DNA from: a virus | DNA: 21,903 nt | Direction: 5' to 3' (one strand) | Virus genome (UHGV): UHGV-0149790 | Shown: one piece after another, positions 1 through 21,903 of the stretch | Layout of the letters: each line of letters begins with the position of its first letter | Numbering within the stretch: position 1 is the first letter of the stretch | Made by a program: the position numbers and the translations under genes | Notes under the pieces: model-generated | Seen by the model: only the letters and a program-made list of their open reading frames with translations | Database searches by the model: none | What the model was told of the DNA's origin: nothing

Positions 1-272
1 TCGCTAAGGCGAACGCTTTTTTCACCTCTGGAATAAATCACGGTGCCGATGTGGGTTTTACGCCTGCGGCCGGAAACCGTAGGGGCGATAATTTCTCGCT
101 TAATCGGTTTTTGCGGGGTGATGCCTGGTACAGGGGCCGGACGTGGCGCCGCTACGAACACGGAACGGCTACGGGCGCGCGCACCGGCATTCATGCGCCA
201 GAGAATAACGGGGAGCCAGTTGCAGCCATCATCCGGTTTTACTGGTTTTGGGTAATTTAAATTCGTGGTCAT
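1..272 (-). CDS. hypothetical protein, 3'-truncated by the window edge (next gene after the helicase in the early-right operon)
   Basis: ATG at 272-270 on the minus strand directly preceded by the recurring GAGGAAAGACC motif; frame stays open to position 1 (MTTNLNYPKPVKPDDG...). Absent from the supplied track because it has no stop inside the window. Confidence 0.4.
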   Translation of the reverse strand, partial: MTTNLNYPKPVKPDDGCNWLPVILWRMNAGARARSRSVFVAAPRPAPVPGITPQKPIKREIIAPTVSGRRRKTHIGTVIYSRGEKSVRLS

Positions 273-310
273 TGGTCTTTCCTCAGTTAAATCGCGCTGG
301 TCAGGCGCGG

Positions 311-1699
311 TTAAAATGCATCGGTATTGAATTTCTCTGAGTATTTACGGGGTTGTTTCCGGGGTTTCGCGGCCTCCAGTTGGATACGTGTTTTCTCTTT
401 GCCAACATGCTGATCCATTGACAGAAAGTGTCCGTTTTTAAATTCCTGATAAATAATTGCGCCTGCGGCGCTGAAGCGGCTTTTACCCAGGATAATTTCA
501 GCGACGCCAGCCGCCGGGCTTTCCGGGTTGTAAACCTCATCGCGGTACAGAAACATGATGCTGTCGGCGTCCTGCTCAATGGAACCGGAATCGCGCAGGT
601 CTGACATGACCGGGCGGCGCTGGGCCGCCGGGCGGGAATCCACGGCGCGGGAAAGCTGGCTAAGCGCGAACGTCGGCGTATGCAGGCGCATAGCCATAGT
701 TTTTAGGTTTCGGGATATGTGGGCGATCGCGAGGTCGTTACGCTCTGCCTTCGGTTTTTTTATCAGGCCAAGGTAATCGACAACGATCATCGCCAGATGC
801 GGATACCGGCGCTTATGCGTTTCGGCAACGGCGCGGATTTGCTCAATCGTCAGATCGGTAGCATCAACGATCCAGATATCTCGCCCGTTCATGGTCTCCA
901 TGGCCGCGGTAAAGCGCGCCCAGTCCTCGTCCTGCATATCGAGGGGATTACGCAGGCGTGACACTGACATGTTGCCAGAACCCGCCAGAGAGCGTTCTAC
1001 GATTTGCGCAGCGGCCATTTCCATGCTGAATATCAACGCGCCACCGCCAGCAGCGGTAACACCATCGACAATCTTCAGCGCAAATTCTGTTTTTCCCATG
1101 CCCGGACGCCCGGCGACGACAATCAAATCCTGCAGGTTGATTCCGCCGGTCGCATCGTCCAGTTCCTCGATCCCGGTTTTCAGGTTGCGAGTACCCTCTT
1201 CGCCGTCCATGCGCTTCTGCATGGTTTCCATGTACACCGGCAATAATTCGCTCATGTGTACCGGCTGCACGTCGCCAGTGTCGCCGGTCATGTCCAGCAG
1301 CTGCGCCACGGCAGTTTCGACAATCTGATCGCGCTGCTCCTGATTATTCGCCTGGCGGATACCATCAGCACCATGTTGCAGTAATTCAGCCATACGGCGG
1401 CTGCGCCACGCCTTCACCATTTTCCCGGCGTAACCTTTCAGGTTTGGTACCGTTGCGGGCATACGCGAAATCTCTGATAAATCAGCCAGGCTACTCCCTC
1501 CCAGAGCCTCACTGACAAACAGCATATCGATCAGACCGTTCGTCAACGCCTGTTTTTTGATTTCCGAGAAGGCGCGACGATGAAAAACAATGCTGAATGA
1601 TTCTTCAGGCGTCGATGCGATCACGTCGAAAGCGTCCGGACTTGCTCCACCGTTAAGCAGTCCAGCCAGTACACAAGATTCCAGTTCCTGCGGAGTCAT
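311..1699 (-). CDS. DnaB-family replicative DNA helicase (lambda P / P22 gene 12 position)
   Basis: 462-aa ORF with Walker A GRPGMGKT and DnaB-like RecA-fold motifs (FSMEMAAAQIVERSLAG, IVVDYLGLI, SQLSRAVDSR); its start overlaps the stop of the upstream replication gene at 1696-1699. Confidence 0.9.
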   Translation of the reverse strand: MTPQELESCVLAGLLNGGASPDAFDVIASTPEESFSIVFHRRAFSEIKKQALTNGLIDMLFVSEALGGSSLADLSEISRMPATVPNLKGYAGKMVKAWRSRRMAELLQHGADGIRQANNQEQRDQIVETAVAQLLDMTGDTGDVQPVHMSELLPVYMETMQKRMDGEEGTRNLKTGIEELDDATGGINLQDLIVVAGRPGMGKTEFALKIVDGVTAAGGGALIFSMEMAAAQIVERSLAGSGNMSVSRLRNPLDMQDEDWARFTAAMETMNGRDIWIVDATDLTIEQIRAVAETHKRRYPHLAMIVVDYLGLIKKPKAERNDLAIAHISRNLKTMAMRLHTPTFALSQLSRAVDSRPAAQRRPVMSDLRDSGSIEQDADSIMFLYRDEVYNPESPAAGVAEIILGKSRFSAAGAIIYQEFKNGHFLSMDQHVGKEKTRIQLEAAKPRKQPRKYSEKFNTDAF

Positions 1700-2688
1700 A
1701 GCGATCCCTCACGAGTTTTACGCAATGTTTCAGGCTTCATCAGGTAGTCAAAGCTGGCGCGCCATCCGCCATTTTCACCAAAGTAAAAATCGGAGGCGTC
1801 AGCGCGGAATTTTTCGAAATAGCCCAGAAATGCGCCCGTGGTTTTGTTTTTCATATGGGCGGCCAGACGGGTGATCATCCGGCGGCGGTCGGTGTCGAGT
1901 TCAGCAGCAGGCAGAGCGTCAGCAAAAATTTCGTTGTAGCCGTTCATAACGGCTTCGGGGTCAATATCGGCTTCGGTCACCGCCCATGCTTCAGCGTCAG
2001 CGAGATAACCATCAAAGCGGTTTACCCGGCAGATGTTCGCTGGCTTCGGCAGGCTATCGCCACGGCGGCGCCATGTGGCCAGCACCCAGCGGATAACTAA
2101 CTGCAATTCGTCCAGGGTGTAACCTTCCCGGGTGGTGGTCGGCGTCAGCATCATCACAAACGGTTTCAGGTCACGGCAGCGGGTACCGGTTTGCTCGTTG
2201 TAAAATTCCAGCGCTTTTTGTGCATCAGAAAGAATTAACTCAACGCCTTCCCCCTCTAAGGGGTTAGGGGTATATATATTCTCTGTAGTATTCTCTGTAA
2301 GAAAGTTTGCTGGTTTTCCACTTACTTGTTTGCTGGTTTTCCGCATTCCAGTATGTGGTTTTTCCGCATTCTTGTTTGCGGCTACAAGTGATTGAAATAA
2401 AACATCATTATCAATCTTGTAGAAAAGACGAGCAGGTACACCTTTCTTTTTTTCCAGCAGTACACCAATTGAGCGAAGTTTCTTACGCGCCCCCTCCTGT
2501 TCGTAACGGGAAAGGCCTGTTTCTTCCTCCCATTCTTCCTGGGTTTTATATACCCATCCATCATCGTCGGATCGGTTAGTCCAGTAAGTCATTTGAGACA
2601 GGAACAGTGCAGCCGTCACACCGATATTCAGGCGAATGAAACTACGCTGGAAGGCGATCGGCCTGTCGAGTAATGGCAAAATATTCAT
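1696..2688 (-). CDS. phage replication initiation protein (O-like replisome organiser) with origin iterons inside the coding sequence
   Basis: 330-aa ORF; two-domain layout with a Lys/Thr/Asn-rich linker coinciding with a direct-repeat array at 2305-2383; sits immediately upstream of, and coupled to, the helicase gene. Confidence 0.75.
   Translation of the reverse strand: MNILPLLDRPIAFQRSFIRLNIGVTAALFLSQMTYWTNRSDDDGWVYKTQEEWEEETGLSRYEQEGARKKLRSIGVLLEKKKGVPARLFYKIDNDVLFQSLVAANKNAEKPHTGMRKTSKQVSGKPANFLTENTTENIYTPNPLEGEGVELILSDAQKALEFYNEQTGTRCRDLKPFVMMLTPTTTREGYTLDELQLVIRWVLATWRRRGDSLPKPANICRVNRFDGYLADAEAWAVTEADIDPEAVMNGYNEIFADALPAAELDTDRRRMITRLAAHMKNKTTGAFLGYFEKFRADASDFYFGENGGWRASFDYLMKPETLRKTREGSL
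2266..2430. repeat. ori-like element: four iterons at 23-bp spacing flanked by AT-rich DNA
   Basis: GTTTGCTGGTTTTCC-like repeats starting at 2305, 2328, 2351 and 2374; CTCTGTA x2 at 2281-2299; AT-rich stretch 2391-2430; all inside the O-like gene, as with lambda ori. Confidence 0.55.
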
Positions 2689-2690
2689 AC

Positions 2691-2912
2691 TCAGATCCCC
2701 AGCGAGTCAGCCAGCTGGCGGCAGGCGATTTCATATTCTTTCTGGGTGAGTCCCGCTTCCTGCAGGTCTGCTTTGCGCAGCTCGTAGCGTTCCCAGATTG
2801 TCAGCGCAGCAGCGCGACGTTCCTCGAAAATCAATTCGATATCTTCTATCGGGACTTGTACCCCGTTCCGGCGAAACCCGTTCCGCCAGGTGATGCGGTC
2901 TTGTGTTCTCAT
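2691..2912 (-). CDS. small hypothetical protein (73 aa) between the CII-like gene and the replication initiator
   Basis: ATG at 2912-2910 preceded by an exact GAGGAAAGACCA motif; stop overlaps the RBS of the O-like gene. The 162-aa track ORF 2691..3179 is an upstream extension that clashes with the CII-like gene. Confidence 0.5.
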   Translation of the reverse strand: MRTQDRITWRNGFRRNGVQVPIEDIELIFEERRAAALTIWERYELRKADLQEAGLTQKEYEIACRQLADSLGI

Positions 2913-2932
2913 TGGTCTTTCCTCGGTACAGG

Positions 2933-3379
2933 TTAAACGCTGGTCAGGCGCTGTGTTTCTCGCATAGCTTGCAATGCTCTGGCGACTTGCTGCGGCCCGT
3001 CTCTGGCGTCGAGTAACAACGCGATAATCGCCGCGGCAAACTCGCGAATGGCCACACAAATTAAATACTGAGTGGACATACCCAAGCGCGCGTAACGTTC
3101 TGCCGGCAGCGCCGCTTCCATCGCTTTGACCAGCGCCAGAGTTTTGGCTCTCGCGGCTTTGGTCTCGCCTCGCAACCAACGAAAAATTTGTTGGCGGTTG
3201 TTGTTGATTGCCCGCCAGTCGGCGTTTCCATCTGCATCTTCGATCTGGTGCAGCTTCAGCGAACCGGTATTACCACCAAGACGAAACCACATGCGGCTTA
3301 TCTCGATAGCAACCAGCTCCTGCCCGCTTTCCGCTGCCCAGTTAAAGATCTCTCGTTTAAGTTCTTCGAGGTATTCCAC
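2933..3379 (-). CDS. CII-position regulatory protein, possibly YdaT-family
   Basis: 148-aa helical ORF directly downstream of the Cro-like gene; GTG start at 3379 with AGGAGA 9 nt upstream. Family assignment is from recalled similarity only. Confidence 0.5.
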   Translation of the reverse strand: MEYLEELKREIFNWAAESGQELVAIEISRMWFRLGGNTGSLKLHQIEDADGNADWRAINNNRQQIFRWLRGETKAARAKTLALVKAMEAALPAERYARLGMSTQYLICVAIREFAAAIIALLLDARDGPQQVARALQAMRETQRLTSV

Positions 3380-3441
3380 TTCGAGCGTCTCCTGTCGCTG
3401 AAAATTGATTAAGCGTAATCAGATTTCGATGCCGCTAATTG

Positions 3442-3636
3442 TTAAGCTGATTTGGCTGGCAGTTGGTAAGCCTTTGGGTCATAAACAAGTTCGCCATCAG
3501 TCATCAGAGACAAACGAGCCGCTTTACCTTCAGGAACCAAACGCCCCCACGCATAGACAGTAGGAGCCTTAACGCCAGCGGCCTCAGCCAGTTTTCTCTT
3601 ACTACCAAAATATTTGATCGCATCAGTTGTTAACAT
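3442..3636 (-). CDS. Cro-like HTH regulator (DicC/YdaS type)
   Basis: 64-aa ORF (YFGSKRKLAEAAGV...LVPEGKAARL...GELVYDPKAY) divergent from the repressor gene; AGGAGG RBS; promoter and operators immediately upstream. Confidence 0.75.
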   Translation of the reverse strand: MLTTDAIKYFGSKRKLAEAAGVKAPTVYAWGRLVPEGKAARLSLMTDGELVYDPKAYQLPAKSA

Positions 3637-3650
3637 GAAACACCCTCCTG

Positions 3651-3714
3651 TTAGATTTTTCTAACAAATTAGGTGTTCGAGATAACGAAGTCAAGGAAAT
3701 TTAGAATTATCTAA
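3651..3714. promoter_or_regulatory. OR-like region: two 14-bp palindromic operators and a pR-like promoter for the Cro-like gene
   Basis: TTAGATTTTTCTAA (3651-3664) and TTAGAATTATCTAA (3701-3714). Minus-strand promoter: -35 TTGACT (3694-3689), 17-bp spacer, -10 TAATTT (3671-3666). The first operator overlaps the -10/start site; the second abuts the repressor start codon. Confidence 0.6.
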
Positions 3715-3716
3715 CT

Positions 3717-4103
3717 ATGACAATGCCAGGTGAGCGCATCAGAGCGCGTAGAAAAGATCTCAAACTTACTCAGCGCGCTTTAGCGAAGCTGGTTAACGTC
3801 GCGCACGTCACTATCTCCCAGTGGGAGACCGGTGATAGTGAGCCTGGCGGAAAAAACCTTTTCGCTTTAAGTAACGCACTTCAATGCAGCCCTACCTGGA
3901 TACTTTACGGCGATGAAGCCGCCACTCCGGGAACCCCGGTAGACACCCCGCCGCCATTAGATGAACGAGAAACAGAGCTTTTAAAACTCTTTTCGTCACT
4001 CCCAGAATCTGAAAAAGAGCGGCATTTAACGGAACTTCGCGAAAAAGTAGACGGTTTCAATCGTTTATTTGAGGAGTTACTGCAAGCCCGCAAACAAAAA
4101 TAA
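3717..4103 (+). CDS. short HTH-XRE prophage repressor (DicA-like; no peptidase S24 domain)
   Basis: 128 aa; N-terminal HTH (GERIRARRKDLKLTQRALAKL...ISQWETGDSEPGGKNLFALSNALQCSPTWILYGDE) closely resembles recalled DicA; no Ala-Gly/Ser-Lys autocleavage module; divergent from the Cro-like gene. Confidence 0.85.
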   Translation: MTMPGERIRARRKDLKLTQRALAKLVNVAHVTISQWETGDSEPGGKNLFALSNALQCSPTWILYGDEAATPGTPVDTPPPLDERETELLKLFSSLPESEKERHLTELREKVDGFNRLFEELLQARKQK

Positions 4104-4168
4104 TCCCTTTCTAATCAGTTAGATGCATTTTTTTACGCCCATTGTGTTCGTTTTCTCTAATTTAATCA

Positions 4169-4197
4169 TTGACCAAATTGTTAGATTTATCTAAATT
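4169..4197 (+). promoter_or_regulatory. pL-like promoter with an embedded operator
   Basis: -35 TTGACC (4169-4174), 17-bp spacer, -10 TAAATT (4192-4197); third operator copy TTAGATTTATCTAA at 4181-4194 lies in the spacer/-10. Confidence 0.5.
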
Positions 4198-4348
4198 ACA
4201 TCACATCAACGACGCACTAACCACGCGGCAGTTGTTCAGAAACAGTTCTGACAGTCCGGAAAGACGGGCGCGAATTCTTCGGGTCGCCGACAGTACGATG
4301 ACATGCGGGAAAGACCGCAACGAATGCGAATTGCTGTGTGTAGTCTTG

Positions 4349-4373
4349 GCCCGGGCGCCCCGGGCATTTTTTT
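4349..4373 (+). terminator. intrinsic terminator about 150 nt downstream of the pL-like promoter
   Basis: Perfect 7-bp GC stem GCCCGGG-cgc-CCCGGGC (4349-4365) followed by a run of seven T (4367-4373). Confidence 0.7.
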
Positions 4374-4454
4374 AAAGCATTCACGCAGTAACGAGGAAAG
4401 ACCAATGGGGCTGACCACCCTGACAGCCGGGAAAGACCGGCAACCTTCAGGCGT

Positions 4455-4476
4455 AAAAAAGCCCACCGAAGTGGGC
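4455..4476 (-). terminator. intrinsic terminator on the minus strand, convergent with the plus-strand terminator
   Basis: GCCCAC-cgaa-GTGGGC hairpin (4461-4476) flanked by AAAAAA at 4455-4460, i.e. a T-run after the stem when read on the minus strand. Confidence 0.5.
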
Positions 4477-4597
4477 TAATTTACCCGGGACAGTGACCAA
4501 ACCGCCCAGAATGCTACAGGGGACCAACCCTGTAGCGAGGAAAGACCAACGACAGAGCCGCTGATCGGCTCTGAGTATATATCATCAAGGAGTCGCT

Positions 4598-4921
4598 ATG
4601 GAAGCGCTTACCATCCCCGTAACTATTTACGTTATGGCCACAACCAACCCATATCTACCAACGTCTTATCACTCATTCACCTGTGACATGTCACAGCAAT
4701 ACCCTGATCTGTATGTCCTCGTTACTACCAAAACGGTAGAGGTTGCCATTCCAGCTTTAGAGCCAATCGACATTATTGGTATGCAGGTTAATGCCCTTCG
4801 TGCGAAGAAAGAGAAAATCTCTGCCGAAGCAAAGAAGGAGCTGGGTGTTATTGAAGACCAGATTCAGCAGCTGCTGTGCATCGATCACTCTCCAATTGAA
4901 GAAAGCGACGTACCGTTTTAA
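4598..4921 (+). CDS. hypothetical protein, first gene of the left operon
   Basis: 107-aa ORF with AAGGAG RBS 6 nt upstream; acidic and not arginine-rich, so not N-like. Confidence 0.6.
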   Translation: MEALTIPVTIYVMATTNPYLPTSYHSFTCDMSQQYPDLYVLVTTKTVEVAIPALEPIDIIGMQVNALRAKKEKISAEAKKELGVIEDQIQQLLCIDHSPIEESDVPF

Positions 4922-4965
4922 TTAACCGGCGCGTGACCTGCGCCAGTAACCAAGAGGAAAGACCA

Positions 4966-7164
4966 ATGACCATCTACAACGGCTCATTTGAGCCAAAGAA
5001 ATCGGCGATTAAAGACTGCGGCGCCGTGCAGCTGGCGATCGCCATCGATGCGCCAAACAAAAAAGTGGCCGAAAGCATTATGACCGGCAAACTCTGGGAA
5101 TCATACCCGGCCAATGGTGACAACTATTTCAAACCGAAACTGTGGGAACACGTTGAAGGCCAGCCGCTGCCGACCGTTGGCCAGTTCGATGAGTCATTCG
5201 CCCAGCAGCATACTTTTGACGGTGAAAAATGGGTTTCTACTGCGCAGGATAGCGCTTCCGGAAGTGGTGCAGGTTTACCTGCCGACGATGAAGTGATCGA
5301 CCTGATGACCGTTTCCCCTGATGAACGCTTTGCTGCCGTCCTGCTTTTTAGTACCGCGGCGATTGATGGCCATCTTTATTCTCAGGTTGTGGATTATCTG
5401 GATAATCTGAAAAACCACGATGGGGAATTTGAAGAGGAAGATCGCTTTAACTTTAATGTTCTGTGTGCCCTGCAAAATAACTTCCCGGTTCAAAGCATGC
5501 ATGTGGAAGGTCTGAACAATCTTATTCAGGGTATTTTCTCCCACTTTGAAAACCAGACGCCGGGCAAAGCGGCTATCTCTCAGTTCGTTAAACGCTGGCT
5601 TGAGAATCCGGGCAAGCGCGACGAACTGGCCCCCGGCGTATATAAAAATACCGCTCTCAGCACCAGCACCAGCACCAGCACCAGCACCAGCACCAGCACC
5701 AGCACCAGCACCAGCACCGATGATAAAACACCCGTGGTAATTTCTAAGCGCGGATATAAACACACTTATGCAACGCTGGATCAGGAGATCGCTACCGCCC
5801 TTCTCCCGCTGGCGCCTGATGCGCCGGTACTATCCGGAAACCTTCTGGACGCTAAGAAGATGATTTCCGATGACCGGGAAGATTTTAAACGCTGGTCAGC
5901 ATCGCTGCACACCACGCCGCAGATACTCAAATACGACCGCGCCAGCATCTTCGGCGTGGTACAAAACGTACCGGCGAAAGATACCTACCATTTCCCTGAC
6001 AGCCTGCGCCGCCATATCGATTCATGGCTGGCGGCCAACGGCCGCTTTGAGGAAACCGAGACAGGATCCGTTAAACAACCAGAGGCGACGCAAAATACCG
6101 CCTCAAACGTGGGCGAAAAAGTGGAAGCGCAGCAGCCGGTTGTAACCGACACCCAGGCCAAACAGGCGCGTGAGACGCTCAATGATATGGGTTATGGCGT
6201 ATATGCCTCTGGTGAAGGTGCAGAGCCGGAAGAGAAGTTAAGCGTTAAGGCTGAAAAACTGGCTGATGATTCCGAGCGTTTAGCAAAACAAATCGCTCAC
6301 GCTGAAAGCCTGCCTAACGCTGAGGATGTTGTGCAGGCTGTCGGAAAACCAATCATCGGGGAAGACAATTTAGACCTCTGGAAACGCGTATTTAAAACCG
6401 ACGAAAGGTTTACTAAGGCTTTCACACAGAACGGCGGTGGCACCTCGATCAACGGTACCTACATGACCATGCTTGCCACACGTGAGTTTGGCCCTAAGGG
6501 CATCGGCTGGGGCGTGGATATTGTTGAAGAGCGTTTCGATATTGGCGCGCCGATCACTCGGCAAGTAAAAGGCAAAGACAACAACGCATCGTGGGAGCTG
6601 GTTCTTGATGGGAATGGTAATACCGTCAACGAACAGCACCATGTTGTGACTGTCCGGCTCTGGTACATCCTGAACGGAGTACGAGGTGAGGAAACAGCAT
6701 ACGGCTGTACACCCTACATTTACGGTAGTAAATACGGGATCACCTGCGACGGCGAAGCAGCCAAAAAATCACTGACAGATGCGACCAAAAAAGCGTTATC
6801 CGGCCTCGGATTCAGTGGCGATATCTTTATGGGGCTTTACGACAATCTGGAGTACCGCCAGAAGAACAAGGCCGAGTTTGACCTGAAGAACGCCAGCGAA
6901 TCAGCCGAAGATGCAGCACGGCTCCGCCAGGAGTTTGACGATAAATTAAGCCGCGTTGCTAATACCCTGGCGCATGGCGTGACGGTGAACGAAATCAACG
7001 GTGTGTTTTCCCCTATCGCACGTGAGATCGATGTTCACATTAAAGCCGCCCAGGCCAACGGCGACACGCAGCATGAACGTTATCTGTCTGGCCGGCTCCG
7101 CCGACTCATCTCCATCAAAGATGGGCGCATTAAAGAACTGAATAAAGCCGAGGAGAAAGCATAA
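4966..7164 (+). CDS. large recombination protein: N-terminal region of unknown function, (Ser-Thr)10 linker, C-terminal Rad52-like single-strand annealing domain
   Basis: ATG at 4966 preceded by GAGGAAAGACCA; C-terminal motif GCTPYIYGSKYGITCDGEAAKKSLTDATKKALSGLGFSGDIFMGLYD matches the Rad52/Sak signature (K-x-A-V-T-D-x-x-K-R-A-L-x-x-F-G); 733 aa from this start. Confidence 0.7.
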   Translation: MTIYNGSFEPKKSAIKDCGAVQLAIAIDAPNKKVAESIMTGKLWESYPANGDNYFKPKLWEHVEGQPLPTVGQFDESFAQQHTFDGEKWVSTAQDSASGSGAGLPADDEVIDLMTVSPDERFAAVLLFSTAAIDGHLYSQVVDYLDNLKNHDGEFEEEDRFNFNVLCALQNNFPVQSMHVEGLNNLIQGIFSHFENQTPGKAAISQFVKRWLENPGKRDELAPGVYKNTALSTSTSTSTSTSTSTSTSTSTDDKTPVVISKRGYKHTYATLDQEIATALLPLAPDAPVLSGNLLDAKKMISDDREDFKRWSASLHTTPQILKYDRASIFGVVQNVPAKDTYHFPDSLRRHIDSWLAANGRFEETETGSVKQPEATQNTASNVGEKVEAQQPVVTDTQAKQARETLNDMGYGVYASGEGAEPEEKLSVKAEKLADDSERLAKQIAHAESLPNAEDVVQAVGKPIIGEDNLDLWKRVFKTDERFTKAFTQNGGGTSINGTYMTMLATREFGPKGIGWGVDIVEERFDIGAPITRQVKGKDNNASWELVLDGNGNTVNEQHHVVTVRLWYILNGVRGEETAYGCTPYIYGSKYGITCDGEAAKKSLTDATKKALSGLGFSGDIFMGLYDNLEYRQKNKAEFDLKNASESAEDAARLRQEFDDKLSRVANTLAHGVTVNEINGVFSPIAREIDVHIKAAQANGDTQHERYLSGRLRRLISIKDGRIKELNKAEEKA
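5659..5718. repeat. perfect hexanucleotide tandem repeat (AGCACC)x10 encoding (Ser-Thr)10
   Basis: Ten uninterrupted AGCACC units read directly in the sequence, in frame within the 4966..7164 CDS. Confidence 0.95.
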
Positions 7165-7730
7165 TGACTTCCACCACTGCAATTGCTATCGCAGCCGATA
7201 TGTCAAAACTCCAGGCACTACTGGAAAACGAAGACGGTGCTGGTCTGTCTCCTGAAATGATCGCCGACACAATGGAAGGTCTTGAGTTACAACTCGGCGA
7301 TAAACTGGATGCCGTTTTCGTCCACGTTCGCAATCTGGAAGGCCTGGCAAAAACCTGCGATGAAGAGGCCAAACGCCTTGCCGCCCGCAAAAAATCATTC
7401 GAAGGTAAGATCACGAACCTGAAGAAATATGTTCTCCAGTGTCTACTGGCCGCCGGTCAGGATACGGTTAAAACCGCCAAAAATACCTTTACCGCACGTA
7501 AGGGAGCTATAAACGTCGTGATCGATAATGATGAATTACTGCCGGATGAATTAGTGACAGTTCAGACGTTAGTCACTCCGGACAAGAAAGCCATCAAGGA
7601 AGCGATTGAATCAGCACAGGCAGCGGCGGCCCAGATTACCGCTGACGGCGGAGAGATACCGGAAGAACTGTTAAACCCAGTGCCGGGCGCTCACCTTGAG
7701 ATTGGCGAACGTTCGCTGCAGGTGCGCTGA
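7164..7730 (+). CDS. Gam-like / Gp157-family protein (candidate DNA-end-binding accessory)
   Basis: 188 aa; start overlaps the upstream stop (TAATG); N-terminal coiled-coil plus a C-terminal pattern resembling Mu Gam; family call from recall, moderate confidence. Confidence 0.5.
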   Translation: MTSTTAIAIAADMSKLQALLENEDGAGLSPEMIADTMEGLELQLGDKLDAVFVHVRNLEGLAKTCDEEAKRLAARKKSFEGKITNLKKYVLQCLLAAGQDTVKTAKNTFTARKGAINVVIDNDELLPDELVTVQTLVTPDKKAIKEAIESAQAAAAQITADGGEIPEELLNPVPGAHLEIGERSLQVR

Positions 7731-7731
7731 T

Positions 7732-7917
7732 ATGCTGAAACTCACACTGAAACGAGGCGACGCGCTTCACGTCGTTTTTCCGGACGGTACTAACGGGATA
7801 ATCGAAGCCTGCGCGCGTTGTGAACTGGCTATGCATTTTCCGCGCAGTGCCAAAATCACCCGCGAAAATGGCGCGTTCCGGAATAAACCAAACCTGATTA
7901 AGCCTAATCAGAAATAA
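7732..7917 (+). CDS. small beta-rich protein (61 aa), CsrA-like or AbrB/MazE-like N-terminus
   Basis: ATG at 7732, 1 nt after the upstream stop; MLKLTLKRGDALHVV...FPRSAKITREN matches CsrA (MLILTRRVGETL...APKEVSVHREE) in length and pattern, but also resembles swapped-hairpin proteins. Confidence 0.5.
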   Translation: MLKLTLKRGDALHVVFPDGTNGIIEACARCELAMHFPRSAKITRENGAFRNKPNLIKPNQK

Positions 7918-7966
7918 CTCGCAACTGTCGTTAGCATTGTGATCTACCTATGAACCGGAGATCACA

Positions 7967-8191
7967 ATGCTACGTTGGCAACCAGGCACACTTTTACTTT
8001 CAGATTTCGATATCAAAATTGGCAGGCTATCAGCCAGCGTTAGAAAGAGGACTCTGACCCAGTCCGATATCCAACGCGCTTGCGATACGGCAGACAACGC
8101 GATAGCCGGCATGCTGAGGAAAGACCATGAGACACGATCACGACATCATCACCAGAGAGGAAATGATCGAACTGACGGGGACCCCACTTAA
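7967..8191 (+). CDS. hypothetical small basic protein
   Basis: 74-aa ORF whose ATG sits in the 3' arm of an 11-bp perfect inverted repeat; overlaps the excisionase-like ORF in another frame; weak support. Confidence 0.3.
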   Translation: MLRWQPGTLLLSDFDIKIGRLSASVRKRTLTQSDIQRACDTADNAIAGMLRKDHETRSRHHHQRGNDRTDGDPT

Positions 8192-8372
8192 ATCGAGGCA
8201 GTGTGAAGCGCTACGTCGGGCCGGTGTCTTTTTCATGGAAAGGGCAGACGGCCATCCTAAAACGACGTGGGGCCATTTCCTGAACCCGATTAAATACCGC
8301 AACCAGCAGGAAGAGACGGTGCGGGAGGAAGAACCAGACTTCGGAGCTATCTTTAATGGCCGGAAAACGTAA
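8127..8372 (+). CDS. excisionase-like DNA-binding protein
   Basis: 81-aa ORF immediately upstream of and overlapping the integrase start; the ITREEMIELTG...ALRRAGVFF segment fits small winged-helix excisionases; positional support. Confidence 0.5.
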   Translation: MRHDHDIITREEMIELTGTPLKSRQCEALRRAGVFFMERADGHPKTTWGHFLNPIKYRNQQEETVREEEPDFGAIFNGRKT

Positions 8373-9372
8373 GAACCCCGCTGATAACTGGATGCCGCCC
8401 CGCGTGTATCGCGGTAAGGCGGCGTATGAATTCAGGAATAAAGATAACAAGGCTATCAGGCTATGTGCGCTCTCCGAGCCTCAATCAGCTGTATGGCTGG
8501 CATATGAAAAAGCCATGGGAGAAGAAGTCGAGCGCAAGACGTTTCAGGCTCTGGCCGATCAATTCATGTCTTCCCCTGACTGGCAGGATTTAGCGGCAGA
8601 AACCCGAAAAGACTACACGAAATACGCAGGCAAAGTGTTGCCGGTGTTCGGGAAGGTTAACCCCGATAAAATTAAACCGGAACACATCCGGCGCTATATG
8701 GATCAGCGTGGCATGGCCAGTAAAACGCAGGCCAACCGGGAAAAGAGTTTTCTTTCTCGGGTATTCCGCTGGGGTTATGAGCGGGGTTACGTCCAGCATA
8801 ATCCCTGTCAGGGCGTTAAGAAGTTCAAAGAGGCAGCCCGGGAGCGTTACATCACCGACGAAGAATACAAAGCGGTTTACGATGTTGCTCCAGACGTAGT
8901 TCGCGCCACCATGGAAATCGCTTATTTGTGTCTGGCCAGACAAAGCGATGTGCTGGCTTTGACTGAAGACCAGATACGCGAAACCGGGATCTTTATCCGC
9001 CAGGGGAAAACAGGCGTGAAGCAAATCAAAGCATGGTCGCCACGCCTGCGCGCCGCTGTCGCCCTCGCCCGTTCCCTGCCGTTAAAGCCGGGTATCCGTA
9101 GCCTGTTTGTCATTCACCAGACCAGCGGCAGCAAATACACCCGTGACGGTTTTAATTCACGCTGGCGCGACGCGAAAATCGCAGCGCAGGAAAAGAACCC
9201 ACACCTGCAGATAGATTTCACTTTCCACGATCTGAAAGCGAAAGGTGTCTCTGATCTGGAAGGAAGCCTCGAGGAGAAACAGGCGATTTCAGGCCATAAG
9301 AATTCGAGACAAACGGCGATTTACGACAGGAAAACTAAAATTGTGCCGGTTGTTGGTGGTCAGAAAAAATGA
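8356..9372 (+). CDS. int: tyrosine site-specific integrase (lambda Int family)
   Basis: 338 aa; C-terminal catalytic region with HDLKAKGVSD, GHKNSRQTAIY and the terminal Tyr; 3' end faces the att core 120 bp away. Confidence 0.9.
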   Translation: MAGKRKNPADNWMPPRVYRGKAAYEFRNKDNKAIRLCALSEPQSAVWLAYEKAMGEEVERKTFQALADQFMSSPDWQDLAAETRKDYTKYAGKVLPVFGKVNPDKIKPEHIRRYMDQRGMASKTQANREKSFLSRVFRWGYERGYVQHNPCQGVKKFKEAARERYITDEEYKAVYDVAPDVVRATMEIAYLCLARQSDVLALTEDQIRETGIFIRQGKTGVKQIKAWSPRLRAAVALARSLPLKPGIRSLFVIHQTSGSKYTRDGFNSRWRDAKIAAQEKNPHLQIDFTFHDLKAKGVSDLEGSLEEKQAISGHKNSRQTAIYDRKTKIVPVVGGQKK

Positions 9373-9433
9373 ATCGCTATGCGTTCGTTGAAAAATCATC
9401 TTCGGACGCATCTTCGGAAAGGAGAGTTTCAGA

Positions 9434-9458
9434 TACAAAAAAACCACCCGTAGGTGGT
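9434..9458 (-). terminator. intrinsic terminator between int and the att core, strongest on the minus strand
   Basis: AACCACC-cgta-GGTGGTT stem (9441-9458) preceded by AAAAAAA (9434-9440), a T7 run after the hairpin on the minus strand. Confidence 0.55.
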
Positions 9459-9492
9459 TTCACGACACTGCTTATTGCTTTGATTATTCTGC

Positions 9493-9548
9493 TTTATCCC
9501 AATGGTACCCGGAGCGGGACTTGAACCCGCACAGCGCGAACGCCGAGG
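9493..9548 (-). other. att core: 56-nt 3'-terminal fragment of tRNA-Leu (anticodon UAA), not an intact tRNA gene
   Basis: Minus strand reads ATTTAAAATCCCTCGGCGTTCGCGCTGTGCGGGTTCAAGTCCCGCTCCGGGTACCA: anticodon loop, long variable arm, T-arm GGTTCAAGTCC, acceptor 3' strand and CCA. The 5' half of the tRNA is absent (sequence diverges at 9549). Confidence 0.75.
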
Positions 9549-9696
9549 GATTTTAAATTGGTGGTGATTATTCTAAATATCAAATAGATATGAAAAAAAT
9601 CCGAACATACGCTAATAAACTAGCATCATGAAAACAATAAGTTACAGCAATGTTTTAGACTATCTTCTGACGCTTATCATACCTCAAATTCAATAT

Positions 9697-9936
9697 TTAT
9701 TCAGTCGCGCGGTACCACGATTGCCAGCGGTAGATATTCGTACGTAACTCCCGCACACACTCTGCTGACTGTGTATCCGCCAGCAGATCAGCGTCGCTAT
9801 CTGCGCCAGCGTTACTTATCTTGCACGGTCGGTTCATCAAATCCGGGGATGGCGTTGGCCGCGTCGATTGCTCGTTGGCGCAGCTGCACAGCAGCAGGAT
9901 CAAACTGGCACACAGTACGATTCGGGTCATTGACAT
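9697..9936 (-). CDS. Rz1-like o-spanin (outer-membrane lipoprotein), overlapping the Rz gene
   Basis: Signal-like N-terminus MSMTRIVLCASLILLLCSCANE with Cys near the cleavage region, Pro-rich mature part; out-of-frame overlap with Rz and extends past it. Confidence 0.5.
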   Translation of the reverse strand: MSMTRIVLCASLILLLCSCANEQSTRPTPSPDLMNRPCKISNAGADSDADLLADTQSAECVRELRTNIYRWQSWYRATE

Positions 9937-10171
9937 ATTTCACCACATCACGATAAACGGTACGGTAAATCACTTTGGCTTCGGCGTTCGCCGTCGCTGC
10001 TTTCTGCTCACCAGCGGCAACTGCCTTTTCCTGCTTCGGTAGCCTTTGTTTAGCCTGGCTGTTTACTTGCTCTGAATGTGCGTACCAGCCTTTCAGATAC
10101 CCCGCCCAGTAAATCCCGGCGCATACCGCCAGCACGCCACCAACAATCACCAGTTTGGTTTTTCCGTTCAT
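9812..10171 (-). CDS. Rz-like i-spanin
   Basis: N-terminal TM segment (KLVIVGGVLAVCAGIYWAGYL) then a charged, Ala/Gln-rich periplasmic domain; ATG at 10171 overlaps the endolysin stop (ATGA). Confidence 0.7.
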   Translation of the reverse strand: MNGKTKLVIVGGVLAVCAGIYWAGYLKGWYAHSEQVNSQAKQRLPKQEKAVAAGEQKAATANAEAKVIYRTVYRDVVKYVNDPNRTVCQFDPAAVQLRQRAIDAANAIPGFDEPTVQDK

Positions 10172-10704
10172 TCGTACAGCCCCCAGCACGTCAAAGCGCT
10201 TTCCTGATCGCGGCGGTCAACCTGCCCGTAGCAGCCATTCTTCTGGCCTTTGGTCAGTCGGCAATCCCGGCCTCCGTCGAACACCCATCGCCGGATCTCC
10301 GCGCATGCACCTTTACGGTCGCCTGCGTTCAGCTTGCGATAGAACGTTGAGGGGAAGCATTTACCCGGCCCGATGTTGTACGGGCAGAATGAGGCTATGC
10401 CGACCTTCTGCGGCGGCGTCAAAGAAACGAGCACATTCTTTTCTACCCAGGCAAGCGCCTTATCACGCTCAATGGCGTTTACCTTCCTGCACTGTTCCTC
10501 AGTTGCTCTTTGGCCCTTAATGACACGCTTGCCATCTATAACGGTTACTCCGTGGCACAATGACCACACACCGCCGGGGTCAACAACGGCCACCAGCGCG
10601 TTACCTTCTTTTTCGCTGATAAACTGATCGAACAGTATCGGTGCAGATGCACCGGCGGCCAGAAGCGCCAGCATAGCGGCGCTGAACTTAGCTTTGTTGC
10701 TCAT
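10168..10704 (-). CDS. SAR endolysin (T4-type lysozyme fold, phage 21 R-like)
   Basis: Start at 10704 ([25 protein letters not shown] = signal-anchor-release segment); catalytic-region pattern E...D...T and C-terminal [14 protein letters not shown]...ALTCWG resemble recalled R21; overlaps the holin 3' end. Confidence 0.85.
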
Positions 10705-10918
10705 AGTCCTGTGCCTTCCGCCGGTCGTCTTTGATTTTGAAGTACAAATTAGTGAGGTAGGTAAGCAGCCCAAAAACAATACTGGCCAGTACGCCAATAG
10801 CCGCCCACTGGCTGGGGCTTACCTTATCGAGAAGTTGCAGCAGCCAGTAGCTCCCGCTGACAGTGGATGTGATGTACGACGTGCCAGCCGCCACATCCGG
10901 TAAATTCTTCATTCGCAT
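10688..10918 (-). CDS. pinholin (class II holin, phage 21 S-like) with dual-start motif
   Basis: 76 aa; ...[43 protein letters not shown] matches recalled S21; starts Met-Arg-Met, the classic antiholin/holin dual start. Confidence 0.85.
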
Positions 10919-10975
10919 GCCTTACCCCCATGGGGATCACTATGTGGAGTGATGCGAGGGTAAGGCGAAGCTAAG

Positions 10976-10989
10976 GTCAGAATCCTGAC
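10976..10989. repeat. 14-bp palindrome GTCAGAATCCTGAC (copy 1 of 2)
   Basis: Perfect inverted repeat 57 nt upstream of the holin start on the minus strand, at the edge of an AT-rich island. Confidence 0.6.
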
Positions 10990-11000
10990 TAAATGAAATT

Positions 11001-11270
11001 CTATATTTGGAGTTTTCTTTTAAGTGATTCCTCTGCCTCTTCAAGAGGGCTTCCTGACCCAGAATACACAAAAGAATGGGTAAGCTCCCCACAGGAAAGA
11101 CAACCATCAATGCTAACTTTAAATGAAACAGTCGCTGTTCCATTATTTAGCGATATTAACGATACAGCCTGGTATTCAACTTCAATCGATGTATCTTCTG
11201 ATGGCATCCATACACCTAGCGTTGGATATGCTATAGATTTTCCTATGGTCTGCGTCACTCTGAAAGTCAT
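11001..11270 (-). CDS. hypothetical protein in an AT-rich island between tailspike and holin
   Basis: ATG at 11270 with GAGG 5 nt upstream, overlapping the tailspike stop; 89 aa, beta-rich; a plus-strand ORF (10993..11283) covers the same DNA, so strand is uncertain. Confidence 0.35.
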   Translation of the reverse strand: MTFRVTQTIGKSIAYPTLGVWMPSEDTSIEVEYQAVSLISLNNGTATVSFKVSIDGCLSCGELTHSFVYSGSGSPLEEAEESLKRKLQI

Positions 11271-11277
11271 ATTAGCC

Positions 11278-13797
11278 TCATGAATTAAAAGGAACAACAT
11301 AATCAAAAGTACACTGGAGAGTAAAATCAAAAGTACCAGCTGCTTGAGAATATATTTCTTGGGCTGACGATTTTATAATCGTCATTTGATTTGTCCCTGC
11401 AGGAACAAGCGGCATAACAAAAACTCCTGTAGCCGTGCTTAGAATTATGCTTCCTTTAGACCCACCCTCCTGTATTGAGGCGGCTGTAAAAGGAAGACCA
11501 CTAATGACTATGGCTCCCGCAGTACTAACCAGTAAAGAGGTTGATCTGACTCTTATATCGCAACGAACAACATCACCAAACCTACGGTAAATTCCAGTAA
11601 TGGATGATGGCGTTACGCTTGCCCCGCCAATTGTAATAGTTGGTGTGAATGAGCCATAAAGATACTTAAACTGAGCAGCATTACCACCGGGAAAAGCTAT
11701 TGGCGGCATATAGGCATCATTTCGATTAAAAACATACTTATCGGATAAATTTGTTCCGTTTAACTCCTGAAGACCGAAAAGACGATAGTTTGAATTATCT
11801 CCAAGCTTTCTTTGAGCAACTATATTCTCACCGGCACCGATTCTTGTGCCGTTAAATTCATTAACTGGGGCAGCCTGAACCGCGCCACCTTTTACAATAT
11901 CAAGGGCGAAAATATTTCCTCTTGTTGCCATCGCTGGAAATGTTGAAAGAGATGGTTCGTAGGGATCAACATTATTAACATTAAATCTATTTCCAGCAAC
12001 ATCACCAAGGCCATACTTGATGATTCCTACCCTTTCCAGTATAAGAGTCCTTATTTTACTGTTACCAACATATGATTTAAATCCGTCAACGAATTGAGCA
12101 GAGTGGTAGAATGGCGTTCTTGGAGACCACAGCACTTTAGCCTCACCAATATTGCAATGCAATATCTCCCTTCCCGGAAGTGAAATAATAGTTCTTGCGC
12201 GCCCAGCTATACCTCTATAGGTATCAACTGGGTAAACCCCATTCTGCTGATTATTTGACAACCGACCACCGCTGGCCGTAGGCAAGCAGTTTGCAGACTT
12301 GAAAACATACGTATCAAACCAAGTGTCAAGAGCGGCATATGCTGGATGTGTCCAGTCCATGCCGGTATCACCATAATAATGAAACTTGTCTACATGGTAC
12401 GAATCATTCCATCCCGCCCGATGAATATCTGATGCCGGGTACGGCGGAAGGTACTGAGACGCGTATGCATGATTTCTCGTTAGCCAGCGCCCGCCAAAAA
12501 CAGGGCCTGTAATATTATACCAATATAATGTCAGCCCAGTTTGCGCCAGAGAATCAGATCCTTGATAACAAGCAGGAATGGCACACCCTGAGTACATCAT
12601 ATTATTTTCTACACAGCGGTTTACAGTCCCGTCTACCCATTGCCCAATAAAGAATCCGCTAATCCTGAAATCAGAAAGGTGATACTTTATGTATTGATCT
12701 GGTCCGCTGTCACCTGCGATGTATAGACCCATGGAAGATGTATGATCCCATGGTCCCGCAGTTTTTGAAAAATTACCAATAATCCCACAATTGTGTTGGT
12801 TTTCACCAACAATCATTGAATCATCATAAACACGCAGTGCTGCTTTTGCCTTAACTGGTATTTCAGGAGCAATATTTGAATCACCGTTCCCTATCCACCC
12901 TGGGTATACAGTCCCATCGTCGAATGGCAAATTAAACTCTATCGGTGAAGATATGCACGGATACATTTTAGTTAAATATACCGGAAGGTTATTAGCTTTT
13001 CCGTAATCTATAGCTGCCTGTAGAAATTTAGTTGCATCAGCAGTGATGCCGTGAATATATCTTTCACCATTAATCCTTATCATTTCAGGGGTTACGTATT
13101 TTATTGCATCTTCAACGGTGCCTCCAGTAAGAACCCCTATATGCCCGCTACCTGTCGGTTTGGCATACTCAATCATTACATCTGCTGCACTTCCACTCGA
13201 AGGCAATACCATCAATGGATTGCCATTATTATCCATTGCAACGATTTTATTTTTTCGTTCTGCAATGGAAGGTAACGGTGTGATGCTAGACTCCGGAACG
13301 CGTAGAGTACGAGCTAGATTAATTTTTCCATTTTCAATTACAAATTTTTTAGTAGCTGCATCCTGATCGTTAACTGGATCGGCCAGATTTGCTATCCGGT
13401 AGCCGTTAGCGTTGAAAGGTCCACCGCCGAACAGCGGGCGACTTAGGGCCACTCCGAGATAAATAAACGCGCGCTGAGTAGCCATCCAGAGACGGTCAAA
13501 ATCTTTGTTAACTGTATCGGCCAGCAGGTCGCCGTTGTCCTGGTAATCAGTGAGCCTGTAAGTCGGCGTTACACGTTCAAAAATGACTGTAGCGCCATTG
13601 GCCGGCGCGGTCAGAAAAGTAACTTCGCCACCGCCAGTATTACCCACACCAGACACTGTATAGCCGGACGTTACTTCGTTGCCGTTGATTGTGACCTGAA
13701 TATCGCTGGCGCTGATCAGGTAAAACTCATAGGCAAAGACAGTCGTCAGCCCGTTGGCGGTATAGATGTTATAGGGTGTCTGGTTCGGTACCGACAT
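11278..13797 (-). CDS. tailspike / tail fibre with T7 gp17-like N-terminal adaptor domain and probable beta-helix depolymerase body
   Basis: 839 aa; N-terminal approx. 150 aa (...NANGYRIANLADPVNDQDAATKKFV) parallel recalled T7 gp17 (...RGRRIVNLANAVDDRDAVPFGQL); Gly/Asn/Ser/Thr-rich repetitive body typical of polysaccharide depolymerases. Confidence 0.8.
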   Translation of the reverse strand: MSVPNQTPYNIYTANGLTTVFAYEFYLISASDIQVTINGNEVTSGYTVSGVGNTGGGEVTFLTAPANGATVIFERVTPTYRLTDYQDNGDLLADTVNKDFDRLWMATQRAFIYLGVALSRPLFGGGPFNANGYRIANLADPVNDQDAATKKFVIENGKINLARTLRVPESSITPLPSIAERKNKIVAMDNNGNPLMVLPSSGSAADVMIEYAKPTGSGHIGVLTGGTVEDAIKYVTPEMIRINGERYIHGITADATKFLQAAIDYGKANNLPVYLTKMYPCISSPIEFNLPFDDGTVYPGWIGNGDSNIAPEIPVKAKAALRVYDDSMIVGENQHNCGIIGNFSKTAGPWDHTSSMGLYIAGDSGPDQYIKYHLSDFRISGFFIGQWVDGTVNRCVENNMMYSGCAIPACYQGSDSLAQTGLTLYWYNITGPVFGGRWLTRNHAYASQYLPPYPASDIHRAGWNDSYHVDKFHYYGDTGMDWTHPAYAALDTWFDTYVFKSANCLPTASGGRLSNNQQNGVYPVDTYRGIAGRARTIISLPGREILHCNIGEAKVLWSPRTPFYHSAQFVDGFKSYVGNSKIRTLILERVGIIKYGLGDVAGNRFNVNNVDPYEPSLSTFPAMATRGNIFALDIVKGGAVQAAPVNEFNGTRIGAGENIVAQRKLGDNSNYRLFGLQELNGTNLSDKYVFNRNDAYMPPIAFPGGNAAQFKYLYGSFTPTITIGGASVTPSSITGIYRRFGDVVRCDIRVRSTSLLVSTAGAIVISGLPFTAASIQEGGSKGSIILSTATGVFVMPLVPAGTNQMTIIKSSAQEIYSQAAGTFDFTLQCTFDYVVPFNS

Positions 13798-13814
13798 ACG
13801 AGGAACTCCGGCGG

Positions 13815-15425
13815 CTAGTAATCTACGGCGACCATGTGATCGCCATCATTTGGTTGCCAATGTTCCCGCGCCTGTGCGGTCGGAATCCCGACCAATTTAC
13901 CAATGCGCACTGGTGTTGAGCTGATTGCGCCAGAGCCAGAGTCGATAAAGTCATCTGGCTGATTAGTCAGCGCCGGGTTAAAGTCGCGCATCTGGTCATA
14001 CATTGGGCCGTCGAGCACGTCGGTATGCGCCCAGAGGAAGCGCGACGACAGCGGCGCTTCGAATGCATCGAGGATGCGCTTTTGTTTATTGGTCACGCTG
14101 AATTCTTCCCGTACGCCGCAGCCGGTACCCTTTAGTGCCTGAATCAGCAATTTCCCGGCAAAGCTGCCCGGGCCGTTCACCTCGACGCAGACCAGCGGGA
14201 TCTGGTATTTAAGCACCAGCTCTTTAATCTGCATCACCTGACCGCCGGTGATTTTGTCGTTGTCGTCGAATTCCGCCAGTTCGCCCGTAAGCCCCTGGCA
14301 AACATGCCAGTACAGATGCCCGCGTGCGTCGGTGAAAATCAGAGAGAACGCCGAGGCGTCGGCCTTAACTTTGCCGGTGGCCACATCCCACCAGGCAACA
14401 GCACCAACAATTTGCGTCTGGCCAAGCCACATCGAGCAGGAGCGGTTCGCGTACCGGATTTCAGGCTGTACGTTGTATTCGCGTATGCGGTCGGGATCGA
14501 GACGAACCTCGCCAACCGGTTTACTGTGCAGCTGGTACTGGCTGTCCCATTCGTTAATTGTGCGAGTCTCGCGACGGCGCTTTGTCATTTCCTCCGGAGT
14601 GAACCTTTCTGGCCATTCACAATCGGCGTAACAGTCAACCGTGGTGCCGGGAGCCTCGGCAAACTCGATACCGTCATCGTTAAGACGATAATCAACACCT
14701 TCAACGAGCAGTCGCGCGCCAATGTGAATACCGACGAAAACATATTCCGGCCGGAACGGTAACGAGTAACGGCTCGCGGTGGCCTGTTTTTCCTCGATTC
14801 TAAATTCTTTACCGAATAGTTTGATGGTCAGACAGTCGGCGCCCATAGATTCAACCTCATCGTAAAGGCTATCGTGGGTATGCGGCGTGCCGATAAACAG
14901 CTTTCGCCCGCCGGGGACAAGAATGTGTGTCTGTTCACCGAGACGATAACGCAGCTTTTCCCGCGCCTCTGGCGTCTGGATATTGCGGGGTACTTCTACG
15001 TCATCGTTCTGGCATTCATCAGCGCGGGCCGAGGTAACGTTAGAGAGGATCCCCTTTGCGTACATGCTGCCGTTACGCATATCCAGAGAGCCGTTAACCC
15101 ACCACTGTTCAACGGTTCCCTGTCCGTCCGGTAGCATGCCTTTGGTCAGTGGGTGATTGCGTAAAACGTTCTGCGTATCGCGGCTGGTTTTGTACGCGGT
15201 GCCGTCAGCTTCAGACTGGTGAAGAATGCGGTACTGGCGGTTCTGGTAATATCGCCATGCGTTATACACCGCCAGAATGGTAGATTTACCAAAGCCACGA
15301 AAACAGCGAAGCACCGCGAGATCCCCGCGGTGTTCCAACCAGTGGCAGGCTCGATAATGGCAGTCGGGAACCTCCCACCCCATCCGCTCCGCCCATATGA
15401 TGAAAAAGGCGACGAATGAAATCAT
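13815..15425 (-). CDS. terminase large subunit, T7 gp19 type
   Basis: 536 aa; CFRGFGKSTI (cf. T7 AFRGIGKSFI) and TSARADECQNDDVEVPRNIQTPEAREKL (cf. T7 [27 protein letters not shown]); start overlaps the upstream stop (ATGA). Confidence 0.9.
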   Translation of the reverse strand: MISFVAFFIIWAERMGWEVPDCHYRACHWLEHRGDLAVLRCFRGFGKSTILAVYNAWRYYQNRQYRILHQSEADGTAYKTSRDTQNVLRNHPLTKGMLPDGQGTVEQWWVNGSLDMRNGSMYAKGILSNVTSARADECQNDDVEVPRNIQTPEAREKLRYRLGEQTHILVPGGRKLFIGTPHTHDSLYDEVESMGADCLTIKLFGKEFRIEEKQATASRYSLPFRPEYVFVGIHIGARLLVEGVDYRLNDDGIEFAEAPGTTVDCYADCEWPERFTPEEMTKRRRETRTINEWDSQYQLHSKPVGEVRLDPDRIREYNVQPEIRYANRSCSMWLGQTQIVGAVAWWDVATGKVKADASAFSLIFTDARGHLYWHVCQGLTGELAEFDDNDKITGGQVMQIKELVLKYQIPLVCVEVNGPGSFAGKLLIQALKGTGCGVREEFSVTNKQKRILDAFEAPLSSRFLWAHTDVLDGPMYDQMRDFNPALTNQPDDFIDSGSGAISSTPVRIGKLVGIPTAQAREHWQPNDGDHMVAVDY

Positions 15426-15763
15426 TTTTTCCGCTGTTGTATGCGTTCGATAACTTCCTGTGCTGCCCGTTCAGCCGCAGATACCTGTTGCCCCAGGCGG
15501 AATGCTTCATCGTCCGGATCCTCGCCGGGTTTAGGCGTCCCCCCGCGCGTATGCATGCCAATCAGCGAATGGACTTTTACCAGCAGCGTCAGCGATGCGG
15601 CCGCGTTCTTCTTATGCCAGTACCGATCACCGCGTTCCTGTTTAGTGTGCTTTGTGATTTCCTTCCCTGCCCCCGGCCAGTTGTCCGGATCGGCTTCTTC
15701 CAGAACTACATCGGTGAGCTTATCGCTAAGAGCAGTAAGGCGAGTTTTGTAATCTGAATGCAT
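15422..15763 (-). CDS. putative terminase small subunit (positional inference)
   Basis: 113-aa ORF translationally coupled to the large terminase gene; no sequence signature recognised. Confidence 0.4.
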   Translation of the reverse strand: MHSDYKTRLTALSDKLTDVVLEEADPDNWPGAGKEITKHTKQERGDRYWHKKNAAASLTLLVKVHSLIGMHTRGGTPKPGEDPDDEAFRLGQQVSAAERAAQEVIERIQQRKK

Positions 15764-15811
15764 AAAAAAGCCCCGTGGTTATCCATAGAGCTATGATGTA
15801 TTCTTTTTGAG

Positions 15812-15825
15812 GTCGGAATCCTGAC
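15812..15825. repeat. 14-bp near-palindrome GTCGGAATCCTGAC (copy 2 of 2)
   Basis: One mismatch to the 10976-10989 copy, with shared flanks GGTC.GAATCCTGACTA; 48 nt upstream of the small-terminase start on the minus strand and 20 nt upstream of the plus-strand moron ORF. Confidence 0.6.
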
Positions 15826-15845
15826 TATCACAAGGAGTAAATAGA

Positions 15846-16364
15846 ATGAAGATATTAATTCCATTGTTGCTAATCTTTCACTTTGCAGCATTCGCATCAA
15901 CCGATTTAGTTGATGACTCTAAATATATCGTTCCTATATCCGGACCAGGAATACAGATTACCAATCCATATACCGACTATACGGTCATTAACGGTATCGA
16001 CACTGGTAAAAAAATTGAGATCCATGTATCGGTATTACACTTGCGAACCTATAAAGAAAACGCAGATTTTAGTGAAACTAATACTCACTATGTGGAAGGA
16101 AGTAAAACCATATCTAGTTACAATGCCAATGTTTACACAGACGATTTTATAAAATTTACATCAGAAGACGCTAAAAATTCAACATTGAAAAATTTAAGGG
16201 ATTTGTATTGTGCACCAGATGGATTTTACCCAGTGTCATCTCAAGAGCGGCTATTCTACGAAACCCGAAAAGAAAATAAAAAAATAATGATCAATTACTA
16301 CAGTGATTCAGGGAAAACCCTCATGTTTGGGTTTGGGGTTTCCCCCGAATCATGTAAGTCGTAA
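15846..16364 (+). CDS. secreted or periplasmic protein of unknown function encoded by an AT-rich moron, opposite in orientation to the late operon
   Basis: 172 aa; AAGGAG RBS 9 nt upstream; signal peptide MKILIPLLLIFHFAAFAS; markedly AT-rich, wedged between two minus-strand late genes. Confidence 0.7.
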   Translation: MKILIPLLLIFHFAAFASTDLVDDSKYIVPISGPGIQITNPYTDYTVINGIDTGKKIEIHVSVLHLRTYKENADFSETNTHYVEGSKTISSYNANVYTDDFIKFTSEDAKNSTLKNLRDLYCAPDGFYPVSSQERLFYETRKENKKIMINYYSDSGKTLMFGFGVSPESCKS

Positions 16365-16367
16365 TAG

Positions 16368-19262
16368 CTATCGCATTCCCGGATCAACCTGATTAAGCAG
16401 TGGGGCAATCCAGAACAGGTTATTACCCGGCAGTAACGTACGCACACTATGCAAAACACGATCGCCGGCATCGCCGTTAAGCACGCCGGCGGTCACATCA
16501 GTAACGGTATCCAGCAGGCCGAAGGTTGGCCCTAGCGCAGAACCGATAAAGCCACGGCTGGCGTAACGGGACTGCGTACCGGTACCGAGCAATGGCCCGA
16601 GCCCTATCATCCCACCGGATGCCTTTTCCGCCATGTTGTTGTATTCCATCAGCGGGCCGAGAATACCAGAGCGGTCGATGCCCTCGATTACCATTTTCTG
16701 CGGAGTCAAATCAACCTCCCGGCCGTTGGCCGCCTGCTTAAGCGCATAGGTCAGTGAACCAAGGCCAATCTGGAAGGCGGTACCGTAATAGAACTGCGCG
16801 GTACCTTCCTGCAGGCCGCCGAGCGTCGCGCGGTTATAGGATGCCGTAGCAAAAGACTTAAACTGGAATACGGTTTTTCCCAACGGGGTGCTGGCCCACA
16901 ACGGCGTGTCACCGATACCCGGCGTGATAACGGTATTGTTTACATCCTTGAGCACAGCAGATTGCAGAAGTCCAGCGGCGTACTGGTCATCCCATTTTTC
17001 GAAATTGCCGATATGCCAGCCCTGAATAACTTCACCGTGCCTCTGAAATTCTCGCTGGATGCGTTCGGCCATATTCTCGTTGATGCCGAGTTTTGCCAGG
17101 CGCTTCGCAGGGAACGCGCCGGACAGAATACCGTCGGACGTGATCATGCCATTCACCGATTTGTTCATATCGTCAAAGTGGCCCATCATGGTCAACTTGC
17201 CGAACACATCAGTAATACGTTCCATGCCAGCTTCTGCAGCTGTCGTACGAGAAGAGCTATCGACCAGATCCCCCATAGTACGCGCGCGGGTATGCAGTAT
17301 GGTTTCCAGCCCAACGGCCATTTTCTTCTGCTCCGCCCGGCTGGCGAGATAAGCCGGAGAGCGGGTGATCAGTGCGCCATATCCACGCATGGTATTGCTG
17401 AAGCCGTTAACCATCATGCCGCGCGCCAGATCCGGGATAGCGGATACCGTCATGCCGCCGAGTTTCGTTACAAAGTTGGCGCTACGCAGGAAAGCACCAG
17501 CGCGAACGAAAAATGATGATGGGTCATCCGGCATACCGTAGGTACCGACGAGGCGATCGCGAAGCGCCAGAATATCGCGCAGGTCGGCTTCGCGCGCCTT
17601 CGCCAGCTTTTCCTGTTCTGCTGGGCGTAAACGCATCAGCGCGTCGTATTCGTCCTGGATGGCGGCGAGCTGCGAATCCAGCGACTTGTTGCCGAACGTA
17701 CGGGTTAATTCGATCTCCGCTGAGGCTTCGCGGATATGACGCTGCAGGACGTAATTTGCATCACTCTCCAGATAATCTTTCATCAGGCGATCGGGGACGC
17801 TCAACGTTCGCGATTTGGTGCTACCTGGTGCTTTCACCATGAAGACGTTGGCGAACTCCTGCGGAATTTTGGCCCCGACGATACGGTTAATCGTGGTATC
17901 GGCGGCGATTTCGGCATCTTCGCGGGACATGGTTTTTTCACCACGTGACCACCAGTCAACCAGCATATTGCGGAATTTATCGCGCTCGCTAACAATTTTC
18001 CCTACCTTGTACACGCGAGGGAAATAGCTGGTCTGCCCCATCGCTTTCAGTTCGGCATCCGGCGGAAGCAAACCCAGCTCCTGCTGTGCCGTCTTCACGC
18101 GGTTAATGACTGTGCGCATTGCCTGCGCTGCTTCCTGCACTTTCGCATTAACGTGCACGTCGCCGTTACGCAGCGCCTCGCCGACCTGTTCACGGAAAGC
18201 CGTATGACCCAGATCGCCGCCTTCAGCTTTATACTGAGTGTATGCCTGCTTATTCGCAGTAACGACGGCCGCCTCTTCGCGGCGCCAACCACGTACGCGC
18301 GTCTCGGCAGCTACCGGAGTTTCGATACCGCGCAGGTTTCCTTCCAGCGTGAAGTTATTCTCCGCTAGCTCCAGCGCTGTCCGGCGCGCTTCTTTTGACG
18401 GGGATTCCATCAGTCGGGTGATCGGCGTGAGATAGCTACCGGCTTTTTTAGCCAGCTTGCCAAGCGGGCCGCCAGACACCGGCGTGAGGTCTTCCAGTGT
18501 AGCTTCGCGAATACGCATGGCGCCGACGCTGCCACCGTTCGGTAAAGTATCCGCCAGGGCGTCTGCTGCGTTGTTAATCGTTGGCGAGACGTTCATATTA
18601 TCGAGCGCCTCTGCCACTTCACGCGTGGCCGCGTTTCTTACCGCTGGAGTGATCATCGCGCCAGCAGTGGCGAATACACCGCTTAGAAGTGCGCCGGCTG
18701 TGATGTGTGCTGCGCTCTCCCTGGCGGTTCTGGTGTACTGCTCGTTATTGAGCGCTACCTCGCTAAGTGCGGTACCGGCGGCGCCAATAGCAACCTGAGA
18801 ACCAATACGCGCAGCCAGGCTTCCCTGCGCACCGGGAATAAACATTGATGCTACTGTGATAGGGTCAAGCATGCCAGACGCAATATTCGCTAAAGTTCCG
18901 CCCCATCCTGCCTCAGCAGTAACGCGCCTATCTTCATTTTCTTCATCAATCTGGTTTTTAATCCAGGCGGTTTCCTCTGGGGATTTTGAATCAGCGAAGG
19001 CAGATCCCCATTGTTCGTACCCCTTTAGTTCGTTTTTATCAGAATAAGGGTTATACCCCTCCGCTGTCTCGAACTGTTTAGCCGGGCGGAACACTCCGGC
19101 CAGCAGGTTATTCTGACGAAAAGCGGCATCCCATACAGACGGTTGCTGTTGCAGCGGCTCCGGGTTAGTTCCTTCAGGCAGAGAGACATCAAAACCAGTT
19201 GGCGCCTGAAGAGCATTATCCATTACGCTCGGTGGAACATCAGATTGCGGATAGATCGGCAT
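16368..19262 (-). CDS. large virion structural protein (internal core / ejection-protein-like)
   Basis: 964 aa, Gly/Ala-rich, coupled to the upstream virion protein gene (1-nt overlap); located where T7/SP6-like phages encode internal virion proteins; no specific motif recognised. Confidence 0.55.
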   Translation of the reverse strand: MPIYPQSDVPPSVMDNALQAPTGFDVSLPEGTNPEPLQQQPSVWDAAFRQNNLLAGVFRPAKQFETAEGYNPYSDKNELKGYEQWGSAFADSKSPEETAWIKNQIDEENEDRRVTAEAGWGGTLANIASGMLDPITVASMFIPGAQGSLAARIGSQVAIGAAGTALSEVALNNEQYTRTARESAAHITAGALLSGVFATAGAMITPAVRNAATREVAEALDNMNVSPTINNAADALADTLPNGGSVGAMRIREATLEDLTPVSGGPLGKLAKKAGSYLTPITRLMESPSKEARRTALELAENNFTLEGNLRGIETPVAAETRVRGWRREEAAVVTANKQAYTQYKAEGGDLGHTAFREQVGEALRNGDVHVNAKVQEAAQAMRTVINRVKTAQQELGLLPPDAELKAMGQTSYFPRVYKVGKIVSERDKFRNMLVDWWSRGEKTMSREDAEIAADTTINRIVGAKIPQEFANVFMVKAPGSTKSRTLSVPDRLMKDYLESDANYVLQRHIREASAEIELTRTFGNKSLDSQLAAIQDEYDALMRLRPAEQEKLAKAREADLRDILALRDRLVGTYGMPDDPSSFFVRAGAFLRSANFVTKLGGMTVSAIPDLARGMMVNGFSNTMRGYGALITRSPAYLASRAEQKKMAVGLETILHTRARTMGDLVDSSSRTTAAEAGMERITDVFGKLTMMGHFDDMNKSVNGMITSDGILSGAFPAKRLAKLGINENMAERIQREFQRHGEVIQGWHIGNFEKWDDQYAAGLLQSAVLKDVNNTVITPGIGDTPLWASTPLGKTVFQFKSFATASYNRATLGGLQEGTAQFYYGTAFQIGLGSLTYALKQAANGREVDLTPQKMVIEGIDRSGILGPLMEYNNMAEKASGGMIGLGPLLGTGTQSRYASRGFIGSALGPTFGLLDTVTDVTAGVLNGDAGDRVLHSVRTLLPGNNLFWIAPLLNQVDPGMR

Positions 19263-21859
19263 TATTCATTGCTCCATGAAAAGTAGTTTTTAACCCGGTT
19301 CATACGGTCATCGTGCAAACGCTGATATTGCTCATCGAGCGCTCGGTGTTTTTCCTTAAAGCCTCGAATATCTTTCCCGCGTGATAATTCCTCTTCGCCT
19401 TGCTGTTCCCGCTCCTGCTGCATTTTTTTATACGGTTCCCAGTCTTCCAGCGACGGTTTCCAGCGCATCGGACGCCTGAATTTATCGTAATATGGCTGTA
19501 CGCTCTCGTTACCATCTTTATCTTTCATGCGAACCATAATGGCGTAGTCACCGTTACGCGTGGTTAAAACGTCAGGGGTAATTTCCAGTTCACCACCGAT
19601 TTGGGATTCAGGTGTATTTGATGTAATAACGGGCGCTGAACCTGATGTAATACCCAGTTGGGTCGGGCTGGTTTCAAATTTTTCTCCACGTTCGCCATAG
19701 GTCAGACGCTCTTTCTCTTCTTTCCACTGCGCAGCCTGCCAACCAGAAGGCCCGTAGTTATAAAGTGCTTCAGGCGCGTATTTCATAAACTGGGCGCTGC
19801 CGTTCACATCGCTAAGACTCCAGGTACGCGCGATCTGGGTATTGGTCATCTTTTTGGCAACATCGGCATTACCACCCGAGTTGCGATAATTGATGTCATA
19901 AAGCGACTGGTAGTCGTTACGGAAATTGACGGCGTTAAGATTCTGGTCATCTGCTGCAGGACCGCCAAAGCTGTACCACGGTTTCATGCTACTGACTGCG
20001 GAATCCATCGCGCTGGCACGCTCTTTTTTGTATTCCTTCGTGCTCTGCGTAGAAGACAATTGTGATTTAAGGGCATCAGTCTGGTTATAGGTAACGTTCT
20101 GCGCCTGCTTCACTGCTTCGTCTGACGCCATGCCGGAATCGGTAAGTTGTTTAACGGTCAGGTAAAAGCTTTGCATGTCCTTTGGCATATCGCCCACAGA
20201 GGCAGGATCTGTTTCGTACAGCGCGTTAAATAATGTCGAGCCCTGCTTAACCACGCCGGGGCTGCTGGAACGGGCGATCGCATTCAGTTGCGATGTAACT
20301 TGCGATGGGATAATGCCGGTCTGGTTAACCTGCTGCACGATGGCGTCGTGAGTGGTGGCGTCGTTAATGCGGAAGTTAAGCGCCGATGGCGTATTGTCCG
20401 CCGCCCTCTGCATAGATTTATTGCTCGGGTCGAGTTTCTCGCCGGAGAGCAGCGCATCGTTAAAGCGGGCGGAGTCGCGCTGCGCCTGAATATTGGCGTT
20501 GCTCTTCTGCACCAGCGCGCTAAGTTTGCCGTGTGCATCAAGTTTTAGCGCAAAATCGGGATCGTTTGCCTGCGGCTTCACCTTCGCCAGTTCGGCCTGC
20601 TGTTCTGCCGGGGTGGCGTACTGAATAGCCTGGAAGGTTCTGGCGTTATCAATCGCGATATCCAGCTGCTTGACCGCTGTTTGCCCCTGCTCACCATACG
20701 CAAACAAAATGGTGGAGGCGTTCGGCATAGCATCCGGCACCTCGCCGTTATACAGCTGCGCCATTGTATTATTGAGAATCGGGTCAATCTGCTGGCGCAG
20801 CGCCGTACGCTGCTGCCGGATCTGCGCTTCGGCGATATTGTCGATTTTGTTTACTGCTACCGGGTCGAGACCGGTTTTATTTTTGTTGTAACGGGACAAC
20901 CAACCGCGCGTTTCTGCGGGCAGCTGCTTAACGAAATCCGCCATCGAGATTTCGCCTTTGCGCGGGTCGCCCACTTTGGCGATCAGTTTATCGACGTTAC
21001 CCATCCCCCAGTTATACGCGGCCCCGGCCAGTGGTTCTGACTGGTATTTTTTACTGAGCTGCCCGGCATAATCACGCGCCAGCTGCGCATGCTGCACAGG
21101 ATCGTCCGGGTTGTATTCCACGCCACGTTTAGCCGCCAGTTCTTTCCCTGTGTCCGGCATCAACTGAAATTCACCCTGCGCGCCAGCGGGCGATGTAACA
21201 AGACTACCATCCGCATTGCGGTGCTTACCACCGGACTCCACCAGGCCAACGGCGCGCATATCGAGTTCGCCGGTGCTGCTGTTAATCAACGTAAAATCGC
21301 CATTCAGCCAGCCAGTGGGATTGGTTACCGCGTAGTTCTGCGCGCGCTGCTCCAGCGCTTTTTGGTTCGCTTCTGATACCGCCGCGTCGATGCGCTCCTG
21401 CGGCCAGCCACGCGCCTGGCCATACATCTCGATCGAGTGTTTACGGGCGCTACGTATCAGCCCTGCCTGCATCGGATTATCGTATGCGCTGGCCTCTTGT
21501 TCGACGGAAGTGGTCACCGTCGCATTAAGCTGCTGCCGCTGGGCCTCATCCGTCTGTGCACGCTCGAAACCGCTGTAGGTACTTGTCCGGCGTACCTGCC
21601 CTGCTTTCCACTGCGCATCAAAATAGTTTAACTGGTTGGGCGGTACGCGCTTCCGCGCTTCCTCGTAATCGCCAGCGTCGGCCTTATCCATATCGGTTAC
21701 CACACCGGACGATTTAAAGCCCTGACGAGTGACCGTGGCGCCCGTCTCCGGGTTTTCCCAGCGGTCATTAGATTTAGCTTCCAGATCAGTCAGAATCGCC
21801 TGCGTGGCTGCCACATCGGCTTTATCCTGCTCATGCTGTACTTGTTCTGGATCATGCAC
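19262..21859 (-). CDS. internal virion protein with lytic transglycosylase (SLT) domain
   Basis: 865 aa; SLT signature ESGGKHRNADG...GAQGEFQLMPDTG...AYNWGMGNV about 200-300 aa from the N-terminus; probable GTG start at 21859, two codons after an in-frame TGA. Confidence 0.75.
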   Translation of the reverse strand: MHDPEQVQHEQDKADVAATQAILTDLEAKSNDRWENPETGATVTRQGFKSSGVVTDMDKADAGDYEEARKRVPPNQLNYFDAQWKAGQVRRTSTYSGFERAQTDEAQRQQLNATVTTSVEQEASAYDNPMQAGLIRSARKHSIEMYGQARGWPQERIDAAVSEANQKALEQRAQNYAVTNPTGWLNGDFTLINSSTGELDMRAVGLVESGGKHRNADGSLVTSPAGAQGEFQLMPDTGKELAAKRGVEYNPDDPVQHAQLARDYAGQLSKKYQSEPLAGAAYNWGMGNVDKLIAKVGDPRKGEISMADFVKQLPAETRGWLSRYNKNKTGLDPVAVNKIDNIAEAQIRQQRTALRQQIDPILNNTMAQLYNGEVPDAMPNASTILFAYGEQGQTAVKQLDIAIDNARTFQAIQYATPAEQQAELAKVKPQANDPDFALKLDAHGKLSALVQKSNANIQAQRDSARFNDALLSGEKLDPSNKSMQRAADNTPSALNFRINDATTHDAIVQQVNQTGIIPSQVTSQLNAIARSSSPGVVKQGSTLFNALYETDPASVGDMPKDMQSFYLTVKQLTDSGMASDEAVKQAQNVTYNQTDALKSQLSSTQSTKEYKKERASAMDSAVSSMKPWYSFGGPAADDQNLNAVNFRNDYQSLYDINYRNSGGNADVAKKMTNTQIARTWSLSDVNGSAQFMKYAPEALYNYGPSGWQAAQWKEEKERLTYGERGEKFETSPTQLGITSGSAPVITSNTPESQIGGELEITPDVLTTRNGDYAIMVRMKDKDGNESVQPYYDKFRRPMRWKPSLEDWEPYKKMQQEREQQGEEELSRGKDIRGFKEKHRALDEQYQRLHDDRMNRVKNYFSWSNE

Positions 21860-21903
21860 TCTTCAATTAGCTTGTGCGCGTCGTTACGCTGAGTCTGCTC
21901 AAT

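Follow-up and report, generated by a model that had tools for sequence, protein, structure and literature searches.

Early, integration and lysis genes

The window, namely the whole stretch of 21,903 bp analysed here, is one entire metagenome contig (ENA ERZ1743278 NODE_75) with a coverage of about 10.7x. It opens on the minus strand with the 5' part of a putative early gene (1..272), cut at the contig end, whose 222-aa product belongs to phrog_4183, and window position 1 aligns to position 11699 of locus L013, within a gene called at 11428-12096. The same strand carries a DnaB-type replicative helicase (311..1699; PF03796, E 1.6e-71; PF00772), an O-like replication initiator (1696..2688) matched by phrog_428, phrog_9773 and phrog_345 ('replication initiation O-like') and labelled 'RepO' by RefSeq in its E. 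coli homologue, a YdaT/cII-like regulator (2933..3379; phrog_163 'CII-like transcriptional activator', E 4e-39; PF06254 recorded for the identical gene in relatives), and a Cro-like repressor of the DicC/P22 Cro family (3442..3636; PF14549 P22_Cro, 54.4 bits versus a cutoff of 30.2). A 128-aa DicA-type prophage repressor without an S24 peptidase domain lies on the plus strand (3717..4103; NCBIfam NF007257 DicA, 185.8 bits versus a cutoff of 101; PF01381), followed by a RecE/YdfE-like exonuclease (about 4966..7164, plus strand; phrog_2489 exonuclease, E 0; weak NCBIfam exoVIII match), whose gene contains a (CAGCAC)x10 tandem array at 5658-5718, and by a Gp157-family protein (7164..7730, plus strand; PF05565, E 8e-35; phrog_253). 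Family membership shows divergent early operons under a DicA/Cro/YdaT switch, and DNA replication via the O-type initiator and the phage-encoded DnaB helicase, as in P22.

The plus strand also encodes an excisionase Xis with DUF4224 (8127..8372; phrog_1266, E 1.7e-33; PF13986 recorded for relatives) and a tyrosine integrase (8356..9372; PF00589, PF22022). Beyond them, the minus strand harbors a spanin pair at 9697..10171 (Rz1 9697-9936, Rz 9812-10171; phrog_2536 and phrog_5672, Rz-like spanins), in which the frame of the Rz1 lipoprotein, with the lipobox LLLCSC in its translation, overlaps the end of Rz and extends beyond it. Next come a 178-aa SAR-type endolysin with a T4-lysozyme fold (10168..10704; PF00959, E 1e-19) and a phage 21 S-type class II holin (10688..10918; PF04971, E 1.8e-30), which is of the pinholin type and has the dual-start motif MRMK. 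The endolysin, which possesses an Ala/Gly-rich N-terminal segment of 19 residues and the motif E33-x8-D42-x5-S48, is predicted to work as a SAR endolysin.

An earlier note had read the window as a T7/SP6-type morphogenesis module joined to a lambdoid lysogeny, replication and lysis backbone. Every gene that it named was recovered at or near the expected place with family-level support, and the mosaic of two gene sets stands, as do the DicA/DicC-type immunity switch, the O-like initiator with DnaB, the xis/int pair with its tRNA-Leu att core and the phage-21-type pinholin/SAR-endolysin/Rz cassette. The term lambdoid backbone is partial: the DicA/Cro, O plus DnaB, int/xis and P21-holin families agree with it, whereas no lambdoid Q family is recorded for, or turned up among, the regulator candidates and the genes that lie from DnaB to the portal. 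In contrast with the lambdoid Q/PR' arrangement, the lysis cassette is not placed behind such a unit; its position resembles that in epsilon15, where the cassette is likewise terminal in the late operon and adjoins attP.

Virion genes and their affinities

The virion genes occupy the remainder of the minus strand. Judged from sequence matches, the tailspike (11278..13797) combines a particle-binding domain at its N-terminus with a depolymerase for Klebsiella capsule at its C-terminus. Its first domain matches PF03906, the T7 gp17 N-terminal domain (E 2e-11), and epsilon15 gp20 shares 36% identity with the first ~300 aa (E 1e-40); the T7 gp17-like adaptor proposed earlier thus holds for the domain family, whereas a relative at BLAST level is epsilon15 gp20. 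The C-terminal part matches PDB 9m4c/9m4d, 'Depolymerase, capsule KN1-specific' (E 7e-94), and 30 of its 32 phage matches are Klebsiella phages, and these depolymerase matches indicate Klebsiella as the host.

The large terminase TerL (13815..15425, minus strand) carries the T7 gp19 signatures claimed for it, matching PF22530, passing the NCBIfam equivalog model termin_lrg_T7 (285.6 bits versus a cutoff of 150) and finding only T7 gp19 in the PDB (4bij, 8dgc). In a pairwise matrix it is 21-34% identical over about 200 aa to the TerL proteins of T7, SP6 and phiKMV, which share 33-39% among themselves over the full length, and it is a T7-family member in an outgroup clade. A 113-aa product (15422..15763, minus strand; phrog_9277) overlapping the TerL start is putatively assigned as the small terminase by position; it has no detectable match to T7 gp18 and is 64% identical to the ORF upstream of TerL in phage YeP4, and a homologue stands upstream of TerL in 34 of 71 loci of this lineage. 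On the opposite, plus strand, a putative low-GC moron of 172 aa (15846..16364) is matched by phrog_8033 only, with no match in Pfam, PADLOC or NCBIfam; GC falls to 0.43 in this region, and the slot is variable among relatives.

A 964-aa internal virion (ejection) protein of the T7 gp16 type (16368..19262, minus strand) lacks an N-terminal SLT domain and matches positions 199-1226 of phrog_342 (E 4.6e-191), the family to which T7 gp16 itself is assigned; it is 24% identical to SP6 gp37 (E 1e-7). The SLT-domain internal virion protein (19262..21859, minus strand, with the relative-matching part reaching 21849; PF01464, E 1e-9; phrog_1044, E 0) is 31% identical to BPP-1 Bbp11 and 25% to epsilon15 gp15, and frame analysis places the loss of its 5' end at the contig end; homologues have 903-904 aa.

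These genes bear on the foremost alternative, which holds that the phage is a true T7/SP6-supergroup member, unusual in being temperate, whose early region was swapped for a lambdoid lysogeny and replication backbone. Besides the TerL models, the shared phrog_342 and PF03906, it may draw on a portal in PF12236, a nozzle reaching PF25675, a weak match of T7 gp10A to the capsid family PF19821 and the order of ejection proteins, terS/TerL and tailspike, which is similar in SP6. Nevertheless, the single-subunit RNA polymerase, T7 DNA polymerase and gp4 primase-helicase are absent from the full 35.4-kb prophage described below (tblastn E > 0.2) and from the 71 related loci; thus, of the RNA polymerase and lambdoid Q that had been weighed against each other, neither was found. 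The genes are borne on both strands rather than unidirectionally, and TerL stands further from the T7-like enzymes than these stand from one another. The portal, adaptor and nozzle share 26-35% identity with their counterparts in epsilon15 and BPP-1, and together with the tailspike anchor they give no BLAST match to T7, SP6 or phiKMV; the portal falls in phrog_332, the PHROG of BPP-1 Bbp21, and PF12236 also covers the portals of epsilon15 and BPP-1, with higher scores than for that of the present phage. With those two phages it shares the virion order of portal, scaffold, capsid, adaptor, nozzle, GNAT and internal virion proteins, but differs from them in that a T7-family terminase pair separates the tailspike from the ejection proteins. 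Hence the T7/SP6-type module and SP6-like order survive for TerL, the gp16-type protein, PF03906 and the terminal gene block, while the portal, adaptor, nozzle, tailspike anchor and overall order group with epsilon15/BPP-1, which in part bears out the known temperate podovirus families that the earlier note had opposed to T7/SP6. Even 'epsilon15-like chassis' is an approximation, because the capsid family PF19821 is neither the PF20911 of epsilon15/BPP-1 nor the PF21703 of T7.

The ejection proteins point the same way. An epsilon15 gp17-type protein is present in 54 of the 71 loci and the gp16 type in only 10, and in the Klebsiella/Raoultella/Enterobacter subgroup of the present phage the latter replaces the epsilon15 gp15-17-type set; on these counts, the T7-like ejection protein seems to have been exchanged later, within a temperate lineage. 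The pairwise data suggest that TerL, portal and nozzle lie outside the Autographiviridae crown group, and a T7-supergroup member turned temperate, which we consider improbable, is rejected on these sequence comparisons.

Attachment site, probable excised form and integrity

The attP core of 124 bp (9435..9558, minus strand) is found identically at both prophage ends in k141_4819, a single 126-kb contig that holds the whole prophage and in which this direct repeat bounds a 35,411-bp genome. Positions 9503-9558 correspond to the 3' 56 nt of leuZ, tRNA-Leu(UAA), on the minus strand, and 9435-9502 to the sequence downstream of leuZ including its terminator, with a stem-loop at 9461-9440. ARAGORN found no intact tRNA in the window, as expected when attP holds a tRNA fragment; the lysogen has a complete tRNA-Leu(taa) at attL and none intact at attR, and the integrated form is thereby located in leuZ. 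Phage mEp390 has its annotated attP at the same site. Int and Xis, by family membership, recombine the 124-bp core with the leuZ 3' end, restoring the tRNA.

The window is 100% identical to this prophage over 1-5682, 5694-9558 and 9435-21849, reaching both of its ends, and comprises about 62% of the 35.4-kb phage genome. Since both arms match the two arms of one leuZ prophage, the junction of int, tRNA fragment and lysis genes is attP. We therefore read the window, with a probability of about 85%, as a temperate short-tailed Klebsiella phage of a known lineage, mosaic with a T7-family terminase, crossing attP in its excised or replicating form. The attP junction falls on a 124-bp repeat, and the assembly is of metagenomic short reads, so that an integrated prophage whose repeat was resolved incorrectly could instead have produced it.

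It is very unlikely that the element is a defective, domesticated prophage or a satellite using a helper's heads. The window does lack head genes, its SLT frame closes 38 codons early, and some copies bear IS insertions (ISEc20 in locus L002, an rve transposase in locus L007), but the missing 13.6 kb, from the portal through the gp14-like gene, is intact in the identical prophage, the truncation falls at the contig tip, the long ORFs are all open, and the attP form suggests active excision; moreover, lineage members YeP4-6 are inducible (PMC6548840) and Piluca forms plaques (PMC9022569). Least credible is a chimera of unrelated lambdoid and podovirus arms fused at a common tRNA-Leu fragment, the misassembly that the earlier note had envisaged, which might be suspected from a junction repeat exceeding the assembler k-mer, the low coverage and an unmatched tip, but which is opposed by the single prophage supplying both arms, by a closed E. 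coli chromosome whose prophage beside yecA has the same architecture with both arms inside one element, by the adjacency of int and lysis genes in YeP4 and Piluca, and by Int-mediated excision, which predicts exactly such a junction. The final 54 nt (21850..21903) match none of the relatives and are probably an assembly-graph tip, because 54 nt equals k-1 at SPAdes k 55.

Lineage and predicted cycle

In public assemblies, 318 indexed blocks contain exactly this TerL protein, and prophages across Gamma- and Betaproteobacteria carry its lineage, the 71 loci being prophages of Enterobacterales, Pseudomonas, Acinetobacter and Betaproteobacteria. Most of them keep the order of nozzle, GNAT, gp14-like protein, ejection proteins, terS, TerL and spike. 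The lineage is unclassified and already sequenced as Yersinia YeP4-6, Alcaligenes Piluca and Escherichia (E. coli) vB_EcoM_APEC. Identity to YeP4 is 80% for TerL, 81% for portal, 84% for capsid and 77% for nozzle; Piluca and APEC share 45-46% in TerL and 41-46% in portal. YeP4-6 were obtained from lysogens by induction and are podoviruses by electron microscopy (PMC6548840), while Piluca has been described as a temperate phage that packages by the headful mode and whose tail proteins resemble those of T7 and epsilon15 (PMC9022569). More generally, the existence of temperate T7-like phages is well documented (PMC10134795, PMC9145550), and the earlier view that such a member would be unusual cannot be maintained. 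The combination of lambda/P22-style control genes with a short-tail virion module is real but ordinary, and the 35-kb temperate Klebsiella phage is a common one that has its virion module from an already sequenced temperate lineage.

As no phage polymerase is encoded, one long late operon would be read by host RNA polymerase, ending with pinholin, SAR endolysin and spanins and stopping where attP contains the terminator of the tRNA. The capsid would be filled by the T7-family terminase, possibly by a headful mechanism as extrapolated from Piluca, whose TerL is 46% identical. The tailspike would dock by its gp17/epsilon15 gp20-type N-terminal domain and degrade Klebsiella capsule, and the SLT protein and gp16-type protein would be ejected to form a trans-envelope channel.

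Attachment site and completeness of the genome

A look-up of its exact 964-aa protein identified the window as the entire SPAdes contig ENA ERZ1743278 NODE_75_length_21903, of about 10.7x coverage, and the same protein was also found on the 126-kb contig ERZ27234202 k141_4819, which carries an integrated prophage. This prophage was rebuilt by merging two loci taken from that contig, giving a phage genome of 35,411 bp, and window positions 1-5682, 5694-9558 and 9435-21849 were 100% identical to its left and right arms. The 124-bp core at 9435-9558 is present at both prophage ends; at attL the glyW-cysT-leuZ cluster is intact, the core supplying the last 56 nt of tRNA-Leu(taa), while attR holds the tRNA fragment alone. 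Because both arms, the core and this attL/attR layout match one prophage, the int|core|Rz junction of the window is attP, as expected of excised or replicating DNA, with the caveat that a wrong resolution of the repeat is conceivable, since the core exceeds the assembler k-mer. The tRNA-Leu-integrated form that the earlier note proposed to seek in bacterial genomes is represented by the k141_4819 prophage at leuZ, and a contig in attP form hints at active prophage excision in a natural sample. A fusion of unrelated elements was rejected, both arms lying within that one prophage at 100% identity; the same two arms also occur in a single prophage next to yecA in a closed E. coli chromosome. ARAGORN and Rfam searches of the window found nothing, which fits a stretch holding a tRNA fragment only.

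The last 54 nt (21850-21903) close the frame of the SLT-domain protein 38 codons short of its 903/904-aa homologues, and no match to them was detected in about 100 related loci or in IMG/VR. Their length equals k-1 for k=55, and they are probably an assembly-graph tip, with a variant junction in the sample as the other possibility. The sole break of identity with the left arm of the k141_4819 prophage, at 5683-5693, lies inside a perfect (CAGCAC)x10 hexanucleotide array (5658-5718) within the RecE-like exonuclease gene.

Control, replication and lysis genes

The window was mapped from the ORF listing together with Pfam, PHROG and NCBIfam scans, which bore out the gene content named in the earlier note. 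The rightward early operon, on the minus strand, encodes Cro (3442-3636; PF14549 P22_Cro), a YdaT/cII-like protein (2933-3379; phrog_163), an O-like initiator (1696-2688; O-like PHROGs) and a DnaB helicase (311-1699; family scans), the last two standing downstream of cro in the arrangement of P22 gene 18 and gene 12. The leftward operon, on the plus strand, begins with a DicA-type repressor of 128 aa (3717-4103; NF007257, 185.8 bits versus a cutoff of 101) that carries no peptidase domain and forms, with Cro, a divergent switch; it further comprises a RecE-like exonuclease (ending at 7164), Gp157, a DUF4224 excisionase (8127-8372) and a tyrosine integrase (8356-9372), so placed that int and xis adjoin attP at the end of the operon in the lambdoid manner. 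The att core separates the integrase from the end of the minus-strand late operon. A ribosome-binding-site-plus-start motif, GAGGAAAGACCAATG, recurs in near-identical copies at 266-284, 2909-2927, 4383-4407, 4527-4552 and 4954-4972 of the early region; three copies coincide with points where early genes of either strand begin, and the two at 4383-4552 fall between the repressor and a 107-aa gene in DNA that seems to be non-coding, where TGACAGCCGGGAAAGACCG occurs three times beside them.

The late operon runs from an SLT-domain internal virion protein (19262-21859; phrog_1044) and a gp16-type internal virion protein of 964 aa (16368-19262; phrog_342) through a putative small terminase (terS, 113 aa) to TerL (13815-15425), an 839-aa tailspike (11278-13797) and an 89-aa ORF, and closes with the lysis genes. 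These encode a holin of phage 21 type (PF04971), a lysozyme endolysin (PF00959), in which inspection of the sequence showed the SAR-typical Ala/Gly-rich N-terminal segment and the catalytic motif, and Rz and Rz1 (spanin PHROGs), Rz1 overlapping Rz rather than being embedded within it. The families of the phage-21-type pinholin/SAR-endolysin/Rz cassette were accordingly present as proposed, and their membrane behaviour may be expected to follow the same type.

Between the gp16-type protein and terS lies a low-GC moron of 172 aa on the opposite strand (15846-16364), a candidate lysogenic-conversion or exclusion gene. Searches of PADLOC, NCBIfam and Pfam gave no assignment for it or for the small ORFs. 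The slot is variable, and relatives hold unrelated genes of 100-144 aa there.

Prophages identical or nearly identical to this one supplied the 13.6 kb that the window lacks. This part opens with Nin-like genes (an MT-A70 methylase, HNH proteins, a NinB-like DUF1367 protein and a Ref-type nuclease), followed by small HTH proteins, the PF12236 portal, a Bbp19-family protein and the scaffold, then by anti-defence morons in some copies and the PF19821 capsid, and finally by a 187-aa adaptor, a 663-aa nozzle, a GNAT acetyltransferase and a 162-aa gp14-like protein. The slot between scaffold and capsid holds in relatives either an Acb2/Tad1-hairpin family protein or a Tad2-like protein with a gp49_66 protein; these lie outside the window, at 19859-20119 of locus L012 and 19943-20835 of L014, and in the same slot of L015 and L017.

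The hallmark genes of T7-like phages were looked for in the complete prophage. With T7 and phiKMV single-subunit RNA polymerases as tblastn queries against the 35.4-kb prophage, the best E value was 0.22; no RNA polymerase Pfam family is on record for its called genes, and no match to a T7-type polymerase was obtained in 71 loci of the lineage described below. T7 gp5 DNA polymerase and gp4 primase-helicase likewise gave only E >= 0.31 by tblastn, the phage having an O-like initiator and DnaB instead. Nor was a Q-family antiterminator found, either on record for the genes between DnaB and the portal or in scans of the candidates, which gave small HTH proteins only. A 98-aa HTH protein (L012, 16129-16425) and a phrog_536 regulator are candidate late activators. 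Of the two alternatives raised earlier, a single-subunit polymerase and a lambdoid Q, neither was found. Genes lie on both strands, with operons that diverge from the cI/cro pair and a moron facing the other way, unlike the one-strand, early-middle-late order of T7.

The lambdoid backbone claimed for this DNA held for the DicA/Cro switch, for O with DnaB and for the int/xis-attP arrangement, but not for the Q unit or for the lysis genes, which close the late operon next to attP and do not stand at its head behind Q/PR'. With no Q unit found and the lysis genes in another position, the phage is only partly lambdoid. Family membership shows an immunity switch of DicA, Cro and YdaT, P22-style replication by O and DnaB, recombination by Int and Xis at leuZ that restores the tRNA, lysis by holin, endolysin and spanins, and a tailspike that degrades capsule; the lysis proteins would act in the pinholin/SAR manner. 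Late transcription may depend on the host polymerase, and would start upstream of the portal and stop at the attP tRNA terminator; in a promoter scan, promoter-like sites were no more frequent than in shuffled sequence, and no late promoter is claimed. The T7-family terminase would package the DNA, possibly by a headful mechanism, and the SLT and gp16-type proteins, once ejected, might form the DNA conduit.

Affinities of the virion module

TerL passes the curated NCBIfam model termin_lrg_T7 (285.6 bits versus a cutoff of 150) as well as PF22530, and its relatives among solved structures in the PDB are confined to T7 gp19. The identity of this TerL and its close relatives to the T7, SP6 and phiKMV enzymes, however, is 21-34% and covers only the ATPase core of about 200 aa, whereas those three share 33-39% with one another over their full length. 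These comparisons place TerL in the T7 family as an outgroup clade, so that the gp19-type assignment of the earlier note stands for the family and fails for a position inside the T7 group. No similarity was found to the terminases of epsilon15, BPP-1 or P22, and a P22-like affiliation was rejected altogether, no virion protein matching P22 by tblastn at E <= 1e-3 and TerL reaching E 0.24.

The remaining structural genes point mainly to epsilon15 and BPP-1. The portal belongs to PF12236 (403.8 bits) and the nozzle to PF25675 (32.3 bits versus a cutoff of 27), both genes lying outside the window; portal, adaptor and nozzle have no BLAST-level match in T7, SP6 or phiKMV and are 26-35% identical to their counterparts in epsilon15 and BPP-1, and the best PHROG of the portal is that of BPP-1 Bbp21 rather than that of T7. 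BLAST-level similarity to the T7/SP6/phiKMV portal, capsid, gp11, gp12, gp14 and gp15 is absent throughout. The capsid family is PF19821, in contrast with PF21703 in T7 and PF20911, the GP7 family, in epsilon15 and BPP-1; T7 gp10A gives a sub-threshold match to PF19821, and to no other capsid family besides its own. The order from portal through attP to int is that of epsilon15, the GNAT gene included, except that the terminase genes stand between the ejection proteins and the tailspike. The SP6-like order noticed previously is that of terminase genes late in the module, with the tailspike following TerL as in SP6.

The 964-aa ejection protein falls with T7 gp16 in phrog_342 and shows weak BLAST similarity to SP6 gp37 and phiKMV gp37. 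The SLT-domain protein belongs to phrog_1044, which is also matched by BPP-1 Bbp11, T7 gp15 being placed in phrog_1339 instead, and the 162-aa gp14-like protein scores 19.5 bits against PF24072, below the cutoff of 27. No match to either internal virion protein was returned by a PDB sequence search.

The tailspike does carry the gp17 N-terminal domain (PF03906) noticed earlier, but the nearest relative of its anchor region is the epsilon15 gp20 tailspike (36%, E 1e-40), not T7; the match of the anchor to PDB 8ck0/8ck1 traces to the marine Cobetia podovirus Carin-1. Its catalytic part resembles a solved KN1-capsule depolymerase (E 7e-94), and 30 of the 32 phage records matching it are Klebsiella phages. 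Composition and similarity mark this part as a recently exchanged receptor-binding cassette. GC content is 0.41-0.44 across it (11000-13300) versus about 0.55 in the adjoining terminase, and the identity shared with close relatives is interrupted at about 13292-13344.

Placement among temperate podoviruses

Taken together, the window phage works like epsilon15 or P22, as a temperate podovirus with lambdoid-type control, and sequence comparison assigns it to the YeP4/Piluca/APEC lineage of unclassified temperate podoviruses. The isolated phages nearest by TerL are Yersinia YeP4-6 (80%), Acinetobacter TPWB-05 (47%), Alcaligenes Piluca (46%) and Escherichia vB_EcoM_APEC (45%), the values for YeP4, Piluca and APEC being full-length over 531-552 aa. 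Portal, scaffold, capsid, adaptor, nozzle and GNAT are likewise common to the window phage and this lineage.

YeP4, YeP5 and YeP6 (MK733262-4) are temperate podoviruses of about 35 kb, which were induced from lysogens of Y. enterocolitica O:9 and seen as podoviruses by EM (PMC6548840). They are the closest sequenced phages for the virion module, almost all of which is shared at 60-84% identity (portal 81%, capsid 84%, adaptor 70%, nozzle 77%, GNAT 65%, gp14-like protein 78%, terS 64%, endolysin 60%), together with the order of ejection proteins, terS, TerL, spike, lysis and int. YeP4 differs in an early region of BPP-1/APSE type, with DNA polymerase, primase, helicase and a LexA-like repressor in place of O with DnaB and DicA/Cro (PMC8579659), and in three ejection proteins of the epsilon15 gp15-17 type. 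In the YeP4 record (L001), GenBank marks only the C-terminal part of TerL (33878-35017); the full 536-codon ORF (33407-35017), the one that is 80% identical to the window protein, is intact.

Piluca (MZ326864) and vB_EcoM_APEC (MT664721) follow the same plan at a greater distance (portal 41-46%, capsid 40-48%). Piluca has lambda-like early genes (CI/Cro, Exo/Bet, integrase, DnaB-like) and APEC has O and DnaB, while both differ in their hosts, their epsilon15-type ejection proteins and the lack of a P21-type holin; the APEC record has no integrase annotation. Piluca has been described in print as a temperate podophage whose tail proteins resemble those of T7 and epsilon15 (PMC9022569, PMC8229158), and headful packaging was reported for it from PhageTerm (PMC9022569).

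Epsilon15 (Salmonella, Uetakevirus) and BPP-1 (Bordetella, Rauchvirus), also temperate podoviruses, share the synteny of portal, small protein, protease/scaffold, capsid, adaptor, nozzle, GNAT and gp14-like protein, followed by SLT protein, large ejection protein(s), spike, lysis, attP and int. Their terminases belong to a different type, encoded upstream of the portal, and their ejection proteins are unlike the gp16-type protein.

A scan with one genome per species recovered 71 prophage loci with TerL at 41-88% identity from Enterobacterales, Pseudomonas, Acinetobacter and Betaproteobacteria, and the ejection proteins-terS-TerL-spike-lysis-int architecture of the window phage recurs in most of them. 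A nozzle, GNAT or gp14-like gene lies upstream of TerL in 39-47 of the 71 loci, and a gp17-type spike anchor downstream in 57. An ejection protein of the epsilon15 gp17 type stands upstream of TerL in 54 loci, against only ten (nine in Enterobacterales and one in Pseudomonas lundensis) with the gp16-type protein of the window, whose two ejection proteins match none of those of YeP4, APEC or Piluca. From these frequencies, the T7-type ejection protein appears to have been exchanged as a module within a temperate lineage, giving a variant of one subgroup.

With T7, SP6 and phiKMV the phage shares the TerL family, the gp16-type ejection protein, the gp17-type fibre anchor, the PF12236 portal superfamily, the PF25675 nozzle family, terminase genes late in the module and, with phiKMV, a pinholin/SAR-endolysin cassette at the genome end (endolysin 29% identical). 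It differs from them in being temperate, with divergent operons, and in lacking RNA polymerase, DNA polymerase and gp4; without the polymerase that defines Autographiviridae, it falls outside that family. The observation of mosaicism, T7-family TerL and other such genes joined to lambdoid-type control in one genome, was correct. The view of T7 relatives as strictly lytic is outdated, as shown by the temperate T7-like Autographiviridae Agrobacterium Pasto, Pelagibacter HTVC019P, Pseudomonas LUZ100 and the P. putida KT2440 prophage, podoviruses which combine T7-related virion genes with an integrase, often at tRNA-Leu (PMC10134795, PMC9145550). Those phages keep a single-subunit RNA polymerase, T7-type replication genes and a MarR-type switch, in contrast to the window phage, which has none of these.

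The lineage formed by YeP4, Piluca and the Klebsiella prophages might be an RNA-polymerase-less temperate sister group of Autographiviridae, a reading suggested by an epsilon15-like chassis with a T7-family terminase, the PF19821/gp10A match and, in one subgroup, the gp16-type protein, and one that we regard as rather unlikely. If true, the lineage would be a living model of the temperate ancestors that acquired polymerases of their own and so gave rise to T7-like phages, and a channel of gene flow between virulent and temperate podoviruses. As a broad prophage lineage that ties the epsilon15/BPP-1 chassis to a T7-family packaging enzyme, it is relevant to the idea that Autographiviridae had a temperate origin and merits phylogenetic description, probably as a taxon. 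For annotation and phage therapy, matches to a T7-type terminase, tail fibre domain or internal virion protein do not imply a lytic lifestyle, and that this family is temperate and common in Klebsiella matters for marker-based lifestyle calls and for any reuse of its capsule depolymerase.

Nor is such a phage unusual, as had been supposed: it represents a common prophage type with sequenced relatives, and an index of public assemblies lists the exact TerL protein in 318 blocks. Among these are many chromosomes of 5.2-6.0 Mb in which the prophage lies between the tRNA cluster and yecA; E. coli has it rarely, in 4 of 5,426 complete genomes. Some copies carry insertion sequences, namely ISEc20 in the E. 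coli copy (L002, 40084-41280) and an rve-family transposase beside the tailspike in the copy of a 6.0-Mb genome (L007, 13860-15010), which points to ongoing prophage decay in some hosts.

In a megablast of the window against phages, the early arm alone was matched, by the 'Stenotrophomonas' phages vB_SmeS_BUCT708/709 (OM816834/5), at 80-91% DNA identity over window positions 1-8130; hence no isolated phage spans the virion arm at the DNA level. Their endolysin (77%) and holin (53%) are also alike, but their virion module starts terS-TerL-portal and has no match to the window TerL. Since BUCT708/709 share the early arm with a different virion module, the lambdoid arm is mobile and exchanged between podovirus chassis. 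The early region of BUCT708 (L022) that matches the window phage spans 28885-37325; one gene of BUCT708 bears a note with an HMPREF0484 locus tag, and the host label of this phage may deserve checking.

Follow-up and report, generated by a model that had tools for sequence, protein, structure and literature searches.

Early region and recurrent motif

The window, meaning the whole 21,903-nucleotide stretch of DNA analysed, covers the early genes of a temperate phage, a lambdoid prophage of enterobacteria (Table 1). Within it the sequence GAGGAAAGACCAAT is found in four exact copies, each followed by a G that completes an ATG, and in a fifth with one mismatch, where AAC-G replaces AAT-G. A preliminary description had proposed a recurrent 15-nt translation-start motif (GAGGAAAGACCAATG) at these five sites, including the one with ACG for ATG; the recurrence is real and all five sites are present, while a sixth copy, GAGGAAAGACCATG at the excisionase start, had been overlooked. 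Six motif matches are observed in the window against 0.09 expected by chance, and 0 of 100 shuffles attain this number. The 9-nt core GGAAAGACC occurs in eight exact copies (4.4 expected at up to one mismatch), two of which, at 4308 and 4430, lie inside hairpins of an operon leader. In BUCT709, the nearest sequenced phage (complete genome, 43.9 kb), the core is found 10 times versus 0.34 expected, eight of them on the transcribed strand of the early region; across the complete genome, the late genes contain none.

The motif always lies on the transcribed strand, its orientation is reversed across the immunity and origin region, and its register to the start codon is fixed, mostly 0-1 nt after the core, AAAGACCA being the stretch treated as spacer. 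A flip of this kind is typical of polar DNA motifs, and the copies might be DNA-level polar sites for a phage DNA-binding, recombination or replication protein, oriented operon-wise by coincidence. We regard this as very improbable: the register to start codons is fixed, the motif is not palindromic, and copies are set in RNA hairpins with compensatory changes and mRNA-sense G.U pairs (see below).

Table 1. Motif copies, hairpins and predicted elements in the window, by position.
Feature	Position	Strand	Remarks
Motif GAGGAAAGACCAATG	270..284	-	Exact GAGGAAAGACCAAT at 271-284; ATG at 272-270 starts phrog_4183 gene
Target hairpin CGCGC-CUGACCA-GCGCG	293..309	-	8 nt before motif (270-284)
Motif GAGGAAAGACCAATG	2910..2924	-	Exact GAGGAAAGACCAAT at 2911-2924; starts 73-aa ORF (phrog_2465), coding 2694-2912
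Target hairpin AGCGC-CUGACCA-GCGUU	2936..2952	-	G.U pair in mRNA sense
PL-like promoter TTGACC-17-TAAATT	4169..4197	+	Operator TTAGATTTATCTAA overlaps at 4181-4194
Leader hairpin GUCCG-GAAAGA-CGGGC	4254..4269	+	Core variant GGAAAGACG at 4258; no start codon
Leader hairpin UGCGG-GAAAGA-CCGCA	4304..4319	+	Core in loop and closing pairs; no start codon
Strong intrinsic terminator, PL leader	4349..4373	+	
Full-motif leader copy	4393..4407	+	Exact GAGGAAAGACCAAT at 4393-4406; ATG opens 24-codon ORF
Leader hairpin GGGG-CUGACCA-CCCU	4407..4421	+	Loop as in hairpins upstream of tagged genes
Leader hairpin GCCGG-GAAAGA-CCGGC	4426..4441	+	Carries motif core
Predicted small RNA, ~115 nt	4454..4569	-	Antisense to leader of CI-controlled early-left operon
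Small-RNA terminator hairpin	4477-4460	-	U6 tract 4459-4454
Small-RNA hairpin 3	4509-4485	-	Loop UUUGGUCA
Small-RNA hairpin 2	4536-4513	-	Loop UUGGUC
Single-stranded seed GUUGGUCUUUCCUC	4550-4537	-	Reverse complement of motif
Motif copy with ACG	4537..4551	+	One mismatch to GAGGAAAGACCAAT at 4537-4550; DNA template of small-RNA seed
Small-RNA 5′ hairpin	4573-4553	-	
Predicted -10 box TATACT	4574..4579	-	TGATA before
Target hairpin GGCGCG-UGACC-UGCGCC	4928..4944	+	Before exonuclease motif; loop (G)UGACC(U)
Motif GAGGAAAGACCAATG	4954..4968	+	Exact GAGGAAAGACCAAT at 4954-4967; starts 732-aa RecE-like exonuclease, 4966-7164
Motif variant GAGGAAAGACCATG	8116..8129	+	Starts excisionase (DUF4224), 8127-8372

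Tagged genes and their conservation

The motif tags the starts of a phrog_4183 gene (216 aa in BUCT709, directly downstream of dnaB), a 73-aa ORF, a RecE-like exonuclease and an excisionase whose gene overlaps the integrase start. Because the stop of the 73-aa ORF lies only 2 nt before the ATG of an O-like replication initiator, the two may possibly be translationally coupled. In related contigs the motif stands 5′ of the orthologues of the exonuclease (60/60), the 73-aa ORF (57/57) and the excisionase (46/47), and is found at none of the 24-60 orthologues each of cI, cro, cII-like, O, DnaB, p107, gp157 and integrase. Furthermore, the motif and its complementary seed (see below) are invariant while the median identity of cI is 56% and that of the tagged proteins 59-63%, these proteins having diverged to about 55-65% identity. 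This gene specificity agrees with the earlier view that the motif is far more than a generic ribosome-binding site, and it points, as had been suggested, to shared post-transcriptional control. The alternative suggestion of a module-boundary sequence is not supported, as most gene boundaries lack the motif and the leader copies start no gene.

The same observations bear on another reading, in which there is no dedicated regulator and the motif, duplicated along with its upstream hairpin, serves simply for efficient ribosome binding or as a recombination linker. Its Shine-Dalgarno sequence is good (GAGG), its spacing is optimal, and the two 40-bp modules of hairpin plus motif (270-310 and 2910-2953) do resemble duplicated cassettes. 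A plain ribosome-binding site, however, needs no 14-15 invariant bases at such levels of protein identity, and neither the copies kept where no gene begins, nor the many boundaries without one, nor the perfect complement that the motif finds in a structured antisense RNA with a terminator fits a mere cassette, which we consider improbable.

The GC hairpins previously noted before three of the sites were recovered, with 8-11 nt between hairpin and motif; hairpins of this kind stand 8-13 nt 5′ of the tagged starts. Among relatives, an upstream hairpin with a GACC loop is present in 126 of 170 unique start contexts, with compensatory changes and with G.U pairs in the mRNA sense.

The early-left leader

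The leader downstream of the PL-like promoter holds four to six further core copies that lack a start, and GAAAGA loops of hairpins display three of these; the stem of the first of these hairpins covaries among relatives. The full-motif copy at 4393-4407 ends in an ATG that is not conserved, becoming ACG, AGC, AAA or TGG in relatives, and is probably no gene start; this copy is a candidate decoy or cis target. That a start codon ends each copy, as had been stated, is literally true but misleading here and at 4537-4551, the template of the small-RNA seed. The segment 4274-4375(+) shares a 21-nt identity with the conserved 3′ region of RprA and has a terminator; its match to the RprA model (RF00034; 41.6 bits, E 0.001) lies under the 70-bit gathering score, and we do not assign it to that family.

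An array of start-less copies would also suit binding sites for a protein. The motif and the GACCA and GAAAGA loops could be plus-sense RNA sites for a phage translational repressor or antiterminator (e.g., the Arg-rich 73-aa protein, in an N-like role on hairpins resembling boxB) or for a host factor such as CsrA or ProQ, with the antisense RNA merely overlapping one copy and acting separately, in cis alone. The loops GAAAGA and UGACCA resemble the boxB loops of lambda (GAAAA) and P22 (GACAA), and the sequence of the 73-aa protein opens with MRTQDRITWRNGFRRNG. Moreover, there is a strong terminator beyond the first leader hairpins, so some mechanism of read-through is needed. Against this, the 73-aa orthologues are poorer in Arg, searches of the early proteins with Pfam and PHROGs recognised no N, Com, RegA or other RNA-binding family, and the sites lie at specific gene starts and not at promoter-proximal positions alone. 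Lambda-type N/nut antitermination was rejected in view of these gene-start positions, the missing N family, loops that are merely boxB-like and the absence of a boxA-like element near the sites. As for CsrA, its typical sites are GGA motifs overlapping the Shine-Dalgarno sequence, but the conservation of 14-15 nt extends well beyond GGA. Protein binding to the plus-sense RNA is, overall, an unlikely explanation, all the more so as one structure in the array forms in the minus sense only.

A predicted antisense RNA

This structure is hairpin 3 of a putative small RNA encoded on the minus strand opposite the leader. The two covarying hairpins of the RNA pair completely in the minus sense alone. 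In hairpin 3, minus-sense pairing holds in 71/71 cells, with G.U in 24, versus 47/71 in the plus sense, an asymmetry that identifies minus as the RNA strand; because hairpin 3 folds only in this sense, the array is at least partly an antisense RNA. Twenty-two distinct variants align, with UGGUCUUUCCU and the loop bases invariant between covarying stems: pairing holds in 99.2% of cells, compensatory change is seen at 10 of 18 pairs, and none of 500 shuffles reaches the observed score. In the predicted fold the seed is mostly unpaired. The same seed is found in 33/34 RNA variants, and the RNA signature co-occurs with the tags, being present in 77/78 loci where both strands bear start-type motifs.

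A -10 box (TATACT or TATAAT) precedes the RNA in 58/58 upstream variants, often with TGn, and the -35 is weak. We infer expression of this RNA, and the exact position of its 5′ end is predicted only from the -10 box with its weak -35. A start downstream of 4537, which alignment with the IsrB RNA alone would suggest (see below), would leave the seed outside the RNA.

Computed duplexes between the seed and the ribosome-binding sites at five sites comprise 17-18 bp at -28 to -31 kcal/mol, versus -8.5 to -20.5 kcal/mol at eight untagged starts. Additionally, the CUGACCA loops that precede the tagged starts find complementary sequence in the small-RNA loops UUGGUC and UUUGGUCA, in which YUNR-type sequences occur. 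As the seed does not vary, natural seed-target covariation is not at hand to prove the pairing, and these data would also suit a factor that recognises the motif in plus-sense RNA.

Proposed mechanism and significance

We consider it likely that the 15-nt motif is the common target site of a multi-target phage small RNA that represses translation, and this one RNA probably silences the excision, recombination and replication-leading genes together. The RNA would run from ~4569 to ~4454 on the minus strand, from its own -10 box to an intrinsic terminator, exposing the linker 5′-GUUGGUCUUUCCUC-3′ between the 5′ hairpin and two further hairpins. Contact between loops may come first and seed pairing second, an order that fits that of the loops along the RNA. 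The linker would then pair with the Shine-Dalgarno sequence, spacer and AUG of each tagged mRNA and block ribosome binding on the excisionase, the RecE-like exonuclease, the 73-aa ORF leading into the O-like initiator and DnaB, and the phrog_4183 gene. The start-less leader cores could pair with the same linker, either as extra cis targets or as decoys titrating the RNA after PL becomes active. Overall, the small RNA would probably keep excision, recombination and replication off in the lysogen or while lysogeny is being established. We infer repression over a mere overlap with the motif; the biological role, and any chaperone that might assist, are putative in the same way.

A broader and more doubtful extension, put forward tentatively, is that this RNA constitutes an RNA-level second immunity and commitment switch common to an entire heteroimmune family of enterobacterial prophages. 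The RNA of a resident prophage might silence the excision, recombination and replication-leading genes of that prophage as well as those of incoming relatives with the same tag, whatever their repressor specificity. When PL is derepressed, excess leader, with its four to six decoy tags and a fully complementary antisense stretch, might sponge or destroy the RNA and free all tagged genes at once.

If true, the proposal would describe a compact phage-internal RNA regulon in which at least four early genes in two divergent operons carry identical start-site tags, and would account for a 15-nt start sequence that is invariant despite widely diverged proteins and repressors. It would also make several ideas testable, such as RNA-based back-up immunity, control of the Xis/Int balance, cross-immunity of heteroimmune relatives, and decoy arrays in operon leaders.

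Comparison with known systems

To our knowledge, the known phage antisense RNAs (sar, OOP, C4, CI and anti-Q) each act on one gene or operon, mostly in cis. The predicted RNA shares with multi-target seed small RNAs an invariant single-stranded seed, hairpins, a Rho-independent terminator and targets at ribosome-binding sites. A transcript with several seed matches can titrate a seed small RNA, as do sponges or decoys such as the prophage anti-sRNA AgvB. The window RNA differs from multi-target seed RNAs in that its pairing is unusually long and uniform (17-18 bp at identical sites), that all its known targets are phage genes, and that the convergent operon has a leader that forms the candidate decoy array.

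The CI RNA of phage P4 is an antisense immunity RNA of the C4 kind. C4 itself, from P1 and P7, is a structured phage RNA whose loops pair around the ribosome-binding site, block translation and maintain lysogeny, its targets being short repeats in the phage's own transcripts (PMC12197685). C4 and CI are processed from their target's own transcript and strand and act on one operon (ant/icd and the P4 early operon, respectively), whereas the window RNA is convergent, with a predicted promoter of its own, and would act on two divergent operons, in which it has at least four separate target genes. With the RNA on the opposite strand behind its own -10 box, and with no match to the Rfam C4 model either above the gathering threshold or when hits with E up to 10 were admitted, we rejected membership of the C4/CI type.

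In position and structure the window RNA resembles, with weak homology, IsrB of the Salmonella prophages Gifsy-1/2, an experimentally detected antisense RNA just upstream of an exonuclease gene (PMC2330248); in Gifsy-2 it spans 5993-6080, between STM1010 and exoVIII. Both RNAs lie on the opposite strand of a lambdoid early-left operon near the exonuclease gene, the window RNA one gene (107 aa) upstream of it. Moreover, both measure ~90-120 nt, carry a hairpin with a UUUGGUC loop and end in a near-identical terminator, GCCCxCUUCGGUGGGC plus a U tract. The window RNA is ~40 nt longer at its 5′ end, in an extension bearing the anti-Shine-Dalgarno seed, and Gifsy-2, unlike the window phage, has no comparable repeated target motif. 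Formal membership in RF01386 was rejected: 4540-4456(-) scores 28.7 bits (E 0.0037), under the 35-bit gathering score, and 0/12 relatives reach that threshold. Conversely, a model built from the present RNA family did not detect Gifsy IsrB under default filters, and with filters off the Gifsy-2 IsrB locus was the best match at merely 11 bits (E 0.17). The IsrB literature cited here reports no targets or function, and our proposal would supply a candidate function for this class.

Finally, the SAS/ESAS elements of Cluster K mycobacteriophages comprise a conserved motif of ~13 nt, with the Shine-Dalgarno sequence inside it, that is placed 3-8 bp before the start codon in some of the genes, with an upstream inverted repeat at about half of the sites, a gene-family association conserved across phages, and a single complementary-strand copy in three genomes (PMC3203893). 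Their architecture, a start-associated motif plus an upstream inverted repeat, is like that described here, but with another sequence and another host phylum we rejected membership. The function of SAS is unexplained and no partner RNA has been proposed for it, whereas a complementary small RNA can be identified, by prediction, for the window motif. The comparison points to a candidate explanation for Cluster K SAS, and the complementary-strand SAS might deserve the same small-RNA test.

Gene organization and phage context

The window covers the early region of a lambdoid temperate phage plus some of its structural region, with a leftward operon and a rightward operon driven by a PL-like promoter arranged around a cI-type repressor (see table). 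The O-like gene contains iteron-like direct repeats at 2277-2379 (three of the TTGCTGGTTTTCC type at about 23-bp spacing), a probable replication origin, and the same stretch also holds two copies of TATTCTCTGTA. The closest deposited phages, BUCT708 and BUCT709, share 86% identity and are recorded as Stenotrophomonas phages (OM816835, OM816834; L001/L123 among our relatives' loci). A search with the 107-aa protein gave a single locus, on a Raoultella chromosome, and 10 E. coli chromosomes have partial matches; the Stenotrophomonas label therefore looks doubtful. An Rfam sRNA-Xcc1 element scoring above threshold is present in two relatives (L020 12230-12318, L025 10882-10970), a few kb away from the early region, with no counterpart found in the window.

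Positions of genes, regulatory sites, motif copies and predicted small-RNA elements in the window
Feature	Position	Strand or direction	Remark
DnaB	311-1699	leftward operon	
O-like initiator	1696-2688	leftward operon	
73-aa ORF	2694-2912	leftward operon	
cII/YdaT-like gene	2933-3379	leftward operon	
P22-type cro	3442-3636	leftward operon	
Operators TTAGAN4TCTAA	3651-3664, 3701-3714		between cro and cI
Operator TTAGAN4TCTAA	4181-4194		inside PL-like promoter
cI-type repressor	3717-4103	rightward	
PL-like promoter	4169-4197	rightward	after cI-type repressor
107-aa gene	4598-4921	rightward, PL-driven	
RecE-like exonuclease	4966-7164	rightward, PL-driven	
gp157		rightward, PL-driven	between exonuclease and excisionase
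Excisionase	8127-8372	rightward, PL-driven	followed by integrase
GAGGAAAGACCAAT, exact	271-284, 2911-2924	(-)	
GAGGAAAGACCAAT, exact	4393-4406, 4954-4967	(+)	
GAGGAAAGACCAAT, one mismatch	4537-4550	(+)	
Motif variant GAGGAAAGACCATG	8116-8129	(+)	
Predicted -10 box	4579-4574	(-)	placed from variants
Predicted small-RNA start	near 4569-4565	(-)	predicted length ~115 nt
Linker (seed) GUUGGUCUUUCCUC	4550-4537	(-)	mostly unpaired in predicted fold
Small-RNA parts, in order			5' hairpin, linker GUUGGUCUUUCCUC, hairpin 2 (loop UUGGUC), hairpin 3 (loop UUUGGUCA), terminator

A gene-specific tag at early gene starts

The 15-nt motif, which joins a Shine-Dalgarno sequence, spacer and ATG, has six matches in the window against 0.09 expected, and its 9-nt core GGAAAGACC is present in eight exact copies, two of them within leader hairpins at 4304-4319 and 4426-4441; the leader hairpin at 4254-4269 holds the core variant GGAAAGACG. 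The GC hairpins reported upstream of the motif in the preliminary description were located at 293-309(-), 2936-2952(-) and 4928-4944(+), 8-11 nt before it. A leader mini-ORF at 4405-4479 was rejected as a gene because its start codon is not kept among relatives. The core is also identical to 23S rRNA positions 2056-2064, including the A2058 site (ACGGAAAGACCCCGU) bound by macrolides, Erm and TLR13; no other support for a link through rRNA mimicry was found, and the match is probably a coincidence.

Scanning viral contigs for the 15-mer returned at least 120 loci, about 45 of which, among the matches listed, hold four or more cores. All 60 exonuclease and all 57 73-aa ORF orthologues have the core no more than 30 nt from their start, as do 46 of 47 excisionase orthologues, the sole exception having a core with one mismatch; phrog_4183, downstream of dnaB, constitutes a fourth tagged family. 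No core was found at the starts of cI, cro, cII-like, O, DnaB, 107-aa gene, gp157 or integrase orthologues in the family loci. The transcribed strand carries the motif in every case, and eight of the ten cores in the complete BUCT709 genome belong to the early region, with late genes having none. Moreover, the tag is unchanged though identity is a median of 56% for cI and 59-63% for the tagged proteins, so recent common descent cannot explain its conservation.

Most tagged starts share further structure: 126 of 170 unique contexts include an upstream hairpin with a GACC loop and a stem of 4 bp or more (the loop is CUGACCA in 80 of the 126), which ends 8-13 nt before the motif and, read as mRNA, contains G.U pairs. 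These mRNA-sense RNA hairpins contradict a site acting at the DNA level, and so does the fixed register that the motif keeps to start codons. The motif is not tied to start codons throughout, a point that the preliminary description had left for checking, as roughly half of all copies in relatives lie away from gene starts. Such startless copies, together with the invariance and gene specificity of the motif, contradict its reading as a plain efficient ribosome-binding site or a recombination linker.

A predicted minus-strand small RNA

A pattern scan identified a strong minus-strand intrinsic terminator (4477-4460, followed by U6) with no minus-strand gene nearby. At gathering thresholds, Rfam gave no match in the window and neither isrB nor RprA in 12 relatives; a permissive scan covering 4100-4700 picked up isrB below threshold on the minus strand at 4540-4456 (28.7 bits, gathering 35, E 0.0037). 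We gathered 25 unique versions of this region from relatives and aligned 22; the stems vary among these, but UGGUCUUUCCU and the loop bases UGGU and UUGGUC do not. In two of the hairpins, pairing holds in 99.2% of cells, compensatory changes occur in 10 of 18 pairs, and shuffles and slid registers all scored far below. Read in the minus sense, hairpin 3 pairs in 71 of 71 cells (24 G.U), against 47 of 71 in the plus sense; because its wobble pairs fit the minus sense, the RNA is assigned to that strand. TATACT or TATAAT precedes the seed core by 26-49 nt in 58 of 58 upstream variants, often after TGn, and the predicted promoter has a weak -35. From the position of the linker, it follows that the ACG copy of the motif (4537-4551) is its template.

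Searching for hairpin 3 independently of the seed turned up 89 viral loci; of 34 unique hairpin-3 variants, 33 have the seed, identical in all 33. At least one tagged start is present in 91 of 93 loci with the RNA signature (counting the window and the BUCT709 and Raoultella loci), and the signature in 77 of 78 loci bearing start-type tags on both strands. No account of this small RNA or of its regulon turned up in the literature that could be searched. Among candidate relationships, svsR/co293-type prophage small RNAs, which sit at cI's 3' end, are unrelated, and no connection to the Pas small RNAs was found.

The PL leader

In relatives the startless copies are arrayed along the PL leader, with the unit form [GAGGAAAGACC][GnCUGACCAGCn][CCGG-GAAAGA-CCGG]; the small-RNA gene is separated from the leader terminator by a variable number of motif copies, two to four. 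This strong intrinsic terminator (4349-4373(+)) stands about 150 nt past the PL-like promoter, ahead of any gene, and no N, put or Q-like element for read-through was recognised.

Binding of a protein to the array (N/boxB-like, CsrA or other) is a rival explanation: it accommodates the leader copies and fits the need to pass the terminator, but the array is without a boxA, no recognisable RNA-binding protein was found, and the minus-sense folding of hairpin 3 is left unexplained. As for its specific forms, N/nut antitermination was rejected since the boxB-like loops are accompanied by neither a boxA nor an N-like family and the sites lie at gene starts; in a CsrA sponge only GGA fits, whereas conservation spans 14-15 nt, and the rsmX match is sub-threshold and on the minus strand.

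The terminated leader (4274-4375(+)) resembles the host small RNA RprA (RF00034; 41.6 bits, gathering 70, E 0.001), sharing a 21-nt identity with its conserved 3' region (CGAAUUGCUGUGUGUAGUCUU) and a matching terminator. This similarity makes the leader a possible RprA mimic of phage origin, which would be made each time PL fires. In several relatives, 250-300 bp are inserted into the leader (e.g. L001 7310-7570), after the second GAAAGA hairpin and before the RprA-like 3' part.

Pairing and proposed regulation

Five start-type sites are predicted to pair with the linker, through Shine-Dalgarno sequence, spacer and AUG, in duplexes of 17-18 bp (-28 to -31 kcal/mol), versus -8.5 to -20.5 kcal/mol for eight untagged starts; these energies are restricted to the seed, whole-molecule energies being uninformative. 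Furthermore, the upstream hairpin loops are complementary to the small-RNA loops over 5-6 bp, in an antiparallel-consistent order: the hairpin precedes the tag in the target, and the seed precedes the loops in the RNA. A tagged start therefore looks like an abridged version of the RNA gene's opposite strand.

The evidence best fits a multi-target small RNA acting as a translational repressor of the excisionase, the exonuclease, the 73-aa ORF and phrog_4183. Since the 73-aa ORF stops 2 nt ahead of the O-like ATG, its repression may extend to the replication genes by translational coupling. The leader copies could serve as cis targets, or as decoys titrating the small RNA when PL fires, and convergent PL transcription would also supply a perfect duplex partner.

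Comparison with known systems

IsrB, a small RNA of the Gifsy-1/2 prophages that has been detected on Northern blots and in primer extension, occupies an antisense position flanked by sbcA, an exonuclease gene, and STM1010 (PMC2330248); it is ProQ-associated, and a role in lysogeny maintenance has been suggested (PMC5391140). A model built from our small-RNA family had the Gifsy-2 IsrB locus as its best match, with filters off only, and homology between the two is tentatively proposed; Gifsy-2, unlike the window, has no repeated target. In its mode of action the proposed system would resemble the antisense immunity RNAs C4 (P1/P7), CI (P4) and sar (P22), but the RNA proposed here is convergent, has a predicted promoter of its own, and faces several tagged genes in two operons. 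The tagged starts also parallel the architecture of the Cluster K mycobacteriophage SAS/ESAS, themselves unexplained. One start-associated sequence lies on the complementary strand in Adephagia, Angelica and CrimD (PMC3203893, legend of figure S3) and, by analogy, could mark an antisense RNA gene.

Follow-up and report, generated by a model that had tools for sequence, protein, structure and literature searches.

A probable DicA/DicC-type immunity switch with three matching palindromes in the virus genome UHGV-0149790

Among the described immunity switches, the DicA-DicC-dicBp switch of the Escherichia coli Qin prophage is the closest to the locus that we report here. Its operator Oc lies 15 nt from the dicC ATG and binds DicA in vivo, and DicA represses dicC (PMC3441716); Oa is followed by 'ct' and the dicA ATG, and dicBp shows the arrangement TTGACC-N6-operator. 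The dicA mRNA is leaderless (PMC4681348, Fig. 2), as is the racR mRNA (PMC4681348), and mitomycin C fails to induce DicA, whose repression is lifted by the antirepressor Rem (PMC10448788). DicA and RacR have been grouped with GfoR, GtgR and GfhR, the repressors of Gifsy-1, -2 and -3 of Salmonella, which are short (about 130-136 aa) and remain uncleaved, and which the LexA-controlled antirepressors GfoA, GftA and GfhA take off the DNA (PMC3121763). The PaaR2-YdaS-YdaT switch of CP-933P in E. coli O157:H7 combines a repressor without a peptidase domain, made from a leaderless mRNA, with a divergent Cro-like gene and, next after it, the cII analogue YdaT; its pRM and pR are overlaid by several palindromes at even spacing, a related pL has operators of its own, and the switch is bistable (PMC8630535). 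YdaT itself is a DNA-binding CII equivalent with the site TTGATT-N6-AATCAA (PMC9986795). Further models are P22 and lambda, with divergent pRM and pR promoters plus pL, adjacent operator sites 23-24 bp apart and, in P22, a 5-N4-5 operator of the form TTAAG-N4-CTTAA.

Here, we analysed a stretch of 21,903 nt of UHGV-0149790, referred to as the window. The region described below is very probably the lysis/lysogeny (immunity) switch of a temperate phage of enteric bacteria (Enterobacterales), and with the same high probability it is homologous, part by part, to the Qin switch. It is of a kind already known, a close relative of the studied DicA/DicC switch, ordinary and correctly read as an immunity switch by the first-pass annotation, whose reading is borne out by the conserved operator layout, the DicA-family repressor and the divergent Cro-like gene. 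The early region is complete, and the switch genes occupy its cro and cII positions; replication genes lie beyond one side and recombination and integrase genes beyond the other, and since the window runs on into lysis and virion genes, the phage looks complete. The search for relatives returned 59 related loci, and the site alignment comprises 16. An identical repressor is common in Klebsiella-type genomes. The features of the switch are the following.

2933-3379, minus strand: YdaT-type gene in the cII position, 148 aa (Pfam YdaT_toxin, 76.1 bits).
3405-3422: candidate YdaT box, TTGATTAAGCGTAATCAG, between cro and the ydaT-like gene; possible establishment-promoter site.
3442-3636, minus strand: cro-like gene, 64 aa, first gene of the pR operon (Pfam P22_Cro, 54.4 bits; cut-off 30.2).
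3649-3666 (core 3651-3664): OR1, TGTTAGATTTTTCTAACA, counterpart of Qin Oc, 25.0 bits.
3666-3694, minus strand: pR as read from the sequence, with -35 TTGACT (3694-3689), a 17-nt spacer and -10 TAATTT (3671-3666).
3676-3689: candidate weak middle operator (Om-like), uncertain, TTCG-N6-CGAA in the pR spacer, 25 bp from each neighbour site.
3699-3716 (core 3701-3714): OR3, ATTTAGAATTATCTAACT, counterpart of Qin Oa, 22.7 bits.
3717-4103, plus strand: DicA-family repressor, 128 aa, P22 C2-like HTH and short helical C-terminal domain.
4147-4160: OL2, degenerate second pL operator, TTCG-TTTTCT-CTAA, 34 bp upstream of OL1; fourth-ranked in the window at 11.8 bits.
4169-4197, plus strand: pL, with TTGACC (4169-4174), a 17-nt spacer and TAAATT (4192-4197).
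4181-4194 (core): OL1, TGTTAGATTTATCTAAAT, filling the pL spacer and the first 3 nt of the -10, 23.6 bits.

The repressor scores 185.8 bits on the NCBIfam DicA model NF007257 (cut-off 101) over residues 5-127 and is 63% identical to DicA of the E. coli K-12 Qin prophage over 123 residues. Its Pfam matches are to HTH families only (HTH_3); no Pfam peptidase family was found in it, and by Pfam and structure model the S24 C-terminal domain with its Ala-Gly cleavage site is absent, as it is in DicA. The earlier description of a short DicA-type repressor with an HTH and without S24 is thus confirmed. In the structure model (pLDDT 90.7), a five-helix HTH (approximately residues 4-64) is connected by a linker to a helix (83-93) and a long helix (97-127). 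The N-terminal domain matches that of P22 C2 (E = 9e-22, 0.5 A rmsd, about 61% identity), and the homology to C2 is confined to this domain. The C-terminal motif LPESE...FNxLFEELLxAR is conserved in 63 repressor homologues, and the short helical C-terminal domain probably holds the repressor dimer together. As whole-length structural analogues, Foldseek returned the SinR-SinI complex (1b0n) and the phi106 repressor-AimX complex (9sf2), at an rmsd above 8 A.

The product of the divergent 64-aa gene is, judged from its sequence, DicC/P22-Cro-like: it belongs to the P22_Cro family and is 60% identical to Qin DicC, with 78.7 bits on the NCBIfam DicC model, which is under the cut-off of 130. As in CP-933P, the next gene is of the YdaT type, and its product matches phrog_163, a 'CII-like transcriptional activator'; in Qin, by contrast, ydfX and ydfW stand where the YdaT-type cII analogue and replication genes follow cro here. 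CP-933P differs in that PaaR2 is distant from DicA and is followed by a toxin-antitoxin pair, with four evenly spaced repeats reported and the repeat consensus GTTTAGTAA. The candidate YdaT box downstream of cro deviates at one position from TTGATT-N6-AATCAA, and in 15 of the 26 loci checked, the window included, a match with at most two mismatches lies 298-332 nt before the repressor ATG. By analogy with YdaT, this box probably serves the establishment of lysogeny.

The first-pass annotation had placed three TTAGA-N4-TCTAA palindromes in this region, and a pattern search, shuffling and a matrix built from relatives all recover them. Exact copies lie at 3651-3664 (TTAGATTTTTCTAA), 3701-3714 (TTAGAATTATCTAA) and 4181-4194 (TTAGATTTATCTAA), and the 21.9-kb window holds no further match, even at one mismatch. 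Shuffled sequences lead to an expectation of 0.38 copies against the 3 observed. A weight matrix derived from related loci only, with both the UHGV-0149790 window and BUCT709 left out, ranks the three palindromes 1-3 in the whole window, with OR1 first, OL1 second and OR3 third, while the best scores in shuffled windows average 10.1 bits (95th percentile 14.3). The 5-N4-5 format, which resembles that of P22, is exact in this phage; as a description of the conserved core it is too strict, since relatives keep TTAG-N6-CTAA with TG/CA flanks, and TTAG and CTAA are invariant at OR1 in all 16 aligned loci. The three operators of Qin are unlike one another, whereas all three are perfect here. In spacing, P22 and lambda differ from this locus, where the strong sites lie 50 bp apart at OR (34 bp at OL).

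Does the operator sequence follow the repressor? Across the related loci, each type of recognition helix has its own half-site (TTAG for SQWE, ACTTA-N8-TAAGT for FKWE, TTGAG-N4-CTCAA for SLWE, TTAAG for a P22-like helix), and each locus carries the same half-site variant at both pR and pL (permutation test, p ~1e-4). The kept position, this co-variation and the match to the DicA operator Oc support a role of the palindromes as operators, and the co-variation together with the DicA-Oc data supports the prediction that the repressor binds them and represses pR and pL.

On the pR side, OR1 has the position and the TGTTAG...CTAACA arms of Qin Oc, near the cro ribosome-binding site. The first palindrome had been placed over the pR -10; it does lie at pR, but it begins 2 nt past the -10 and covers the expected start site, and so abuts the -10 rather than overlying it. 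The -35 (AGTCAA on the plus strand) is kept in 14 of the 16 aligned loci, while the -10 matches at only 3 of 6 positions, which is why pR is missing from the promoter-scan list. The candidate middle operator in the pR spacer scores only 5.4 bits (rank 8 in the window), a score indistinguishable from background, and the argument for it is positional; relatives often carry CTAA right beside the pR -35 at this place.

OR3 abuts the repressor ATG, as Oa does in Qin. The placement of the second palindrome at the repressor start codon holds: its core ends 2 nt before the ATG (3717), and it also supplies the repressor -10, TAGAAT (3702-3707). Across the 16 aligned loci, TTTAG-ATT and the ATG never vary, the CTAAC between them hardly varies, and the TAG-AT of the -10 is invariant whatever the immunity type. 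We found no Shine-Dalgarno sequence before the ATG, and the TAGAAT -10 ends 9 nt upstream of it. The repressor mRNA is probably leaderless, as in lambda cI and CP-933P. A plus-strand promoter-like match at 3630-3657 is unlikely to be the source of the repressor mRNA; its -35 is not conserved, and dicA is leaderless.

On the pL side, the third palindrome lies within the pL spacer, as proposed, and reaches into the first 3 nt of the -10. The layout TTGACC-N6-TTAG...CTAA is common to this pL, Qin dicBp and other loci, although in Qin the promoter leads into another operon. The earlier operator list was incomplete in one respect, as it had missed a weak second pL operator: OL2 is kept in BUCT709, in locus L004 and in all eight lysogens examined that carry an identical repressor, while the flanking bases vary, and Qin, too, shows a degenerate site 34 bp upstream of its pL operator. 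An inverted-polarity version of the palindrome, TCTAATCAGTTAGA, had also been pointed out just after the repressor stop, and it is indeed present at 4110-4123. We rejected a role as operator or terminator: BUCT709 has CATAATCATATAGA at this place, L004 lacks the site, its right half is ATAGA or GTAGA in 8/8 identical-repressor lysogens, and it could form a hairpin of only -1.5 kcal/mol (z = 0). As it is not conserved even among identical-repressor phages, it is probably due to chance.

The pL leader contains an sRNA-like element with an invariant 18-nt core common to the host RNA RprA and phage DicF variants, many of which begin with this core. The 3' part of the element, ATTGCTGTGTGTAGTCTT followed by a GC hairpin and a U run, resembles the conserved 3' half of RprA, and a strong terminator lies at 4349-4375; at gathering thresholds, Rfam gave no match in the window. 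It is conceivable, if somewhat doubtful, that pL first yields a regulatory RNA of ~170 nt that ends at this terminator, is directed at the host and is freed on derepression. If true, the DicA-type switch would control a host-directed riboregulator besides phage genes, in parallel to the control of DicF by DicA in Qin, with an RprA-type seed. The GGAAAGAC repeats of the leader were rejected as boxB-like or other protein-binding RNA sites; early genes of both arms carry this motif as their ribosome-binding cassette, GAGGAAAGACCAATG.

How would such a switch be induced? The repressor has no S24 self-cleaving domain, unlike P22 C2 and lambda CI, and direct RecA-triggered inactivation is therefore not expected, which supports the original claim that induction probably does not proceed by RecA-stimulated self-cleavage. 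The window, BUCT709 and the early regions of the lysogens showed no S24 peptidase anywhere. The window also holds neither an antirepressor gene (by tblastn with Rem and again with the 63-aa proteins of relatives) nor a credible LexA box, in agreement with the first-pass annotation, and tblastn with an approximate LexA query gave no hit in the window, in BUCT709 or in three of the lysogens. The tblastn search with Rem was insensitive, since it was also negative in BUCT709, where a homologue exists that surfaced only through the shared PHROG family: phrog_340 matches the 63-aa ORF of BUCT709 (9e-17), Rem (4e-21) and the copy at locus L063 (5e-23). No Pfam family was assigned to Rem, to the small ORFs of the window and BUCT709, or to the 63-aa protein and its homologues. 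A perfect 16-bp palindrome, CTGTGACATGTCACAG, occurs at 4681-4696. It was rejected as a LexA box: its spacer is GC-rich and lacks the CTGTAT...ATACAG pattern, it lies within coding sequence, and it is missing in three of the eight lysogens.

An antirepressor under LexA control outside this region had been suggested, and relatives bear this out. A canonical LexA box lies upstream of ninB in 8/8 examined lysogens with the identical repressor, directly followed in six by a called 63-aa Rem-family gene; in these six, the box is TACTGTAATTTTATACAGTA or a one-base variant and sits between the -10 and the ribosome-binding site of the gene. BUCT709 carries such a LexA-box gene as well. The corresponding position in our phage is expected ~3 kb beyond the left end of the window. 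Qin likewise has a Rem-family (phrog_340) antirepressor; compared with Qin rem, the gene of the relatives encodes 63 aa and has a canonical LexA box. As in the Gifsy phages, it is a small LexA-box gene outside the immunity region and downstream of the replication genes, but it stands alone just upstream of ninB, whereas the Gifsy gene is part of a dinI-antirepressor-irsA operon. By analogy, the most likely induction route is a 63-aa antirepressor of the Rem/GfoA family, made from a LexA-controlled promoter next to ninB. We rejected the idea that it acts as a SinI-like mimic of the C-terminal helix of the repressor: the shared motif is weak, the best hhalign segment (EHVATLNALFE in the antirepressor, EKVDGFNRLFE in the repressor) reaching only 1.4% probability, the antirepressor model is of low confidence (pLDDT 60), and dimer disruption is disfavoured by the A2B2 tetramer that the Gifsy proteins form (PMC3121763).

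Several other readings of these data deserve to be weighed. The region is AT-rich and the half-site short and AT-rich, so that one might regard the palindromes as chance products of AT-rich intergenic DNA; yet none of 100 shuffles yields three copies, a matrix from relatives alone picks the same sites, and across genera their position is conserved and their sequence co-varies, which leaves this reading a probability close to nil. Less extreme, but still unlikely, is that only OR1 and OL1 are repressor operators and that the site at the ATG serves chiefly as -10 and start region of the leaderless repressor promoter, maybe also as the preferred Cro site, with no useful degree of occupancy by the repressor. 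One in vivo assay, with data not shown there, reportedly gave no binding of DicA to Oa or Om of Qin (PMC3441716), and this makes repressor binding at 3701-3714 less certain, though the site is a perfect copy. In addition, four loci (L007, L012, L013 and L045) keep the TAGAAT half and lose the right half-site, and invariance of TAG-AT regardless of immunity type is what a promoter element should show. However, the site here is, like the other two, an exact TTAGA-N4-TCTAA, and it scores 22.7 bits; Qin Oa and Oc differ at the fifth half-site base (TTAGC versus TTAGT), which could explain the negative result with DicA; and PaaR2 of CP-933P protects both promoters (PMC8630535).

The Pfam names 'YdaS_toxin' and 'YdaT_toxin' and the toxicity of ectopic YdaS and YdaT in E. 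coli (discussed in PMC5917428 and PMC11879457) would suit a toxin-antitoxin-like cassette, as RacR/YdaS/YdaT has been described, in place of a phage developmental switch. We consider this highly improbable: the place of the genes in a complete early region is that of cro and cII (see PMC5917428 on context), YdaT is a CII equivalent whose candidate box lies at the expected place (PMC9986795), and the window continues into lysis and virion genes. It is distinctly improbable, too, that derepression is mainly independent of an antirepressor and relies on an unstable repressor and Cro-driven bistable flipping, as in Qin, where spontaneous, heat- or urea-induced derepression of dicBp needs DicC and neither Rem nor RecA (PMC10448788). 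Such a reading fits the lack of an antirepressor in the window, but the LexA-box Rem-family gene in the identical-repressor lysogens and BUCT709 speaks against it and fits a selected SOS input, as in the Gifsy phages (PMC3121763); moreover, the two routes can coexist.

Taking the locus as a phage switch with three repressor operators, we propose the following mechanism. By homology, a repressor dimer would bind TGTTAG(A)-N4-(T/C)CTAAC(A) through its P22 C2-like HTH. At OR1 it would block pR and keep cro, the ydaT-like gene and the replication genes off, and at OL1, aided by the weak OL2, it would block pL and silence the recombination, xis-like and int genes. The repressor itself would be made from the weak promoter with its -10 inside OR3, the mRNA starting at or next to the ATG; this position of the -10 implies that binding at OR3 would limit repressor synthesis, while repression of the strong overlapping pR would promote it. 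The Cro-like protein would, by analogy, use the same sites and shut off the repressor promoter in lytic growth. An antirepressor would bind the repressor and thereby free it from DNA.

In summary, the switch alone adds little to what is known; it is a well-preserved example of the DicA/Gifsy class, with an uncleaved repressor, in a probably active phage. Qin is a cryptic remnant, whereas the phage described here appears complete, is unintegrated and has lysis and virion genes. With three perfect operators, an apparently complete phage and a common repressor, it would offer a cleaner experimental model than Qin for the use of widely spaced operators, for autoregulation through a leaderless mRNA and for the way in which Rem-family antirepressors may link such switches to the SOS response.

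[quoted passage not shown]

3442-3636, divergent: cro-like gene, 64 aa, P22_Cro family
3649-3666: operator beside cro (OR1), TGTTAGATTTTTCTAACA; Qin counterpart Oc, TTGTTAGTCATAACTAACAA, 15 nt from the dicC start
3694-3689 and 3671-3666, minus strand: pR, -35 TTGACT, 17 nt, -10 TAATTT
3699-3716: operator at the repressor start (OR3), TTAGAATTATCTAA, then 'ct' and ATG; Qin counterpart Oa, TTAGCATTAGCTAA, then 'ct' and the dicA ATG
3717-4103, plus strand: repressor, 128 aa, HTH_3, no peptidase domain
4169-4197: pL-like promoter, TTGACC-17-TAAATT, reading TTGACC-N6-TTAGATTTATCTAA; Qin counterpart TTGACC-N6-TTAGTCATGGCTAA
9425-9560: attP core

The layout of the Qin region matches that of the window's switch, and the proteins agree. 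Over its whole length the repressor is 63% identical to DicA and scores 185.8 bits against the NCBIfam DicA model (cut-off 101), while the Cro-like protein shares 60% identity with DicC. The N-terminal domain of the repressor matches the DNA-binding domain of P22 C2 (E = 9e-22, approximately 61% identity), and its model superposes at 0.5 A. The C-terminal 60 residues are modelled as a short helix followed by a long one (pLDDT 90.7), and an S24 domain is absent from the 128-aa protein. The first-pass annotation had described just such a pair, a 128-aa HTH repressor without an S24 peptidase domain and a Cro-like protein, and it had also placed three TTAGA-N4-TCTAA palindromes at 3651-3664, 3701-3714 and 4181-4194, where we indeed found exact matches. 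No others occur in the 21.9-kb window, even at one mismatch; shuffling gives an expected count of 0.38, and three were reached in none of 100 shuffles. With a weight matrix built from relatives only, the three sites rank first in the window (25.0, 23.6 and 22.7 bits), compared to a mean best score of 10.1 bits in shuffled sequence.

Is the operator matched to its repressor across related loci? A search of one genome per species yielded 59 loci encoding relatives, and 16 divergent regions were taken into an alignment. In these 16 loci the TTAG and CTAA of both sites are invariant, as are the TAG-AT -10 within the second site and the repressor ATG; the CTAAC of CTAAC-T-ATG at the repressor start is nearly invariant, and AGTCAA, the minus-strand pR -35, is present in 14. 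The operator half-site co-varies with the recognition helix of the repressor:

helix ...SQWE: half-site TTAG
helix ...FKWE: half-sites ACTTA-N8-TAAGT
helix ...SLWE: half-sites TTGAG-N4-CTCAA
helix P22-like: half-sites TTAAG-N4-CTTAA

Every half-site variant is found again at pR and pL of its own locus, and the pL operator fits the pR region of its own locus better than those of other loci (permutation p ~1e-4). Oc is bound by DicA in vivo, and substitution of a single Oc base is enough to prevent this (PMC3441716); the arms TGTTAG...CTAACA are common to Oc and the window. Among phages with the identical repressor the spacer-adjacent base varies (TCTAA or CCTAA), so that the core under constraint reads TTAG(A)-N5-CTAA, flanked by TG/CA.

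The first operator starts 2 nt past the pR -10 and spans the expected pR start site. The second contains TAGAAT (3702-3707) and ends 2 nt ahead of the ATG, which has no Shine-Dalgarno sequence. Since the dicA and racR mRNAs are leaderless (PMC4681348), the repressor mRNA of the window is likely leaderless as well, in which case the second site would serve both as the -10/start region of the repressor promoter and as an autoregulatory operator. This second role calls for some caution, as in one in vivo assay Qin Oa was not bound by DicA (PMC3441716); Oa and Oc, however, disagree at the fifth base of the half-site, a position at which all three window sites are identical.

Weaker candidates were also considered. 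A degenerate operator, TTCG-TTTTCT-CTAA at 4147-4160, lies 34 bp upstream of the pL operator (OL1) and ranks fourth in the window with 11.8 bits; it is kept in the related phage BUCT709, in the related locus L004 and in all eight identical-repressor lysogens examined, while the surrounding bases vary, and in Qin, too, a degenerate site is found at this distance. A middle site, TTCG-N6-CGAA at 3676-3689, 25 bp from either neighbour, is a possible operator, with a score of 5.4 bits that is indistinguishable from background. The inverted-polarity sequence TCTAATCAGTTAGA does sit at 4110-4123, as had been annotated, and probably reflects chance: it is not conserved, BUCT709 having CATAATCATATAGA and all eight lysogens ATAGA or GTAGA as the right half, and its hairpin is negligible.

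How would such a switch be induced? [quoted passage not shown] Mitomycin C does not induce DicA, whose repression is lifted by the antirepressor Rem (PMC10448788). Our searches of the window found neither a Rem-family gene nor a credible LexA box, in line with the first-pass annotation, and the LexA-controlled antirepressor that it had predicted elsewhere in the genome was encountered in relatives. In BUCT709, the closest sequenced relative, with an immunity region 91% identical to that of the window, a 63-aa ORF upstream of ninB has immediately in front of it a promoter carrying a canonical LexA box, CTGTATATAAAAACAG; this ORF and Rem match one PHROG family, phrog_340 (9e-17 and 4e-21). The window's repressor is widespread in exactly this form (190 index blocks list it), and the LexA box is present in 8/8 of the identical-repressor lysogens, six of which have a called 63-aa gene directly behind it, with TACTGTAATTTTATACAGTA or a one-base variant ahead. 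By alignment, the 63-aa gene would be expected approximately 3 kb past the left end of the window. Another good LexA box, CTGTACATAAAAACAG, is found in BUCT709 (L003) at 16137-16152, where it separates int from a recombinase gene. A perfect 16-bp palindrome, CTGTGACATGTCACAG, lies at 4681-4696 inside the first pL gene of the window (107 aa, phrog_2479) and in five of the eight lysogens; it has LexA-box ends but is probably no LexA site because its spacer is GC-rich.

In the pL leader, which is poor in ORFs, lie a strong terminator (4349-4375) and, by its sequence, an sRNA-like element at 4274-4375 (+), a full-length, sub-threshold Rfam match to RprA (41.6 bits, gathering score 70, E ~7e-4). 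The match is driven by the 18-nt stretch ATTGCTGTGTGTAGTCTT (core 4328-4345), after which come a GC hairpin and a U run. We aligned seven sequences (E. coli RprA, the window, two lysogens, and one locus each from Enterobacter, Serratia and BUCT709), and the stretch shows no difference among them. In RprA it lies within the processed 47-nt 3' form, for which activity in vivo is documented (PMC9262595). The 18-mer occurs in >120 IMG/VR viral contigs, followed by short terminator hairpins with stems widely different between contigs or by a DicF-type body; none of the papers searched describes this. At 4456-4540 (-), sub-threshold matches to isrB (28.7 bits, gathering score 35, E ~0.003) and rsmX reach as far as a hairpin resembling a terminator (4477-4460), with a T run behind it; a second small RNA may thus be encoded here, antisense to the leader. 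The motif GGAAAGAC occurs ten times, at 4258, 4308, 4395, 4430, 4539, 4956, 8118 and 11094 (+) and at 2922 and 282 (-), its strand following the local early genes (plus in the pL arm, minus in the pR arm). At gene starts it makes a common cassette, GAGGAAAGACCA-ATG, often just past the preceding stop codon. Five copies lie in the leader, two of them in GC hairpins (GCGG-GAAAGA-CCGC and GCCGG-GAAAGA-CCGGC) and one ahead of a 24-codon ORF.

Behind the cro-like gene follow a YdaT-type gene, an O-like gene and a DnaB helicase gene. Between cro and the ydaT-like gene, TTGATTAAGCGTAATCAG (3405-3422) has one mismatch to the YdaT consensus TTGATT-N6-AATCAA (PMC9986795), and 15/26 loci checked, window included, show a match (<=2 mismatches) in the corresponding place. 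A near-copy, CTGATTAAGCCTAATCAG, with 16/18 bases in common, lies at 7894-7911 upstream of the xis-like and int genes; we infer that the two sites are probably equivalent to lambda pRE and pI. The O-like gene contains direct repeats (2277-2379), namely TATTCTCTGTA twice (2277-2299) and three ~30-nt copies at 23-bp spacing (2304-2379), which resemble the origin iterons inside lambdoid O genes. Downstream of pL lie an exonuclease-like gene, a Gp157-family gene, a DUF4224 gene, possibly an excisionase, and the integrase gene. The 743-aa exonuclease-like protein (phrog_2489), whose lysogen homologues carry Pfam YdfE_N, has a Ser-Thr repeat encoded by a perfect (CAGCAC)x10 microsatellite (5658-5718) that could vary in length.

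Homology between window and prophages ends at the attP core, at 9558, and over these ~130 bp the window also resembles the attP regions of several E. coli phages, e.g. mEp390. In the eight lysogens the prophage adjoins pgsA-uvrC, and no tRNA gene was found in 9300-9800. The window runs on into lysis and virion genes and is therefore an unintegrated phage. Its closest sequenced phages, BUCT708 and BUCT709, are labelled Stenotrophomonas phages, but they have an early region 86-91% identical to that of the window, whose immunity genes occur in genomes of Klebsiella, Raoultella and Citrobacter; it may be worth verifying the host label.

In summary, the switch follows the Qin DicA/DicC design together with the Gifsy/Rem induction logic, here in an apparently complete phage, and as such it holds no surprise for a specialist in lambdoid regulation.

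Follow-up and report, generated by a model that had tools for sequence, protein, structure and literature searches.

Small RNAs encoded by prophages, including DicF, StxS, AgvB and HnrS, rewire host regulation, and to our knowledge each of them has so far been treated as an isolated case. Phage immunity regions are also home to antisense RNAs such as lambda OOP and P22 sar, short and terminator-ended transcripts directed against an early operon, and lambda boxB is formed by a 5-bp stem closed by a GAAGA or GAAAA loop. DicF is cut by RNase E from its operon transcript and ends at its own terminator, and the Qin dicBF operon is read through that terminator, a dedicated system for which has not been described (PMC5069750). 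StxS, a small RNA of Shiga-toxin phages, is an early-termination by-product formed just 3' of a phage promoter and processed by RNase E, and joins a core-sRNA regulon that includes RprA (PMC7547250). RprA itself has a processed 3' form, termed RprAproc (definition per PMC9262595).

Here we consider a locus in the virus genome UHGV-0149790 against this background, within a stretch of 21,903 nucleotides (hereafter, the window). The 0.5 kb that follow its pL-like promoter are seemingly empty, and from their sequence are best read as two unannotated small-RNA genes on opposite strands. On this reading, to which we assign a probability of roughly 0.6, a lambdoid phage of the Rac/Qin type has a compact small-RNA locus in its early-left (pL) operon leader. 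A preliminary description of this DNA had offered RNA-based antitermination, a leader-peptide attenuator, a small RNA and an internal promoter as possible routes to left-operon expression, and it is the small-RNA option that fits, in the form of two such RNAs.

Layout of the pL leader

The features assigned to positions 4104-4597 in the preliminary description were all found where it had placed them. The elements that define the leader are:

4169-4197, plus strand: pL-like sigma-70 promoter, TTGACC-17-TAAATT (promoter scan)
4181-4194: palindromic operator TTAGATTTATCTAA, between the pL hexamers and overlapping the promoter
4204-4326, plus strand: conserved 5' leader, with a UCAGAA/UUCUGA stem-loop (4236-4251), a central GC hairpin (~4266-4288) and GAAAGA hairpins 1 and 2
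4254-4269, 4305-4318 and 4426-4441, plus strand: GAAAGA-loop hairpins 1, 2 and 3 (covariation in relatives)
4327-4373, plus strand: RprA-type small-RNA module, CGAAUUGCUGUGUGUAGUCUU plus intrinsic terminator (alignment with K-12 rprA, Rfam RF00034)
4349-4373, plus strand: intrinsic terminator GCCCGGGCGCCCCGGGC plus AU7 (stem 4349-4365, U-run 4367-4373)
4393-4441, plus strand: pseudo-cassette, comprising a TIR copy GAGGAAAGACCAATG (4393-4407), a CUGACCA-loop hairpin (4408-4420) and GAAAGA hairpin 3
4405-4479, plus strand: 24-codon ORF behind GAGGAAAGACCAATG (4393-4407)
4477-4460, minus strand: terminator, with a U-run to ~4455 (terminator prediction)

The operator TTAGATTTATCTAA is present at three sites in the whole window (3651, 3701 and 4181), a number reached by none of 100 shuffles. 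Transcription from pL is predicted to start at ~4204, and it is at about this position that conservation begins in relatives with other immunity types. Gene order runs from the repressor (3717-4103) through pL (4169-4197) and the terminator (4349-4373) to the exonuclease operon. The interval 4103-4349 has no predicted terminator, so the one at 4349-4373 is probably also met by read-through from the repressor gene, and the promoter scan predicted no internal promoter. Both strands of the adjoining region fold better than shuffles (z = -5.2 for 4376-4600 on the plus strand, z = -6.2 for 4453-4545 on the minus strand). At gathering thresholds, Rfam returned nothing in the window and nothing in five relatives. 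Relatives were gathered via an 18-mer of the leader, independently of the seed discussed below, and an 18-mer scan of genome contigs gave mostly chance matches, the genuine ones being confined to Enterobacteriaceae. Searches for tRNA and tmRNA genes in relatives found none, although T-arm-like GGTTCGATTCC strings occur; a tRNA-Sec candidate scored just 19.9 bits and was rejected.

The 24-codon ORF, previously singled out for its perfect ribosome-binding motif, is indeed present at 4405-4479. If it encoded a leader peptide, its translation could control the downstream hairpin, and the perfect TIR motif in front of it and its termination inside the 4460-4477 hairpin agree with such a role. However, its start codon is ATG in just 28 of ~110 related loci (ACG in 22), and the peptides readable in relatives span 2-50 aa in shifting frames. 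With a polymorphic start codon and a peptide of such variable length, the ORF is not a conserved coding gene. It has no PHROG match, and the 4460-4477 hairpin is the minus-strand terminator, whose U-run lies on the opposite strand. Attenuation by a leader peptide is scarcely credible against this evidence, neither start codon nor peptide being conserved. As far as the sequence can tell, the missing N gene is evidently not replaced by a leader peptide, and the terminator belongs to the small-RNA gene, as in Qin.

The RprA-type module on the plus strand

In the Rfam scan proposed by the preliminary description, the top match in the window was RprA (RF00034; 41.6 bits, E=0.0012, 4274-4375, plus strand), short of the gathering score of 70, whereas DicF (RF00039, threshold 48 bits) found no match in 4000-4700 even at E<=10. 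The RprA model was the top match in two relatives as well, with 46.8 and 35.7 bits (L003 and L005, respectively). All 21 bases of CGAAUUGCUGUGUGUAGUCUU (4327-4347) are as in E. coli K-12 RprA and are followed by a 7-bp GC stem and U7, and the complete module at 4327-4373 corresponds to RprAproc (the last 47 nt of RprA), in which the seed AUUGCUGUGUGUAGUCUU likewise precedes a U-tailed hairpin acting as Rho-independent terminator. Further points of resemblance are a short hairpin ~10 nt upstream whose loop contains GGAAA, comparable to RprA stem-loop 2 (with which Rfam aligns GAAAGA-loop hairpin 2, 4305-4318), and the same complementarity to the csgD 5'UTR. Unlike RprA, the window element has neither the 5' stem-loop, nor the Rcs-dependent promoter, nor the ydiK-ydiL synteny. 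The 5' half of RprA, stem-loop 1 included, has no alignment in the window, RprA's own promoter is absent, and the module follows a phage pL, the early promoter that would drive it. In addition, an 8-nt insertion parts AACGAAU from UGCUG, and the terminator sequence is a different one.

Conservation among relatives is concentrated on the seed. As a 16-mer it is found in 105 of ~117 related leaders, 90 with the G-variant and 15 with the U-variant, and throughout these 105 it stays constant while the terminator hairpin comes in 28 versions and the upstream 10-mer in 21. The conserved block begins at (A)UUGCUG, the 5' end of RprAproc and hence the point at which RprA is cut. It could be argued that a fragment of host rprA came in by recombination as a passenger and was kept merely as a terminator with no role in trans, as might be suggested by copies that nearly match the host terminator too (L009, L063, L113 and Erwinia Ea9-2) and by a window copy that falls under the Rfam RprA threshold. 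Yet a terminator requires only a hairpin and a U-run, and here it is the single-stranded seed that is constant while hairpins are repeatedly replaced, with 28 variants in this one family and many more in others. The same seed has also been grafted on the unrelated DicF hairpin and recurs in unrelated phages, both temperate and lytic, leaving a passenger origin without function highly doubtful. The small-RNA module is accessory rather than essential, since a few natural relatives do without it (L054, L106, L111) or have a different seed (L110, L024). Its seed is paired with the 5' leader in the minimum-energy fold, so that the primary plus-strand transcript may be inactive. The z-score of this fold is only -2.2, and the long-range helix, shorter in the E. 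coli type, shows no covariation for or against it.

The suggestion that the region resembles the Qin locus with its DicF RNA proved apt for position and biogenesis, as there are relatives in which the seed of the window is joined to the terminator and flank of DicF. It proved inapt for DicF itself, which has no match here, the seed being of RprA type. The window, K-12 Qin and Rac-SA53 share the synteny of repressor, small RNA and kil/exonuclease genes. As with DicF in Qin dicBF, the small RNA would lie within a repressor-controlled early-left operon, 3' of a DicA/CI-like repressor and 5' of kil/exonuclease genes, and would possess its own intrinsic terminator, so that expression of the operon requires read-through. 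The seed of the window is UUGCUGUGUGUAGUCUU and not the DicF seed UUUCUGGUGACGUUU, which pairs with ftsZ, xylR and pykA. Because the window has neither the DicF seed nor the DicF terminator, its predicted targets are those of RprA rather than these three. In some Rac/Qin-type relatives, the DicF position is occupied by a fusion of the RprA-type seed with the terminator and 3' flank of DicF, and Rfam calls one of these copies, that of L212, DicF at 61.6 bits. In a census that ignored the seed and used the DicF flank as its anchor, 116 places yielded ~77 DicF-type and ~22 RprA-type seeds, along with several others.

By analogy with DicF, repressor-controlled transcription from pL would start at ~4204 and meet the strong terminator at 4349-4373, the RprA-type module would be released as a small RNA of ~45-50 nt, and polymerases passing the terminator would express the left operon. 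We infer RNase E-type processing of the operon transcript as the origin of the module's 5' end, and the predicted product may be an Hfq-type RNA acting on the host's RprA targets in trans, the csgD leader among them. Like StxS, it would be a phage small RNA presumably processed from an early-termination transcript just after a phage promoter. Unlike StxS, which arises at a late promoter (PR'/tR') and shares the function of RprA but not its sequence, the window carries the RprA sequence itself, at pL. The csgD 5'UTR offers the seed 15 contiguous complementary pairs, one of them G.U, and the E. coli U-variant seed has one mismatch to csgD. The evidence on targets consists of this local complementarity, RNAduplex on long sequences having given uninformative whole-length duplexes. 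Within the phage, no target of the RprA-type seed was found within 3 mismatches in either the window or the whole BUCT709 genome, so the seed targets are presumably host genes.

Beyond this family, the seed 17-mer is found in >120 viral contigs, including 102 places in loci not fetched via the leader 18-mer, and its carriers comprise temperate as well as lytic phages, lytic Erwinia and Dickeya phages among them. A further ~790 extra seed copies are present in 5,424 E. coli genomes. The phage genomes with the RprA recognition sequence number in the hundreds, and roughly one complete E. coli genome in seven has it too. These copies have stayed unannotated because every one of them is either under the Rfam threshold or labelled 'DicF', and a search of one literature library found no phage RprA homologues and no DicF seed variants, which is no proof of novelty. 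Should the copies be active, RprA phenotypes (curli/biofilm, RpoS, envelope stress and plasmid transfer) would vary with the prophage content of a strain, 'DicF' annotations would mask functionally different alleles, and the DicF locus would represent a natural case in which seeds are exchanged as modules while the small-RNA scaffold stays fixed.

The GAAAGA hairpins and antitermination

The sequences at 4248-4268, 4420-4440 and 4307-4317, previously described as decayed direct repeats, occupy these positions but are of a different nature, namely small hairpins whose stems covary round an invariant GAAAGA loop. In hairpin 1 the stem alternates between CCG/CGG, CUG/CAG, GUGG/CCAC and AUUCG/CGAAU, and (C/A)UGACA(G/U) stands directly 5' of each hairpin. 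Of 5,426 complete E. coli genomes, 453 contain the leader segment 4204-4315, at ~80-85% identity. The reported absence of an arginine-rich N-like protein is borne out, as all Arg-rich ORFs lie within real genes, overlapping them out of frame. The gene that opens the left operon (4598-4921) is an acidic member of phrog_2479 with no Pfam match, and no boxA (YGCUCUUUA-like) was found in 4204-4597 at <=1 mismatch.

These hairpins might be cis-acting antitermination or regulatory sites, bound by a phage or host protein (boxB-like) or acting directly on RNA polymerase (put-like), that carry pL transcription past 4349-4373, and such a role may coexist with the small-RNA reading. It would account for three hairpins in which stems of 4-5 bp covary and both the hexaloop and the 5' flank are kept, the loop without variation, in a leader that is kept across immunity types and in the E. 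coli genomes and is directly followed by a strong terminator with no predicted internal promoter. As in lambda N/nut and HK022 put, conserved stem-loops come right after pL and before a terminator, and their short GC stem and purine-rich GAAAGA loop resemble lambda boxB in shape. Unlike lambda N/nut, though, the window encodes no N-like ARM protein, its leader has no boxA, and the rightward operon offers no counterpart, GAAAGA-type hairpins being restricted to the pL leader, and the loop is 6 nt long. Moreover, hairpin 3 sits 3' of the very terminator that is to be suppressed, and the loop with its closing pair, GGAAAGAC, is an 8-mer of the TIR motif that recurs in ribosome-binding sites, which a nut-like model leaves unexplained. 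Qin dicBF, for its part, passes the DicF terminator without a described dedicated system. On balance we regard an antitermination role as rather unlikely.

A predicted minus-strand RNA and the shared TIR motif

The second small RNA of our preferred reading, convergent to the first, is predicted from the following features:

4455-4570 (~4567 to 4455), minus strand: predicted antisense small RNA of ~113 nt (fold, covariation; 5' end predicted)
4574-4579, minus strand: putative -10, TATACT (AGTATA on the plus strand; conservation)
4549-4537, minus strand: anti-TIR 13-mer UUGGUCUUUCCUC, in the 5' part of the antisense RNA
4536-4513, minus strand: stem-loop 1 of the antisense RNA, UUGGUC loop
4509-4484, minus strand: stem-loop 2 of the antisense RNA, UUGGUC loop
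4537-4549, plus strand: pseudo-TIR 2 GAGGAAAGACCAA, lacking a start codon in the window (followed by AAC GAC) and serving as template for the anti-TIR 13-mer

The -10 hexamer reads TATACT or TATAAT in 67 of 67 unique variants, while adjoining bases vary. There is no good -35, and the consensus promoter scan does not list the site, so the antisense promoter is a putative one. The RNA folds better than shuffles (z = -6.2 and z = -6.0), and in 22 distinct relatives its hairpins are paired in 98.2% of cells, with double changes at 9 pairs and a score reached by none of 500 shuffles. This pattern is specific to one strand: G.U pairs make up 73 of 388 cells and would turn into mismatches if read on the plus strand, and the minus strand is the better fold in 66 of 67 variants. 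The 13-mer UUGGUCUUUCCUC is constant save for single-base variants in ~6 of the 67 unique variants. A covariance model (R1) scores 118 bits at the window antisense RNA and recognizes more distant loci as well. When the long form is folded to minimum energy, UUGGUC is sequestered and UUUCCUC alone stays free. Taken together, these patterns indicate that the convergent antisense RNA is under selection for its own fold.

Four early phage genes share the ribosome-binding motif GAGGAAAGACCAAUG, to which the 13-mer UUGGUCUUUCCUC is complementary:

4954-4968, plus strand: TIR GAGGAAAGACCAATG of the RecE-like exonuclease gene (4966-7164)
8116-8129, plus strand: TIR motif of the DUF4224 gene
2924-2910, minus strand: TIR motif of a small gene after the cII/YdaT-like gene
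284-270, minus strand: TIR motif of the gene after dnaB

In phage BUCT709 the motif stands at the same four genes and at no late gene. The core GGAAAGACC has 8 exact copies in the window, all co-directional with transcription and four of them within 4104-4597. At one mismatch there are 16 matches against 4.4 expected, and none of 100 shuffles reaches 16. The motif being shared by four genes, its complementarity to the 13-mer suggests multi-target action in trans, with these four TIR-bearing early genes as the predicted targets.

An alternative origin for the pseudo-TIRs and hairpins lies in a variable 'moron' array, of which they would be small-gene cassette remnants serving as recombination linkers only, the antisense complementarity being a by-product. 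Unit number does vary, with 3-9 copies of GGAAAGAC per leader and some relatives having one unit more or fewer than the pseudo-cassette array of the window. Real genes start at such TIRs or are inserted after hairpin 1 in some leaders (L006, L009/L049, L081), and pseudo-TIR 1 is polymorphic (ATG/ACG/AAG). Neutral remnants are, however, expected to decay, whereas pseudo-TIR 2 is essentially constant in the 67 unique variants though no conserved ORF starts there (AACGA follows it in 67 loci, AATGC in 38). The hairpins beside it covary in a strand-specific manner, with G.U on the minus strand only, and the minus-strand -10 is invariant. We consider it unlikely that these elements are linkers and nothing else.

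In the small-RNA reading, the antisense RNA would damp the left-operon leader in cis and the four TIR genes in trans, the pL leader providing possible decoys in its five copies of GGAAAGAC(C). This would give an IsrB-like RNA a testable function and provide a case of one small RNA addressing several genes via a shared translation-initiation motif. We tentatively extend this to a wider proposal, to which we give clearly less than even odds: enterobacterial phages, virulent as well as temperate, may carry a portable seed cassette copied from RprA, a core stress small RNA, on varied scaffolds, among them that of DicF, on which it would be one of several interchangeable seed alleles, and could thereby take over the host RprA regulon (csgD as regulator of curli and biofilm, envelope stress, RpoS) in lysogeny or lytic growth, while the antisense RNA of the same leader would gate four early genes in both operons through their shared ribosome-binding motif, leader copies acting as decoys that set the induction threshold.

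The antisense RNA has known counterparts. It resembles lambda OOP and P22 sar as a short terminator-ended RNA opposing an early operon, and differs from them in that, besides its cis overlap, it contains a 13-mer complementary to the ribosome-binding motif of four genes in both early operons. The IsrB model (RF01386) matches 4456-4540 on the minus strand with 28.7 bits (E=0.0043), below its gathering score of 35. Conversely, R1 finds no match at the Gifsy IsrB locus with default filters, and with filters off, in 1.3 kb, its best local match falls exactly on Gifsy IsrB-2 (L123 6313-6422, minus strand) at a weak 12.5 bits (E=0.02). Given the weakness of this reciprocal test, we do not file the RNA as IsrB. 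Both the GGAAAGACC TIR motif and the anti-TIR 13-mer of the window are absent from Gifsy-1, and since the motif is missing there the anti-TIR idea is not transferable to IsrB. The likeness to IsrB of Salmonella Gifsy-1/-2 lies in architecture, both RNAs being encoded in antisense orientation in the left operon just 5' of the RecE-like exonuclease region, with IsrB at ~90 nt, and both having a hairpin with UUUGGUC in its loop and, after it, a GCCCAC...GUGGGC terminator.

The repressor-to-left-operon interval and its phage

The phage is lambdoid, of the Rac/Qin/Gifsy kind, and the genes surrounding the interval at 4104-4597 are as follows.

Genes of the early region
311-1699, minus: 462-aa ORF, replicative DNA helicase (dnaB) by position and annotation in relatives only
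1696-2688, minus: 330-aa ORF, RepO by position and annotation in relatives only; no Pfam match
2933-3379, minus: cII/YdaT-like gene, rightward operon
3442-3636, minus: P22-Cro-like gene, rightward operon
3717-4103, plus: HTH repressor, 128 aa, facing the rightward operon
4598-4921: 107-aa protein of unknown function (phrog_2479), left operon
4966-7164: RecE-like exonuclease, left operon
Beyond the exonuclease: Gp157/Gam-like, DUF4224 and integrase genes, left operon

Palindromic operators (TTAGAnnnnTCTAA) occur three times, only at 3651, 3701 and 4181, the last within a pL-like promoter (TTGACC-17-TAAATT, 4169-4197). Related prophages are present in 453 of 5,426 complete E. coli genomes, as well as in Enterobacter, Citrobacter, Raoultella and Pseudescherichia, and in all relatives the interval from the repressor to the 107-aa gene measures 0.5-1.5 kb and is unannotated or carries only doubtful small CDSs. 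The nearest complete phage, BUCT708/709, was deposited as a Stenotrophomonas phage; every other relative comes from Enterobacteriaceae. Lysis and structural genes (9400-21903, minus), including a T7-type large terminase (13815-15425, minus), start right behind the integrase (8356-9372), so that the window represents a phage genome in unintegrated order.

All features listed for the interval in the preliminary description were found where it placed them, and its view that no N-like gene is encoded was borne out, while its suggestion of a leader-peptide attenuator was rejected. A boxA element in the leader was also rejected. An Arg/Lys-rich ORF of 49 codons (4776-4925, plus, starting RRKRKSLPKQRR) lies out of frame within the 107-aa gene and has an identical copy in BUCT709; most likely it simply reflects how rich the real frame is in Lys and Glu, and it is not an N-like gene.

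An RprA-type module on the plus strand

In a permissive Rfam scan the top match was RprA (4274-4375, 41.6 bits, E=0.0012, against a gathering score of 70). Alignment with K-12 rprA revealed 21 identical nucleotides, CGAATTGCTGTGTGTAGTCTT (4327-4347), followed by a terminator, with the RprA 5' half not present. The last 47 nt of RprA persist after RNase E cleavage and are active alone (PMC9262595), and it is to this surviving part that the module at 4327-4373 corresponds. Among relatives gathered with an 18-mer from the leader start, a criterion independent of the target-recognition stretch (seed), 105 carry TGCTGTGT[G/T]TAGTCTT, with G in 90 and T in 15; about a dozen true relatives have another seed or none. 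The conserved block starts at (A)TTGCTG, the RprA cleavage point. Next to this constant seed, the terminator hairpin comes in 28 versions and the upstream 10-mer in 21. A constant single-stranded segment amid freely replaced hairpins is the pattern expected of a base-pairing seed and not of a mere terminator. The csgD 5'UTR (ACUACACACAGCAGU) is complementary to the seed over 15 pairs, one a wobble; no complementary site was found in the phage itself.

Leader and seed are 107 nt apart in the window; elsewhere, genes or structured-looking inserts widen the gap to 267, 360, 404, 429, 600 or 892 nt. In many relatives a structured-looking non-coding stretch of 260-350 nt separates the second GAAAGA hairpin from the seed (L005 3100-3425, L001 5205-5480, L003 3125-3445; also L009, L063, L113, L217, L225 and L248). 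Several inserts end with a tRNA-like T-arm (GGTTCGATTCC) and an acceptor-like ...CACCACAA right before the seed; ARAGORN found no tRNA in them. They might guide processing of the tRNA kind, which would release the 5' end of the sRNA. In some prophages (L006 2500-3000 and the L081 leader insert) a small plus-strand gene and a convergent ORF-sized stretch lie directly behind the first leader hairpin, so the leader also accepts insertions of additional genes.

Terminator prediction gives nothing from the repressor stop codon up to 4349. Repressor transcripts may therefore also end at the 4349-4373 terminator, in which case the sRNA would be a lysogenic product.

Exchangeable seeds and the DicF scaffold

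Among the matches listed, the seed 17-mer occurs in more than 120 viral contigs, at least 102 places being in loci outside the leader-18-mer set, and none of the listed viral copies has the RprA 5' half. Carriers include E. coli phages Rac-SA53, 606R2 and LLS and Citrobacter phage phiNP; in all three examined (Rac-SA53, 606R2, phiNP) the seed lies behind the repressor. It is also found in the lytic phages Erwinia Ea9-2/Tellus and Dickeya JA11-33. In Ea9-2 (L165 601-650) and Dickeya JA13 (L166 601-680), an N4-like Schitoviridae phage and a 254-kb jumbo phage, seed and terminator lie within unannotated intergenic DNA, the Ea9-2 copy directly 3' of thymidylate synthase. The RprA 3' 45-mer occurs at 6,217 places in 5,424 E. 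coli genomes, about 790 above one per genome. Another class of phage copies (L179, L181, L234, L247, L255) keeps CCAUCCCCUGAAUCAUCCA immediately 5' of the seed, thereby retaining AUCCCCUGA of RprA stem-loop 2, the part that pairs with rpoS and hdeD.

In Rac-SA53, in two comparison loci (L212, L176) and in others, the seed is joined to the DicF terminator and 3' flank. In a census anchored solely on that flank (116 places), the seed was of the DicF type at about 77 places and of the RprA type at about 22, alongside a few partial variants and other seeds. One scaffold thus takes different seeds as interchangeable alleles, and in the window the RprA-type seed sits on a further, different terminator. 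Since Rfam calls the L212 copy DicF (61.6 bits), RNAs that differ in function may be lumped together under present DicF annotations. The same prophage contig contains a sok antitoxin RNA (hok/sok, 103.9 bits, L212 9410-9559). The DicF seed (UUUUCUG-GUGACGUUUGG; K-12 dicF, L272 2083-2135) and the RprA-type seed (AUUGCUGUGUGUAGUCUUUGG; L212, L167) have several positions in common, and thus DicF and the 3' half of RprA may have diverged from a single ancestral module. DicF is cut by RNase E from a DicA-repressed operon transcript and ends at its own terminator, through which the operon reads to dicB (PMC5069750). This model is adopted for 4204-4373: the sRNA would be released from the operon transcript by RNase E and end at its own terminator, with read-through into the operon.

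A predicted minus-strand antisense RNA and the shared initiation motif

In the minus-strand fold of 4545-4453 (z=-6.2), a terminator follows two hairpins that both have UUGGUC loops. Among 67 unique relatives, plus-strand AGTATA or ATTATA (minus TATACT or TATAAT, 4579-4574) is essentially constant while the stems change. The 13-mer GAGGAAAGACCAA (4537-4549) is likewise essentially constant, about 6 of the 67 having a single-base variant, and so are the GACCAA loops, with a few single-base variants. Across 22 distinct sequences, pairing holds in 98.2% of cells, with double changes in 9 of 18 pairs; none of 500 shuffles reached the covariation score, and slid registers fall to about 47% paired. 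G.U pairs account for 73 of 388 cells; on the plus strand each would become an A.C mismatch. Folding is more stable for the minus strand than for the plus strand in 66 of 67 variants (-50.1 vs -41.4 kcal/mol); the selected structure is thus that of the minus-strand RNA. Its match to isrB is weak (28.7 bits vs a gathering score of 35). A covariance model of the RNA found further copies adjoining RprA-type seeds outside the family and scored only 12.5 bits at the Gifsy-1 IsrB-2 locus, and Gifsy-1 is devoid of the initiation motif described below; for these reasons the RNA is not filed as IsrB.

The invariant UUGGUCUUUCCUC is the complement of GAGGAAAGACCAAUG in a translation-initiation motif (TIR), GAGGAAAGACC(A)ATG, near-identical at exactly four early genes of both divergent operons (4954-4968 and 8116-8129, plus; 2924-2910 and 284-270, minus). 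BUCT709 and the E. coli prophages have it at the same four genes, and none was found at late genes in the window or BUCT709. This complementarity suggests that the antisense RNA could act as a trans-repressor of these genes. GGAAAGACC has eight exact copies, all on the transcribed strand, and 16 matches at one mismatch against 4.4 expected.

The direct repeats of the preliminary description are GAAAGA hairpins, in which the stems covary and the loop and closing pair are invariant; loop and closing pair together form an 8-mer, GGAAAGAC, shared with the TIR. They could serve as protein sites, antisense-RNA decoys or an RNase E recognition duplex, the last since cleavage of RprA is influenced by a stem-loop upstream (PMC6202311). 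A small hairpin with the loop (C/G)UGACC(A/U) precedes three of the four TIRs.

What the first reader, a model, noticed from the sequence alone, without database searches (positions are those of the whole stretch)
4966..7164. Unusually large single-strand annealing protein: Rad52-like domain fused to about 480 aa of unknown function
Phage Rad52-type annealing proteins are typically 200-250 aa. Here the recognisable domain (about residues 490-660, motif AAKKSLTDATKKALSGLGFSG) sits at the C-terminal end of a 733-aa protein whose N-terminal two thirds match nothing I recognise, joined through a (Ser-Thr)10 linker. The N-terminal part may be a fused partner such as an exonuclease substitute or anti-nuclease. 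It is followed by a Gam/Gp157-like gene, forming a compact recombination module.
Basis: partly seen in the sequence, partly recalled or inferred. Interest (0 to 1): 0.55.

Follow-up and report, generated by a model that had tools for sequence, protein, structure and literature searches.

The report
Rad52-type annealase carrying RecE's N-terminal module
This temperate-phage gene encodes a DNA strand-annealing protein of the human RAD52 type that carries the same uncharacterised N-terminal module found on the RecE exonuclease, so databases wrongly label it an exonuclease and it gives a new way to study what that module does.

Summary
The ORF is real: 4966..7164 (+), 732 aa, good Shine-Dalgarno, over 1,200 homologues, mostly in Klebsiella prophages.

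- **C-terminal part (residues ~466-634 plus a helical tail to 732).** It has a Rad52 fold. The AlphaFold model has pLDDT 92.5, and the six best PDB matches are all the human RAD52 N-terminal domain (E ~1e-6; next hit E 0.04). 24 of 36 family members hit Pfam Rad52_Rad22. RAD52 groove residues K152/R153 align with K608/K609.
- **N-terminal ~365 residues.** They are not unmatched. They are the YdfE_N/YdfE_C module, homologous to the non-nuclease N-terminal region of RecE (NCBIfam ExoVIII E 8e-13; E. coli YdfE E 7e-12). Its function is unknown and it matches no solved fold.
- **Relatives.** The same module sits in front of PDDEXK nucleases (followed by RecT) or DEDD exonucleases.
- **(Ser-Thr)10 tract.** It is a perfect, copy-number-variable hexanucleotide microsatellite between YdfE_N and YdfE_C, not the junction with the Rad52 domain.
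- **Gp157.** A Sipho_Gp157 gene follows in every fused and enterobacterial-type stand-alone locus examined.
- **Nuclease.** No nuclease domain was found, so the "exonuclease" and "endonuclease" annotations are probably wrong.

Verdict: a new architectural variant of a known SSAP kind, of moderate interest.

The parts
4966..7164 (+). Whole gene: 732-aa protein with YdfE_N, YdfE_C and a Rad52-like domain
   Evidence: ORF list. The start has AGAGGA 8 nt upstream. Full-length match to phrog_2489. 1,218 homologues, the close ones carrying precomputed PF27430.
4966..5637 (+). Residues 1-224: YdfE_N-like acidic domain, made of a small alpha/beta sub-domain (1-93) and a helical sub-domain (103-224)
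5638..5739 (+). Residues 225-258: disordered linker containing (Ser-Thr)10, encoded by the perfect (CAGCAC)x10.2 microsatellite at nt 5658-5718
   Evidence: pLDDT is below 50. TRF reports 100% matches. Relatives at >=92% identity carry (ST)2, 4 or 5.
5740..6057 (+). Residues 259-364: YdfE_C-like helical domain, the most widely conserved part of the N-terminal region and shared with RecE-type proteins
   Evidence: AF2 pLDDT is about 90. NCBIfam ExoVIII positions 56-381 match residues 52-378. phrog_2082 and phrog_607 hit this region. Many representative hits cover only about residues 250-365.
6058..6360 (+). Residues 365-465: acidic, mostly disordered tether with one predicted helix (395-407); this is the real junction to the SSAP domain
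   Evidence: pLDDT is about 30-60. 20% of residues are acidic.
6361..6867 (+). Residues 466-634: Rad52-fold single-strand annealing core, including the motif at 598-618 and K608/K609
   Evidence: AF2 pLDDT is 92.5. The six top Foldseek hits are the human RAD52 NTD, E 1e-6 to 4e-6. PF04098 is hit by 24 of 36 family members. hhalign to RAD52 is collinear over 127 columns, E 1.4e-3.
6868..7161 (+). Residues 635-732: three long helices forming a C-terminal tail, also present in stand-alone homologues; a candidate partner-binding region
   Evidence: DSSP on the model shows H169-210, H215-238 and H242-272 in fragment numbering. Alignment A1 shows the tail in stand-alone homologues.
7164..7730 (+). 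Sipho_Gp157 family gene, translationally coupled to the fusion gene (TAATG overlap)
   Evidence: Pfam PF05565 E 8e-35. phrog_253. Overlap and Shine-Dalgarno. It is the conserved downstream neighbour, at 44-47% identity to the window protein or its near-identical BUCT708 copy in the two diverged loci compared by BLAST (L007, L008).
4598..4921 (+). Upstream 107-aa ORF (phrog_2479, unknown function). A 99-113-aa ORF occupies this position in related loci, but its sequence is not conserved
   Evidence: Positional equivalents appear. BLAST finds no similarity to the L007 and L008 equivalents.

Best explanation
The gene encodes the single-strand annealing protein (SSAP) of a temperate phage's early-left recombination module.

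**C-terminal third (shown).** Residues about 466-634 adopt the Rad52 N-terminal-domain fold.

**C-terminal third (inferred).** By analogy with RAD52 and Sak, this domain is inferred to assemble into rings. The rings would bind ssDNA in a basic groove that includes K608/K609, which align with RAD52 K152/R153, and anneal complementary strands. A three-helix tail follows and is also present in stand-alone homologues.

**N-terminal half (shown).** It is the YdfE_N/YdfE_C module, homologous to the N-terminal, non-nuclease region of RecE (ExoVIII). It is attached through about 100 disordered acidic residues. Relatives carry the same module in front of PDDEXK nucleases (with RecT next door) or DEDD 3'-5' exonucleases. 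Closely related Rad52-like domains also occur without it.

**N-terminal half (inferred).** The module is therefore best read as a portable, non-catalytic accessory domain. The role proposed here is protein docking: the consistently acidic YdfE_N would bring whichever recombination enzyme it is fused to onto a common host or phage target at DNA ends or forks.

**Partner.** The obligate-looking partner is the translationally coupled Gp157 protein. No phage exonuclease is annotated in the closest complete phage. End resection is therefore inferred to come from host nucleases or from an unrecognised activity.

**ST tract.** It is a slippage-prone in-frame microsatellite that only changes the length of a disordered linker.
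For: **Rad52 fold**
- The AF2 model of residues 460-732 has pLDDT 92.5.
- The Foldseek PDB top six hits are all the human RAD52 NTD, with probability 1.00, E 1.1e-6 to 3.7e-6 and about 180 aligned columns. The next hit has E 0.04.
- PF04098 is hit by 24 of 36 members of the C-terminal family, best E 1.9e-6. The window protein itself scores E 0.059, on the helix motif.
- hhalign of the family profile against verified human RAD52 is collinear over 127 columns, E 1.4e-3.
- K152/R153 align with K608/K609. Their role in DNA binding and annealing is described in PMC6137706.

**N-terminal module**
- NCBIfam ExoVIII positions 56-381 of 877 match residues 52-378, E 8e-13.
- PF27430 is precomputed on all 120 close homologues.
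- BLASTP to the K-12 ydfE remnant gives E 7e-12.

**Modularity**
- The representative search found 143 clusters.
- At least 22 of them are full-length Rad52-type fusions.
- Among the 59 long non-Rad52 members, Pfam finds DUF3799 PDDEXK in 13 and Rv2179c-like DEDD in 12, both C-terminal.
- P0258 (YdfE_N/C plus DUF3799) is followed by RecT.

**Gp157 partnership**
- Gp157 is the immediate downstream gene in the window, BUCT708, P0239, P0351 and P0297, and for the stand-alone proteins P0129 and P0137.
- The genes are translationally coupled.

**Other points**
- No exonuclease or SSB is annotated in the 44-kb relative BUCT708.
- YdfE_N is acidic across the family.
- The ST tract varies in copy number among close relatives.
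Against: - The window protein itself does not reach Pfam's Rad52_Rad22 gathering score: 13.7 against 20.3 bits.
- A family profile finds no PDB sequence.
- TM-scores to RAD52 are only about 0.5 normalised to the target.
- RAD52 R156 and R55 are not matched by basic residues in the hhalign alignment: S612 and F486.
- No annealing, ring formation or DNA binding has been measured.
- The role proposed for the YdfE module is inference. It rests on domain architecture, charge and the absence of any fold match.
- 'No phage exonuclease' rests on annotation of a relative. The window itself covers only about half of the phage.
Confidence: 0.7

Rival explanations
1. The protein is an exonuclease or endonuclease, as PHROG ('exonuclease'), NCBI ('exonuclease family protein', 'putative exodeoxyribonuclease VIII') and PGAP ('phage-associated endonuclease') call it.
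For: - phrog_2489 is labelled 'exonuclease' and matches full length.
- Source names appear, and the PGAP name.
- There is real homology to RecE, E 8e-13.
Against: - The RecE homology covers only model positions 56-381 of 877, which is the non-nuclease N-terminal region. The score is 47 bits against a cut-off of 1269.
- The review PMC11611040 places the RecE nuclease domain at residues 564-866.
- There is no DUF3799/PDDEXK, DEDD or other nuclease Pfam hit at E<=0.1.
- Residues 460-732 have a Rad52 fold.
Confidence: 0.04
2. The Rad52-fold domain acts mainly in DNA-end binding and protection rather than annealing. This would resemble what is described for Deinococcus DdrA, a Rad52-family protein (from my own knowledge). 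Together with Gp157, it would shield linear phage DNA ends from RecBCD.
For: - The domain has a Rad52 fold.
- It is constantly paired with Gp157, which PHROGs labels 'Mu Gam-like end protection'.
- No exonuclease is annotated in the closest complete phage, BUCT708.
- One of the three RAD52 groove basic residues (R156) and the gate residue R55 are not conserved.
Against: - The gene occupies the exo-bet-gam position of a lambdoid early-left operon.
- Stand-alone homologues in F116 sit with a DEDD exonuclease, SSB and RdgC, a typical recombination module.
- K152/R153 equivalents are kept, and K609 is invariant in the family.
- The Gam label for Gp157 is not backed by a Pfam Mu-Gam hit.
Confidence: 0.12
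3. The YdfE module is an anti-host-nuclease or anti-defence effector, for example an acidic DNA mimic that blocks RecBCD or a restriction or defence system. It would travel with recombination enzymes rather than act as a docking or scaffolding adaptor.
For: - Domain A carries a conserved strong negative charge.
- The module has no catalytic fold.
- It is optional for the Rad52-like family.
- No separate Gam of the lambda type was seen in the operon.
Against: - There is no similarity to any known anti-nuclease or anti-defence protein in the PDB or PADLOC searches.
- Covalent tethering to an oligomeric enzyme is not needed for an inhibitor.
[quoted passage not shown] That fits a role in the recombination reaction itself better.
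Confidence: 0.15
4. The long ORF is an artefact: an accidental fusion of two genes by frameshift or assembly error, or a decaying pseudogene.
For: - Stand-alone versions of the C-terminal half exist.
- The microsatellite could in principle mediate rearrangements.
- The E. coli K-12 ydfE copy is a pseudogene.
Against: - At least 22 clusters at 50% identity keep the same intact architecture at 667-814 aa.
- N-terminal identity in these clusters falls as low as 24-31%. They occur in many genomes and in an isolated phage.
- The microsatellite unit is 6 nt, so slippage stays in frame.
- Both halves give confident AF2 models.
Confidence: 0.02

Closest known systems
Human RAD52 N-terminal domain and phage Sak (lactococcal phage ul36), the Rad52/Sak SSAP family (PF04098)
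   Same: - Same fold.
- Collinear motifs, TSINGTYM..ATE.FGP.G.GWG and E..KKSLTDA.KKALS.LG.
- The K152/R153 equivalents are kept.
- It occupies a phage recombination-module position, as described for Sak in PMC2896510.
   Different: - It is only marginally detectable by the Pfam model: 13.7 bits against a 20.3-bit cut-off.
- It has an insertion of about 15-20 residues in the sheet relative to Pseudomonas homologues.
- R156 and R55 are not conserved.
- It carries a 465-residue N-terminal extension that I did not find described for Sak or RAD52 in the papers read.
RecE / exodeoxyribonuclease VIII of the Rac prophage, with RecT
   Same: - It shares the N-terminal YdfE_N/YdfE_C-type region, whose function in RecE is unknown.
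- Same operon position and same overall layout: a long N-terminal module, a disordered linker, then a C-terminal DNA-processing domain.
   Different: - The C-terminal domain is a Rad52-fold annealase, not the PDDEXK nuclease.
- The partner gene is Gp157, not RecT.
- The extreme N-terminus differs from the PF06630-type head of many RecE-like proteins.
Pseudomonas phage F116 gp19, Vibrio phage VvAW1 gp29 and Yersinia prophage 273-aa proteins (stand-alone members of the same Rad52-like family; phrog_7838)
   Same: - 39-55% identity over the Rad52-like domain and helical tail.
- The Yersinia and metagenomic members are also followed by Gp157.
   Different: - They have no YdfE module.
- In F116 and VvAW1 the next gene is a DUF1351 protein, followed by a DEDD exonuclease. 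F116 also has SSB and RdgC.
E. coli K-12 YdfE (Qin prophage) and full-length YdfE_N/YdfE_C proteins with a DEDD exonuclease (e.g. P0244)
   Same: - Homologous N-terminal module.
- Same early-left operon location, downstream of dicB/kil-type genes.
   Different: - K-12 ydfE is a remnant truncated by IS2E.
- Intact relatives end in an Rv2179c-like 3'-5' exonuclease instead of a Rad52-like domain.
Lambda Red (Exo-Beta-Gam) and P22 Erf/Abc recombination modules
   Same: A compact recombination cassette between the immunity region and xis-int, with an SSAP of the Rad52 superfamily in the sense of PMC2896510.
   Different: - No recognisable Exo or YqaJ partner, and no lambda-Gam or Abc homologue.
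- The SSAP itself carries the large accessory module.

Membership tests
Rad52/Sak single-strand annealing proteins (Pfam PF04098 Rad52_Rad22) | Sequence match to the family model at or above the curated score | tested here: inconclusive
   The window protein scores 13.7 bits, E 0.059, against a cut-off of 20.3. The match is on the helix motif only. 24 of 36 members of its C-terminal family match at E<=1, best 1.9e-6.
Rad52/Sak single-strand annealing proteins (Pfam PF04098 Rad52_Rad22) | Rad52 N-terminal-domain fold: a beta-sheet with hairpin packed on the long DNA-binding helix | tested here: met
   The AF2 model has pLDDT 92.5. The Foldseek top six hits are all the human RAD52 NTD, probability 1.00, E about 1e-6, TM(target) about 0.5. 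The next hit is E 0.04. This is a predicted structure, not an experimental one.
Rad52/Sak single-strand annealing proteins (Pfam PF04098 Rad52_Rad22) | Basic residues of the inner ssDNA-binding groove (RAD52 K152, R153, R156; gate R55) | tested here: inconclusive
   K152 and R153 align with K608 and K609, and K609 is invariant in the family. R156 aligns with S612 and R55 with F486. The residue roles are from PMC6137706.
Rad52/Sak single-strand annealing proteins (Pfam PF04098 Rad52_Rad22) | Ring oligomer and ATP-independent annealing of complementary ssDNA | not testable with these tools
   This needs purified protein, EM or mass photometry, and annealing assays.
RecE / exodeoxyribonuclease VIII (NCBIfam NF007259; PDDEXK nuclease) | C-terminal PDDEXK nuclease domain (Pfam DUF3799-type; RecE residues 564-866) | tested here: not met
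   No DUF3799 or other nuclease hit at E<=0.1. The C-terminal third has a Rad52 fold. The location of the RecE nuclease domain is from PMC11611040.
RecE / exodeoxyribonuclease VIII (NCBIfam NF007259; PDDEXK nuclease) | Full-length equivalog score | tested here: not met
   47.4 bits against a cut-off of 1269. Only model positions 56-381 are matched.
YdfE_N / YdfE_C module (Pfam PF27430, PF27432) | Homology to the YdfE/RecE N-terminal region | tested here: met
   PF27430 is precomputed on all 120 close homologues, which are 84-97% identical. Diverged fusions carry PF27430 and PF27432. BLASTP to the K-12 YdfE remnant gives E 7e-12. The models themselves are not in the local Pfam copy, so the window protein was not scored directly.
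Sipho_Gp157 (PF05565), downstream gene | Match above the curated score | tested here: met
   120.7 bits against a cut-off of 28.6, E 8e-35.
Mu Gam / host-nuclease inhibitor Gam, downstream gene | Match to a Gam family model or a Ku-like fold | tested here: not met
   No Phage_Mu_Gam hit at E<=0.1. No PDB sequence match. Only the PHROG label 'Mu Gam-like end protection'.

The most novel reading that the evidence does not exclude
The YdfE/RecE N-terminal region would be a portable targeting or scaffolding module that phages attach to either half of a two-component recombinase. In RecE-type systems it sits on the nuclease. Here it sits on the annealase.

The Rad52-like protein and Gp157 would together form a self-sufficient recombination system without a phage exonuclease. 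In that system the module, and/or Gp157, would recruit host resection or the replication machinery.

If this is right, the annealase fusion is a natural separation-of-function experiment. It would make the long-unknown role of RecE's N-terminal 560 residues directly testable.
Probability: 0.3. Interest if true: 0.65.

Novelty: new variant of a known kind. Interest (0 to 1): 0.5.

Why it matters
1. **Annotation.** Over a thousand Klebsiella and other enterobacterial prophage proteins, and the stand-alone family that includes F116 gp19, are labelled exonuclease or endonuclease. The evidence here says they are Rad52-type annealases. That label comes from homology to the non-catalytic part of RecE.
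2. **RecE biology.** The N-terminal two thirds of RecE have no known function, although full-length RecE behaves differently in linear-linear recombineering. Finding the same module on an annealase, and on DEDD exonucleases, narrows its role to something independent of the catalytic domain. It also offers simple swap and deletion experiments.
3. **Tools.** A Klebsiella-native SSAP plus Gp157 pair is a candidate recombineering system for Klebsiella and related hosts.

Tried and rejected
- **PDB sequence searches.** Single-sequence and profile searches found nothing useful for the whole protein, the C-terminal family or the N-terminal alignment.
- **PADLOC.** The defence-system models gave no hit for the fusion, Gp157 or the flanking small ORFs.
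- **Weak Pfam MACPF hit.** The hit at E 0.043 over residues 228-336 spans the low-complexity ST linker, so I dismissed it.
- **Internal start codon.** GTG at nt 6331 with GAGGA 4 nt upstream would produce a stand-alone 277-aa annealase. It is weakened in BUCT708 and absent in two diverged fusions, so I rejected it as a conserved feature.
- **My own PDDEXK census.** The iterated-profile census was contaminated by shared linker regions. I rely on the Pfam census instead.
- **C-terminal clustering.** Clustering the last 200-320 residues did not separate the architectures, because short proteins still include YdfE_C.
- **Literature searches.** Two searches were lost because 'RecE' matched 'receptor'. 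No paper was found on YdfE function, on Gp157 function, or on Rad52-like SSAPs fused to a RecE N-terminal module.
- **Iyer, Koonin and Aravind 2002.** This SSAP classification paper is not held in the library.
Full report
**1. The observation**

The window is part of a temperate phage or prophage. It encodes:
- DnaB-type helicase, YdaT-like, Cro-like and CI-like proteins on one side;
- xis (DUF4224) and a tyrosine integrase on the other side;
- then lysis genes, a T7-type tail-fibre N-terminus, terminase and an SLT internal-virion protein.

Between the CI-like gene and xis lies the ORF in question, 4966..7164 on the + strand. It has 732 codons, and AGAGGA sits 8 nt before the ATG.

A (Ser-Thr)10 run is at residues 232-251. 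It is encoded by a perfect (CAGCAC)x10.2 hexanucleotide repeat at nt 5658-5718.

The next gene, 7164..7730, overlaps the stop codon (TAATG) and has its own GAGGAG. It belongs to Pfam Sipho_Gp157 (E 8e-35).

The protein has 1,218 detectable homologues. The closest, at 84-97% identity, are almost all from Klebsiella. The closest isolated phage is vB_SmeS_BUCT708, at 78.5% amino-acid identity with identical gene order. The ORF is therefore real.

**2. The C-terminal third has a Rad52 fold**

A search with residues 460-732 found stand-alone proteins of about 185-275 aa. These include Pseudomonas phage F116 gp19, Vibrio phage VvAW1, and Yersinia and Pseudomonas prophages. I aligned 36 of them as alignment A1. 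Four lines of evidence agree:

- **Pfam.** 24 of the 36 hit Rad52_Rad22 (PF04098) at E<=1, best 1.9e-6. The window protein scores only 13.7 bits (E 0.059), below the 20.3-bit cut-off.
- **Profile comparison.** hhalign of the A1 profile against human RAD52 1-211 gives a collinear 127-column alignment, E 1.4e-3. The alignment pairs TSINGTYM..ATE.FGP.GIGWG with [22 protein letters not shown], and EAAKKSLTDATKKALSGLG with [20 protein letters not shown].
- **Structure prediction.** AlphaFold2 with A1 gives pLDDT 92.5.
- **Fold search.** Foldseek against the PDB returns the human RAD52 N-terminal domain as the six best hits: E 1.1e-6 to 3.7e-6, probability 1.00, about 180 aligned columns. The seventh hit is at E 0.04.

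In the hhalign alignment, RAD52 K152/R153 correspond to K608/K609. These residues contact the ssDNA backbone, and their mutation impairs annealing (PMC6137706). K609 is invariant in the family. R156 and R55 align with S612 and F486.

After the core come three long helices, residues about 628-731. Stand-alone homologues have them too.

The core is about residues 466-634 rather than 490-660.

**3. The N-terminal part is the YdfE/RecE N-terminal module**

- NCBIfam's exodeoxyribonuclease VIII model matches residues 52-378 to model positions 56-381 of 877. The E-value is 8e-13, but the score is 47 bits against a cut-off of 1269.
- The RecE nuclease domain is at residues 564-866, and the N-terminal domain has unknown function (review PMC11611040). 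The homology is therefore to the non-catalytic part of RecE.
- All close homologues carry a precomputed Pfam hit, PF27430. Context look-ups name it YdfE_N, and name PF27432 YdfE_C.
- Residues 10-276 align with the E. coli K-12 ydfE product, E 7e-12. That gene is a Qin-prophage pseudogene cut by IS2E.
- I found no functional study of YdfE.

AlphaFold2 of residues 1-420, with a 52-sequence alignment, has mean pLDDT 75. It shows:

| Residues | Prediction |
|---|---|
| 1-93 | small alpha/beta sub-domain |
| 103-224 | helical sub-domain |
| 225-258 | disordered stretch that contains the ST tract |
| 259-364 | confident helical domain |
| 365 onward | disorder, with one helix at 395-407 |

Residues 1-224 are consistently acidic, with net charge -5 to -25 in nearly all homologues. 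This argues against direct DNA binding.

**4. The module is shared by proteins with different C-terminal enzymes**

An exhaustive HMMER search with residues 1-459, against one representative per 50%-identity cluster, found 143 clusters.

- With the A1 profile, at least 22 clusters are full-length Rad52-type fusions of 667-814 aa. Their identity to the query in the N-terminal region ranges from 60% down to 24%, and three of the four whose loci I examined are at 24-31%.
- Among the 59 other long proteins, Pfam finds DUF3799 (PDDEXK nuclease) in 13, Rv2179c-like DEDD 3'-5' exonuclease in 12, and PF06630 'Exonuc_VIII' in 30.
- Per-protein scans show that PF06630 models the N-terminal head of RecE-like proteins, not the nuclease. 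DUF3799 and Rv2179c-like are C-terminal.
- Examples: P0258 matches query residues 24-397 and has DUF3799 at 716-893. P0244 matches query residues 10-397 and has Rv2179c-like at 642-813.
- One protein, P0323, has a partial RecT hit. I did not follow it up.

**5. Gene context**

| Protein type | Downstream or neighbouring genes |
|---|---|
| Rad52-type fusions (window, BUCT708, P0239, P0351, P0297) | Sipho_Gp157 immediately downstream, usually with overlapping stop and start; Gp157 proteins 44-47% identical to the window protein or its BUCT708 copy in L007 and L008 |
| Stand-alone Rad52-like proteins (Yersinia, one metagenomic phage) | also Gp157; no YdfE module nearby |
| Stand-alone proteins in F116 and VvAW1 | DUF1351 protein, then a DEDD exonuclease; F116 also has SSB and RdgC |
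| PDDEXK-type relative P0258 | RecT |
| DEDD-type relative P0244 | sits downstream of dicB, as K-12 ydfE does |

The closest complete phage has no annotated exonuclease or SSB.

The small ORF upstream of the fusion is conserved in position but not in sequence.

**6. The ST tract**

Relatives at >=92% identity carry (ST)2, (ST)4 or (ST)5 where the window has (ST)10. This accounts exactly for length differences such as 732 against 722 aa. More distant homologues have no such run.

It is an in-frame, slippage-prone microsatellite inside a disordered linker between YdfE_N and YdfE_C. It is not the junction with the Rad52-like domain.

**7. Most likely mechanism**

*Shown:*
- a Rad52-fold domain with the conserved helix motif;
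- a RecE/YdfE-type N-terminal module with no catalytic fold;
- long disordered tethers;
- coupling to Gp157.

*Inferred:*
- The C-terminal domain forms rings that bind and anneal ssDNA, as RAD52 and Sak do.
- The YdfE module is a non-catalytic accessory. It can be attached to a nuclease, as in RecE, or to an annealase, as here. It is dispensable for the Rad52-like family as such.
- It therefore probably mediates docking to a common host or phage partner at DNA ends or forks, or scaffolds two ends.
- Resection is supplied by the host or by an unrecognised activity.

The rivals are set out in the Rival explanations section: a true nuclease; DdrA-like end protection; an acidic anti-nuclease or anti-defence effector; an artefactual fusion.

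**8. Comparison with known systems and novelty**

It works like a Sak/RAD52-type SSAP and shares architecture with RecE. It is not a member of the ExoVIII nuclease family, because the nuclease domain was tested for and is absent.

The protein family is already in databases (phrog_2489, PF27430/PF27432). It is named 'exonuclease', 'exonuclease family protein', 'putative exodeoxyribonuclease VIII' or 'phage-associated endonuclease'. The stand-alone family, phrog_7838 including F116 gp19, is also called 'exonuclease'. These names appear to be propagated from the RecE N-terminal homology.

I found no paper describing a Rad52-like SSAP fused to the RecE/YdfE N-terminal module. This is an absence in the held library only.

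I class it as a new architectural variant of a known kind, with interest 0.5.

Noticed in passing
window 5658-5718: A perfect (CAGCAC)x10.2 coding microsatellite. Near-identical Klebsiella relatives carry 2, 4 or 5 Ser-Thr units, so the linker length changes by in-frame slippage.
   Followed up: yes
phrog_2489 and phrog_7838; L002 3983-4738 (F116 gp19); E. coli hit H43: Both the fused family and the stand-alone Rad52-like family are annotated 'exonuclease' or 'phage-associated endonuclease'. No nuclease domain was found in the fused window protein. The labels probably derive from homology to the non-catalytic N-terminus of RecE.
   Followed up: partly
L012 4079-4999 (E. coli K-12 ydfE, b1577): K-12 ydfE is the N-terminal remnant, truncated by IS2E, of one of these modular proteins. 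Intact relatives such as P0244, downstream of dicB, end in an Rv2179c-like DEDD exonuclease.
   Followed up: partly
P0323 (756 aa): A YdfE-module protein with a partial RecT match at residues 562-610. It may be a second kind of SSAP fusion, or a gene-call artefact.
   Followed up: no
window 11001-13000 (inside ORF 11278-13797, - strand): G+C drops to 0.41-0.44, against about 0.50-0.55 elsewhere. This is within the tail-fibre gene, which has a T7 tail-fibre N-terminal domain. It suggests a horizontally exchanged receptor-binding part.
   Followed up: no
window 15846-16364 (+): A 172-aa ORF on the opposite strand, between the terminase-like gene and large virion genes that all run on the - strand. 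It has no Pfam hit and may be a moron.
   Followed up: no
L001 / L004 (OM816834.1, phage vB_SmeS_BUCT708): This phage is recorded as a Stenotrophomonas phage. It nevertheless shares gene order and 78-97% protein identity with this Klebsiella-type prophage region, and one of its notes cites a locus tag (HMPREF0484) that I believe from memory is Klebsiella. The host assignment may deserve a check. It also carries an RloB/ATP-binding gene pair near its right end.
   Followed up: no
window 6322-6333: An in-frame GTG (V456) lies 4 nt after GAGGA, at the position where stand-alone homologues begin. This could be an internal start, but it is not conserved in diverged fusions.
   Followed up: yes
window 2933-3379 (-) and 3442-3636 (-): A YdaT_toxin-family ORF lies directly downstream of the P22_Cro/YdaS-like gene. 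The same pairing recurs in all related loci examined (L007, L008 and the P0239 locus).
   Followed up: no

Follow-up and report, generated by a model that had tools for sequence, protein, structure and literature searches.

Introduction

In-frame coding microsatellites and VNTRs of bacteria and phages mutate by slipped-strand mispairing and are used for MLVA typing. Other hypermutable repeats belong to phase-variable contingency loci, such as the surface genes of Haemophilus and Neisseria, in which tetranucleotide or homopolymer repeats turn expression on and off by frameshift or by altered promoter spacing. Simple repetition is also familiar in proteins, where repetitive flexible linkers connect folded domains, as in the Ala-Pro linkers of 2-oxo-acid dehydrogenase E2 chains and the Ser/Thr-rich linkers of cellulases. 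Here, we examined a hexanucleotide repeat located inside a gene of the virus genome UHGV-0149790, within a stretch of 21,903 nt that we refer to as the window. Like in-frame VNTRs, this tract is a perfect head-to-tail array whose unit is a multiple of three, it varies between near-identical genomes, and it lies in a low-complexity protein segment. It shares with contingency loci a hypermutable simple repeat inside a gene and the reversible gain and loss of units. However, its unit is 6 nt, it lies some 700 nt into the ORF, and all of the alleles seen are in frame, so that no on/off switching can result and phase variation was rejected as an explanation. As in the E2 and cellulase linkers, the tract encodes a dipeptide-repeat, predicted disordered tether between folded modules, and relatives of the window protein use (Ala-Pro)n or (Glu-Gln)n in a second linker. 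Unlike those linkers, it is perfect at the nucleotide level and variable between close relatives, which indicates that it is still turning over by mutation instead of being a fixed linker. Overall, the tract is an in-frame microsatellite of an ordinary kind, though a very clear one. To our knowledge, arrays of 10 to 15 perfect hexamer units would be long for an enterobacterial genome, and our literature searches on the repeat sequence, on YdfE/Rad52, and on phage hexanucleotide repeats found no earlier description of this locus.

Results

A perfect hexanucleotide array encodes ten Ser-Thr dipeptides

Window positions 5659 to 5718 on the + strand consist of ten AGCACC hexamers without a single break, as a previous sequence-only reading had reported and as was confirmed both by reading the letters directly with a script and by Tandem Repeats Finder. 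The latter delimits the array at 5658-5718 (period 6, 10.2 copies, 100% matches, score 122) and ranks it by a wide margin as the strongest tandem array in the window. The 12-mer AGCACCAGCACC has nine overlapping matches in the window, every one of them inside the tract, against an expectation of 0.01 from 100 dinucleotide-preserving shuffles, which places these head-to-tail copies of a unit in the 1-6 nt range far above chance. The tract is in frame with a + strand ORF that begins at 4933 (GTG) or 4966 (ATG) and ends at 7164, and its AGC-ACC codons specify (Ser-Thr)10 at residues 232-251 counted from the ATG or 243-262 counted from the GTG. Annotated relatives begin at MTIYNG, which corresponds to the ATG at 4966 rather than to the alternative upstream GTG. 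Three ORFs cross the tract in other frames (5275-5763 and 5580-5765 on the - strand, 5546-5740 on the + strand), but these were rejected as genes, as they are dipeptide runs and artefacts of the same repeat. A hairpin-forming DNA structure was likewise rejected, since either strand has a minimum free energy of -3 to -4 kcal/mol and a centroid structure without base pairs. Because neither strand is predicted to form a stable hairpin, no special DNA structure is needed to account for the tract.

Copy number varies between close relatives by whole units

Megablast with the gene recovered two records in the phage, one in the plasmid, and five in the E. coli collections, a yield too small for a census, and relatives were instead gathered through flank-pattern scans and protein-based locus retrieval. 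The flank-pattern scan of genome contigs yielded a single chance match (L034) and nothing else, while a hit from the metagenome scan (L031) was also discarded as a chance match. The resulting comparison set for the window's lineage comprises 31 sequences, window included, that share the flank TATAAAAATACCGCTCTC. At the homologous site, two units form the modal state (17 of the 31), and the other sequences have 4 (n=5, one of them degenerate), 5, 6, 7 (n=2), 8 (n=2), 9, 10 (the window), and 15 units, with no favoured value among the lengths. All 31 alleles are in frame, differ by multiples of 6 nt, and leave their ORFs open; their units are AGC-ACC hexamers, some with a single-base change, and only the degenerate allele (L001) departs further. 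Proteins from a collection of 15 billion sequences exhibit an equal spread of tract lengths. The sequence-only reading had viewed the tract as a hotspot for frame-neutral length mutation and had proposed counting repeats across related phages and prophages. This comparison bears out both expectations, as length ranges from 2 to 15 units at the exact site, near-identical pairs included, and the frame is intact in every allele compared.

Over 5325 aligned bases, the window and its nearest relative (L028) are separated by 14 substitutions (99.7% identity), and the tract is the sole indel between them, with 2 units in the relative versus 10 in the window. A second pair (L210 and L212) has 14 and 5 pure units, respectively, and only 2 differences in 1200 flanking bases. 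The 8- and 9-unit gaps in these near-identical pairs need many single steps or multi-unit events, an observation that counts against the explanation favoured in the Discussion. For nearly every expanded allele the closest flank relative is a 2-unit allele, which suggests that the expansions arose independently, and the 10-unit allele of the window is a recent one. Point-mutated units are themselves repeated (GGCACC five times in L005 and AGCTCC three times in L006), as expected if whole units get copied. Pure arrays show no synonymous differences between their units, and such uniform codons point to continuing turnover rather than to an old array conserved only at the protein level.

To view the tract in a sample unbiased for the repeat, 80 homologues were picked by protein similarity. 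In sixteen of the 80, at least 3 identical hexamers stand in perfect tandem, and in 15 of these 16 the repeat is the AGCACC motif at the same junction, with 3 to 15 units. Homologues of 43-62% protein identity have the same pure tract at this junction, including one diverged lineage in which almost every member has 3-15 units, while lineages that lack the repeat have unrelated Ser/Thr/Asn/Gly-rich sequence at the tract position. AGC-ACC/ACT-GAT is found at this spot in all of the lineages whose DNA was compared. The motif alone is not diagnostic of the locus, because viral contigs contain at least 120 loci with (AGCACC)5 and most of them are unrelated.

The tract lies in a predicted disordered linker within the N-terminal region of the host protein

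The host gene (4966-7164, + strand), identified from the ORF list and from relatives, encodes a 732-aa protein that combines a RecE-N-like (YdfE_N) region with a putative Rad52-like single-strand annealing domain; the protein matches PHROG 2489 over its full length, and the precomputed Pfam family for the gene is YdfE_N (PF27430). The gene downstream (7164-7730, + strand) belongs to the Siphovirus Gp157 family (PF05565, E 8e-35); its start codon overlaps the host-gene stop by one base, and it adjoins the host gene in all relatives. Only phage late genes follow the integrase, with no tRNA or host genes after it; the window was accordingly rejected as an integrated prophage.

AlphaFold predicts a series of folded modules separated by disordered segments. 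An N-terminal alpha/beta module spans residues 1-92 (4966-5241, + strand; pLDDT about 82-91), and residues 1-145 are held in common with Pectobacterium phage ZF40. Directly upstream of the tract is a helical module at residues 110-221 (5293-5628, + strand; helices 118-221, pLDDT about 82-90), which falls within the stretch that matches the RecE N-terminus (positions 56-381 of NCBIfam PRK09709). The tract itself is held in a first linker at residues 225-260 (5638-5745, + strand), where pLDDT is below 50 in the full-length model as compared to about 80-90 in the helical modules on either side; this linker is also the most variable part of the family alignment, both in length and in sequence. A second helical module follows directly downstream at residues 262-360 (5749-6045, + strand; helices 268-358). 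Because residues 264-355 are all that it has in common with exodeoxyribonuclease VIII proteins of Klebsiella and Citrobacter phages, this module is separable, with its boundary at the tract. Next is a second linker of about 100 aa at residues 365-464 (6058-6357, + strand), which is largely disordered (pLDDT below 50 at 365-395, 409-434, and 441-464), is heavily gapped in the family alignment, and in other family members has hexamer repeats of its own, encoding (Ala-Pro)5-10 and (Glu-Gln)17. The protein ends with a predicted single-strand annealing domain of the Rad52 fold and a long helical tail at residues 470-731 (6373-7158, + strand).

The predicted disorder of residues 225-260 supports the previous suggestion that the tract encodes a linker. 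Its placement between the two halves of the protein does not hold, however, as residues 232-251 of 732 lie inside the RecE-N-like region, between two folded N-terminal modules, and it is the separate linker at 365-464 that sets off the annealing domain. Similarly, the notion that the tract marks a recently formed domain junction is unlikely, because both junction and tract exist in homologues of 43-62% identity.

The host protein pairs a RecE-like N-terminus with a predicted Rad52-type annealing domain

In its N-terminal third the protein is similar to the N-terminus of RecE that lies outside the nuclease (Pfam YdfE_N), with residues about 10-378 having 27-30% identity to this non-catalytic region in RecE proteins of phages. 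By tblastn, residues 10-366 match RecE-type proteins of phages Evi, mEp460, and PPompW (27-30% identity, E about 1e-16 to 1e-17), and residues 154-355 match Gifsy-1/2 and SPN3UB (E about 3e-8). NCBIfam PRK09709, which represents RecE/exodeoxyribonuclease VIII of Rac-like and Gifsy-like prophages, is matched over positions 56-381 of 877 with an E value of 8e-13, although at 47 bits versus a cut-off of 1269. Relatives of the window protein also carry both YdfE_N (PF27430) and YdfE_C (PF27432), by which they can be compared to YdfE of the E. coli Qin prophage. The similarity to RecE does not extend to its C-terminal 5'-3' dsDNA exonuclease domain, in place of which the window protein has the Rad52-like domain, and neither Pfam nor PHROG searches detected a nuclease family in the protein. 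The database names "exonuclease," "exonuclease family protein," and "phage-associated endonuclease" appear to have been inherited from the N-terminal similarity only.

The C-terminal domain was assigned by fold comparison, after sequence searches had failed. Whole-protein searches of Pfam, NCBIfam, and PDB sequences gave nothing useful for this domain; the window protein has no Rad52_Rad22 (PF04098) match in Pfam at E values up to 1; and a profile of 51 C-terminal-domain homologues found no match among PDB sequences. In contrast, AlphaFold models the C-terminal 264 aa at a pLDDT of 96.5 as a Rad52-type fold. A Foldseek search of the PDB with this model placed human RAD52 (8bjm and 1h2i) on top, with E values of 2e-6 to 6e-6 and a probability of 1.00; human RAD52 was the sole PDB match with an E value below 1e-3, with a TM of about 0.46-0.52 normalised to the target. 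Matches among viral structures are named Rad52/59/22, RAD52-like recombinase, and ERF, the phage relatives carry the annotation Rad52-like annealing protein, and 16 of the 51 homologues match PF04098 directly (best E 4.5e-5). These data back the earlier identification of the gene as encoding an annealing protein, as a predicted function. [quoted passage not shown] Homologues that stand alone, with about 240-290 aa, are phage annealing proteins of the typical kind, whereas the window protein has in addition an N-terminal extension of roughly 465 aa with two disordered linkers; the window protein itself falls below every Pfam threshold, and its annealing activity is a prediction.

Discussion

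We consider it quite probable that the tract is a near-neutral, frame-preserving coding microsatellite, an in-frame VNTR, that changes by slippage within a length-tolerant linker. The array probably grew from a short Ser-Thr seed (AGC-ACC/ACT-GAT). Most likely, nascent and template strands would re-pair out of register within the array during replication, while unequal annealing between misaligned copies would be an alternative mechanism. Because the unit is 6 nt, each such event would add or remove one Ser-Thr dipeptide and never break the frame, and because the array sits in a predicted disordered linker between two folded RecE-N-like modules, changes of length would be tolerated and the locus would therefore drift quickly. 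The 2-unit state would be the common and relatively stable one, with longer arrays of 3 to 15 units. Both the slippage and the near-neutrality are what we infer from the pattern of alleles.

Two further observations fit less readily with near-neutral slippage. Lineages of 43-62% identity at the protein level still have the pure motif at this junction, and the AGCACC hexamer also occurs, read as Ala-Pro in another frame, in a different linker of relatives, although the latter cases are a biased sample in having been turned up by a search for that very motif. Each might be a sign of selection on the tract or on the DNA motif. One such hypothesis is that linker length is tuned adaptively, a possibility also proposed by the sequence-only reading. 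Rapid, reversible changes in the length of an evolvable tether would adjust how the N-terminal modules sit relative to one another and thus how the protein interacts with a partner, a host factor, or a host defence sensor, as a graded, frame-preserving analogue of a contingency locus. The recurrence or persistence of the tract at one junction across several lineages that have diverged, in one of which nearly all members have 3-15 units, is consistent with such a role, as are the (Ala-Pro)5-10 and (Glu-Gln)17 hexamer repeats in the other disordered linkers of the family. Yet the minimal 2-unit state is the modal allele in the window's lineage, whole lineages have no repeat at all, no allele length is preferred, and mutation pressure alone, acting upon a seed of preferred Ser and Thr codons, would give the same persistence. 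Hence, we regard an adaptive tether as unlikely. A broader form of the idea, to which we give a slim chance at best, is that this family of RecE-N-like recombination proteins maintains, and does not just tolerate, mutable microsatellites in its disordered linkers, with (Ser-Thr)n in linker 1 of several lineages and either (Ala-Pro)n or (Glu-Gln)n in linker 2 of others. As a device for evolvability they would quickly re-tune tether length, for example to suit different host partners or to evade host sensors that detect phage recombination proteins; or else the Chi-like GCTGGTGC on the opposite strand could modulate RecBCD.

Poly(Ser-Thr) might instead be selected as a protein motif, such as a phosphorylation or glycosylation target or a binding motif, given that a Ser/Thr-rich composition is kept at this position even in lineages free of the repeat. 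This is very improbable, since all units use identical codons without synonymous differences, which argues for copying at the DNA level rather than upkeep of an old peptide; moreover, Gly-Thr and Ser-Ser variants are tolerated and even expanded, and lengths from 2 to 15 units all occur.

We place still less weight upon a signal at the DNA level, by which the array, being Chi-like, might weaken the action of RecBCD on phage DNA. The minus-strand reading of the tract, (GGTGCT)10, creates nine overlapping GCTGGTGC octamers, each matching Chi (GCTGGTGG) at 7 of 8 bases, and the whole 21.9-kb window has just one true Chi (10590, minus strand). The related chi* 11-mer GCTGGTGCTCG weakly activates wild-type RecBCD and enlarges lambda red gam plaques (PMC5041463), and the same hexamer is found in another reading frame in relatives. 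However, each of the 3' bases CTCG of chi* is reported as required to activate the RecBC1004D mutant enzyme (PMC5041463), whereas the tract reads GCTGGTGCTGG. Neither GCTGGTGG nor GCTGGTGCTCG is present, GCTGGTGC being followed on the minus strand by TGG, and identity of the tract with Chi or chi* was rejected. In addition, most alleles have only 2 units, the other-frame cases came from a motif search, and (AGCACC)5 is common in unrelated viral contigs. Finally, low-complexity repeats are prone to mis-assembly, but an assembly or sequencing artefact is scarcely credible for a tract of just 60 nt that has varied lengths at the same site in many independent assemblies of isolate genomes, metagenomes, and viral contigs, multi-megabase chromosome records (CP166703.1 and CP045913.1) among them.

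The locus is of modest practical value. It provides a highly discriminating length marker for widespread temperate phages and prophages of Klebsiella and other enterobacteria, and is a likely source of spurious "indel" calls and assembly disagreements. The tract also shows a place in a large recombination protein at which insertions are tolerated, a help in tagging and domain dissection. The family as a whole is widely labelled "exonuclease," but its proteins have a predicted annealing domain of the Rad52 type, and no nuclease domain could be detected; this bears on annotation and on the mining of new recombineering proteins. If linker length were selected, the tract would be a case in which a phage microsatellite tunes by degrees rather than by switching on and off.

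Results

Ten unbroken copies of AGCACC occupy window positions 5659-5718, just as the sequence-only reading had described. Tandem Repeats Finder places the array at 5658-5718 (period 6, 10.2 copies, 100% matches, score 122) and identifies it as the sole strong array of the 21.9-kb window, while the 12-mer AGCACCAGCACC occurs nine times, every time inside the tract, against an expectation of 0.01 from dinucleotide-preserving shuffles. The tract is in frame with a long plus-strand ORF (4933/4966-7164), in which AGC-ACC is read as (Ser-Thr)10, corresponding to residues 232-251 of a 732-aa protein counted from the ATG at 4966 (MTIYNG...). This ATG is the putative start and is the one used by all annotated relatives; the mechanical ORF start is a GTG 11 codons upstream at 4933. 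ORFs crossing the tract in other frames were rejected as dipeptide runs generated by the repeat itself, and no stable secondary structure was predicted for either strand of the tract.

The 732-aa protein is matched over its full length by PHROG 2489 ('exonuclease'), and precomputed annotation assigns its relatives to Pfam YdfE_N. The first ~370 residues share 27-30% identity with the non-catalytic N-terminus of RecE/exodeoxyribonuclease VIII proteins from phages, and no nuclease domain was detectable in the protein. For the last 264 residues, a 1.84-billion-protein library yielded ~2400 homologues (E up to 0.001), of which many stand alone as 240-290-aa proteins. Pfam Rad52_Rad22 was matched by 16 of 51 homologues of this C-terminal domain, and the annotation found in phage relatives is 'RAD52-like annealing protein'. 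The AlphaFold model of the domain (51-sequence alignment, mean pLDDT 96.5) matched only human RAD52 in the PDB at E < 1e-3 (8bjm and 1h2i; probability 1.00), and its viral structure matches were Rad52/59/22, RAD52-like, and ERF proteins. The C-terminal domain is predicted to adopt a Rad52-like annealing-protein fold, so the host gene had been correctly called an annealing-protein gene, though many databases name the family exonuclease. The names given in PHROGs and NCBI to the product of 4966-7164 and its relatives (P0001-P0120) are 'exonuclease', 'exonuclease family protein', 'phage-associated endonuclease', and 'putative exodeoxyribonuclease VIII'; judging from sequence similarity, these nuclease-type names seem to be inherited from the resemblance to the non-catalytic RecE N-terminus.

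A full-length AlphaFold model (31-sequence alignment, mean pLDDT 75.8) divides the protein into a folded module (residues 1-92), two folded helical modules (110-221 and 262-360), a disordered segment with pLDDT < 50 that holds the tract (225-260), a long, mostly disordered stretch (365-464), and the folded Rad52 domain with a helical tail (470-731). By this layout, the tract therefore falls within a disordered linker that separates two N-terminal modules, and the annealing domain has its own separate linker (365-464). RecE-type proteins of Klebsiella and Citrobacter phages have only residues 264-355 in common with the 732-aa protein, while phage ZF40 has only residues 1-145 and the C-terminal domain in common with it, a pattern which points to modular homology at the tract and to the tract site as a domain junction. 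The linker had been proposed to join the two halves of the protein. A predicted disordered linker at a domain junction is what we find, but it is neither at the protein midpoint nor the connection to the annealing domain.

Among proteins with the same flanks (…ELAPGVYKNTAL–tract–DDKTPVVISKRGYKH), we found (ST)2 in 24, (ST)4 in 2, and (ST)5 in 10 sequences, together with SANTSAST (two sequences), STSTSTGTSTGTGTGTGT (one), and STSSSSSSSTSTSTST (one); the exact protein of the window was absent from a 15-billion-sequence collection. At the DNA level, viral, metagenome, and genome contigs were scanned with the upstream flank and supplemented by individual protein look-ups, giving 31 sequences including the window. 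Two units were present in 17 sequences and four units in five, one of them degenerate (AGCGCC AATACC AGCGCC AGCACC). Five and six units were each found once, seven units twice, eight units twice (one with AGCTCC x3), nine units once (with GGCACC x5), ten units once (the window), and 15 units once. Codons are identical across all units of the pure arrays, and the mutated units (AGCTCC x3, GGCACC x5) have themselves been duplicated, which is a signature of unit-wise copying. Based upon 1153 bp of flanking sequence, the nearest relative of almost every expanded allele is a 2-unit allele, indicating several independent expansions. L028, the window's nearest relative, is separated from it by 14 substitutions over 5325 aligned bases; the sole indel is the tract, with 10 units in the window and 2 in L028. 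Similarly, loci L210 and L212 differ at 2 of 1200 flanking bases and carry 14 and 5 pure units, respectively. Repeat number is thus clearly not invariant across relatives: the proposed length hotspot is borne out by a range of 2-15 units that differs even between near-identical pairs, and the changes occur in steps of 6 nt that preserve the reading frame, as had been anticipated.

The repeat also extends to the wider family. Of 80 viral loci gathered by protein similarity, blind to the repeat, 16 contain three or more perfect tandem copies of a hexamer, and in 15 of these the AGCACC motif is at the tract junction (3, 3, 6, 6, 7, 7, 7, 8, 8, 8, 10, 11, 13, 15, and 15 units). Among them is a lineage of 57-62% identity with other flanks (…EEMLPQN–(ST)n–EDN…), in which the length differs in nearly every member. 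An AGCACC tract is found at the same position in L035 (62% identity), L037 (43% identity), L064, L085, and L093; its presence in homologues as distant as the first two argues against a recently formed junction, as had been suggested. Repeat-free lineages have unrelated Ser/Thr/Asn/Gly-rich sequence there, ending in AGC-ACT/ACC-GAT (Ser-Thr-Asp), which is plausibly the common seed of the tract. Hexamer repeats are also present in other linkers of the family. L230 (IMGVR_UViG_2836662228_000002; 47% identity) has a perfect (GAGCAG)17, encoding (Glu-Gln)17, at residue ~380 in the second disordered linker rather than the first. The tract hexamer read in another frame, GCA-CCA, encodes (Ala-Pro)5-10 in three loci, a biased sample because they were found via motif search: nine units in the second linker of L146 (4750-4803), a 34%-identical homologue, immediately ahead of its Rad52 domain, and seven (L086, 9093-9134) and five (L150, 9841-9870) in RecE-type proteins of 1064-1091 aa, where they occupy the central linker; the latter two loci thus differ in unit number. 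(AGCACC)5 was common in unrelated viral contigs in the motif scan. In two similarity-retrieved viral contigs, L211 and L236, translation of the homologue from the matched start stops after only 34 and 181 residues. This points to frameshifts or premature stops that lie upstream of the tract and have no relation to it; these may be pseudogenes or sequencing errors.

The window holds the early-left region of a temperate phage, comprising genes for a DnaB-type helicase and a counterpart of the gene annotated RepO in relatives (both minus strand), a cI-like repressor, a 107-aa ORF followed by the 732-aa gene, a Gp157-family gene, and a tyrosine integrase. Late genes come directly after these, encoding a lysozyme (10168-10797), a T7-type tail-fibre N-domain protein (11278-13797), a terminase (13815-15425), and an SLT-domain protein (19262-21859). 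Similarity to the integrated prophages L028, L013, and L004 ends exactly at 9558, downstream of the integrase gene; the window is therefore a phage or circular form, with a probable attP region at ~9558. No tRNA or host genes were found in 9600-21903, and nothing in a 50,697-record phage collection was closely related to this late region, the sole match being a 234-nt endolysin stretch. The ~490 bp between the cI-like repressor and the 107-aa ORF (4104-4597) contain no convincing ORF and are a possible location for regulatory sites or a small RNA; the counterpart is also a gap in most annotated relatives, one of which has a 114-nt CDS inside. L001 (NZ_CP129873.1, 82321-96516) is a prophage integrated in a 727-kb Klebsiella pneumoniae record labelled plasmid, where it adjoins the normally chromosomal genes pgsA, uvrC, and uvrY; the entry might be a piece of a chromosome, or its replicon may have been mis-assigned. 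L002 (OM816834.1, Stenotrophomonas phage vB_SmeS_BUCT708, with OM816835.1) has ~80% nucleotide identity to the Klebsiella/E. coli prophage gene, and the whole early-left gene order is in common, including an integrase that in relatives targets the enterobacterial pgsA-side tRNA region. The recorded Stenotrophomonas host looks surprising.

Discussion

With its polymorphic length, unit-wise change, preserved frame, and predicted disordered setting, the tract belongs to a known kind of feature: a coding microsatellite (VNTR) that stays in frame and sits in a disordered linker between domains. Enterobacteria preferentially encode Ser and Thr by AGC and ACC, and therefore a Ser-Thr seed would easily turn into an AGCACC hexamer. 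Replication slippage within the perfect hexamer array, or unequal annealing of its misaligned units, would be the simplest account of the length changes; we infer slippage as the mechanism, as well as its rate and neutrality. Short arrays would be fairly stable and long arrays unstable, with the 6-nt unit keeping the frame and the disordered linker presumably accommodating every length so far observed.

Adaptive tuning of tether length might explain why the tract persists in several lineages, but we consider it improbable, as no length is favoured, the minimal allele is the commonest one in the window's own lineage, and whole lineages are without the repeat. It is likewise unlikely that a Ser-Thr motif is maintained at the protein level, given units without synonymous variation and the tolerance of Gly-Thr and Ser-Ser variants. 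That the DNA acts as a Chi-like signal is very unlikely. Nine overlapping GCTGGTGC octamers on the minus strand (5660-5715) are each one base off the RecBCD hotspot Chi, and the single true Chi of the whole window is on the minus strand at 10590, but the tract fits neither Chi nor chi* (GCTGGTGCTCG), an 11-mer in which the 3' bases are reported to be necessary to activate the RecBC1004D mutant enzyme (PMC5041463). A phase-variation switch was rejected because the frame is preserved, and an assembly artefact is excluded by many independent assemblies with different lengths.

The literature that could be searched contained no account of this locus. As a clean example of a coding VNTR, it is a useful typing marker as well as a guide to where the 732-aa protein tolerates insertions. 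More broadly, a widespread 'exonuclease' family is predicted to combine a RecE-N-like region and a Rad52-type annealing domain in one polypeptide.

Follow-up and report, generated by a model that had tools for sequence, protein, structure and literature searches.

An early-region RNA motif family and a conserved small protein with a weak CsrA-like signature in a lambda-like enterobacterial phage

The early region of the temperate lambda-like enterobacterial phage genome studied here combines a family of RNA elements built on the core GGAAAGAC with a small conserved gene, ORF61, whose protein family carries a weak, reproducible and in-register CsrA signature, as judged from profile comparisons. 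A sequence-only reading of the window (the whole stretch of 21,903 nucleotides that was analysed) had noticed both components and proposed the ORF61 product, taken as CsrA-like, as a candidate partner of a GGA-containing motif repeated at early gene starts. Our analysis confirms the observation and partly supports the interpretation. Membership of ORF61 in the CsrA family is not established, because profile scores stay below threshold, HHalign homology probabilities are at most 5% and the fold-search matches listed include no CsrA structure. We therefore present a phage translation-control circuit with ORF61 as a testable idea, not as a result.

Results

Organization of the early region

The features of the early region are collected in Table 1; beyond the integrase, the minus strand encodes lysis and tail genes. 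The window phage has as its closest annotated relatives BUCT708 and BUCT709, at 81.6% nucleotide identity, an Escherichia coli prophage located beside tRNA-Leu and Pectobacterium phage ZF40, in which the ORF61 homologue is gp05. BUCT708/BUCT709 (L001 OM816835.1; OM816834.1) were deposited as Stenotrophomonas phages, an unusual host given the enterobacterial synteny, and their early region is fully syntenic with those of the window phage and the E. coli prophage. The order exonuclease-like gene, Gp157 gene, ORF61 is invariant in all loci spanning the region, and was seen in ZF40, BUCT709, the E. coli prophage and metagenomic loci. ORF61 lies upstream of xis and int, which vary in type among relatives (DUF4224, Exc, HTH_17), and is inherited together with the exonuclease-like and Gp157 genes, as one block within the early-left operon.

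In the window phage and most relatives a single nucleotide separates the TGA of the Gp157 gene from the ATG of ORF61, and translational coupling of both genes is therefore probable. The ZF40, L084 and L086 lineages have lost this coupling, and in them a separate hairpin and Shine-Dalgarno sequence precede ORF61. As to the neighbouring genes, the reading frame at 7967-8191 looks spurious when considered alone and overlaps the excisionase start, but is a genuine conserved gene; its product matches PHROG 27062 with an E-value of 7e-31 and the gene is called in L086, being unannotated in BUCT709 and in the E. coli relative. The exonuclease-like gene contains a perfect tandem repeat of CAGCAC (10.2 copies, 5658-5718, plus strand) that encodes an (ST)10 linker and whose length could vary.

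Table 1. Features of the early region of the window phage (coordinates refer to the whole window).
Feature	Coordinates	Strand	Remarks
Motif copy at the start of the gene downstream of the replicative helicase	270-284	-	Exact copy of GAGGAAAGACCAATG; UGACC-loop hairpin upstream
Gene-start motif copy of the early-right operon (73-aa PHROG 2465 gene)	2910-2924	-	Exact copy; UGACC-loop hairpin upstream
Cro-like gene	3442-3636	-	
CI-like repressor gene	3717-4103	+	
Early-left leader	about 4200-4597	+	Roughly 400 nt
Leader hairpin, loop GAAAGA (GGAAAGAC core)	4254-4269	+	
Leader hairpin, loop GAAAGA	4304-4319	+	
Terminator-like hairpin and T7 run in leader	4349-4372	+	Downstream of promoter-like site 4169-4197
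Leader motif copy heading only a 24-codon ORF	4393-4407	+	Exact copy; ACG for ATG in relatives
Leader hairpin GCCGG-GAAAGA-CCGGC	4426-4441	+	
Start-less leader motif copy with ACG as its last triplet	4537-4551	+	One mismatch; upstream hairpin CUACAGGG-GACCAA-CCCUGUAG
107-aa gene, PHROG 2479	4598-4921	+	
Motif GAGGAAAGACCAATG at the exonuclease-like gene start	4954-4968	+	Exact copy; hairpin GGCGCG-UGACC-UGCGCC upstream, 4928-4944
732-aa exonuclease-like protein, PHROG 2489	4966-7164	+	Start is an exact motif copy
Sipho_Gp157 / 'Mu Gam-like end protection' gene	7164-7730	+	
ORF61, 61-aa basic, predicted all-beta protein	7732-7917	+	PHROG 2482, ZF40 gp05 family
Conserved RNA hairpin, 14 bp	7926-7979	+	9 nt past the ORF61 stop; dG -30.3, z -4.3
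74-aa conserved gene, PHROG 27062, ZF40 gp04	7967-8191	+	Start codon occluded by hairpin
DUF4224 excisionase gene	8127-8372	+	Start at motif variant GAGGAAAGACC-ATG (spacer-shortened copy, 8116-8130)
Tyrosine integrase gene	8356-9372	+	End of the early-left operon

ORF61 belongs to a conserved family under purifying selection

Translation of ORF61 yields exactly the 61-aa product quoted in the sequence-only reading, followed by TAA, and the proposal of a small early protein at this position stands, since the gene matches a known profile, has homologues and shows low pN/pS. The match to PHROG 2482 covers the full length (residues 1-61 of 61, E 4.2e-34); 19 relatives were found in 5.8 billion clusters, a profile search of 1.84 billion representative proteins returned 16 family matches, and 20 distinct family proteins are encoded across 37 related loci. 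Relatives with a name or a traceable origin come from Enterobacterales. The median pN/pS is 0.168 (143 pairs; median pS 0.56), and purifying selection on ORF61 is strong. The product has a net charge of about +6 and ends in a conserved basic tail, LIKPNQK.

PHROG 2482, ZF40 gp05 and the hypothetical protein WP_023282799.1 form the true family of ORF61, with 51-95% identity and the same synteny. The family is thus already catalogued; PHROG 2482 lists its function as unknown, and the closest annotated relatives label the homologue at the same position as a hypothetical protein. Our literature search retrieved nothing on ZF40 gp05 and nothing on diverged phage CsrA-like proteins.

A weak CsrA signature at the family level

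The parallels to E. coli CsrA drawn in the sequence-only reading (length, N-terminal strand and the segment P-[KR]-x-h-x-h-x-R-E) are literally there: in the ungapped alignment 9 of 46 positions are identical (M1, L2, L4, T5, G9, L12, P37, R44 and E45), K/R stands at position 38 and hydrophobic residues occupy 40 and 42, the CsrA reference sequence having been checked at 100% identity. Pairwise, the Smith-Waterman score of ORF61 against E. coli CsrA has a z of 1.36 and is equalled by 11% of shuffles, and BLASTP gave no alignment at E<=100. Scans of ORF61 returned nothing at E<=10 in Pfam and no match in NCBIfam; CsrA was not found among PDB sequences by phmmer and hmmsearch with ORF61 and its family, nor among the 16 matches of the family profile in the 1.84 billion representative proteins.

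When 22 diverse members of the ORF61 family were scanned against Pfam, the CsrA family PF02599 was matched by nine of them, being the sole recurrent family. The scores in these relatives range from 12.7 to 16.4 bits (best E 0.0092), and none of the 22 members reaches the PF02599 gathering threshold of 27 bits; across Pfam, 1 in 10-100 random queries would give some family an E-value of 0.01-0.1. Six of the seven PF02599 matches inspected run in register from 1-45 to 1-45, and the top-scoring one (P0009, 16.4 bits) spans residues 1-14 only. No CsrA match arose from 75 composition-matched shuffles, whose 12 matches fell into 12 different families. Four of the 22 members also matched SH3_2 (E>=0.05); we discarded this family, as the fold-search matches listed contain no SH3-like structure.

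A diverse CsrA HMM was built from 150 sequences of Bacillota, Spirochaetota, Planctomycetota and Legionella genomes and others, also taking in viral-contig and PDB-verified sequences. On this model the ORF61 family scores a median of 5.9 and a maximum of 10.1 bits, the 99.9th percentile of 3000 shuffles (5.4 bits) lying below the family median. ORF61 itself scores 1.5 bits, at about the 97th percentile, and is among the least CsrA-like members. With a narrow CsrA HMM of proteobacterial and viral sequences the members were not separable from shuffles. In the reverse test, the family HMM gives real CsrA sequences a median of 3.4 bits, a value placed in the top 1% for 1000 shuffled sequences (the tenth-highest of which scores 3.6 bits). 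HHalign found local in-register matches to CsrA at 1-14 (P 0.027) and 30-46 (P 0.0086), with a homology probability between the two families of 1.8-4.7%. From the proposed CsrA-likeness there remains, therefore, a weak recurrent signal of the family; the part that concerned ORF61 itself is not supported, as this protein gives no significant match and no threshold is reached.

Strand beta1 and strands beta4-beta5 of CsrA are the segments making its RNA-binding edge. The CsrA-like signature of the ORF61 family reads MLKLT..G[DE] in beta1 and hGhxhP..V.h[TH]RE in beta4-beta5. The beta1 segment is MLKLTLKR in ORF61 versus MLILTR in CsrA, with R6 changed to L and K at position 7. The VHRE/D sequence at residues 42-45 is the RNA-binding motif of CsrA/Rsm proteins, H43 and R44 being required for binding (PMC9928087). 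ORF61 has I-T-R-E at these residues and most relatives have V-T-R-E, with T replacing H43; R44 is kept in at least 90% of family members and E45 is mostly kept. The L084 homologue carries TNL in place of TRE and has thus lost R44-E45. Taken together, profile comparisons support CsrA as the closest known family to ORF61, and a true CsrA-like fold or ancestry seems to us doubtful, though far from negligible.

Predicted structure and alternative folds

The AlphaFold2 monomer model of ORF61, obtained from an 18-sequence alignment with a pLDDT of 83.8, predicts strands at residues 2-6, 11-15, 21-25, 30-34 and 41-45, all five paired intramolecularly, low confidence for residues 50-61 and no helix, so that the C-terminal helix that follows beta5 in CsrA is absent from the model. 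A control prediction of a real CsrA monomer at equal alignment depth paired only beta2-beta4 and gave a helix at 44-59, leaving beta1 and beta5 unpaired as expected of a swapped dimer. Compared with this control ORF61 is therefore predicted to be self-contained, unlike CsrA, and the model would count moderately against a CsrA architecture. Foldseek against the PDB gave a best E of 0.6, with neither CsrA nor AbrB/MazE among the matches listed, and a BFVD fold search gave nothing significant, its best match (E 0.05) being an uncharacterised protein.

Structure prediction had been suggested as the way to discriminate CsrA from AbrB/MazE folds; among the fold-search matches listed, the AlphaFold2 model has solved structures of neither. 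The second of these alternatives, an AbrB/MazE-type swapped-hairpin DNA binder, is very improbable in our view. ORF61 has a superficial N-terminal l-x-l-x-x-GD-x-l-x-v pattern that recalls these proteins, but their fold needs a beta-beta-alpha-beta-beta arrangement whose helix AlphaFold2 does not predict in ORF61, none of the 22 family members matches SpoVT_AbrB in Pfam at E<=10, and such a structure is not among the fold-search matches listed.

A recurrent motif at early gene starts

The GGAAAGAC core occurs 10 times in the window against 0.54 expected, and nine of the 10 copies lie in the early region, all nine in the sense of transcription. The longer motif GAGGAAAGACCAATG is present in four exact copies, a one-mismatch copy and a spacer-shortened copy (Table 1), a count reached by none of 100 shuffles. 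Four genes begin at a copy: the exonuclease-like, PHROG 2465 and post-helicase genes and, with a shorter spacer, the excisionase gene. Therefore, the repeated GGA-containing start motif that had been described at several early genes is borne out as over-represented, strand-specific and conserved in relatives. Short GC hairpins with a UGACC pentaloop stand 8-15 nt upstream of gene-start copies in both early operons, loosely resembling P22 boxB (GCGCUGACAAAGCGC). A UGACC-loop hairpin also precedes ZF40 gp05 and two occur in L086.

In the ZF40 lineage the gene-start motif takes the form GAGGCAAGACC, with GGC for GGA, whereas L084 has AGGTATAACC, with GGT for GGA; the invariant part is therefore AGG...ACCAATG, not GGA. 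In L084, the most diverged relative, AGGTATAACCAATG replaces GAGGAAAGACCAATG at equivalent gene starts (463-621, minus strand; 3456, plus strand).

The early-left leader and the hairpin downstream of ORF61

The leader (4200-4597, plus strand) holds five GGAAAGAC copies, three of them in GAAAGA-loop hairpins and two as start-less motif copies; the hairpin form is confined to the early-left leader. Since the copy at 4393-4407 heads only a 24-codon reading frame and its ATG is ACG in relatives, it is probably not a real start. Each relative's leader examined contains 3-7 copies, including those next to a protein with no more than 40% identity. Almost all of these leaders have the GCCGG-GAAAGA-CCGGC hairpin, located about -167 relative to the following gene and showing compensatory stem changes, and the changes recorded in leader stems include CCGG/CCGG to CCCG/CGGG and CCG/CGG to CUG/CAG. 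The L084 leader has one GAAAGA-loop hairpin (2610). With copies persisting despite protein drift and with compensatory changes in the stems, GGAAAGAC is a family of functional RNA elements. As for the leader as a whole, it could serve as an RNA with several protein-binding sites or as a nut-/put-like antitermination region.

Rfam gave nothing at gathering score and only sub-threshold RprA, isrB and rsmX matches, the RprA-like one lying at 4274-4375 (E 0.016). On the opposite strand, the segment 4456-4545 (minus) folds strongly (dG -41.3, z -5.4) into three hairpins, the last of which is a terminator-like stem with a T run, and it carries the sub-threshold isrB (E 0.06) and rsmX (E 0.12) matches; this segment, which faces the leader motif copy at 4537, may encode an antisense small RNA. 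The prophage small RNA svsR (PMC12803456) lies inside cI and is unrelated.

Downstream of ORF61, the hairpin at 7926-7979 encloses the ATG of the next gene (7967) in its 3' arm and the GGAG of that gene in its loop. It is kept in 14 diverged sequences, with compensatory changes at 7 of 18 pairs. The buried ATG and the conservation of this structure therefore suggest hairpin-gated translation of the 7967 gene, and ribosomes terminating on ORF61 might open the hairpin.

Discussion

The targets of CsrA are GGA sequences that lie in hairpin loops or overlap Shine-Dalgarno sequences, and the window phage carries GGA elements of both kinds. ORF61 and the CsrA/RsmA/RsmE proteins (PF02599) are alike in their 61 aa, the ML-x-LT...G[DE] N-terminus, P37, R44-E45 and a core that is all-beta in the prediction. 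They differ in that ORF61 has T43 for H, a basic tail for the C-terminal helix and an unaligned beta3 region, and in the AlphaFold2 topology, self-contained for ORF61 and open and swapped for CsrA. CsrA homologues are known on mobile elements, plasmid RsmQ being one example, and are common on plasmids (PMC9928087). Canonical csrA genes were also found on at least 364 viral-contig stretches (IMG/VR, L003-L082), and a viral-contig scan with Bacillus subtilis CsrA returned nothing. Some of the viral-contig csrA genes have long C-terminal extensions. Their products are 73-96% identical to E. coli CsrA, so that ORF61, were it related at all, would have diverged much further than they have. As a concept, the circuit recalls T4 RegA, a phage translational repressor of many early genes that acts through a shared initiation-region sequence; the likeness ends there, RegA being a protein of 122 aa with AU-rich recognition and another fold, and with no homology to ORF61.

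The proposal that ORF61 reads the gene-start motif is not supported by comparison among relatives. All loci with multiple motif copies belong to one syntenic lineage, and co-occurrence of ORF61 and the motif is therefore uninformative, being explained by the synteny of the whole module and applying just as much to any other gene of the lineage (in this comparison L155 and L108 stop short of the ORF61 region); besides, the GGA varies in sister lineages. L084 is the only lineage with an ORF61 homologue devoid of R44-E45 and is also devoid of GGAAAGAC at gene starts, a small point in favour of the pairing, from a single case. It is an evenly balanced question for us whether the motif system works without ORF61 altogether, GGAAAGAC(C) being read by the 30S subunit, host CsrA or Hfq, or acting in cis as a nut-/put-like antitermination element or stabiliser. 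Lambda boxB loops are GAAAA or GAAGA, and the leader hairpins resemble the boxB of lambda and P22 nut sites in their short GC stems, purine-rich loops (GAAAGA in the window phage) and position just downstream of the early-left promoter and around a terminator. They are unlike nut boxB in having several copies per leader and a core that recurs in gene-start motifs of both operons. The cross-lineage invariant part AGG...ACCAATG, which leaves out GGA, also fits an ORF61-independent reader, as does the order of expression, ORF61 being made last in the operon; the start-less leader copies could be landing sites for ribosomes or CsrA. On the other hand, the genes that open the operon include no evident arginine-rich protein of the N type, and none was identified in the window phage; moreover, no Rfam family reaches threshold, and this explanation leaves ORF61 with no mechanism.

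For ORF61 itself we tentatively put forward, as our best single mechanism but as possible rather than probable, a small basic regulator that would bind RNA through a CsrA-like edge. It would be built differently from CsrA, the conserved LIKPNQK tail replacing the C-terminal helix, and would control the early transcripts of the phage itself at the post-transcriptional level. As candidate targets we consider GGAAAGAC, both in the leader hairpin loops and where a copy overlaps a Shine-Dalgarno sequence, and the hairpin downstream of ORF61, in which the Shine-Dalgarno sequence and ATG of the following gene are enclosed. Such a role is favoured because the gene is conserved, basic and predicted all-beta, PF02599 recurs in its family, R44-E45 is kept and dense conserved GGA-containing motifs share its operons; it is disfavoured because the scores are sub-threshold, H43 is replaced by T, the helix is absent, GGA is not invariant, and ORF61 is distal in its operon, with no motif of its own in the window phage. 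The invariance of the exonuclease-like/Gp157/ORF61 order while xis and int types change, and the ATG of ORF61 placed 1 nt past the Gp157 stop in most relatives, would also suit an accessory subunit of the recombination/end-protection module, kept at a fixed ratio with Gp157 by translational coupling. Its compact, confidently modelled beta domain and its tail, conserved though predicted disordered, would then dock on Gp157, the exonuclease-like protein or DNA ends, and the CsrA resemblance would be chance or convergence. We hold this role to be unlikely: it argues from guilt by association at a module border where small ORFs are often unrelated cargo, the coupling is lost in the ZF40, L084 and L086 lineages, and the fold searches show no known recombination accessory with the ORF61 fold. 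The location of ORF61 invites yet another comparison, since the small ORFs of the lambda exo-xis region (orf60a, orf61, orf63, orf73, ea22 and ea8.5), among them modulators of host physiology and of the lysis-lysogeny choice, occupy the same early-left position from the recombination genes to xis-int. A host-directed modulator of this type, with a host protein (a cell-cycle, defence or stress factor) and not nucleic acid as its partner, would agree with a small protein restricted to Enterobacterales prophages, with a conserved terminal peptide and a PHROG of no assigned function. It is nonetheless rather improbable, as no homology of ORF61 to known exo-xis ORFs or anti-defence proteins was detected, the characterised lambda exo-xis proteins are helical or zinc-binding versus the predicted all-beta ORF61, and the strong basic charge better suits nucleic-acid binding.

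It is tempting to speculate further on a self-contained Csr-like circuit in which a diverged, helix-less ORF61 protein, the GGAAAGAC sites and a titrating leader would time early translation and the excision/integration switch. In each of the two operons, sites would overlie Shine-Dalgarno sequences, several early genes being covered in all, and the leader, with its 3-7 sites in hairpin loops and start-less copies, would buffer or titrate the protein. We consider this complete scheme distinctly improbable.

The best-supported new fact of our study is the RNA motif system, rather than the identity of ORF61, and the GGAAAGAC family, with its covarying leader hairpins, start-less copies and identical 15-nt initiation regions, merits direct study whatever ORF61 is. 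If the CsrA-like signal were chance, ORF61 would simply add to the conserved small early proteins encoded where the recombination genes give way to xis. If it is real, ORF61 would represent a CsrA-type protein much more diverged than the plasmid and viral-contig copies, and a helix-less version bearing T43 and a tail would be new. With dedicated RNA sites in the phage early programme, such a protein would make up a regulon like that of T4 RegA on a CsrA-like scaffold.

Follow-up and report, generated by a model that had tools for sequence, protein, structure and literature searches.

Gene content of the window

The stretch of viral DNA analysed (21,903 nt, UHGV virus genome UHGV-0149790) is referred to in its full length as the window, and all positions given are window positions. 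Two groups of genes converge on the intergenic segment studied, as had already been described in a first-pass annotation made from the sequence. To the left of the segment, an excisionase gene (8127–8372) and an integrase gene (8356–9372) are encoded on the plus strand. To the right, the genes for an Rz1-like lipoprotein (9697–9936), Rz, endolysin, a tail protein, TerL, and T7-type internal virion proteins are encoded on the minus strand. The genes nearest to the segment are as follows:

8127–8372, plus strand: xis, excisionase (recombination directionality factor) of 81 aa; phrog_1266 (E=1.7e-33), Pfam DUF4224 (E=2.6e-14)
8356–9372, plus strand: tyrosine integrase of 338 aa; phrog_1, PF00589 (E=1.6e-9), PF22022 (E=5.7e-9)
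9697–9936, minus strand: Rz1-like o-spanin with signal peptide and lipobox (...LLLCSC); from the translation and from phrog_5672/phrog_2536 for the spanin pair
9812–10189, minus strand: Rz i-spanin, overlapping the Rz1-like gene, the pair forming the end of the late operon; phrog_5672/phrog_2536 for the spanin pair

The phage genome is mosaic: its early region is lambdoid (DnaB, RepO, cI-like repressor, exonuclease, Gam, xis, and int), and its virion and packaging module is T7/SP6-like (two internal virion proteins, of 865 and 964 aa, with TerL and a tail protein). The nearest named phages with respect to TerL are the Yersinia phages YeP4, YeP5, and YeP6 (80 % amino acid identity). The early region (window 1–8130) is 85.6 % identical at the nucleotide level to Stenotrophomonas phage vB_SmeS_BUCT708/709, an odd host label for an early module that is otherwise found in enterobacterial prophages; the integrases of BUCT708/709 and of the window share only 48 % identity. 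Across the att region, none of the deposited phage genomes is close to the window.

A 172-aa open reading frame (15846–16364, plus strand) runs antisense to the late operon, between a terS-like gene and the gene for the 964-aa internal protein. It gave no match in a Pfam search. In an E. coli relative, a hypothetical gene for 130 aa occupies the equivalent place with the same orientation; the reading frame may be a moron.

The tRNA fragment and the host-identical block

The 3′-terminal 56 nt of tRNA-Leu(UAA), corresponding to tRNA positions 32–87, were found as an exact match on the minus strand at 9503–9558 when the sequence was compared by script with tRNA-Leu(UAA) of E. coli and Klebsiella. 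The first-pass annotation had recognised the fragment and its length correctly, with coordinates (9493–9548) that were shifted by 10 nt. Neither a complete tRNA gene nor a full cloverleaf was detected by ARAGORN in the whole window. Rfam likewise returned no tRNA match with E≤1 in 9000–10200; its two matches, both sub-threshold, were the terminator hairpin described below (to STnc130) and a spurious lncRNA. The segment 9503–9558 is not a functional tRNA gene, in agreement with its earlier designation as an att core.

The fragment forms part of a longer stretch of host-identical sequence:

9435–9558: host-identical attB-region block of 124 bp, composed of 56 nt of the leuZ 3′ part and 68 bp of downstream DNA
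9440–9461, minus strand: intrinsic terminator hairpin (stem 9441–9448/9453–9460), the phage copy of the glyW-cysT-leuZ operon terminator

The gene leuZ encodes tRNA-Leu(UAA) and is the last of the glyW-cysT-leuZ operon. Over its whole length (the 56 nt of the tRNA, or 124 bp with the downstream DNA), the block matches, without a single difference, the empty leuZ loci found in K. grimontii, K. michiganensis, and K. oxytoca (L003–L005). An exact search with a 41-mer that extends from the tRNA 3′ end into the downstream DNA matched only three of 185,579 species-representative genomes, namely those of the same three species. The locus is unoccupied in all three and shows the order yecA side, terminator, tRNA-Leu, tRNA-Cys, tRNA-Gly; the alignment to host tRNA-Leu genes that had been proposed as a check was thus exact, and an intact target is present. 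Because the identity is perfect in these species and only about 90–92 % in E. coli genomes, the Klebsiella oxytoca complex is the likely host as judged from sequence identity. In general, the allele of the block follows the host, being of the E. coli type in L002 and of the K. oxytoca type in the window.

The hairpin was scored as a terminator on the minus strand only (9461→9440, with a T-run after it), and its sequence is identical in the unoccupied host loci. In one relative (L057) the stem sequence differs and the hairpin is still formed. Since it lies within the host-identical block, it is a copy of the operon terminator and not a separate element between int and core; the terminator annotated there previously is real, with a different affiliation. 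Its assignment as the terminator of int itself was considered and rejected on the basis of the minus-strand-only score and the host identity; a weak bidirectional effect is possible.

Prophage junctions and configuration of the window

Scaffolds carrying phage–host junctions were located by exact-protein look-ups. One scaffold (L173) is 100 % identical to window 9435–10235 (801 nt, no mismatch), and exactly to the left of 9435 it continues in host DNA (DHDPS, UPF0149/yecA). Two others (L170 and L172) encode an integrase identical to that of the window and share 98.7 % nucleotide identity with window 5308–9558; exactly to the right of 9558 they continue with the 5′ half of tRNA-Leu, followed by tRNA-Cys, tRNA-Gly, pgsA, and uvrC. 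An intact tRNA-Leu was identified by ARAGORN beside the identical int in L170 and L172, and also in many relatives. Junctions with the fragment only were found in L173 and L001. The gene is accordingly intact at one end of the prophage and its displaced fragment lies at the other, as in 3′-end restoration. The test across attL and attR that the first-pass annotation had suggested was in this way carried out in silico, and both junctions were recovered.

A further contig with the identical int (L171, JGI 3300011638 contig; 4017–4476) continues with tRNA-Gly only, tRNA-Leu and tRNA-Cys being absent, and its match to the window ends at 9511. A deletion may be the reason, or a collapse of the assembly between the 3′ ends of tRNAs.

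A syntenic prophage of 35.5 kb is present in E. coli 23GD11002 between leuZ and yecA. Its order, starting from tRNA-Leu, is int, xis, gam, exo, cI, cro, RepO, DnaB, ..., portal, capsid, ..., SLT protein, 964-aa protein, terL, tail, holin, lysozyme, and Rz, followed by yecA. Window 1–9558 aligns with one end of this prophage, and the opposite end corresponds to window 9425–21849. Many IMG/VR prophage contigs also have int at one end and Rz at the other. The 23GD11002 prophage additionally contains an ISEc20 (IS110-like) transposase gene beside a DUF2971 gene (L166 22697–23893), a stretch without a homologue in the window.

The window contains one block only, with a phage arm on each side of it (P′-O-P), and is therefore in the unintegrated (attP) configuration, as had been proposed from the arrangement of the genes; no host gene adjoins the fragment. 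This form is that of a free genome, a circular genome, or the middle junction of a tandem array. From the window, free or circular DNA and a tandem middle junction look the same, and the first-pass annotation had allowed for a phage, an episomal, or a tandem arrangement.

The joined arrangement was searched for elsewhere. A gapped attP pattern retrieved a single metagenome contig (OLQX01001335.1) in the attP form, with 86 % identity over 1.6 kb and with all four of the arm sites described below retained; this contig is related to the window and is not its source. Neither the gapped pattern nor the exact junction between block and right arm gave a match in IMG/VR, and the attP junction was not found in E. 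coli genomes. The window was not present as an episome in PLSDB, and no plasmid record there contained the attP junction; the matches obtained were chromosome-sized or chromosome-derived records carrying the tRNA block or a prophage junction. An IMG/VR contig with the block at both ends (3300045988_090300) was considered as evidence of a circular genome and was set aside as ambiguous, because assemblies also break at attL/attR repeats.

Position of the crossover

The two block copies of the 23GD11002 lysogen were used to locate the crossover. In the int-side copy the allele is not that of E. coli and includes a compensating T-stem pair (equivalents of 9515 and 9529), and the yecA-side copy has the E. 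coli allele. The copies differ at the equivalents of 9529, 9515, and further left, and they are identical from 9530 to 9558 only; strand exchange therefore occurred within these 29 bp, at the anticodon end of the block:

9530–9558: interval of 29 bp containing the strand-exchange (overlap) region; from the allele pattern in the 23GD11002 lysogen

By analogy, the 7-bp overlap is likely to be the anticodon loop (9551–9557), which lies at the edge of the identity block. This placement leans on general knowledge of tRNA-targeting tyrosine integrases. The block outside the crossover interval is passenger DNA that rebuilds the 3′ part of the tRNA and the terminator.

The functional leuZ of 23GD11002 is itself a chimera (L166 10444–10660, compared with L001 6000–6140), with the 3′ part and the terminator of a non-E. 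coli allele. This chimera suggests an earlier residence of the phage in another genus.

Integrase and excisionase

The xis gene is directly adjacent to int and overlaps its start. The AF2 model of Int (pLDDT 85) shows an N-terminal three-stranded sheet (residues 17–19, 23–27, and 33–38) followed by a helix (43–56), with pLDDT values of about 83–88 over residues 17–56. The best Foldseek match was full-length lambda Int (1z1b_A, E=4e-14, 344 aligned columns); full-length lambda Int chains aligned over 344–362 columns, in comparison with about 280 for the 75–356 constructs. At the sequence level, residues 1–60 gave no Pfam match, and a search with residues 1–70 gave no PDB match. The integrase is predicted from the model to be a three-domain lambda-type Int with an N-terminal arm-binding domain.

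In the profile alignment, R195, K218, H291, H314, and Y323 fall on R212, K235, H308, H333, and Y342 of lambda Int, so that the tyrosine-recombinase catalytic domain has its nucleophile Tyr. The RKHRH pentad is not complete: Lys294 (motif FTFHDLKAKG, codon at about 9235–9237) occupies the position of Arg311 in lambda Int, so that the family has FTFHDLK where lambda Int has HELR. Lys294 is invariant in 52 aligned homologues, is found in 117 of 120 database homologues, and is also present in mEp390. In the available part of a survey of tyrosine recombinases, the pentad is otherwise strictly preserved, and Lys in place of the second Arg is not among the exceptions listed (PMC8138268). Integrated as well as attP forms occur, so the family is evidently functional, and Lys294 represents a variation, not an inactivating change. 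The chemistry of an integrase with Lys294 may differ in detail from that of lambda Int.

Candidate arm-type sites

Four candidate arm-type sites were identified on the two sides of the block:

9398–9406, plus strand: int-proximal (P′) arm, copy 1, ATCTTCGGA; from the repeat and its conservation
9410–9418, plus strand: P′ arm, copy 2, ATCTTCGGA; 12-bp period
9600–9608, minus strand: lysis-proximal (P) arm, inverted, ATGTTCGGA; 42 bp from the block end
9662–9670, plus strand: P arm, direct, ATCTTCTGA (8/9 match); 104 bp from the block end

The tandem pair corresponds to the direct repeat reported in the first-pass annotation (CATCTTCGGA at 9397–9406 and 9409–9418). An inverted TTCGGA had been noted as well, and it exists, at 9600–9605 within ATGTTCGGA and not at 9580–9590 (about 15–20 nt off). 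The fourth site (9662–9670) had been missed; several relatives have a perfect ATCTTCGGA at this position. The repeated sites thus lie on both arms and are distinct from the core sequence, and the int-proximal ones are about 140–160 bp from the presumed crossover.

The degenerate motif ATSTTCGGA occurs three times in the 21.9 kb (0.37 expected), all within 210 bp around the block, and TTCGGA occurs four times (12 expected), three of these at the att site. The motif was picked after the sequence had been seen, and the comparative evidence weighs more than these occurrence counts. In 16 related loci and the window (nine unique sequences), the left-arm tandem pair is invariant. In the right arm (16 unique sequences), 17 of the 18 site columns are invariant, in comparison with 17 of 112 elsewhere, and TCCGAACATA at the inverted site is invariant in all 16 with diverged surroundings.

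With integrases of 61–68 % identity, other tandem repeats (ATCTTCTGAA, ATATAGYGAAA, and ATATGGCGAA) are found at the same place after the int stop codon. The arrangement is compared for three motifs below (offsets from the block end):

Window, motif ATCTTCGGA: P′ arm, direct at −160 and −148; P arm, inverted at +42 and direct at +104
L067, motif ATATAGYGAAA: int-proximal arm, direct at −170, −157, and −146; far arm, inverted at +42 and direct at +107
mEp390, motif ATGGCGAA: four tandem copies after the int stop codon; far arm, inverted at +42 and direct at +107

That the motif changes along with the integrase while the geometry is kept is the main argument for reading the sites as protein-binding arm sites; together with the invariance in close relatives, it supports the arm-type sites proposed earlier. 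That all four ATCTTCGGA-like sites are bound by the N-terminal domain of Int is inferred from the sequence comparison.

Core-adjacent and IHF-like sites

Two further elements lie between the block and the inverted arm site:

9559–9566: conserved core-adjacent phage sequence TGGTGGTG; TGGT invariant, five of eight columns invariant in 16 diverged right arms
9578–9590, plus strand: IHF-like site TATCAAATAGATA, between core and inverted arm site; one mismatch to WATCAANNNNTTR

The first of these is a candidate core-type Int site (C). IHF consensus matches with one mismatch were additionally found at 9473–9485 (minus strand) and 9632–9644 (plus strand), and all three are suitably placed with respect to the core and the arm sites. 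Conserved ATCA and TTA islands are present at the IHF-like matches; the ATCA island belongs to the site at 9578–9590, where several relatives match the consensus perfectly. Over the whole window, IHF-like matches are not enriched (23, with 18.5 expected), the three at the att site having one mismatch each. The site at 9578–9590 may, from its sequence and position, be a bending site. Promoter-like matches in the right arm (three, with 1.2±1.3 expected) are not significant.

Proposed mechanism

Window 9397–9670 is, with high confidence, the attP of a temperate podovirus-type phage of the K. oxytoca complex that integrates into leuZ. This reading is based on the host identity of the block, both prophage junctions, synteny, the conservation and covariation of the sites, and the predicted fold of Int.

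In the mechanism proposed, Int would act as a lambda-type heterobivalent tyrosine recombinase. Its C-terminal domains would cut and rejoin the DNA at the right end of the 124-bp block, most likely in the anticodon loop (9551–9557). Its N-terminal domain would bind the four ATCTTCGGA-like sites, that is, the two direct sites by int and, on the lysis arm, the inverted site at +42 and the direct site at +104, with the intervening DNA presumably bent by IHF-like proteins. On integration, int, the P′ arm, and the phage copy of the tRNA 3′ part with the operon terminator come to lie beside the host tRNA 5′ part, and an intact, terminated leuZ is regenerated. The displaced host tRNA 3′ fragment is then found beside the lysis genes on the yecA side. 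The adjacent Xis would direct excision, a role assigned from its family and position.

Alternative explanations

Three other explanations were weighed. The window might derive from a chromosome with two prophages in tandem at leuZ, the site being an internal junction that is locally identical to attP. Tandem occupancy of leuZ does occur: in L037, L038, and L042, int is followed by the 56-nt fragment and by a second, P2-like integrase of another element. In L050, L062, L068, and L084, no tRNA-Leu follows the fragment and no matching arm site is present to its right, and a window of 21.9 kb is compatible with host DNA farther out. Only a tandem of the same phage or of sister phages would fit the window, however, since both of its arms carry matching arm-type sites at the canonical spacing of the family, and both of its halves are syntenic with one single prophage. 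The junction is moreover present in one metagenome contig and in no E. coli genome, plasmid record, or IMG/VR contig. A tandem origin is for these reasons considered unlikely, and the site is an attP whether the genome is free or the junction lies within a tandem. A simple junction between prophage and host (attL or attR), or else a tRNA pseudogene in decay that has no relation to integration, would be suggested by degraded islands, which also show a partial tRNA beside an integrase. Phage genes are nevertheless present on both sides in the window, the actual junctions of this phage with host DNA have been identified and depart from the window exactly at 9435 and 9558, the identity to the host gene is 100 % over 56 nt (124 bp with the terminator), and the arrangement is conserved in relatives. 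This explanation has a negligible probability, and it was rejected on the strength of the host-identity block, the prophage synteny, and the junctions observed.

It is quite improbable that the ATCTTCGGA-like motifs bind Xis or another regulator (e.g., a repressor) in place of the N-terminal domain of Int. The sites occur on both arms and in both orientations, with the tandem cluster directly beside int, and the Int model has a suitable predicted arm-binding domain. In lambda, three arm sites are clustered on the int-proximal arm, and the Xis sites are restricted to one arm. The arm-type sites of lambda Int are also distributed over both the P and the P′ arm, five in total (PMC4880445). Directionality factors, on the other side, also bind direct repeats in att arms, as at the lambda Xis sites X1, X1.5, and X2 (PMC4880445), and in the present phage Xis is co-inherited with Int, so that covariation with Int cannot separate the two. 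Binding by Int is the reading retained for the four sites.

In the three loci with a second integrase (L037, L038, and L042; 4148–5310), which are heterologous tandem arrays, the window-type int and the fragment directly precede a convergent gene for a 333-aa P2-like integrase and a repressor-like gene.

Significance

For an otherwise unlabelled phage, the analysis gives a host, the Klebsiella oxytoca complex, and the precise place of integration, leuZ, which lies between yecA and pgsA-uvrC; the DNA of the window is recognised as an excised or replicative configuration. The attP is fully mapped with respect to its core interval, its four arm sites, and the boundaries of the block. Possible applications are the calling of prophage boundaries and use as an integration tool for Klebsiella and E. 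coli. Mechanistically, this is a textbook case of lambda-type integration into a tRNA gene with 3′-end restoration, and the surprise is small. No deposited phage is close to the window, and the site therefore adds a new example to a known type of attP. A more far-reaching proposal can be advanced only tentatively, and we would sooner doubt than assert it: the phage may represent a distinct lambda-like system in which the integrase family naturally uses Lys294 and the 124-bp block serves as an exchangeable host-matching cassette, a cross-genus jump being recorded in the 23GD11002 chimera.

Comparison with known systems

Lambda attP with Int, Xis, and IHF is the reference system (PMC4880445). 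As in lambda, int and xis lie beside attP and late genes converge on it from the other side; several arm-type sites are distributed over the two arms, those beside int forming a tandem cluster, and an N-terminal arm-binding domain is predicted in addition to the core-binding and catalytic domains. The span of the site is also similar (about 275 bp here, 240 bp in lambda). In contrast to the intergenic site of lambda, the target here is a tRNA gene, and the host-identical block of 124 bp is far longer than the short common core of lambda. The lambda common core has about 15 bp. Four arm sites of a different sequence are found here in place of five in lambda. The P′ sites of lambda are tens of bp from the core and hence nearer to it than the int-proximal sites of the window. 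The two integrases share only about 17 % sequence identity, and Box II contains Lys in place of Arg311 of lambda Int.

The elements described by the Islander concept, in which tRNA-targeting islands and prophages restore the 3′ end of the gene (PMC4383910), agree with the present phage in that the tRNA gene is split, the 3′ part is supplied by the element, and a displaced fragment marks the far end; all of this was seen directly here. Unlike in those elements, the replacement reaches 68 bp past the tRNA, so that the operon terminator is replaced too. The leuZ gene is a known integration hotspot in E. coli (PMC7067040). The leuZ prophages of the E. coli ST131 type and of 23GD11002 have the gene order and the int/att module of the window, with 78–89 % nucleotide identity; the ST131-type prophages carry the E. 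coli-type allele of the block, whereas the window carries the K. oxytoca type.

Another close counterpart is Enterobacteria phage mEp390, in whose GenBank record (JQ182729) a homologous block of 121 bp is annotated as 'putative prophage insertion site (attP)'. Its integrase belongs to the same family (61 % amino acid identity), and, as in the window, the leuZ 3′ part and terminator block lie beside int (87 % nucleotide identity over window 9438–9558). The arm-site geometry is also that of the window, with a tandem cluster after the int stop codon, an inverted site at +42, and a direct site at +107 (+104 in the window). The two differ in the arm motif, which is ATGGCGAA in mEp390, and in their backgrounds, mEp390 being a lambdoid Hendrixvirinae phage from E. 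coli whose far arm carries other genes, one for a tail fiber among them. As mEp390 is a sequenced phage genome, its attP form is a genuine free-phage form.

Follow-up and report, generated by a model that had tools for sequence, protein, structure and literature searches.

Lysis cassette

The window (the whole 21,903-nt stretch of the viral genome UHGV-0149790 that was analyzed) carries a lysis cassette whose genes are all located on the minus strand and make up the distal end of a T7/BPP-1-like structural operon. Its main features are the following:

10688..10918, minus strand: holin gene, 76 aa, class II, phage 21 S family (PF04971, phrog_9876, phrog_20), a candidate pinholin and antiholin pair
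10168..10704, minus strand: predicted SAR-type endolysin, 178 aa (PF00959), of which the first 17 nt lie within the end of the holin gene
9812..10171, minus strand: Rz-type inner-membrane spanin, 119 aa (phrog_2536, E=1.9e-45), whose start overlaps the endolysin stop (ATGA)
9697..9936, minus strand: Rz1-type outer-membrane lipoprotein spanin (phrog_5672, E=2.3e-18) with a lipobox-like LLLCSC
9440..9461, minus strand: intrinsic-terminator-like hairpin and T-run, a 9-bp stem GAAACCACC/GGTGGTTT followed by TTTTTTTG

The holin matches the Pfam family PF04971 (Phage_holin_2_1, "P21 holin S") over residues 8-69 (E=1.8e-30, 105 bits; cut-off, 26), as well as the holin families phrog_9876 and phrog_20, and its alignment with S21 shows 63% identity. 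The two-TMD layout is evident from the same alignment, in which the 22-residue TMD1 is matched by sequence to TMD1 of S21, and residues G42, S46, and G50, the G-x3-S-x3-G face of TMD2, are invariant between the two proteins. TMD1 segments of the S21 type are weakly hydrophobic and rich in small residues; pinholins form ∼2-nm pinholes once TMD1 exits the membrane and do not release cytoplasmic endolysins.

The endolysin belongs to the PF00959 lysozyme family (E=6e-20), and its best structurally solved relatives are those of the phage 21 lysozyme (3HDE and 3HDF, E∼6e-17). Residues E33, D42, and S48 align with the catalytic triad of R21 (Glu-8 aa-Asp-5 aa-Thr), with Ser replacing the Thr that is retained in the endolysin of the Escherichia coli relative of this phage. 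The N-terminal residues 7-25, which follow the Lys-rich MSNKAK, read as a hydrophobic segment with 10 Ala, Gly, or Ser residues among 19. This segment contains no Cys and is therefore of the R21 rather than the P1 Lyz type, and the Pro that comes after its sole A-S-A would be expected to disfavor cleavage by signal peptidase. Judging from these features, the protein is a candidate SAR endolysin of the R21 type. The N-terminal TMD segment of the Rz-type spanin is KLVIVGGVLAVCAGIYWAGY; the Rz1 gene starts inside Rz in another reading frame and ends 115 nt beyond the Rz stop, an overlapped architecture.

The assignment of this cassette to the phage 21 type, proposed in a preliminary description of the locus, is thus borne out by sequence for the PF04971 holin, the R21-like PF00959 lysozyme, and the overlapping Rz/Rz1 pair, whose functions are predicted. 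The gene order and overlaps are the same as in the S21, R21, Rz/Rz1 cassette, and the endolysins share a hydrophobic, Ala/Gly-rich N terminus. In contrast to phage 21, the endolysin is only 34% identical to its counterpart and, in addition to the Thr-to-Ser replacement, has an extra Cys-rich insert; Rz1 is embedded in Rz in phage 21, whereas here it overlaps Rz and passes its end; S21 begins with M-K-S-M and has an unrelated leader; and the carrier is a podovirus-type mosaic, unlike the lambdoid siphovirus 21.

Phage context

The phage is temperate and mosaic, with early genes for a CI-type repressor, YdaT, RepO, DnaB, and an integrase. Its virion and packaging proteins include those of the T7 type, namely, the T7 tail fiber N-terminal domain (PF03906) and the T7 terminase domain (PF22530), with an internal virion protein (phrog_342) and TerL (phrog_38) matched among the structural genes. 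The term “T7-like,” previously applied to this operon, accordingly fits the structural genes (tail fiber N-domain, terminase, and internal virion proteins) but not the rest of the phage. No gene for a single-subunit phage RNA polymerase was found in the early region of the window, and none is annotated in the closest complete relative, that from E. coli, which encodes repressors, RepO, DnaB, and an integrase in its place; as ∼14 kb of the phage lie outside the window, absence of the polymerase is deduced from that relative. The search for a tRNA at the attachment site detected none within the window.

TerL is 80% identical to those of the Yersinia phages YeP4, YeP5, and YeP6, and YeP4 has been classed with the BPP-1-like podoviruses (PMC8579659). 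The temperate BPP-1/Bcep/Xfas53/YeP4-like podoviruses share the T7-like virion genes, and the E. coli relative has a Bbp19-family protein together with T7-type tail fiber and internal virion proteins. In contrast to that group, the early region of this phage is lambdoid (CI-like repressor, RepO, DnaB), and so is the origin of its lysis module. The late/lysis operon would be closed by the terminator-like hairpin at 9440..9461.

Holin leader and dual start

The segment upstream of the holin gene lies at the junction of the structural and lysis modules. It is also a mosaic joint, at which the tailspike genes differ and even the holins have been exchanged. The following elements were recognized in it:

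10975..10990, minus strand: 16-nt motif, copy 1, AGTCAGGATTCTGACC, which opens the holin leader (motif scan)
10956..10966, minus strand: 5′ arm of the predicted outer stem, GCCUUACCCUC, an anti-Shine-Dalgarno segment (fold and family conservation)
10936..10953, minus strand: predicted inner hairpin AUCACU-CCACAU-AGUGAU (fold; aligned relatives)
10926..10935, minus strand: predicted local hairpin CCCC-AU-GGGG, counterpart of the lambda S sdi (pairing and comparison with lambda)
10919..10929, minus strand: 3′ arm of the outer stem, GGGGGUAAGGC, with both Shine-Dalgarno elements (sequence and predicted unpaired probability)
10910..10918, minus strand: dual start AUG-CGA-AUG, Met1-Arg2-Met3 (sequence)

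The inverted repeats that had drawn attention to this leader are all present directly 5′ of the holin open reading frame (10918..10688). On the plus strand, the outer 9-nt pair GCCTTACCC (10919-10927) and GGGTAAGGC (10958-10966) is 100% complementary with 30 nt in between, and it is accompanied by CCCCATGGGG (10926-10935), ATCACT (10936-10941), and AGTGAT (10948-10953). The repeats are not simply nested, however, as CCCCATGGGG, rather than being merely enclosed, overlaps the outer 3′ arm; the G-run can thus pair either with the neighboring CCCC or with the distal ACCCUC, so that two helices compete. The outer 3′ arm coincides with the Shine-Dalgarno region directly before AUG1. Its G-run, shared with the local hairpin, doubles as the Shine-Dalgarno sequence of AUG1: GGGGG is found 6 nt before AUG1, and UAAGG is found 7 nt before AUG2. 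A change of GCCUUACCC to GCCAAUCCC is an example of a substitution that would disrupt the 5′ arm of the outer stem.

The Met-Arg-Met start of the holin, noted earlier from the ATG-CGA-ATG of the window, is strongly supported by its evolution. Among 87 viral contigs retrieved without requiring a second ATG, 86 have ATG-NNN-ATG. The second codon specifies Arg in 85 of the 87, being CGA in 43, AGG in 38, CGC in 2, and AGA in 2; in family member L010 it is a Lys codon, AAA. The use of four different codons for Arg2 points to selection on the amino acid and hence to translation from AUG1, and both AUGs are probably used as starts. In the annotation of the E. coli relative, only the second ATG is given as the holin start. 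The leader with its Met-Arg-Met start is also fused to a different holin of 109 aa (phrog_1350), so the start region behaves as a portable module.

Comparison with lambda S

Although the proteins are of the phage 21 type, it is lambda S (sdi) that provides the pattern for the Met-Arg-Met start and the CCCC/GGGG hairpin, and in this part the phage 21 comparison fails. The lambda S start region, CCCCttattGGGGGTAAGACATGAAGATG, is the counterpart of the local hairpin and start, with a closely similar sequence and a common layout CCCC-loop-GGGGGUAAG(A/G)C-AUG-basic codon-AUG. In both phages the G-run is the 3′ arm of a small hairpin that bears the Shine-Dalgarno sequence of the first start, and the longer product differs by one extra basic residue (in lambda, Met1-Lys2-Met3 separates the S107 antiholin from the S105 holin). 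The upstream leader of lambda also aligns, albeit weakly, with the region of the 16-nt motif (15 to 17 of 1,000 shuffles score equally). The mode of action of the lambda sdi has been reported by Blasi et al. in 1989 and by Chang et al. in 1995.

There are also differences from lambda. The holin is of class II and S21-like, in contrast to the three-TMD lambda S; the second residue is Arg and not Lys; the hairpin loop has 2 to 4 nt instead of 5; and the holin gene is found at the end of the late operon, whereas lambda S is at its beginning. In addition, the leader has gained a distal anti-Shine-Dalgarno arm, which is conserved, and in most cases also an inner hairpin; these raise the predicted cost of exposing the start from ∼2 to ∼13 kcal/mol. 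The leader is probably a larger version of the lambda lysis-timing device, whose principle is already known. In lambda, the sdi structure sets initiation at both start codons and, with it, the holin:antiholin ratio (PMC3359269), and S107 is kept from inserting its first TMD into the membrane by its additional positive charge (PMC6116005).

Predicted folding of the leader

Folding of the holin leader, the check named in the preliminary description, gave a minimum-free-energy structure in which GCCUUACCCUCG pairs with UGGGGGUAAGGC and the AUCACU/AGUGAU hairpin is nested inside; the stem has two tiers and an asymmetric internal loop. Judged from this one sequence, the 9-nt repeat is unremarkable. 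Perfect 9-mer inverted repeats with loops of 3 to 60 nt have 13 matches (8 separate repeats) in the window versus 4.2 ± 2.3 in shuffled sequences, the z-score of the 131-nt fold is only −1.9, and the predicted burial of the ribosome-binding site was equalled in 10 of 300 shuffles of the upstream sequence. What places the leader above chance is the position of the 3′ arm and the recurrence of the whole architecture in 71 distinct related leaders.

The predicted unpaired probability of the 3′ arm region is 0.048 in the window and averages 0.08 in the 71 leaders, compared to 0.275 with the upstream sequence shuffled and 0.50 in lambda. To free UAAGG and the AUGs would take a predicted 12.7 ± 2.4 kcal/mol, versus ∼1.9 kcal/mol in lambda. 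In these models, the leader buries the ribosome-binding site, which would fit the suggested control of lysis timing.

Conservation across homologous leaders

Conservation was assessed first of all in a sample of 10 sequences that were not chosen by the leader pattern: the window, one E. coli prophage, and eight genome loci in which the holin was matched at ≥70% identity from residue 1. All eight loci, the prophage, and the window have the same leader plan. A pattern scan added the 87 viral contigs, giving 71 distinct leaders. These have one layout in common, in which the 16-nt motif is followed by a spacer that varies, by GCCUUACCCUC, and, in some of them, by an inner hairpin; next come a CCC-loop-GGG hairpin and GGGGGUAAGGC-AUG-Arg-AUG. 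Pairwise identity is 0.86-0.89 in the core of the 5′ arm, 0.93-0.98 in the CCC, 0.92 in the 3′ arm, and 0.91-0.93 in the 16-nt motif, versus 0.32, close to random, in the spacer, 0.36-0.38 in the hairpin loop, and 0.66-0.71 in the holin coding sequence; as the motif and most of the 3′ arm were set in the search patterns, some of their invariance in the 87 contigs stems from the way these were retrieved. Conservation of the arms (0.86-0.93) above that of the coding sequence is also seen in the 10 pattern-independent sequences. Such a distribution of changes indicates that the leader is under purifying selection.

The structure tested in the alignment was derived from the window sequence itself. 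The local hairpin has 100% of its alignment cells paired across the family, and the outer stem has 93.9%. Most substitutions in the outer stem replace C by U or A by G and so retain G-U pairing; at the terminal pair, G-C gives way to A-U. True covariation in this stem is sparse because the arms hardly vary, and the near-invariance of the arm columns likewise makes the shuffle controls of covariation uninformative. The RNAalifold consensus contained the local hairpin and a trivial CAU/AUG mini-helix and did not recover the outer stem; in 15 of the 71 leaders, the minimum-free-energy fold combines the local hairpin with a different outer register. A relaxed scan in which the 3′ arm was not fixed yielded only three new leaders, with GGAGG, GAGGG, and AAGGG replacing GGGGG and no compensating changes.

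The ATCACT/AGUGAU hairpin, correctly described for the window, is not a constant part of the leader. It is found in 40 of the 60 aligned relatives, with pairing-preserving two-sided changes (UCACU/AGUGA, CCACU/AGUGG, and GCACU/AGUGU), and is missing in a third of the family; the GUGAGG subfamily lacks it. A further candidate helix, in which UCGCAU just after the 5′ arm would pair with AUG1-CGA and hide AUG1 only, was rejected, as it is 68% paired and 231 of 500 shuffles reach that level; a true helix of this kind is seen in the L089/L111 subfamily alone, where its register is CCUCAUGCC:GGCAUGAGG.

Proposed function of the leader and its alternatives

Considered together, these observations make it probable that the minus-strand segment 10919-10990 is an untranslated leader of the holin mRNA that acts as a translational throttle and also selects between holin and antiholin. 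The Met-(Arg/Lys)-Met start would give rise to a longer antiholin, with one additional positive charge, and a shorter holin. In the local CCCC-loop-GGGG hairpin, the 3′ arm would serve as the Shine-Dalgarno sequence for AUG1, while UAAGG is suitably spaced for AUG2. Pairing of the upstream arm GCCUUACCCUC with the whole GGGGGUAAGGC block would produce an “off” fold with both ribosome-binding sites buried; the “local hairpin” fold would leave UAAGG and AUG2 open, and the open form would permit initiation at AUG1. Overall, the leader would hold down holin synthesis and fix the holin:antiholin ratio, and the level and ratio could then decide the triggering of the pinholin and the release of the membrane-tethered endolysin. 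The folds presumably exist in vivo and set the time of lysis.

A barrier of 12 to 20 kcal/mol, as predicted here, seems too high for independent initiation, so that a mechanism for opening the leader, such as kinetic folding, processing, or a helper, is needed. This brings up a different reading, in which the nested stem is an element of RNA processing or stability, e.g., an RNase III site like those between the T7 genes, in which an asymmetric internal loop lies between a lower stem of 11 to 12 bp and an upper hairpin. Processing there would part the lysis mRNA from the structural mRNA and could free the ribosome-binding site, making the structure activating rather than merely repressing. The two-tier shape, the location at the module junction, and the T7-like structural genes all agree with such a role. 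However, the stem is short for RNase III, a third of the family lacks its upper hairpin, a permissive scan of positions 9300-16500 against the Rfam 15 covariance models returned no match (a subthreshold chance hit to rliB, located elsewhere, had 26.9 bits versus a gathering threshold of 40), and no processing is required to account for the dual start and the lambda-like hairpin; we regard this reading as unlikely.

It seems similarly improbable that the conserved blocks have nothing to do with folding and consist of a strong ribosome-binding site and an upstream CCUUACCCUC that binds a protein or the ribosome or marks a recombination joint, with the complementarity being incidental. The near lack of two-sided covariation in the outer stem, its absence from the RNAalifold consensus, and the exchange of tailspikes and holins at this mosaic joint could be understood in that way. 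Nevertheless, an 11-nt block that is exactly complementary to the Shine-Dalgarno region and is conserved above the coding sequence is hard to credit to coincidence, and the changes in the 5′ arm, mostly C>U, keep the pairing with G. Moreover, S21-type holin genes in lambdoid prophages have an upstream CACC(C)GC complementary to their Shine-Dalgarno sequence GCGAGGUG, so that burial of the ribosome-binding site recurs with unrelated sequences.

A role of the palindromes in the DNA itself, where they might bind a dimeric regulator as its operator or terminate or attenuate transcription of the upstream genes, would suit the perfect palindrome CCCCATGGGG of the window but is highly improbable, given that the palindromy is incidental (relatives have CCC-[3-4 nt]-GGG with nonpalindromic centers such as CCCCACAGGGG, CCCTTCGGGG, and CCCCACCGGGG), that the terminator scan found nothing at 10919-10966, where the stem is followed by AUGCGAAUGAAG with no U-run, and that no sigma-70-like promoter was found in 10919-11000.

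The timing of lysis is a central fitness trait of phages, and to our knowledge its control at the RNA level has been worked out in only a few cases (lambda S and S21). With the leader functioning as a translational throttle, a lambda-type start region would have been put to use again with unrelated holins and strengthened by an anti-Shine-Dalgarno arm of long range, and its many natural variants would be suited for testing the contributions of mRNA folding and holin protein sequence to the lysis clock. In practice, the gain is modest and consists of more accurate annotation of holin starts and a ready-made tunable leader for lysis cassettes.

The 16-nt motif

At ≤3 mismatches, the motif that opens the leader has 3 matches in the window, all on the minus strand, versus 0.12 expected. 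The other two copies are as follows:

13878..13893, minus strand: copy 2, GGTCGGGATTCCGACC, within the 3′ end of terL; the tail fiber/tailspike start is 80 nt farther downstream
15811..15826, minus strand: copy 3, 47 nt upstream of the 113-aa open reading frame that precedes terL

A promoter in this motif was considered and rejected, as there is no common −10-like block at a fixed distance downstream; a simple RNA hairpin was rejected as well, as A-C mismatches are common and G-U variants are rare.

A broader and rather doubtful proposal would see in the leader a “lysis-clock” RNA module that is portable and can adopt any of three folds, one fully repressed, one holin-only, and one antiholin-permissive, with their occupancy gated by cotranscriptional folding or nuclease processing. 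Recombination would have joined such a module to holins of at least three types (lambda S, S21-like, and phrog_1350), and in this phage group the module would be coupled to a previously undescribed directional 16-nt motif that marks out the late operon ahead of the capsid, terminase, tail fiber, and lysis genes. If so, the motif would be a new kind of regulatory signal for late genes. At copy 1 (10975..10990), the GC content falls from 0.54 to 0.39, and the position of copy 2 is conserved in family members L003, L084, L089, L109, and L124.

Genes of the lysis cassette

The lysis genes are encoded on the minus strand, as follows.

10918..10688, minus strand: holin ORF, 76 aa (MRMKNLPDV...)
10704..10168, minus strand: endolysin, whose start precedes the holin stop by 17 nt
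10171..9812, minus strand: Rz (spanin PHROG match, E=1.9e-45)
9936..9697, minus strand: Rz1 (spanin PHROG match, E=2.3e-18)
9461..9440, minus strand: terminator-like hairpin with a T-run

The holin matches the Pfam family PF04971 ("Bacteriophage P21 holin S," E=1.8e-30) and is 63% identical to the phage-21 holin S21, with G42, S46, and G50 of the second transmembrane segment invariant. The endolysin matches PF00959; its best solved relatives are 3HDE and 3HDF, two forms of the phage-21 signal-anchor-release (SAR) endolysin, followed by RrrD, and its residues E33, D42, and S48 align with the catalytic triad of the phage-21 endolysin R21. Its N terminus is Ala/Gly/Ser-rich and weakly hydrophobic in sequence, as expected of a SAR domain, and has no cysteine; the protein can therefore be assigned to the R21 type. 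Rz1 starts inside Rz, in a different frame, and ends 115 nt past the end of Rz. The preliminary description of a phage-21 type cassette is right at the level of homology for the holin, endolysin, and Rz/Rz1, and by this measure the cassette can be classified as an ordinary member of its type.

A conserved leader of the holin gene

Loci were retrieved from 185,000 species genomes with the holin protein as the query. All eight loci whose product matches from residue 1 with at least 70% identity (from Raoultella, Pluralibacter, Trabulsiella, Enterobacter, Shimwellia, Dryocola, and Sodalis) share the leader plan of the window; this plan is absent from the more distant S21-type holins of lambdoid prophages in the same holin-based sample. 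A further 87 contigs, mostly of ~35 kb, came from a DNA pattern scan of viral contigs. The distinct leaders total 71, of which 60 were aligned. From 5' to 3', the leader consists of the following parts.

Part 1: the 16-nt motif RGTCRGGATTCYGACC, straight after the stop codon of whichever gene is upstream
Part 2: an 8-nt spacer without conservation
Part 3: GCCUUACCCUC
Part 4: a segment of 17 to 24 nt, with a CACU/AGUG-based hairpin in 40 of the 60 sequences and none in the others
Part 5: CCC(C/U)-2 to 4 nt-GGGG
Part 6: GU(A/G)AGG(C/U)
Part 7: AUG-(Arg/Lys)-AUG

Pairwise identity is 0.32 in the spacer, 0.36-0.38 in the hairpin loop, and 0.66-0.71 in the holin coding sequence; it reaches 0.86-0.89 in the core of the 5' arm of the outer stem, 0.92 in its 3' arm, 0.93-0.98 in the CCC block, and 0.91-0.93 in the 16-nt motif. 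These block identities were unchanged in 10 sequences picked without the leader pattern. That a noncoding block is better conserved than the gene, and an exact complement of the Shine-Dalgarno region, provides good evidence that it is functional, and the leader can be regarded as a conserved, structured element.

The inverted repeats named in the preliminary description are all present in the window. Perfect 9-nt inverted repeats with short loops gave 13 k-mer matches versus 4.2 +/- 2.3 in shuffles. Folding of the leader, proposed there as a check, predicts a buried ribosome-binding site, but the 131-nt region of the window alone has a z of only -1.9, and the predicted burial was equalled in 10 of 300 trials with the upstream sequence shuffled. 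Taken alone, the window leader is not more than chance, and the case depends on the comparison with relatives.

Pairing and predicted folding

The helices considered are located in the window as follows.

10956..10966 and 10919..10929, minus strand: 5' and 3' arms of the outer stem
10936..10953, minus strand: inner hairpin
10926..10935, minus strand: local hairpin (CCCC-AU-GGGG)

In the alignment, pairing holds for 93.9% of the outer-stem cells; departures are mostly C>U or A>G, keeping G-U pairs, and the only true two-sided change, G-C to A-U, affects the terminal pair. Every cell (100%) of the local CCC/GGG helix is paired, without any variation, and the inner hairpin shows two-sided changes from U-A to C-G, from A-U to U-A, and to G-U. 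With arms that scarcely vary, formal support from covariation is weak, and the RNAalifold consensus kept the local hairpin alone, dropping the outer stem. Both points would suit the explanation that the conserved blocks are kept for reasons unrelated to pairing; the exact complementarity to the Shine-Dalgarno region and the retained G-U pairs speak against it, and it is considered improbable.

The Shine-Dalgarno block has a predicted unpaired probability of 0.048 in the window and a mean of 0.08 (range, 0.00-0.36) among the 71 leaders, compared with 0.275 with shuffled upstream sequence and 0.50 in lambda S. The predicted cost of exposing UAAGG and both AUGs is 12.7 +/- 2.4 kcal/mol (~1.9 in lambda), and that of exposing the whole block is 20.3 +/- 3.4 kcal/mol (~9.9 in lambda). 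The minimum-free-energy fold contains the outer stem in 56 of the 71 leaders; in the remaining 15, the local hairpin is nested within a different outer helix. In leaders of the type found in contigs L089 and L111, the outer helix CCUCAUGCC:GGCAUGAGG is predicted to hide the first holin start codon, AUG1, while the second, AUG2, stays free.

Comparison with lambda S and S21

The start region of the window, gatCCCCatGGGGGTAAGGCATGCGAATG, compares with aaatCCCCttattGGGGGTAAGACATGAAGATG in lambda S. The closest complete relative, an E. coli prophage, has GGGGGTAAGACATG, the same as lambda across these 14 nt, and a scan of viral contigs for GGGGGTAAGRCATGMRRATG found lambda S-type holins at every new locus. 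The "palindrome" CCCCATGGGG is accordingly the counterpart of sdi, the hairpin at the start of lambda S. The Met-Arg-Met start is likewise of the lambda pattern and differs from the M-K-S-M of S21 and from the M-Y-R-M and M-L-R-M seen in relatives. In lambda, sdi governs initiation at both start codons and the proportion of holin to antiholin (PMC3359269). The Met-Lys extension makes S107 more positively charged, and this charge keeps the first transmembrane domain from inserting into the membrane (PMC6116005).

The lambda S leader (lambda 45120-45185) has TCAGTAATC-GACCTTA where the window's leader family has TCAGGATTCTGACCTTA, and CCTTATTCC where the family has CCTTACCCTC; shuffles outscored its local alignment with window positions 10919-10993 in just 15-17 of 1000 cases. 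The leader may share ancestry with that of lambda S over its whole length. It is a reinforced variant of the already known lambda device of sdi plus dual start. The preliminary description is confirmed as an observation and was largely right in its reading, with corrections: the phage is not a T7-like lytic one, the start pattern is that of lambda, and the perfect palindromy of the window sequence is incidental, because relatives have CCCCACAGGGG, CCCUUCGGGG, and others.

Lambdoid prophages with S21-type holins (loci L011-L082) have four-codon dual starts (M-K-S-M, M-Y-R-M, M-L-R-M, and M-I-R-M), and by inspection each gene is preceded by CACC(C)GC complementary to its own Shine-Dalgarno sequence, GCGAGGUG. 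This complementarity suggests that hiding of the ribosome-binding site before a dual start is a recurrent theme, and such burial appears to be general in this holin family.

The dual start as a module

ATG-NNN-ATG is present in 86 of 87 contigs whose retrieval did not depend on a second ATG. The codon between the two ATGs is CGA (43 contigs), AGG (38), CGC (2), AGA (2), or GGG (1); in the Sodalis locus it is AAA (Lys). The use of four Arg codons differing at up to two positions implies that the amino acid is selected and hence that AUG1 is translated. The second Met is nearly universal, and its distance of 7 nt from UAAGG would suit a second start. RefSeq annotates the E. coli holin homologue (locus L001 6071-6301, NZ_CM180093.1) from the second ATG only (6077), leaving out the conserved upstream ATG-CGA.

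In about 6-7 contigs (L092, L111, L138, L141, L154, L162, and L290), the same leader and MRM are joined, with the breakpoint directly after the dual start, to a different holin of 109 aa (MRMNPQNNWLSW...), which matches the phrog_1350 holin (E=8e-10) and had no match in a Pfam search. The start region thus acts as a module of its own, whichever holin follows it. Contig L121 has a truncated ORF of 29 aa in place of the 109-aa holin.

Proposed mechanism

The leader would throttle and partition holin translation. With the outer stem formed, both ribosome-binding elements would be buried. The local hairpin in its place would hide GGGG, the element serving AUG1, and leave UAAGG and AUG2 free, yielding holin; with neither helix formed, AUG1 would be usable, yielding an antiholin with the extra Arg. 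The holin gene is placed last in what is presumably a heavily expressed late operon, and strong repression could plausibly delay the moment when the putative pinholin reaches its triggering level. The leading ideas are that the barrier of 13-20 kcal/mol would be passed through a kinetic window during transcription, with the local hairpin forming first, or through nuclease processing.

A role of the stem in RNA processing or stability, of the RNase III type and perhaps activating translation, seems unlikely: the stem is short for RNase III, and the dual start and lambda-like hairpin can be accounted for without any processing. The inverted repeats could also serve as an operator or terminator acting at the DNA level, but with the palindromy incidental, that is very improbable.

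The 16-nt motif and the phage genome

The genes surrounding the cassette include the following.

311-1699, minus strand: DnaB helicase
1696-2688, minus strand: RepO-like initiator
3717-4103: CI-type HTH repressor
within 1-9650: Gp157 protein, 743-aa exonuclease, and YdaT
8356-9372, plus strand: integrase, adjoining the lysis cassette
11270..11001, minus strand: 89-aa ORF without assigned function (phrog_7836), upstream of the holin
upstream of the holin, minus strand: 839-aa tail fiber/tailspike with a T7 tail-fiber N-domain
upstream of the holin, minus strand: TerL, a 113-aa ORF, and two large internal virion proteins

The "T7-like late operon" of the preliminary description holds for the virion genes but not for the phage itself, given its integrase, CI-type repressor, RepO-like protein, and DnaB. 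Located at tRNA-Leu, the E. coli relative is 80% identical to the window across the leader and lysis genes. It carries the same set of parts, arranged as int, early, late, lysis, and its annotation includes no phage RNA polymerase gene. Because lysis adjoins int, the window represents the circular (attP) form. The phage is a temperate mosaic of roughly 36 kb, with lambdoid early genes and T7/BPP-1-type virion genes. By TerL, its nearest named isolates are Yersinia phages YeP4/5/6 (80%); YeP4 has been placed among BPP-1/Bcep/Xfas53-like podoviruses (PMC8579659).

The 16-nt motif is the most unexpected item, recurring along the late operon without a known counterpart. The window has three copies versus 0.12 expected, and the E. 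coli relative has five distinct sites (six listed matches, one site being matched on both strands) versus 0.10; all loci together provide 177 distinct contexts. The window sites are 10975-10990, 13878-13893, and 15811-15826, all on the minus strand; those in L084 are 23713, 27453, 38188, 40126, and 42412. Its copies are on the late operon's coding strand and precede gene starts by 47-150 nt. They stand upstream of the first late ORFs, of the capsid gene, of the 113-aa ORF that itself precedes terL, of the tail fiber (this copy falling inside the terL coding sequence), and of the holin. The motif resembles a 6-bp hairpin with a GAUU loop, with A often at positions 1 and 5, giving A-C mismatches. 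Its 3' half almost never takes the benign U, which argues that it is directional and not simply selected for pairing. Rfam had no match for the motif, and no shared -10 block was found downstream of its copies.

At the holin copy (~10990-11000), the GC fraction steps sharply from 0.38-0.41 in the upstream 89-aa ORF and tailspike to 0.54-0.59 across the lysis genes. Relatives have unrelated tailspike genes on the upstream side, for example a sialate O-acetylesterase in E. coli, and these stop exactly at the motif, which therefore marks a recombination joint between modules.

Between an internal virion protein gene and the 113-aa ORF, the opposite strand carries a 172-aa ORF (15846-16364, plus strand, phrog_8033) that may represent a moron-like insert into the late operon; the E. 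coli relative has a counterpart in the matching position. No perfect inverted repeat in the window is longer than that at 7932-7945 / 7959-7972, with arms of 14 nt (TAGCATTGTGATCT) and a loop of 13 nt, located immediately upstream of the small ORFs ahead of the integrase.
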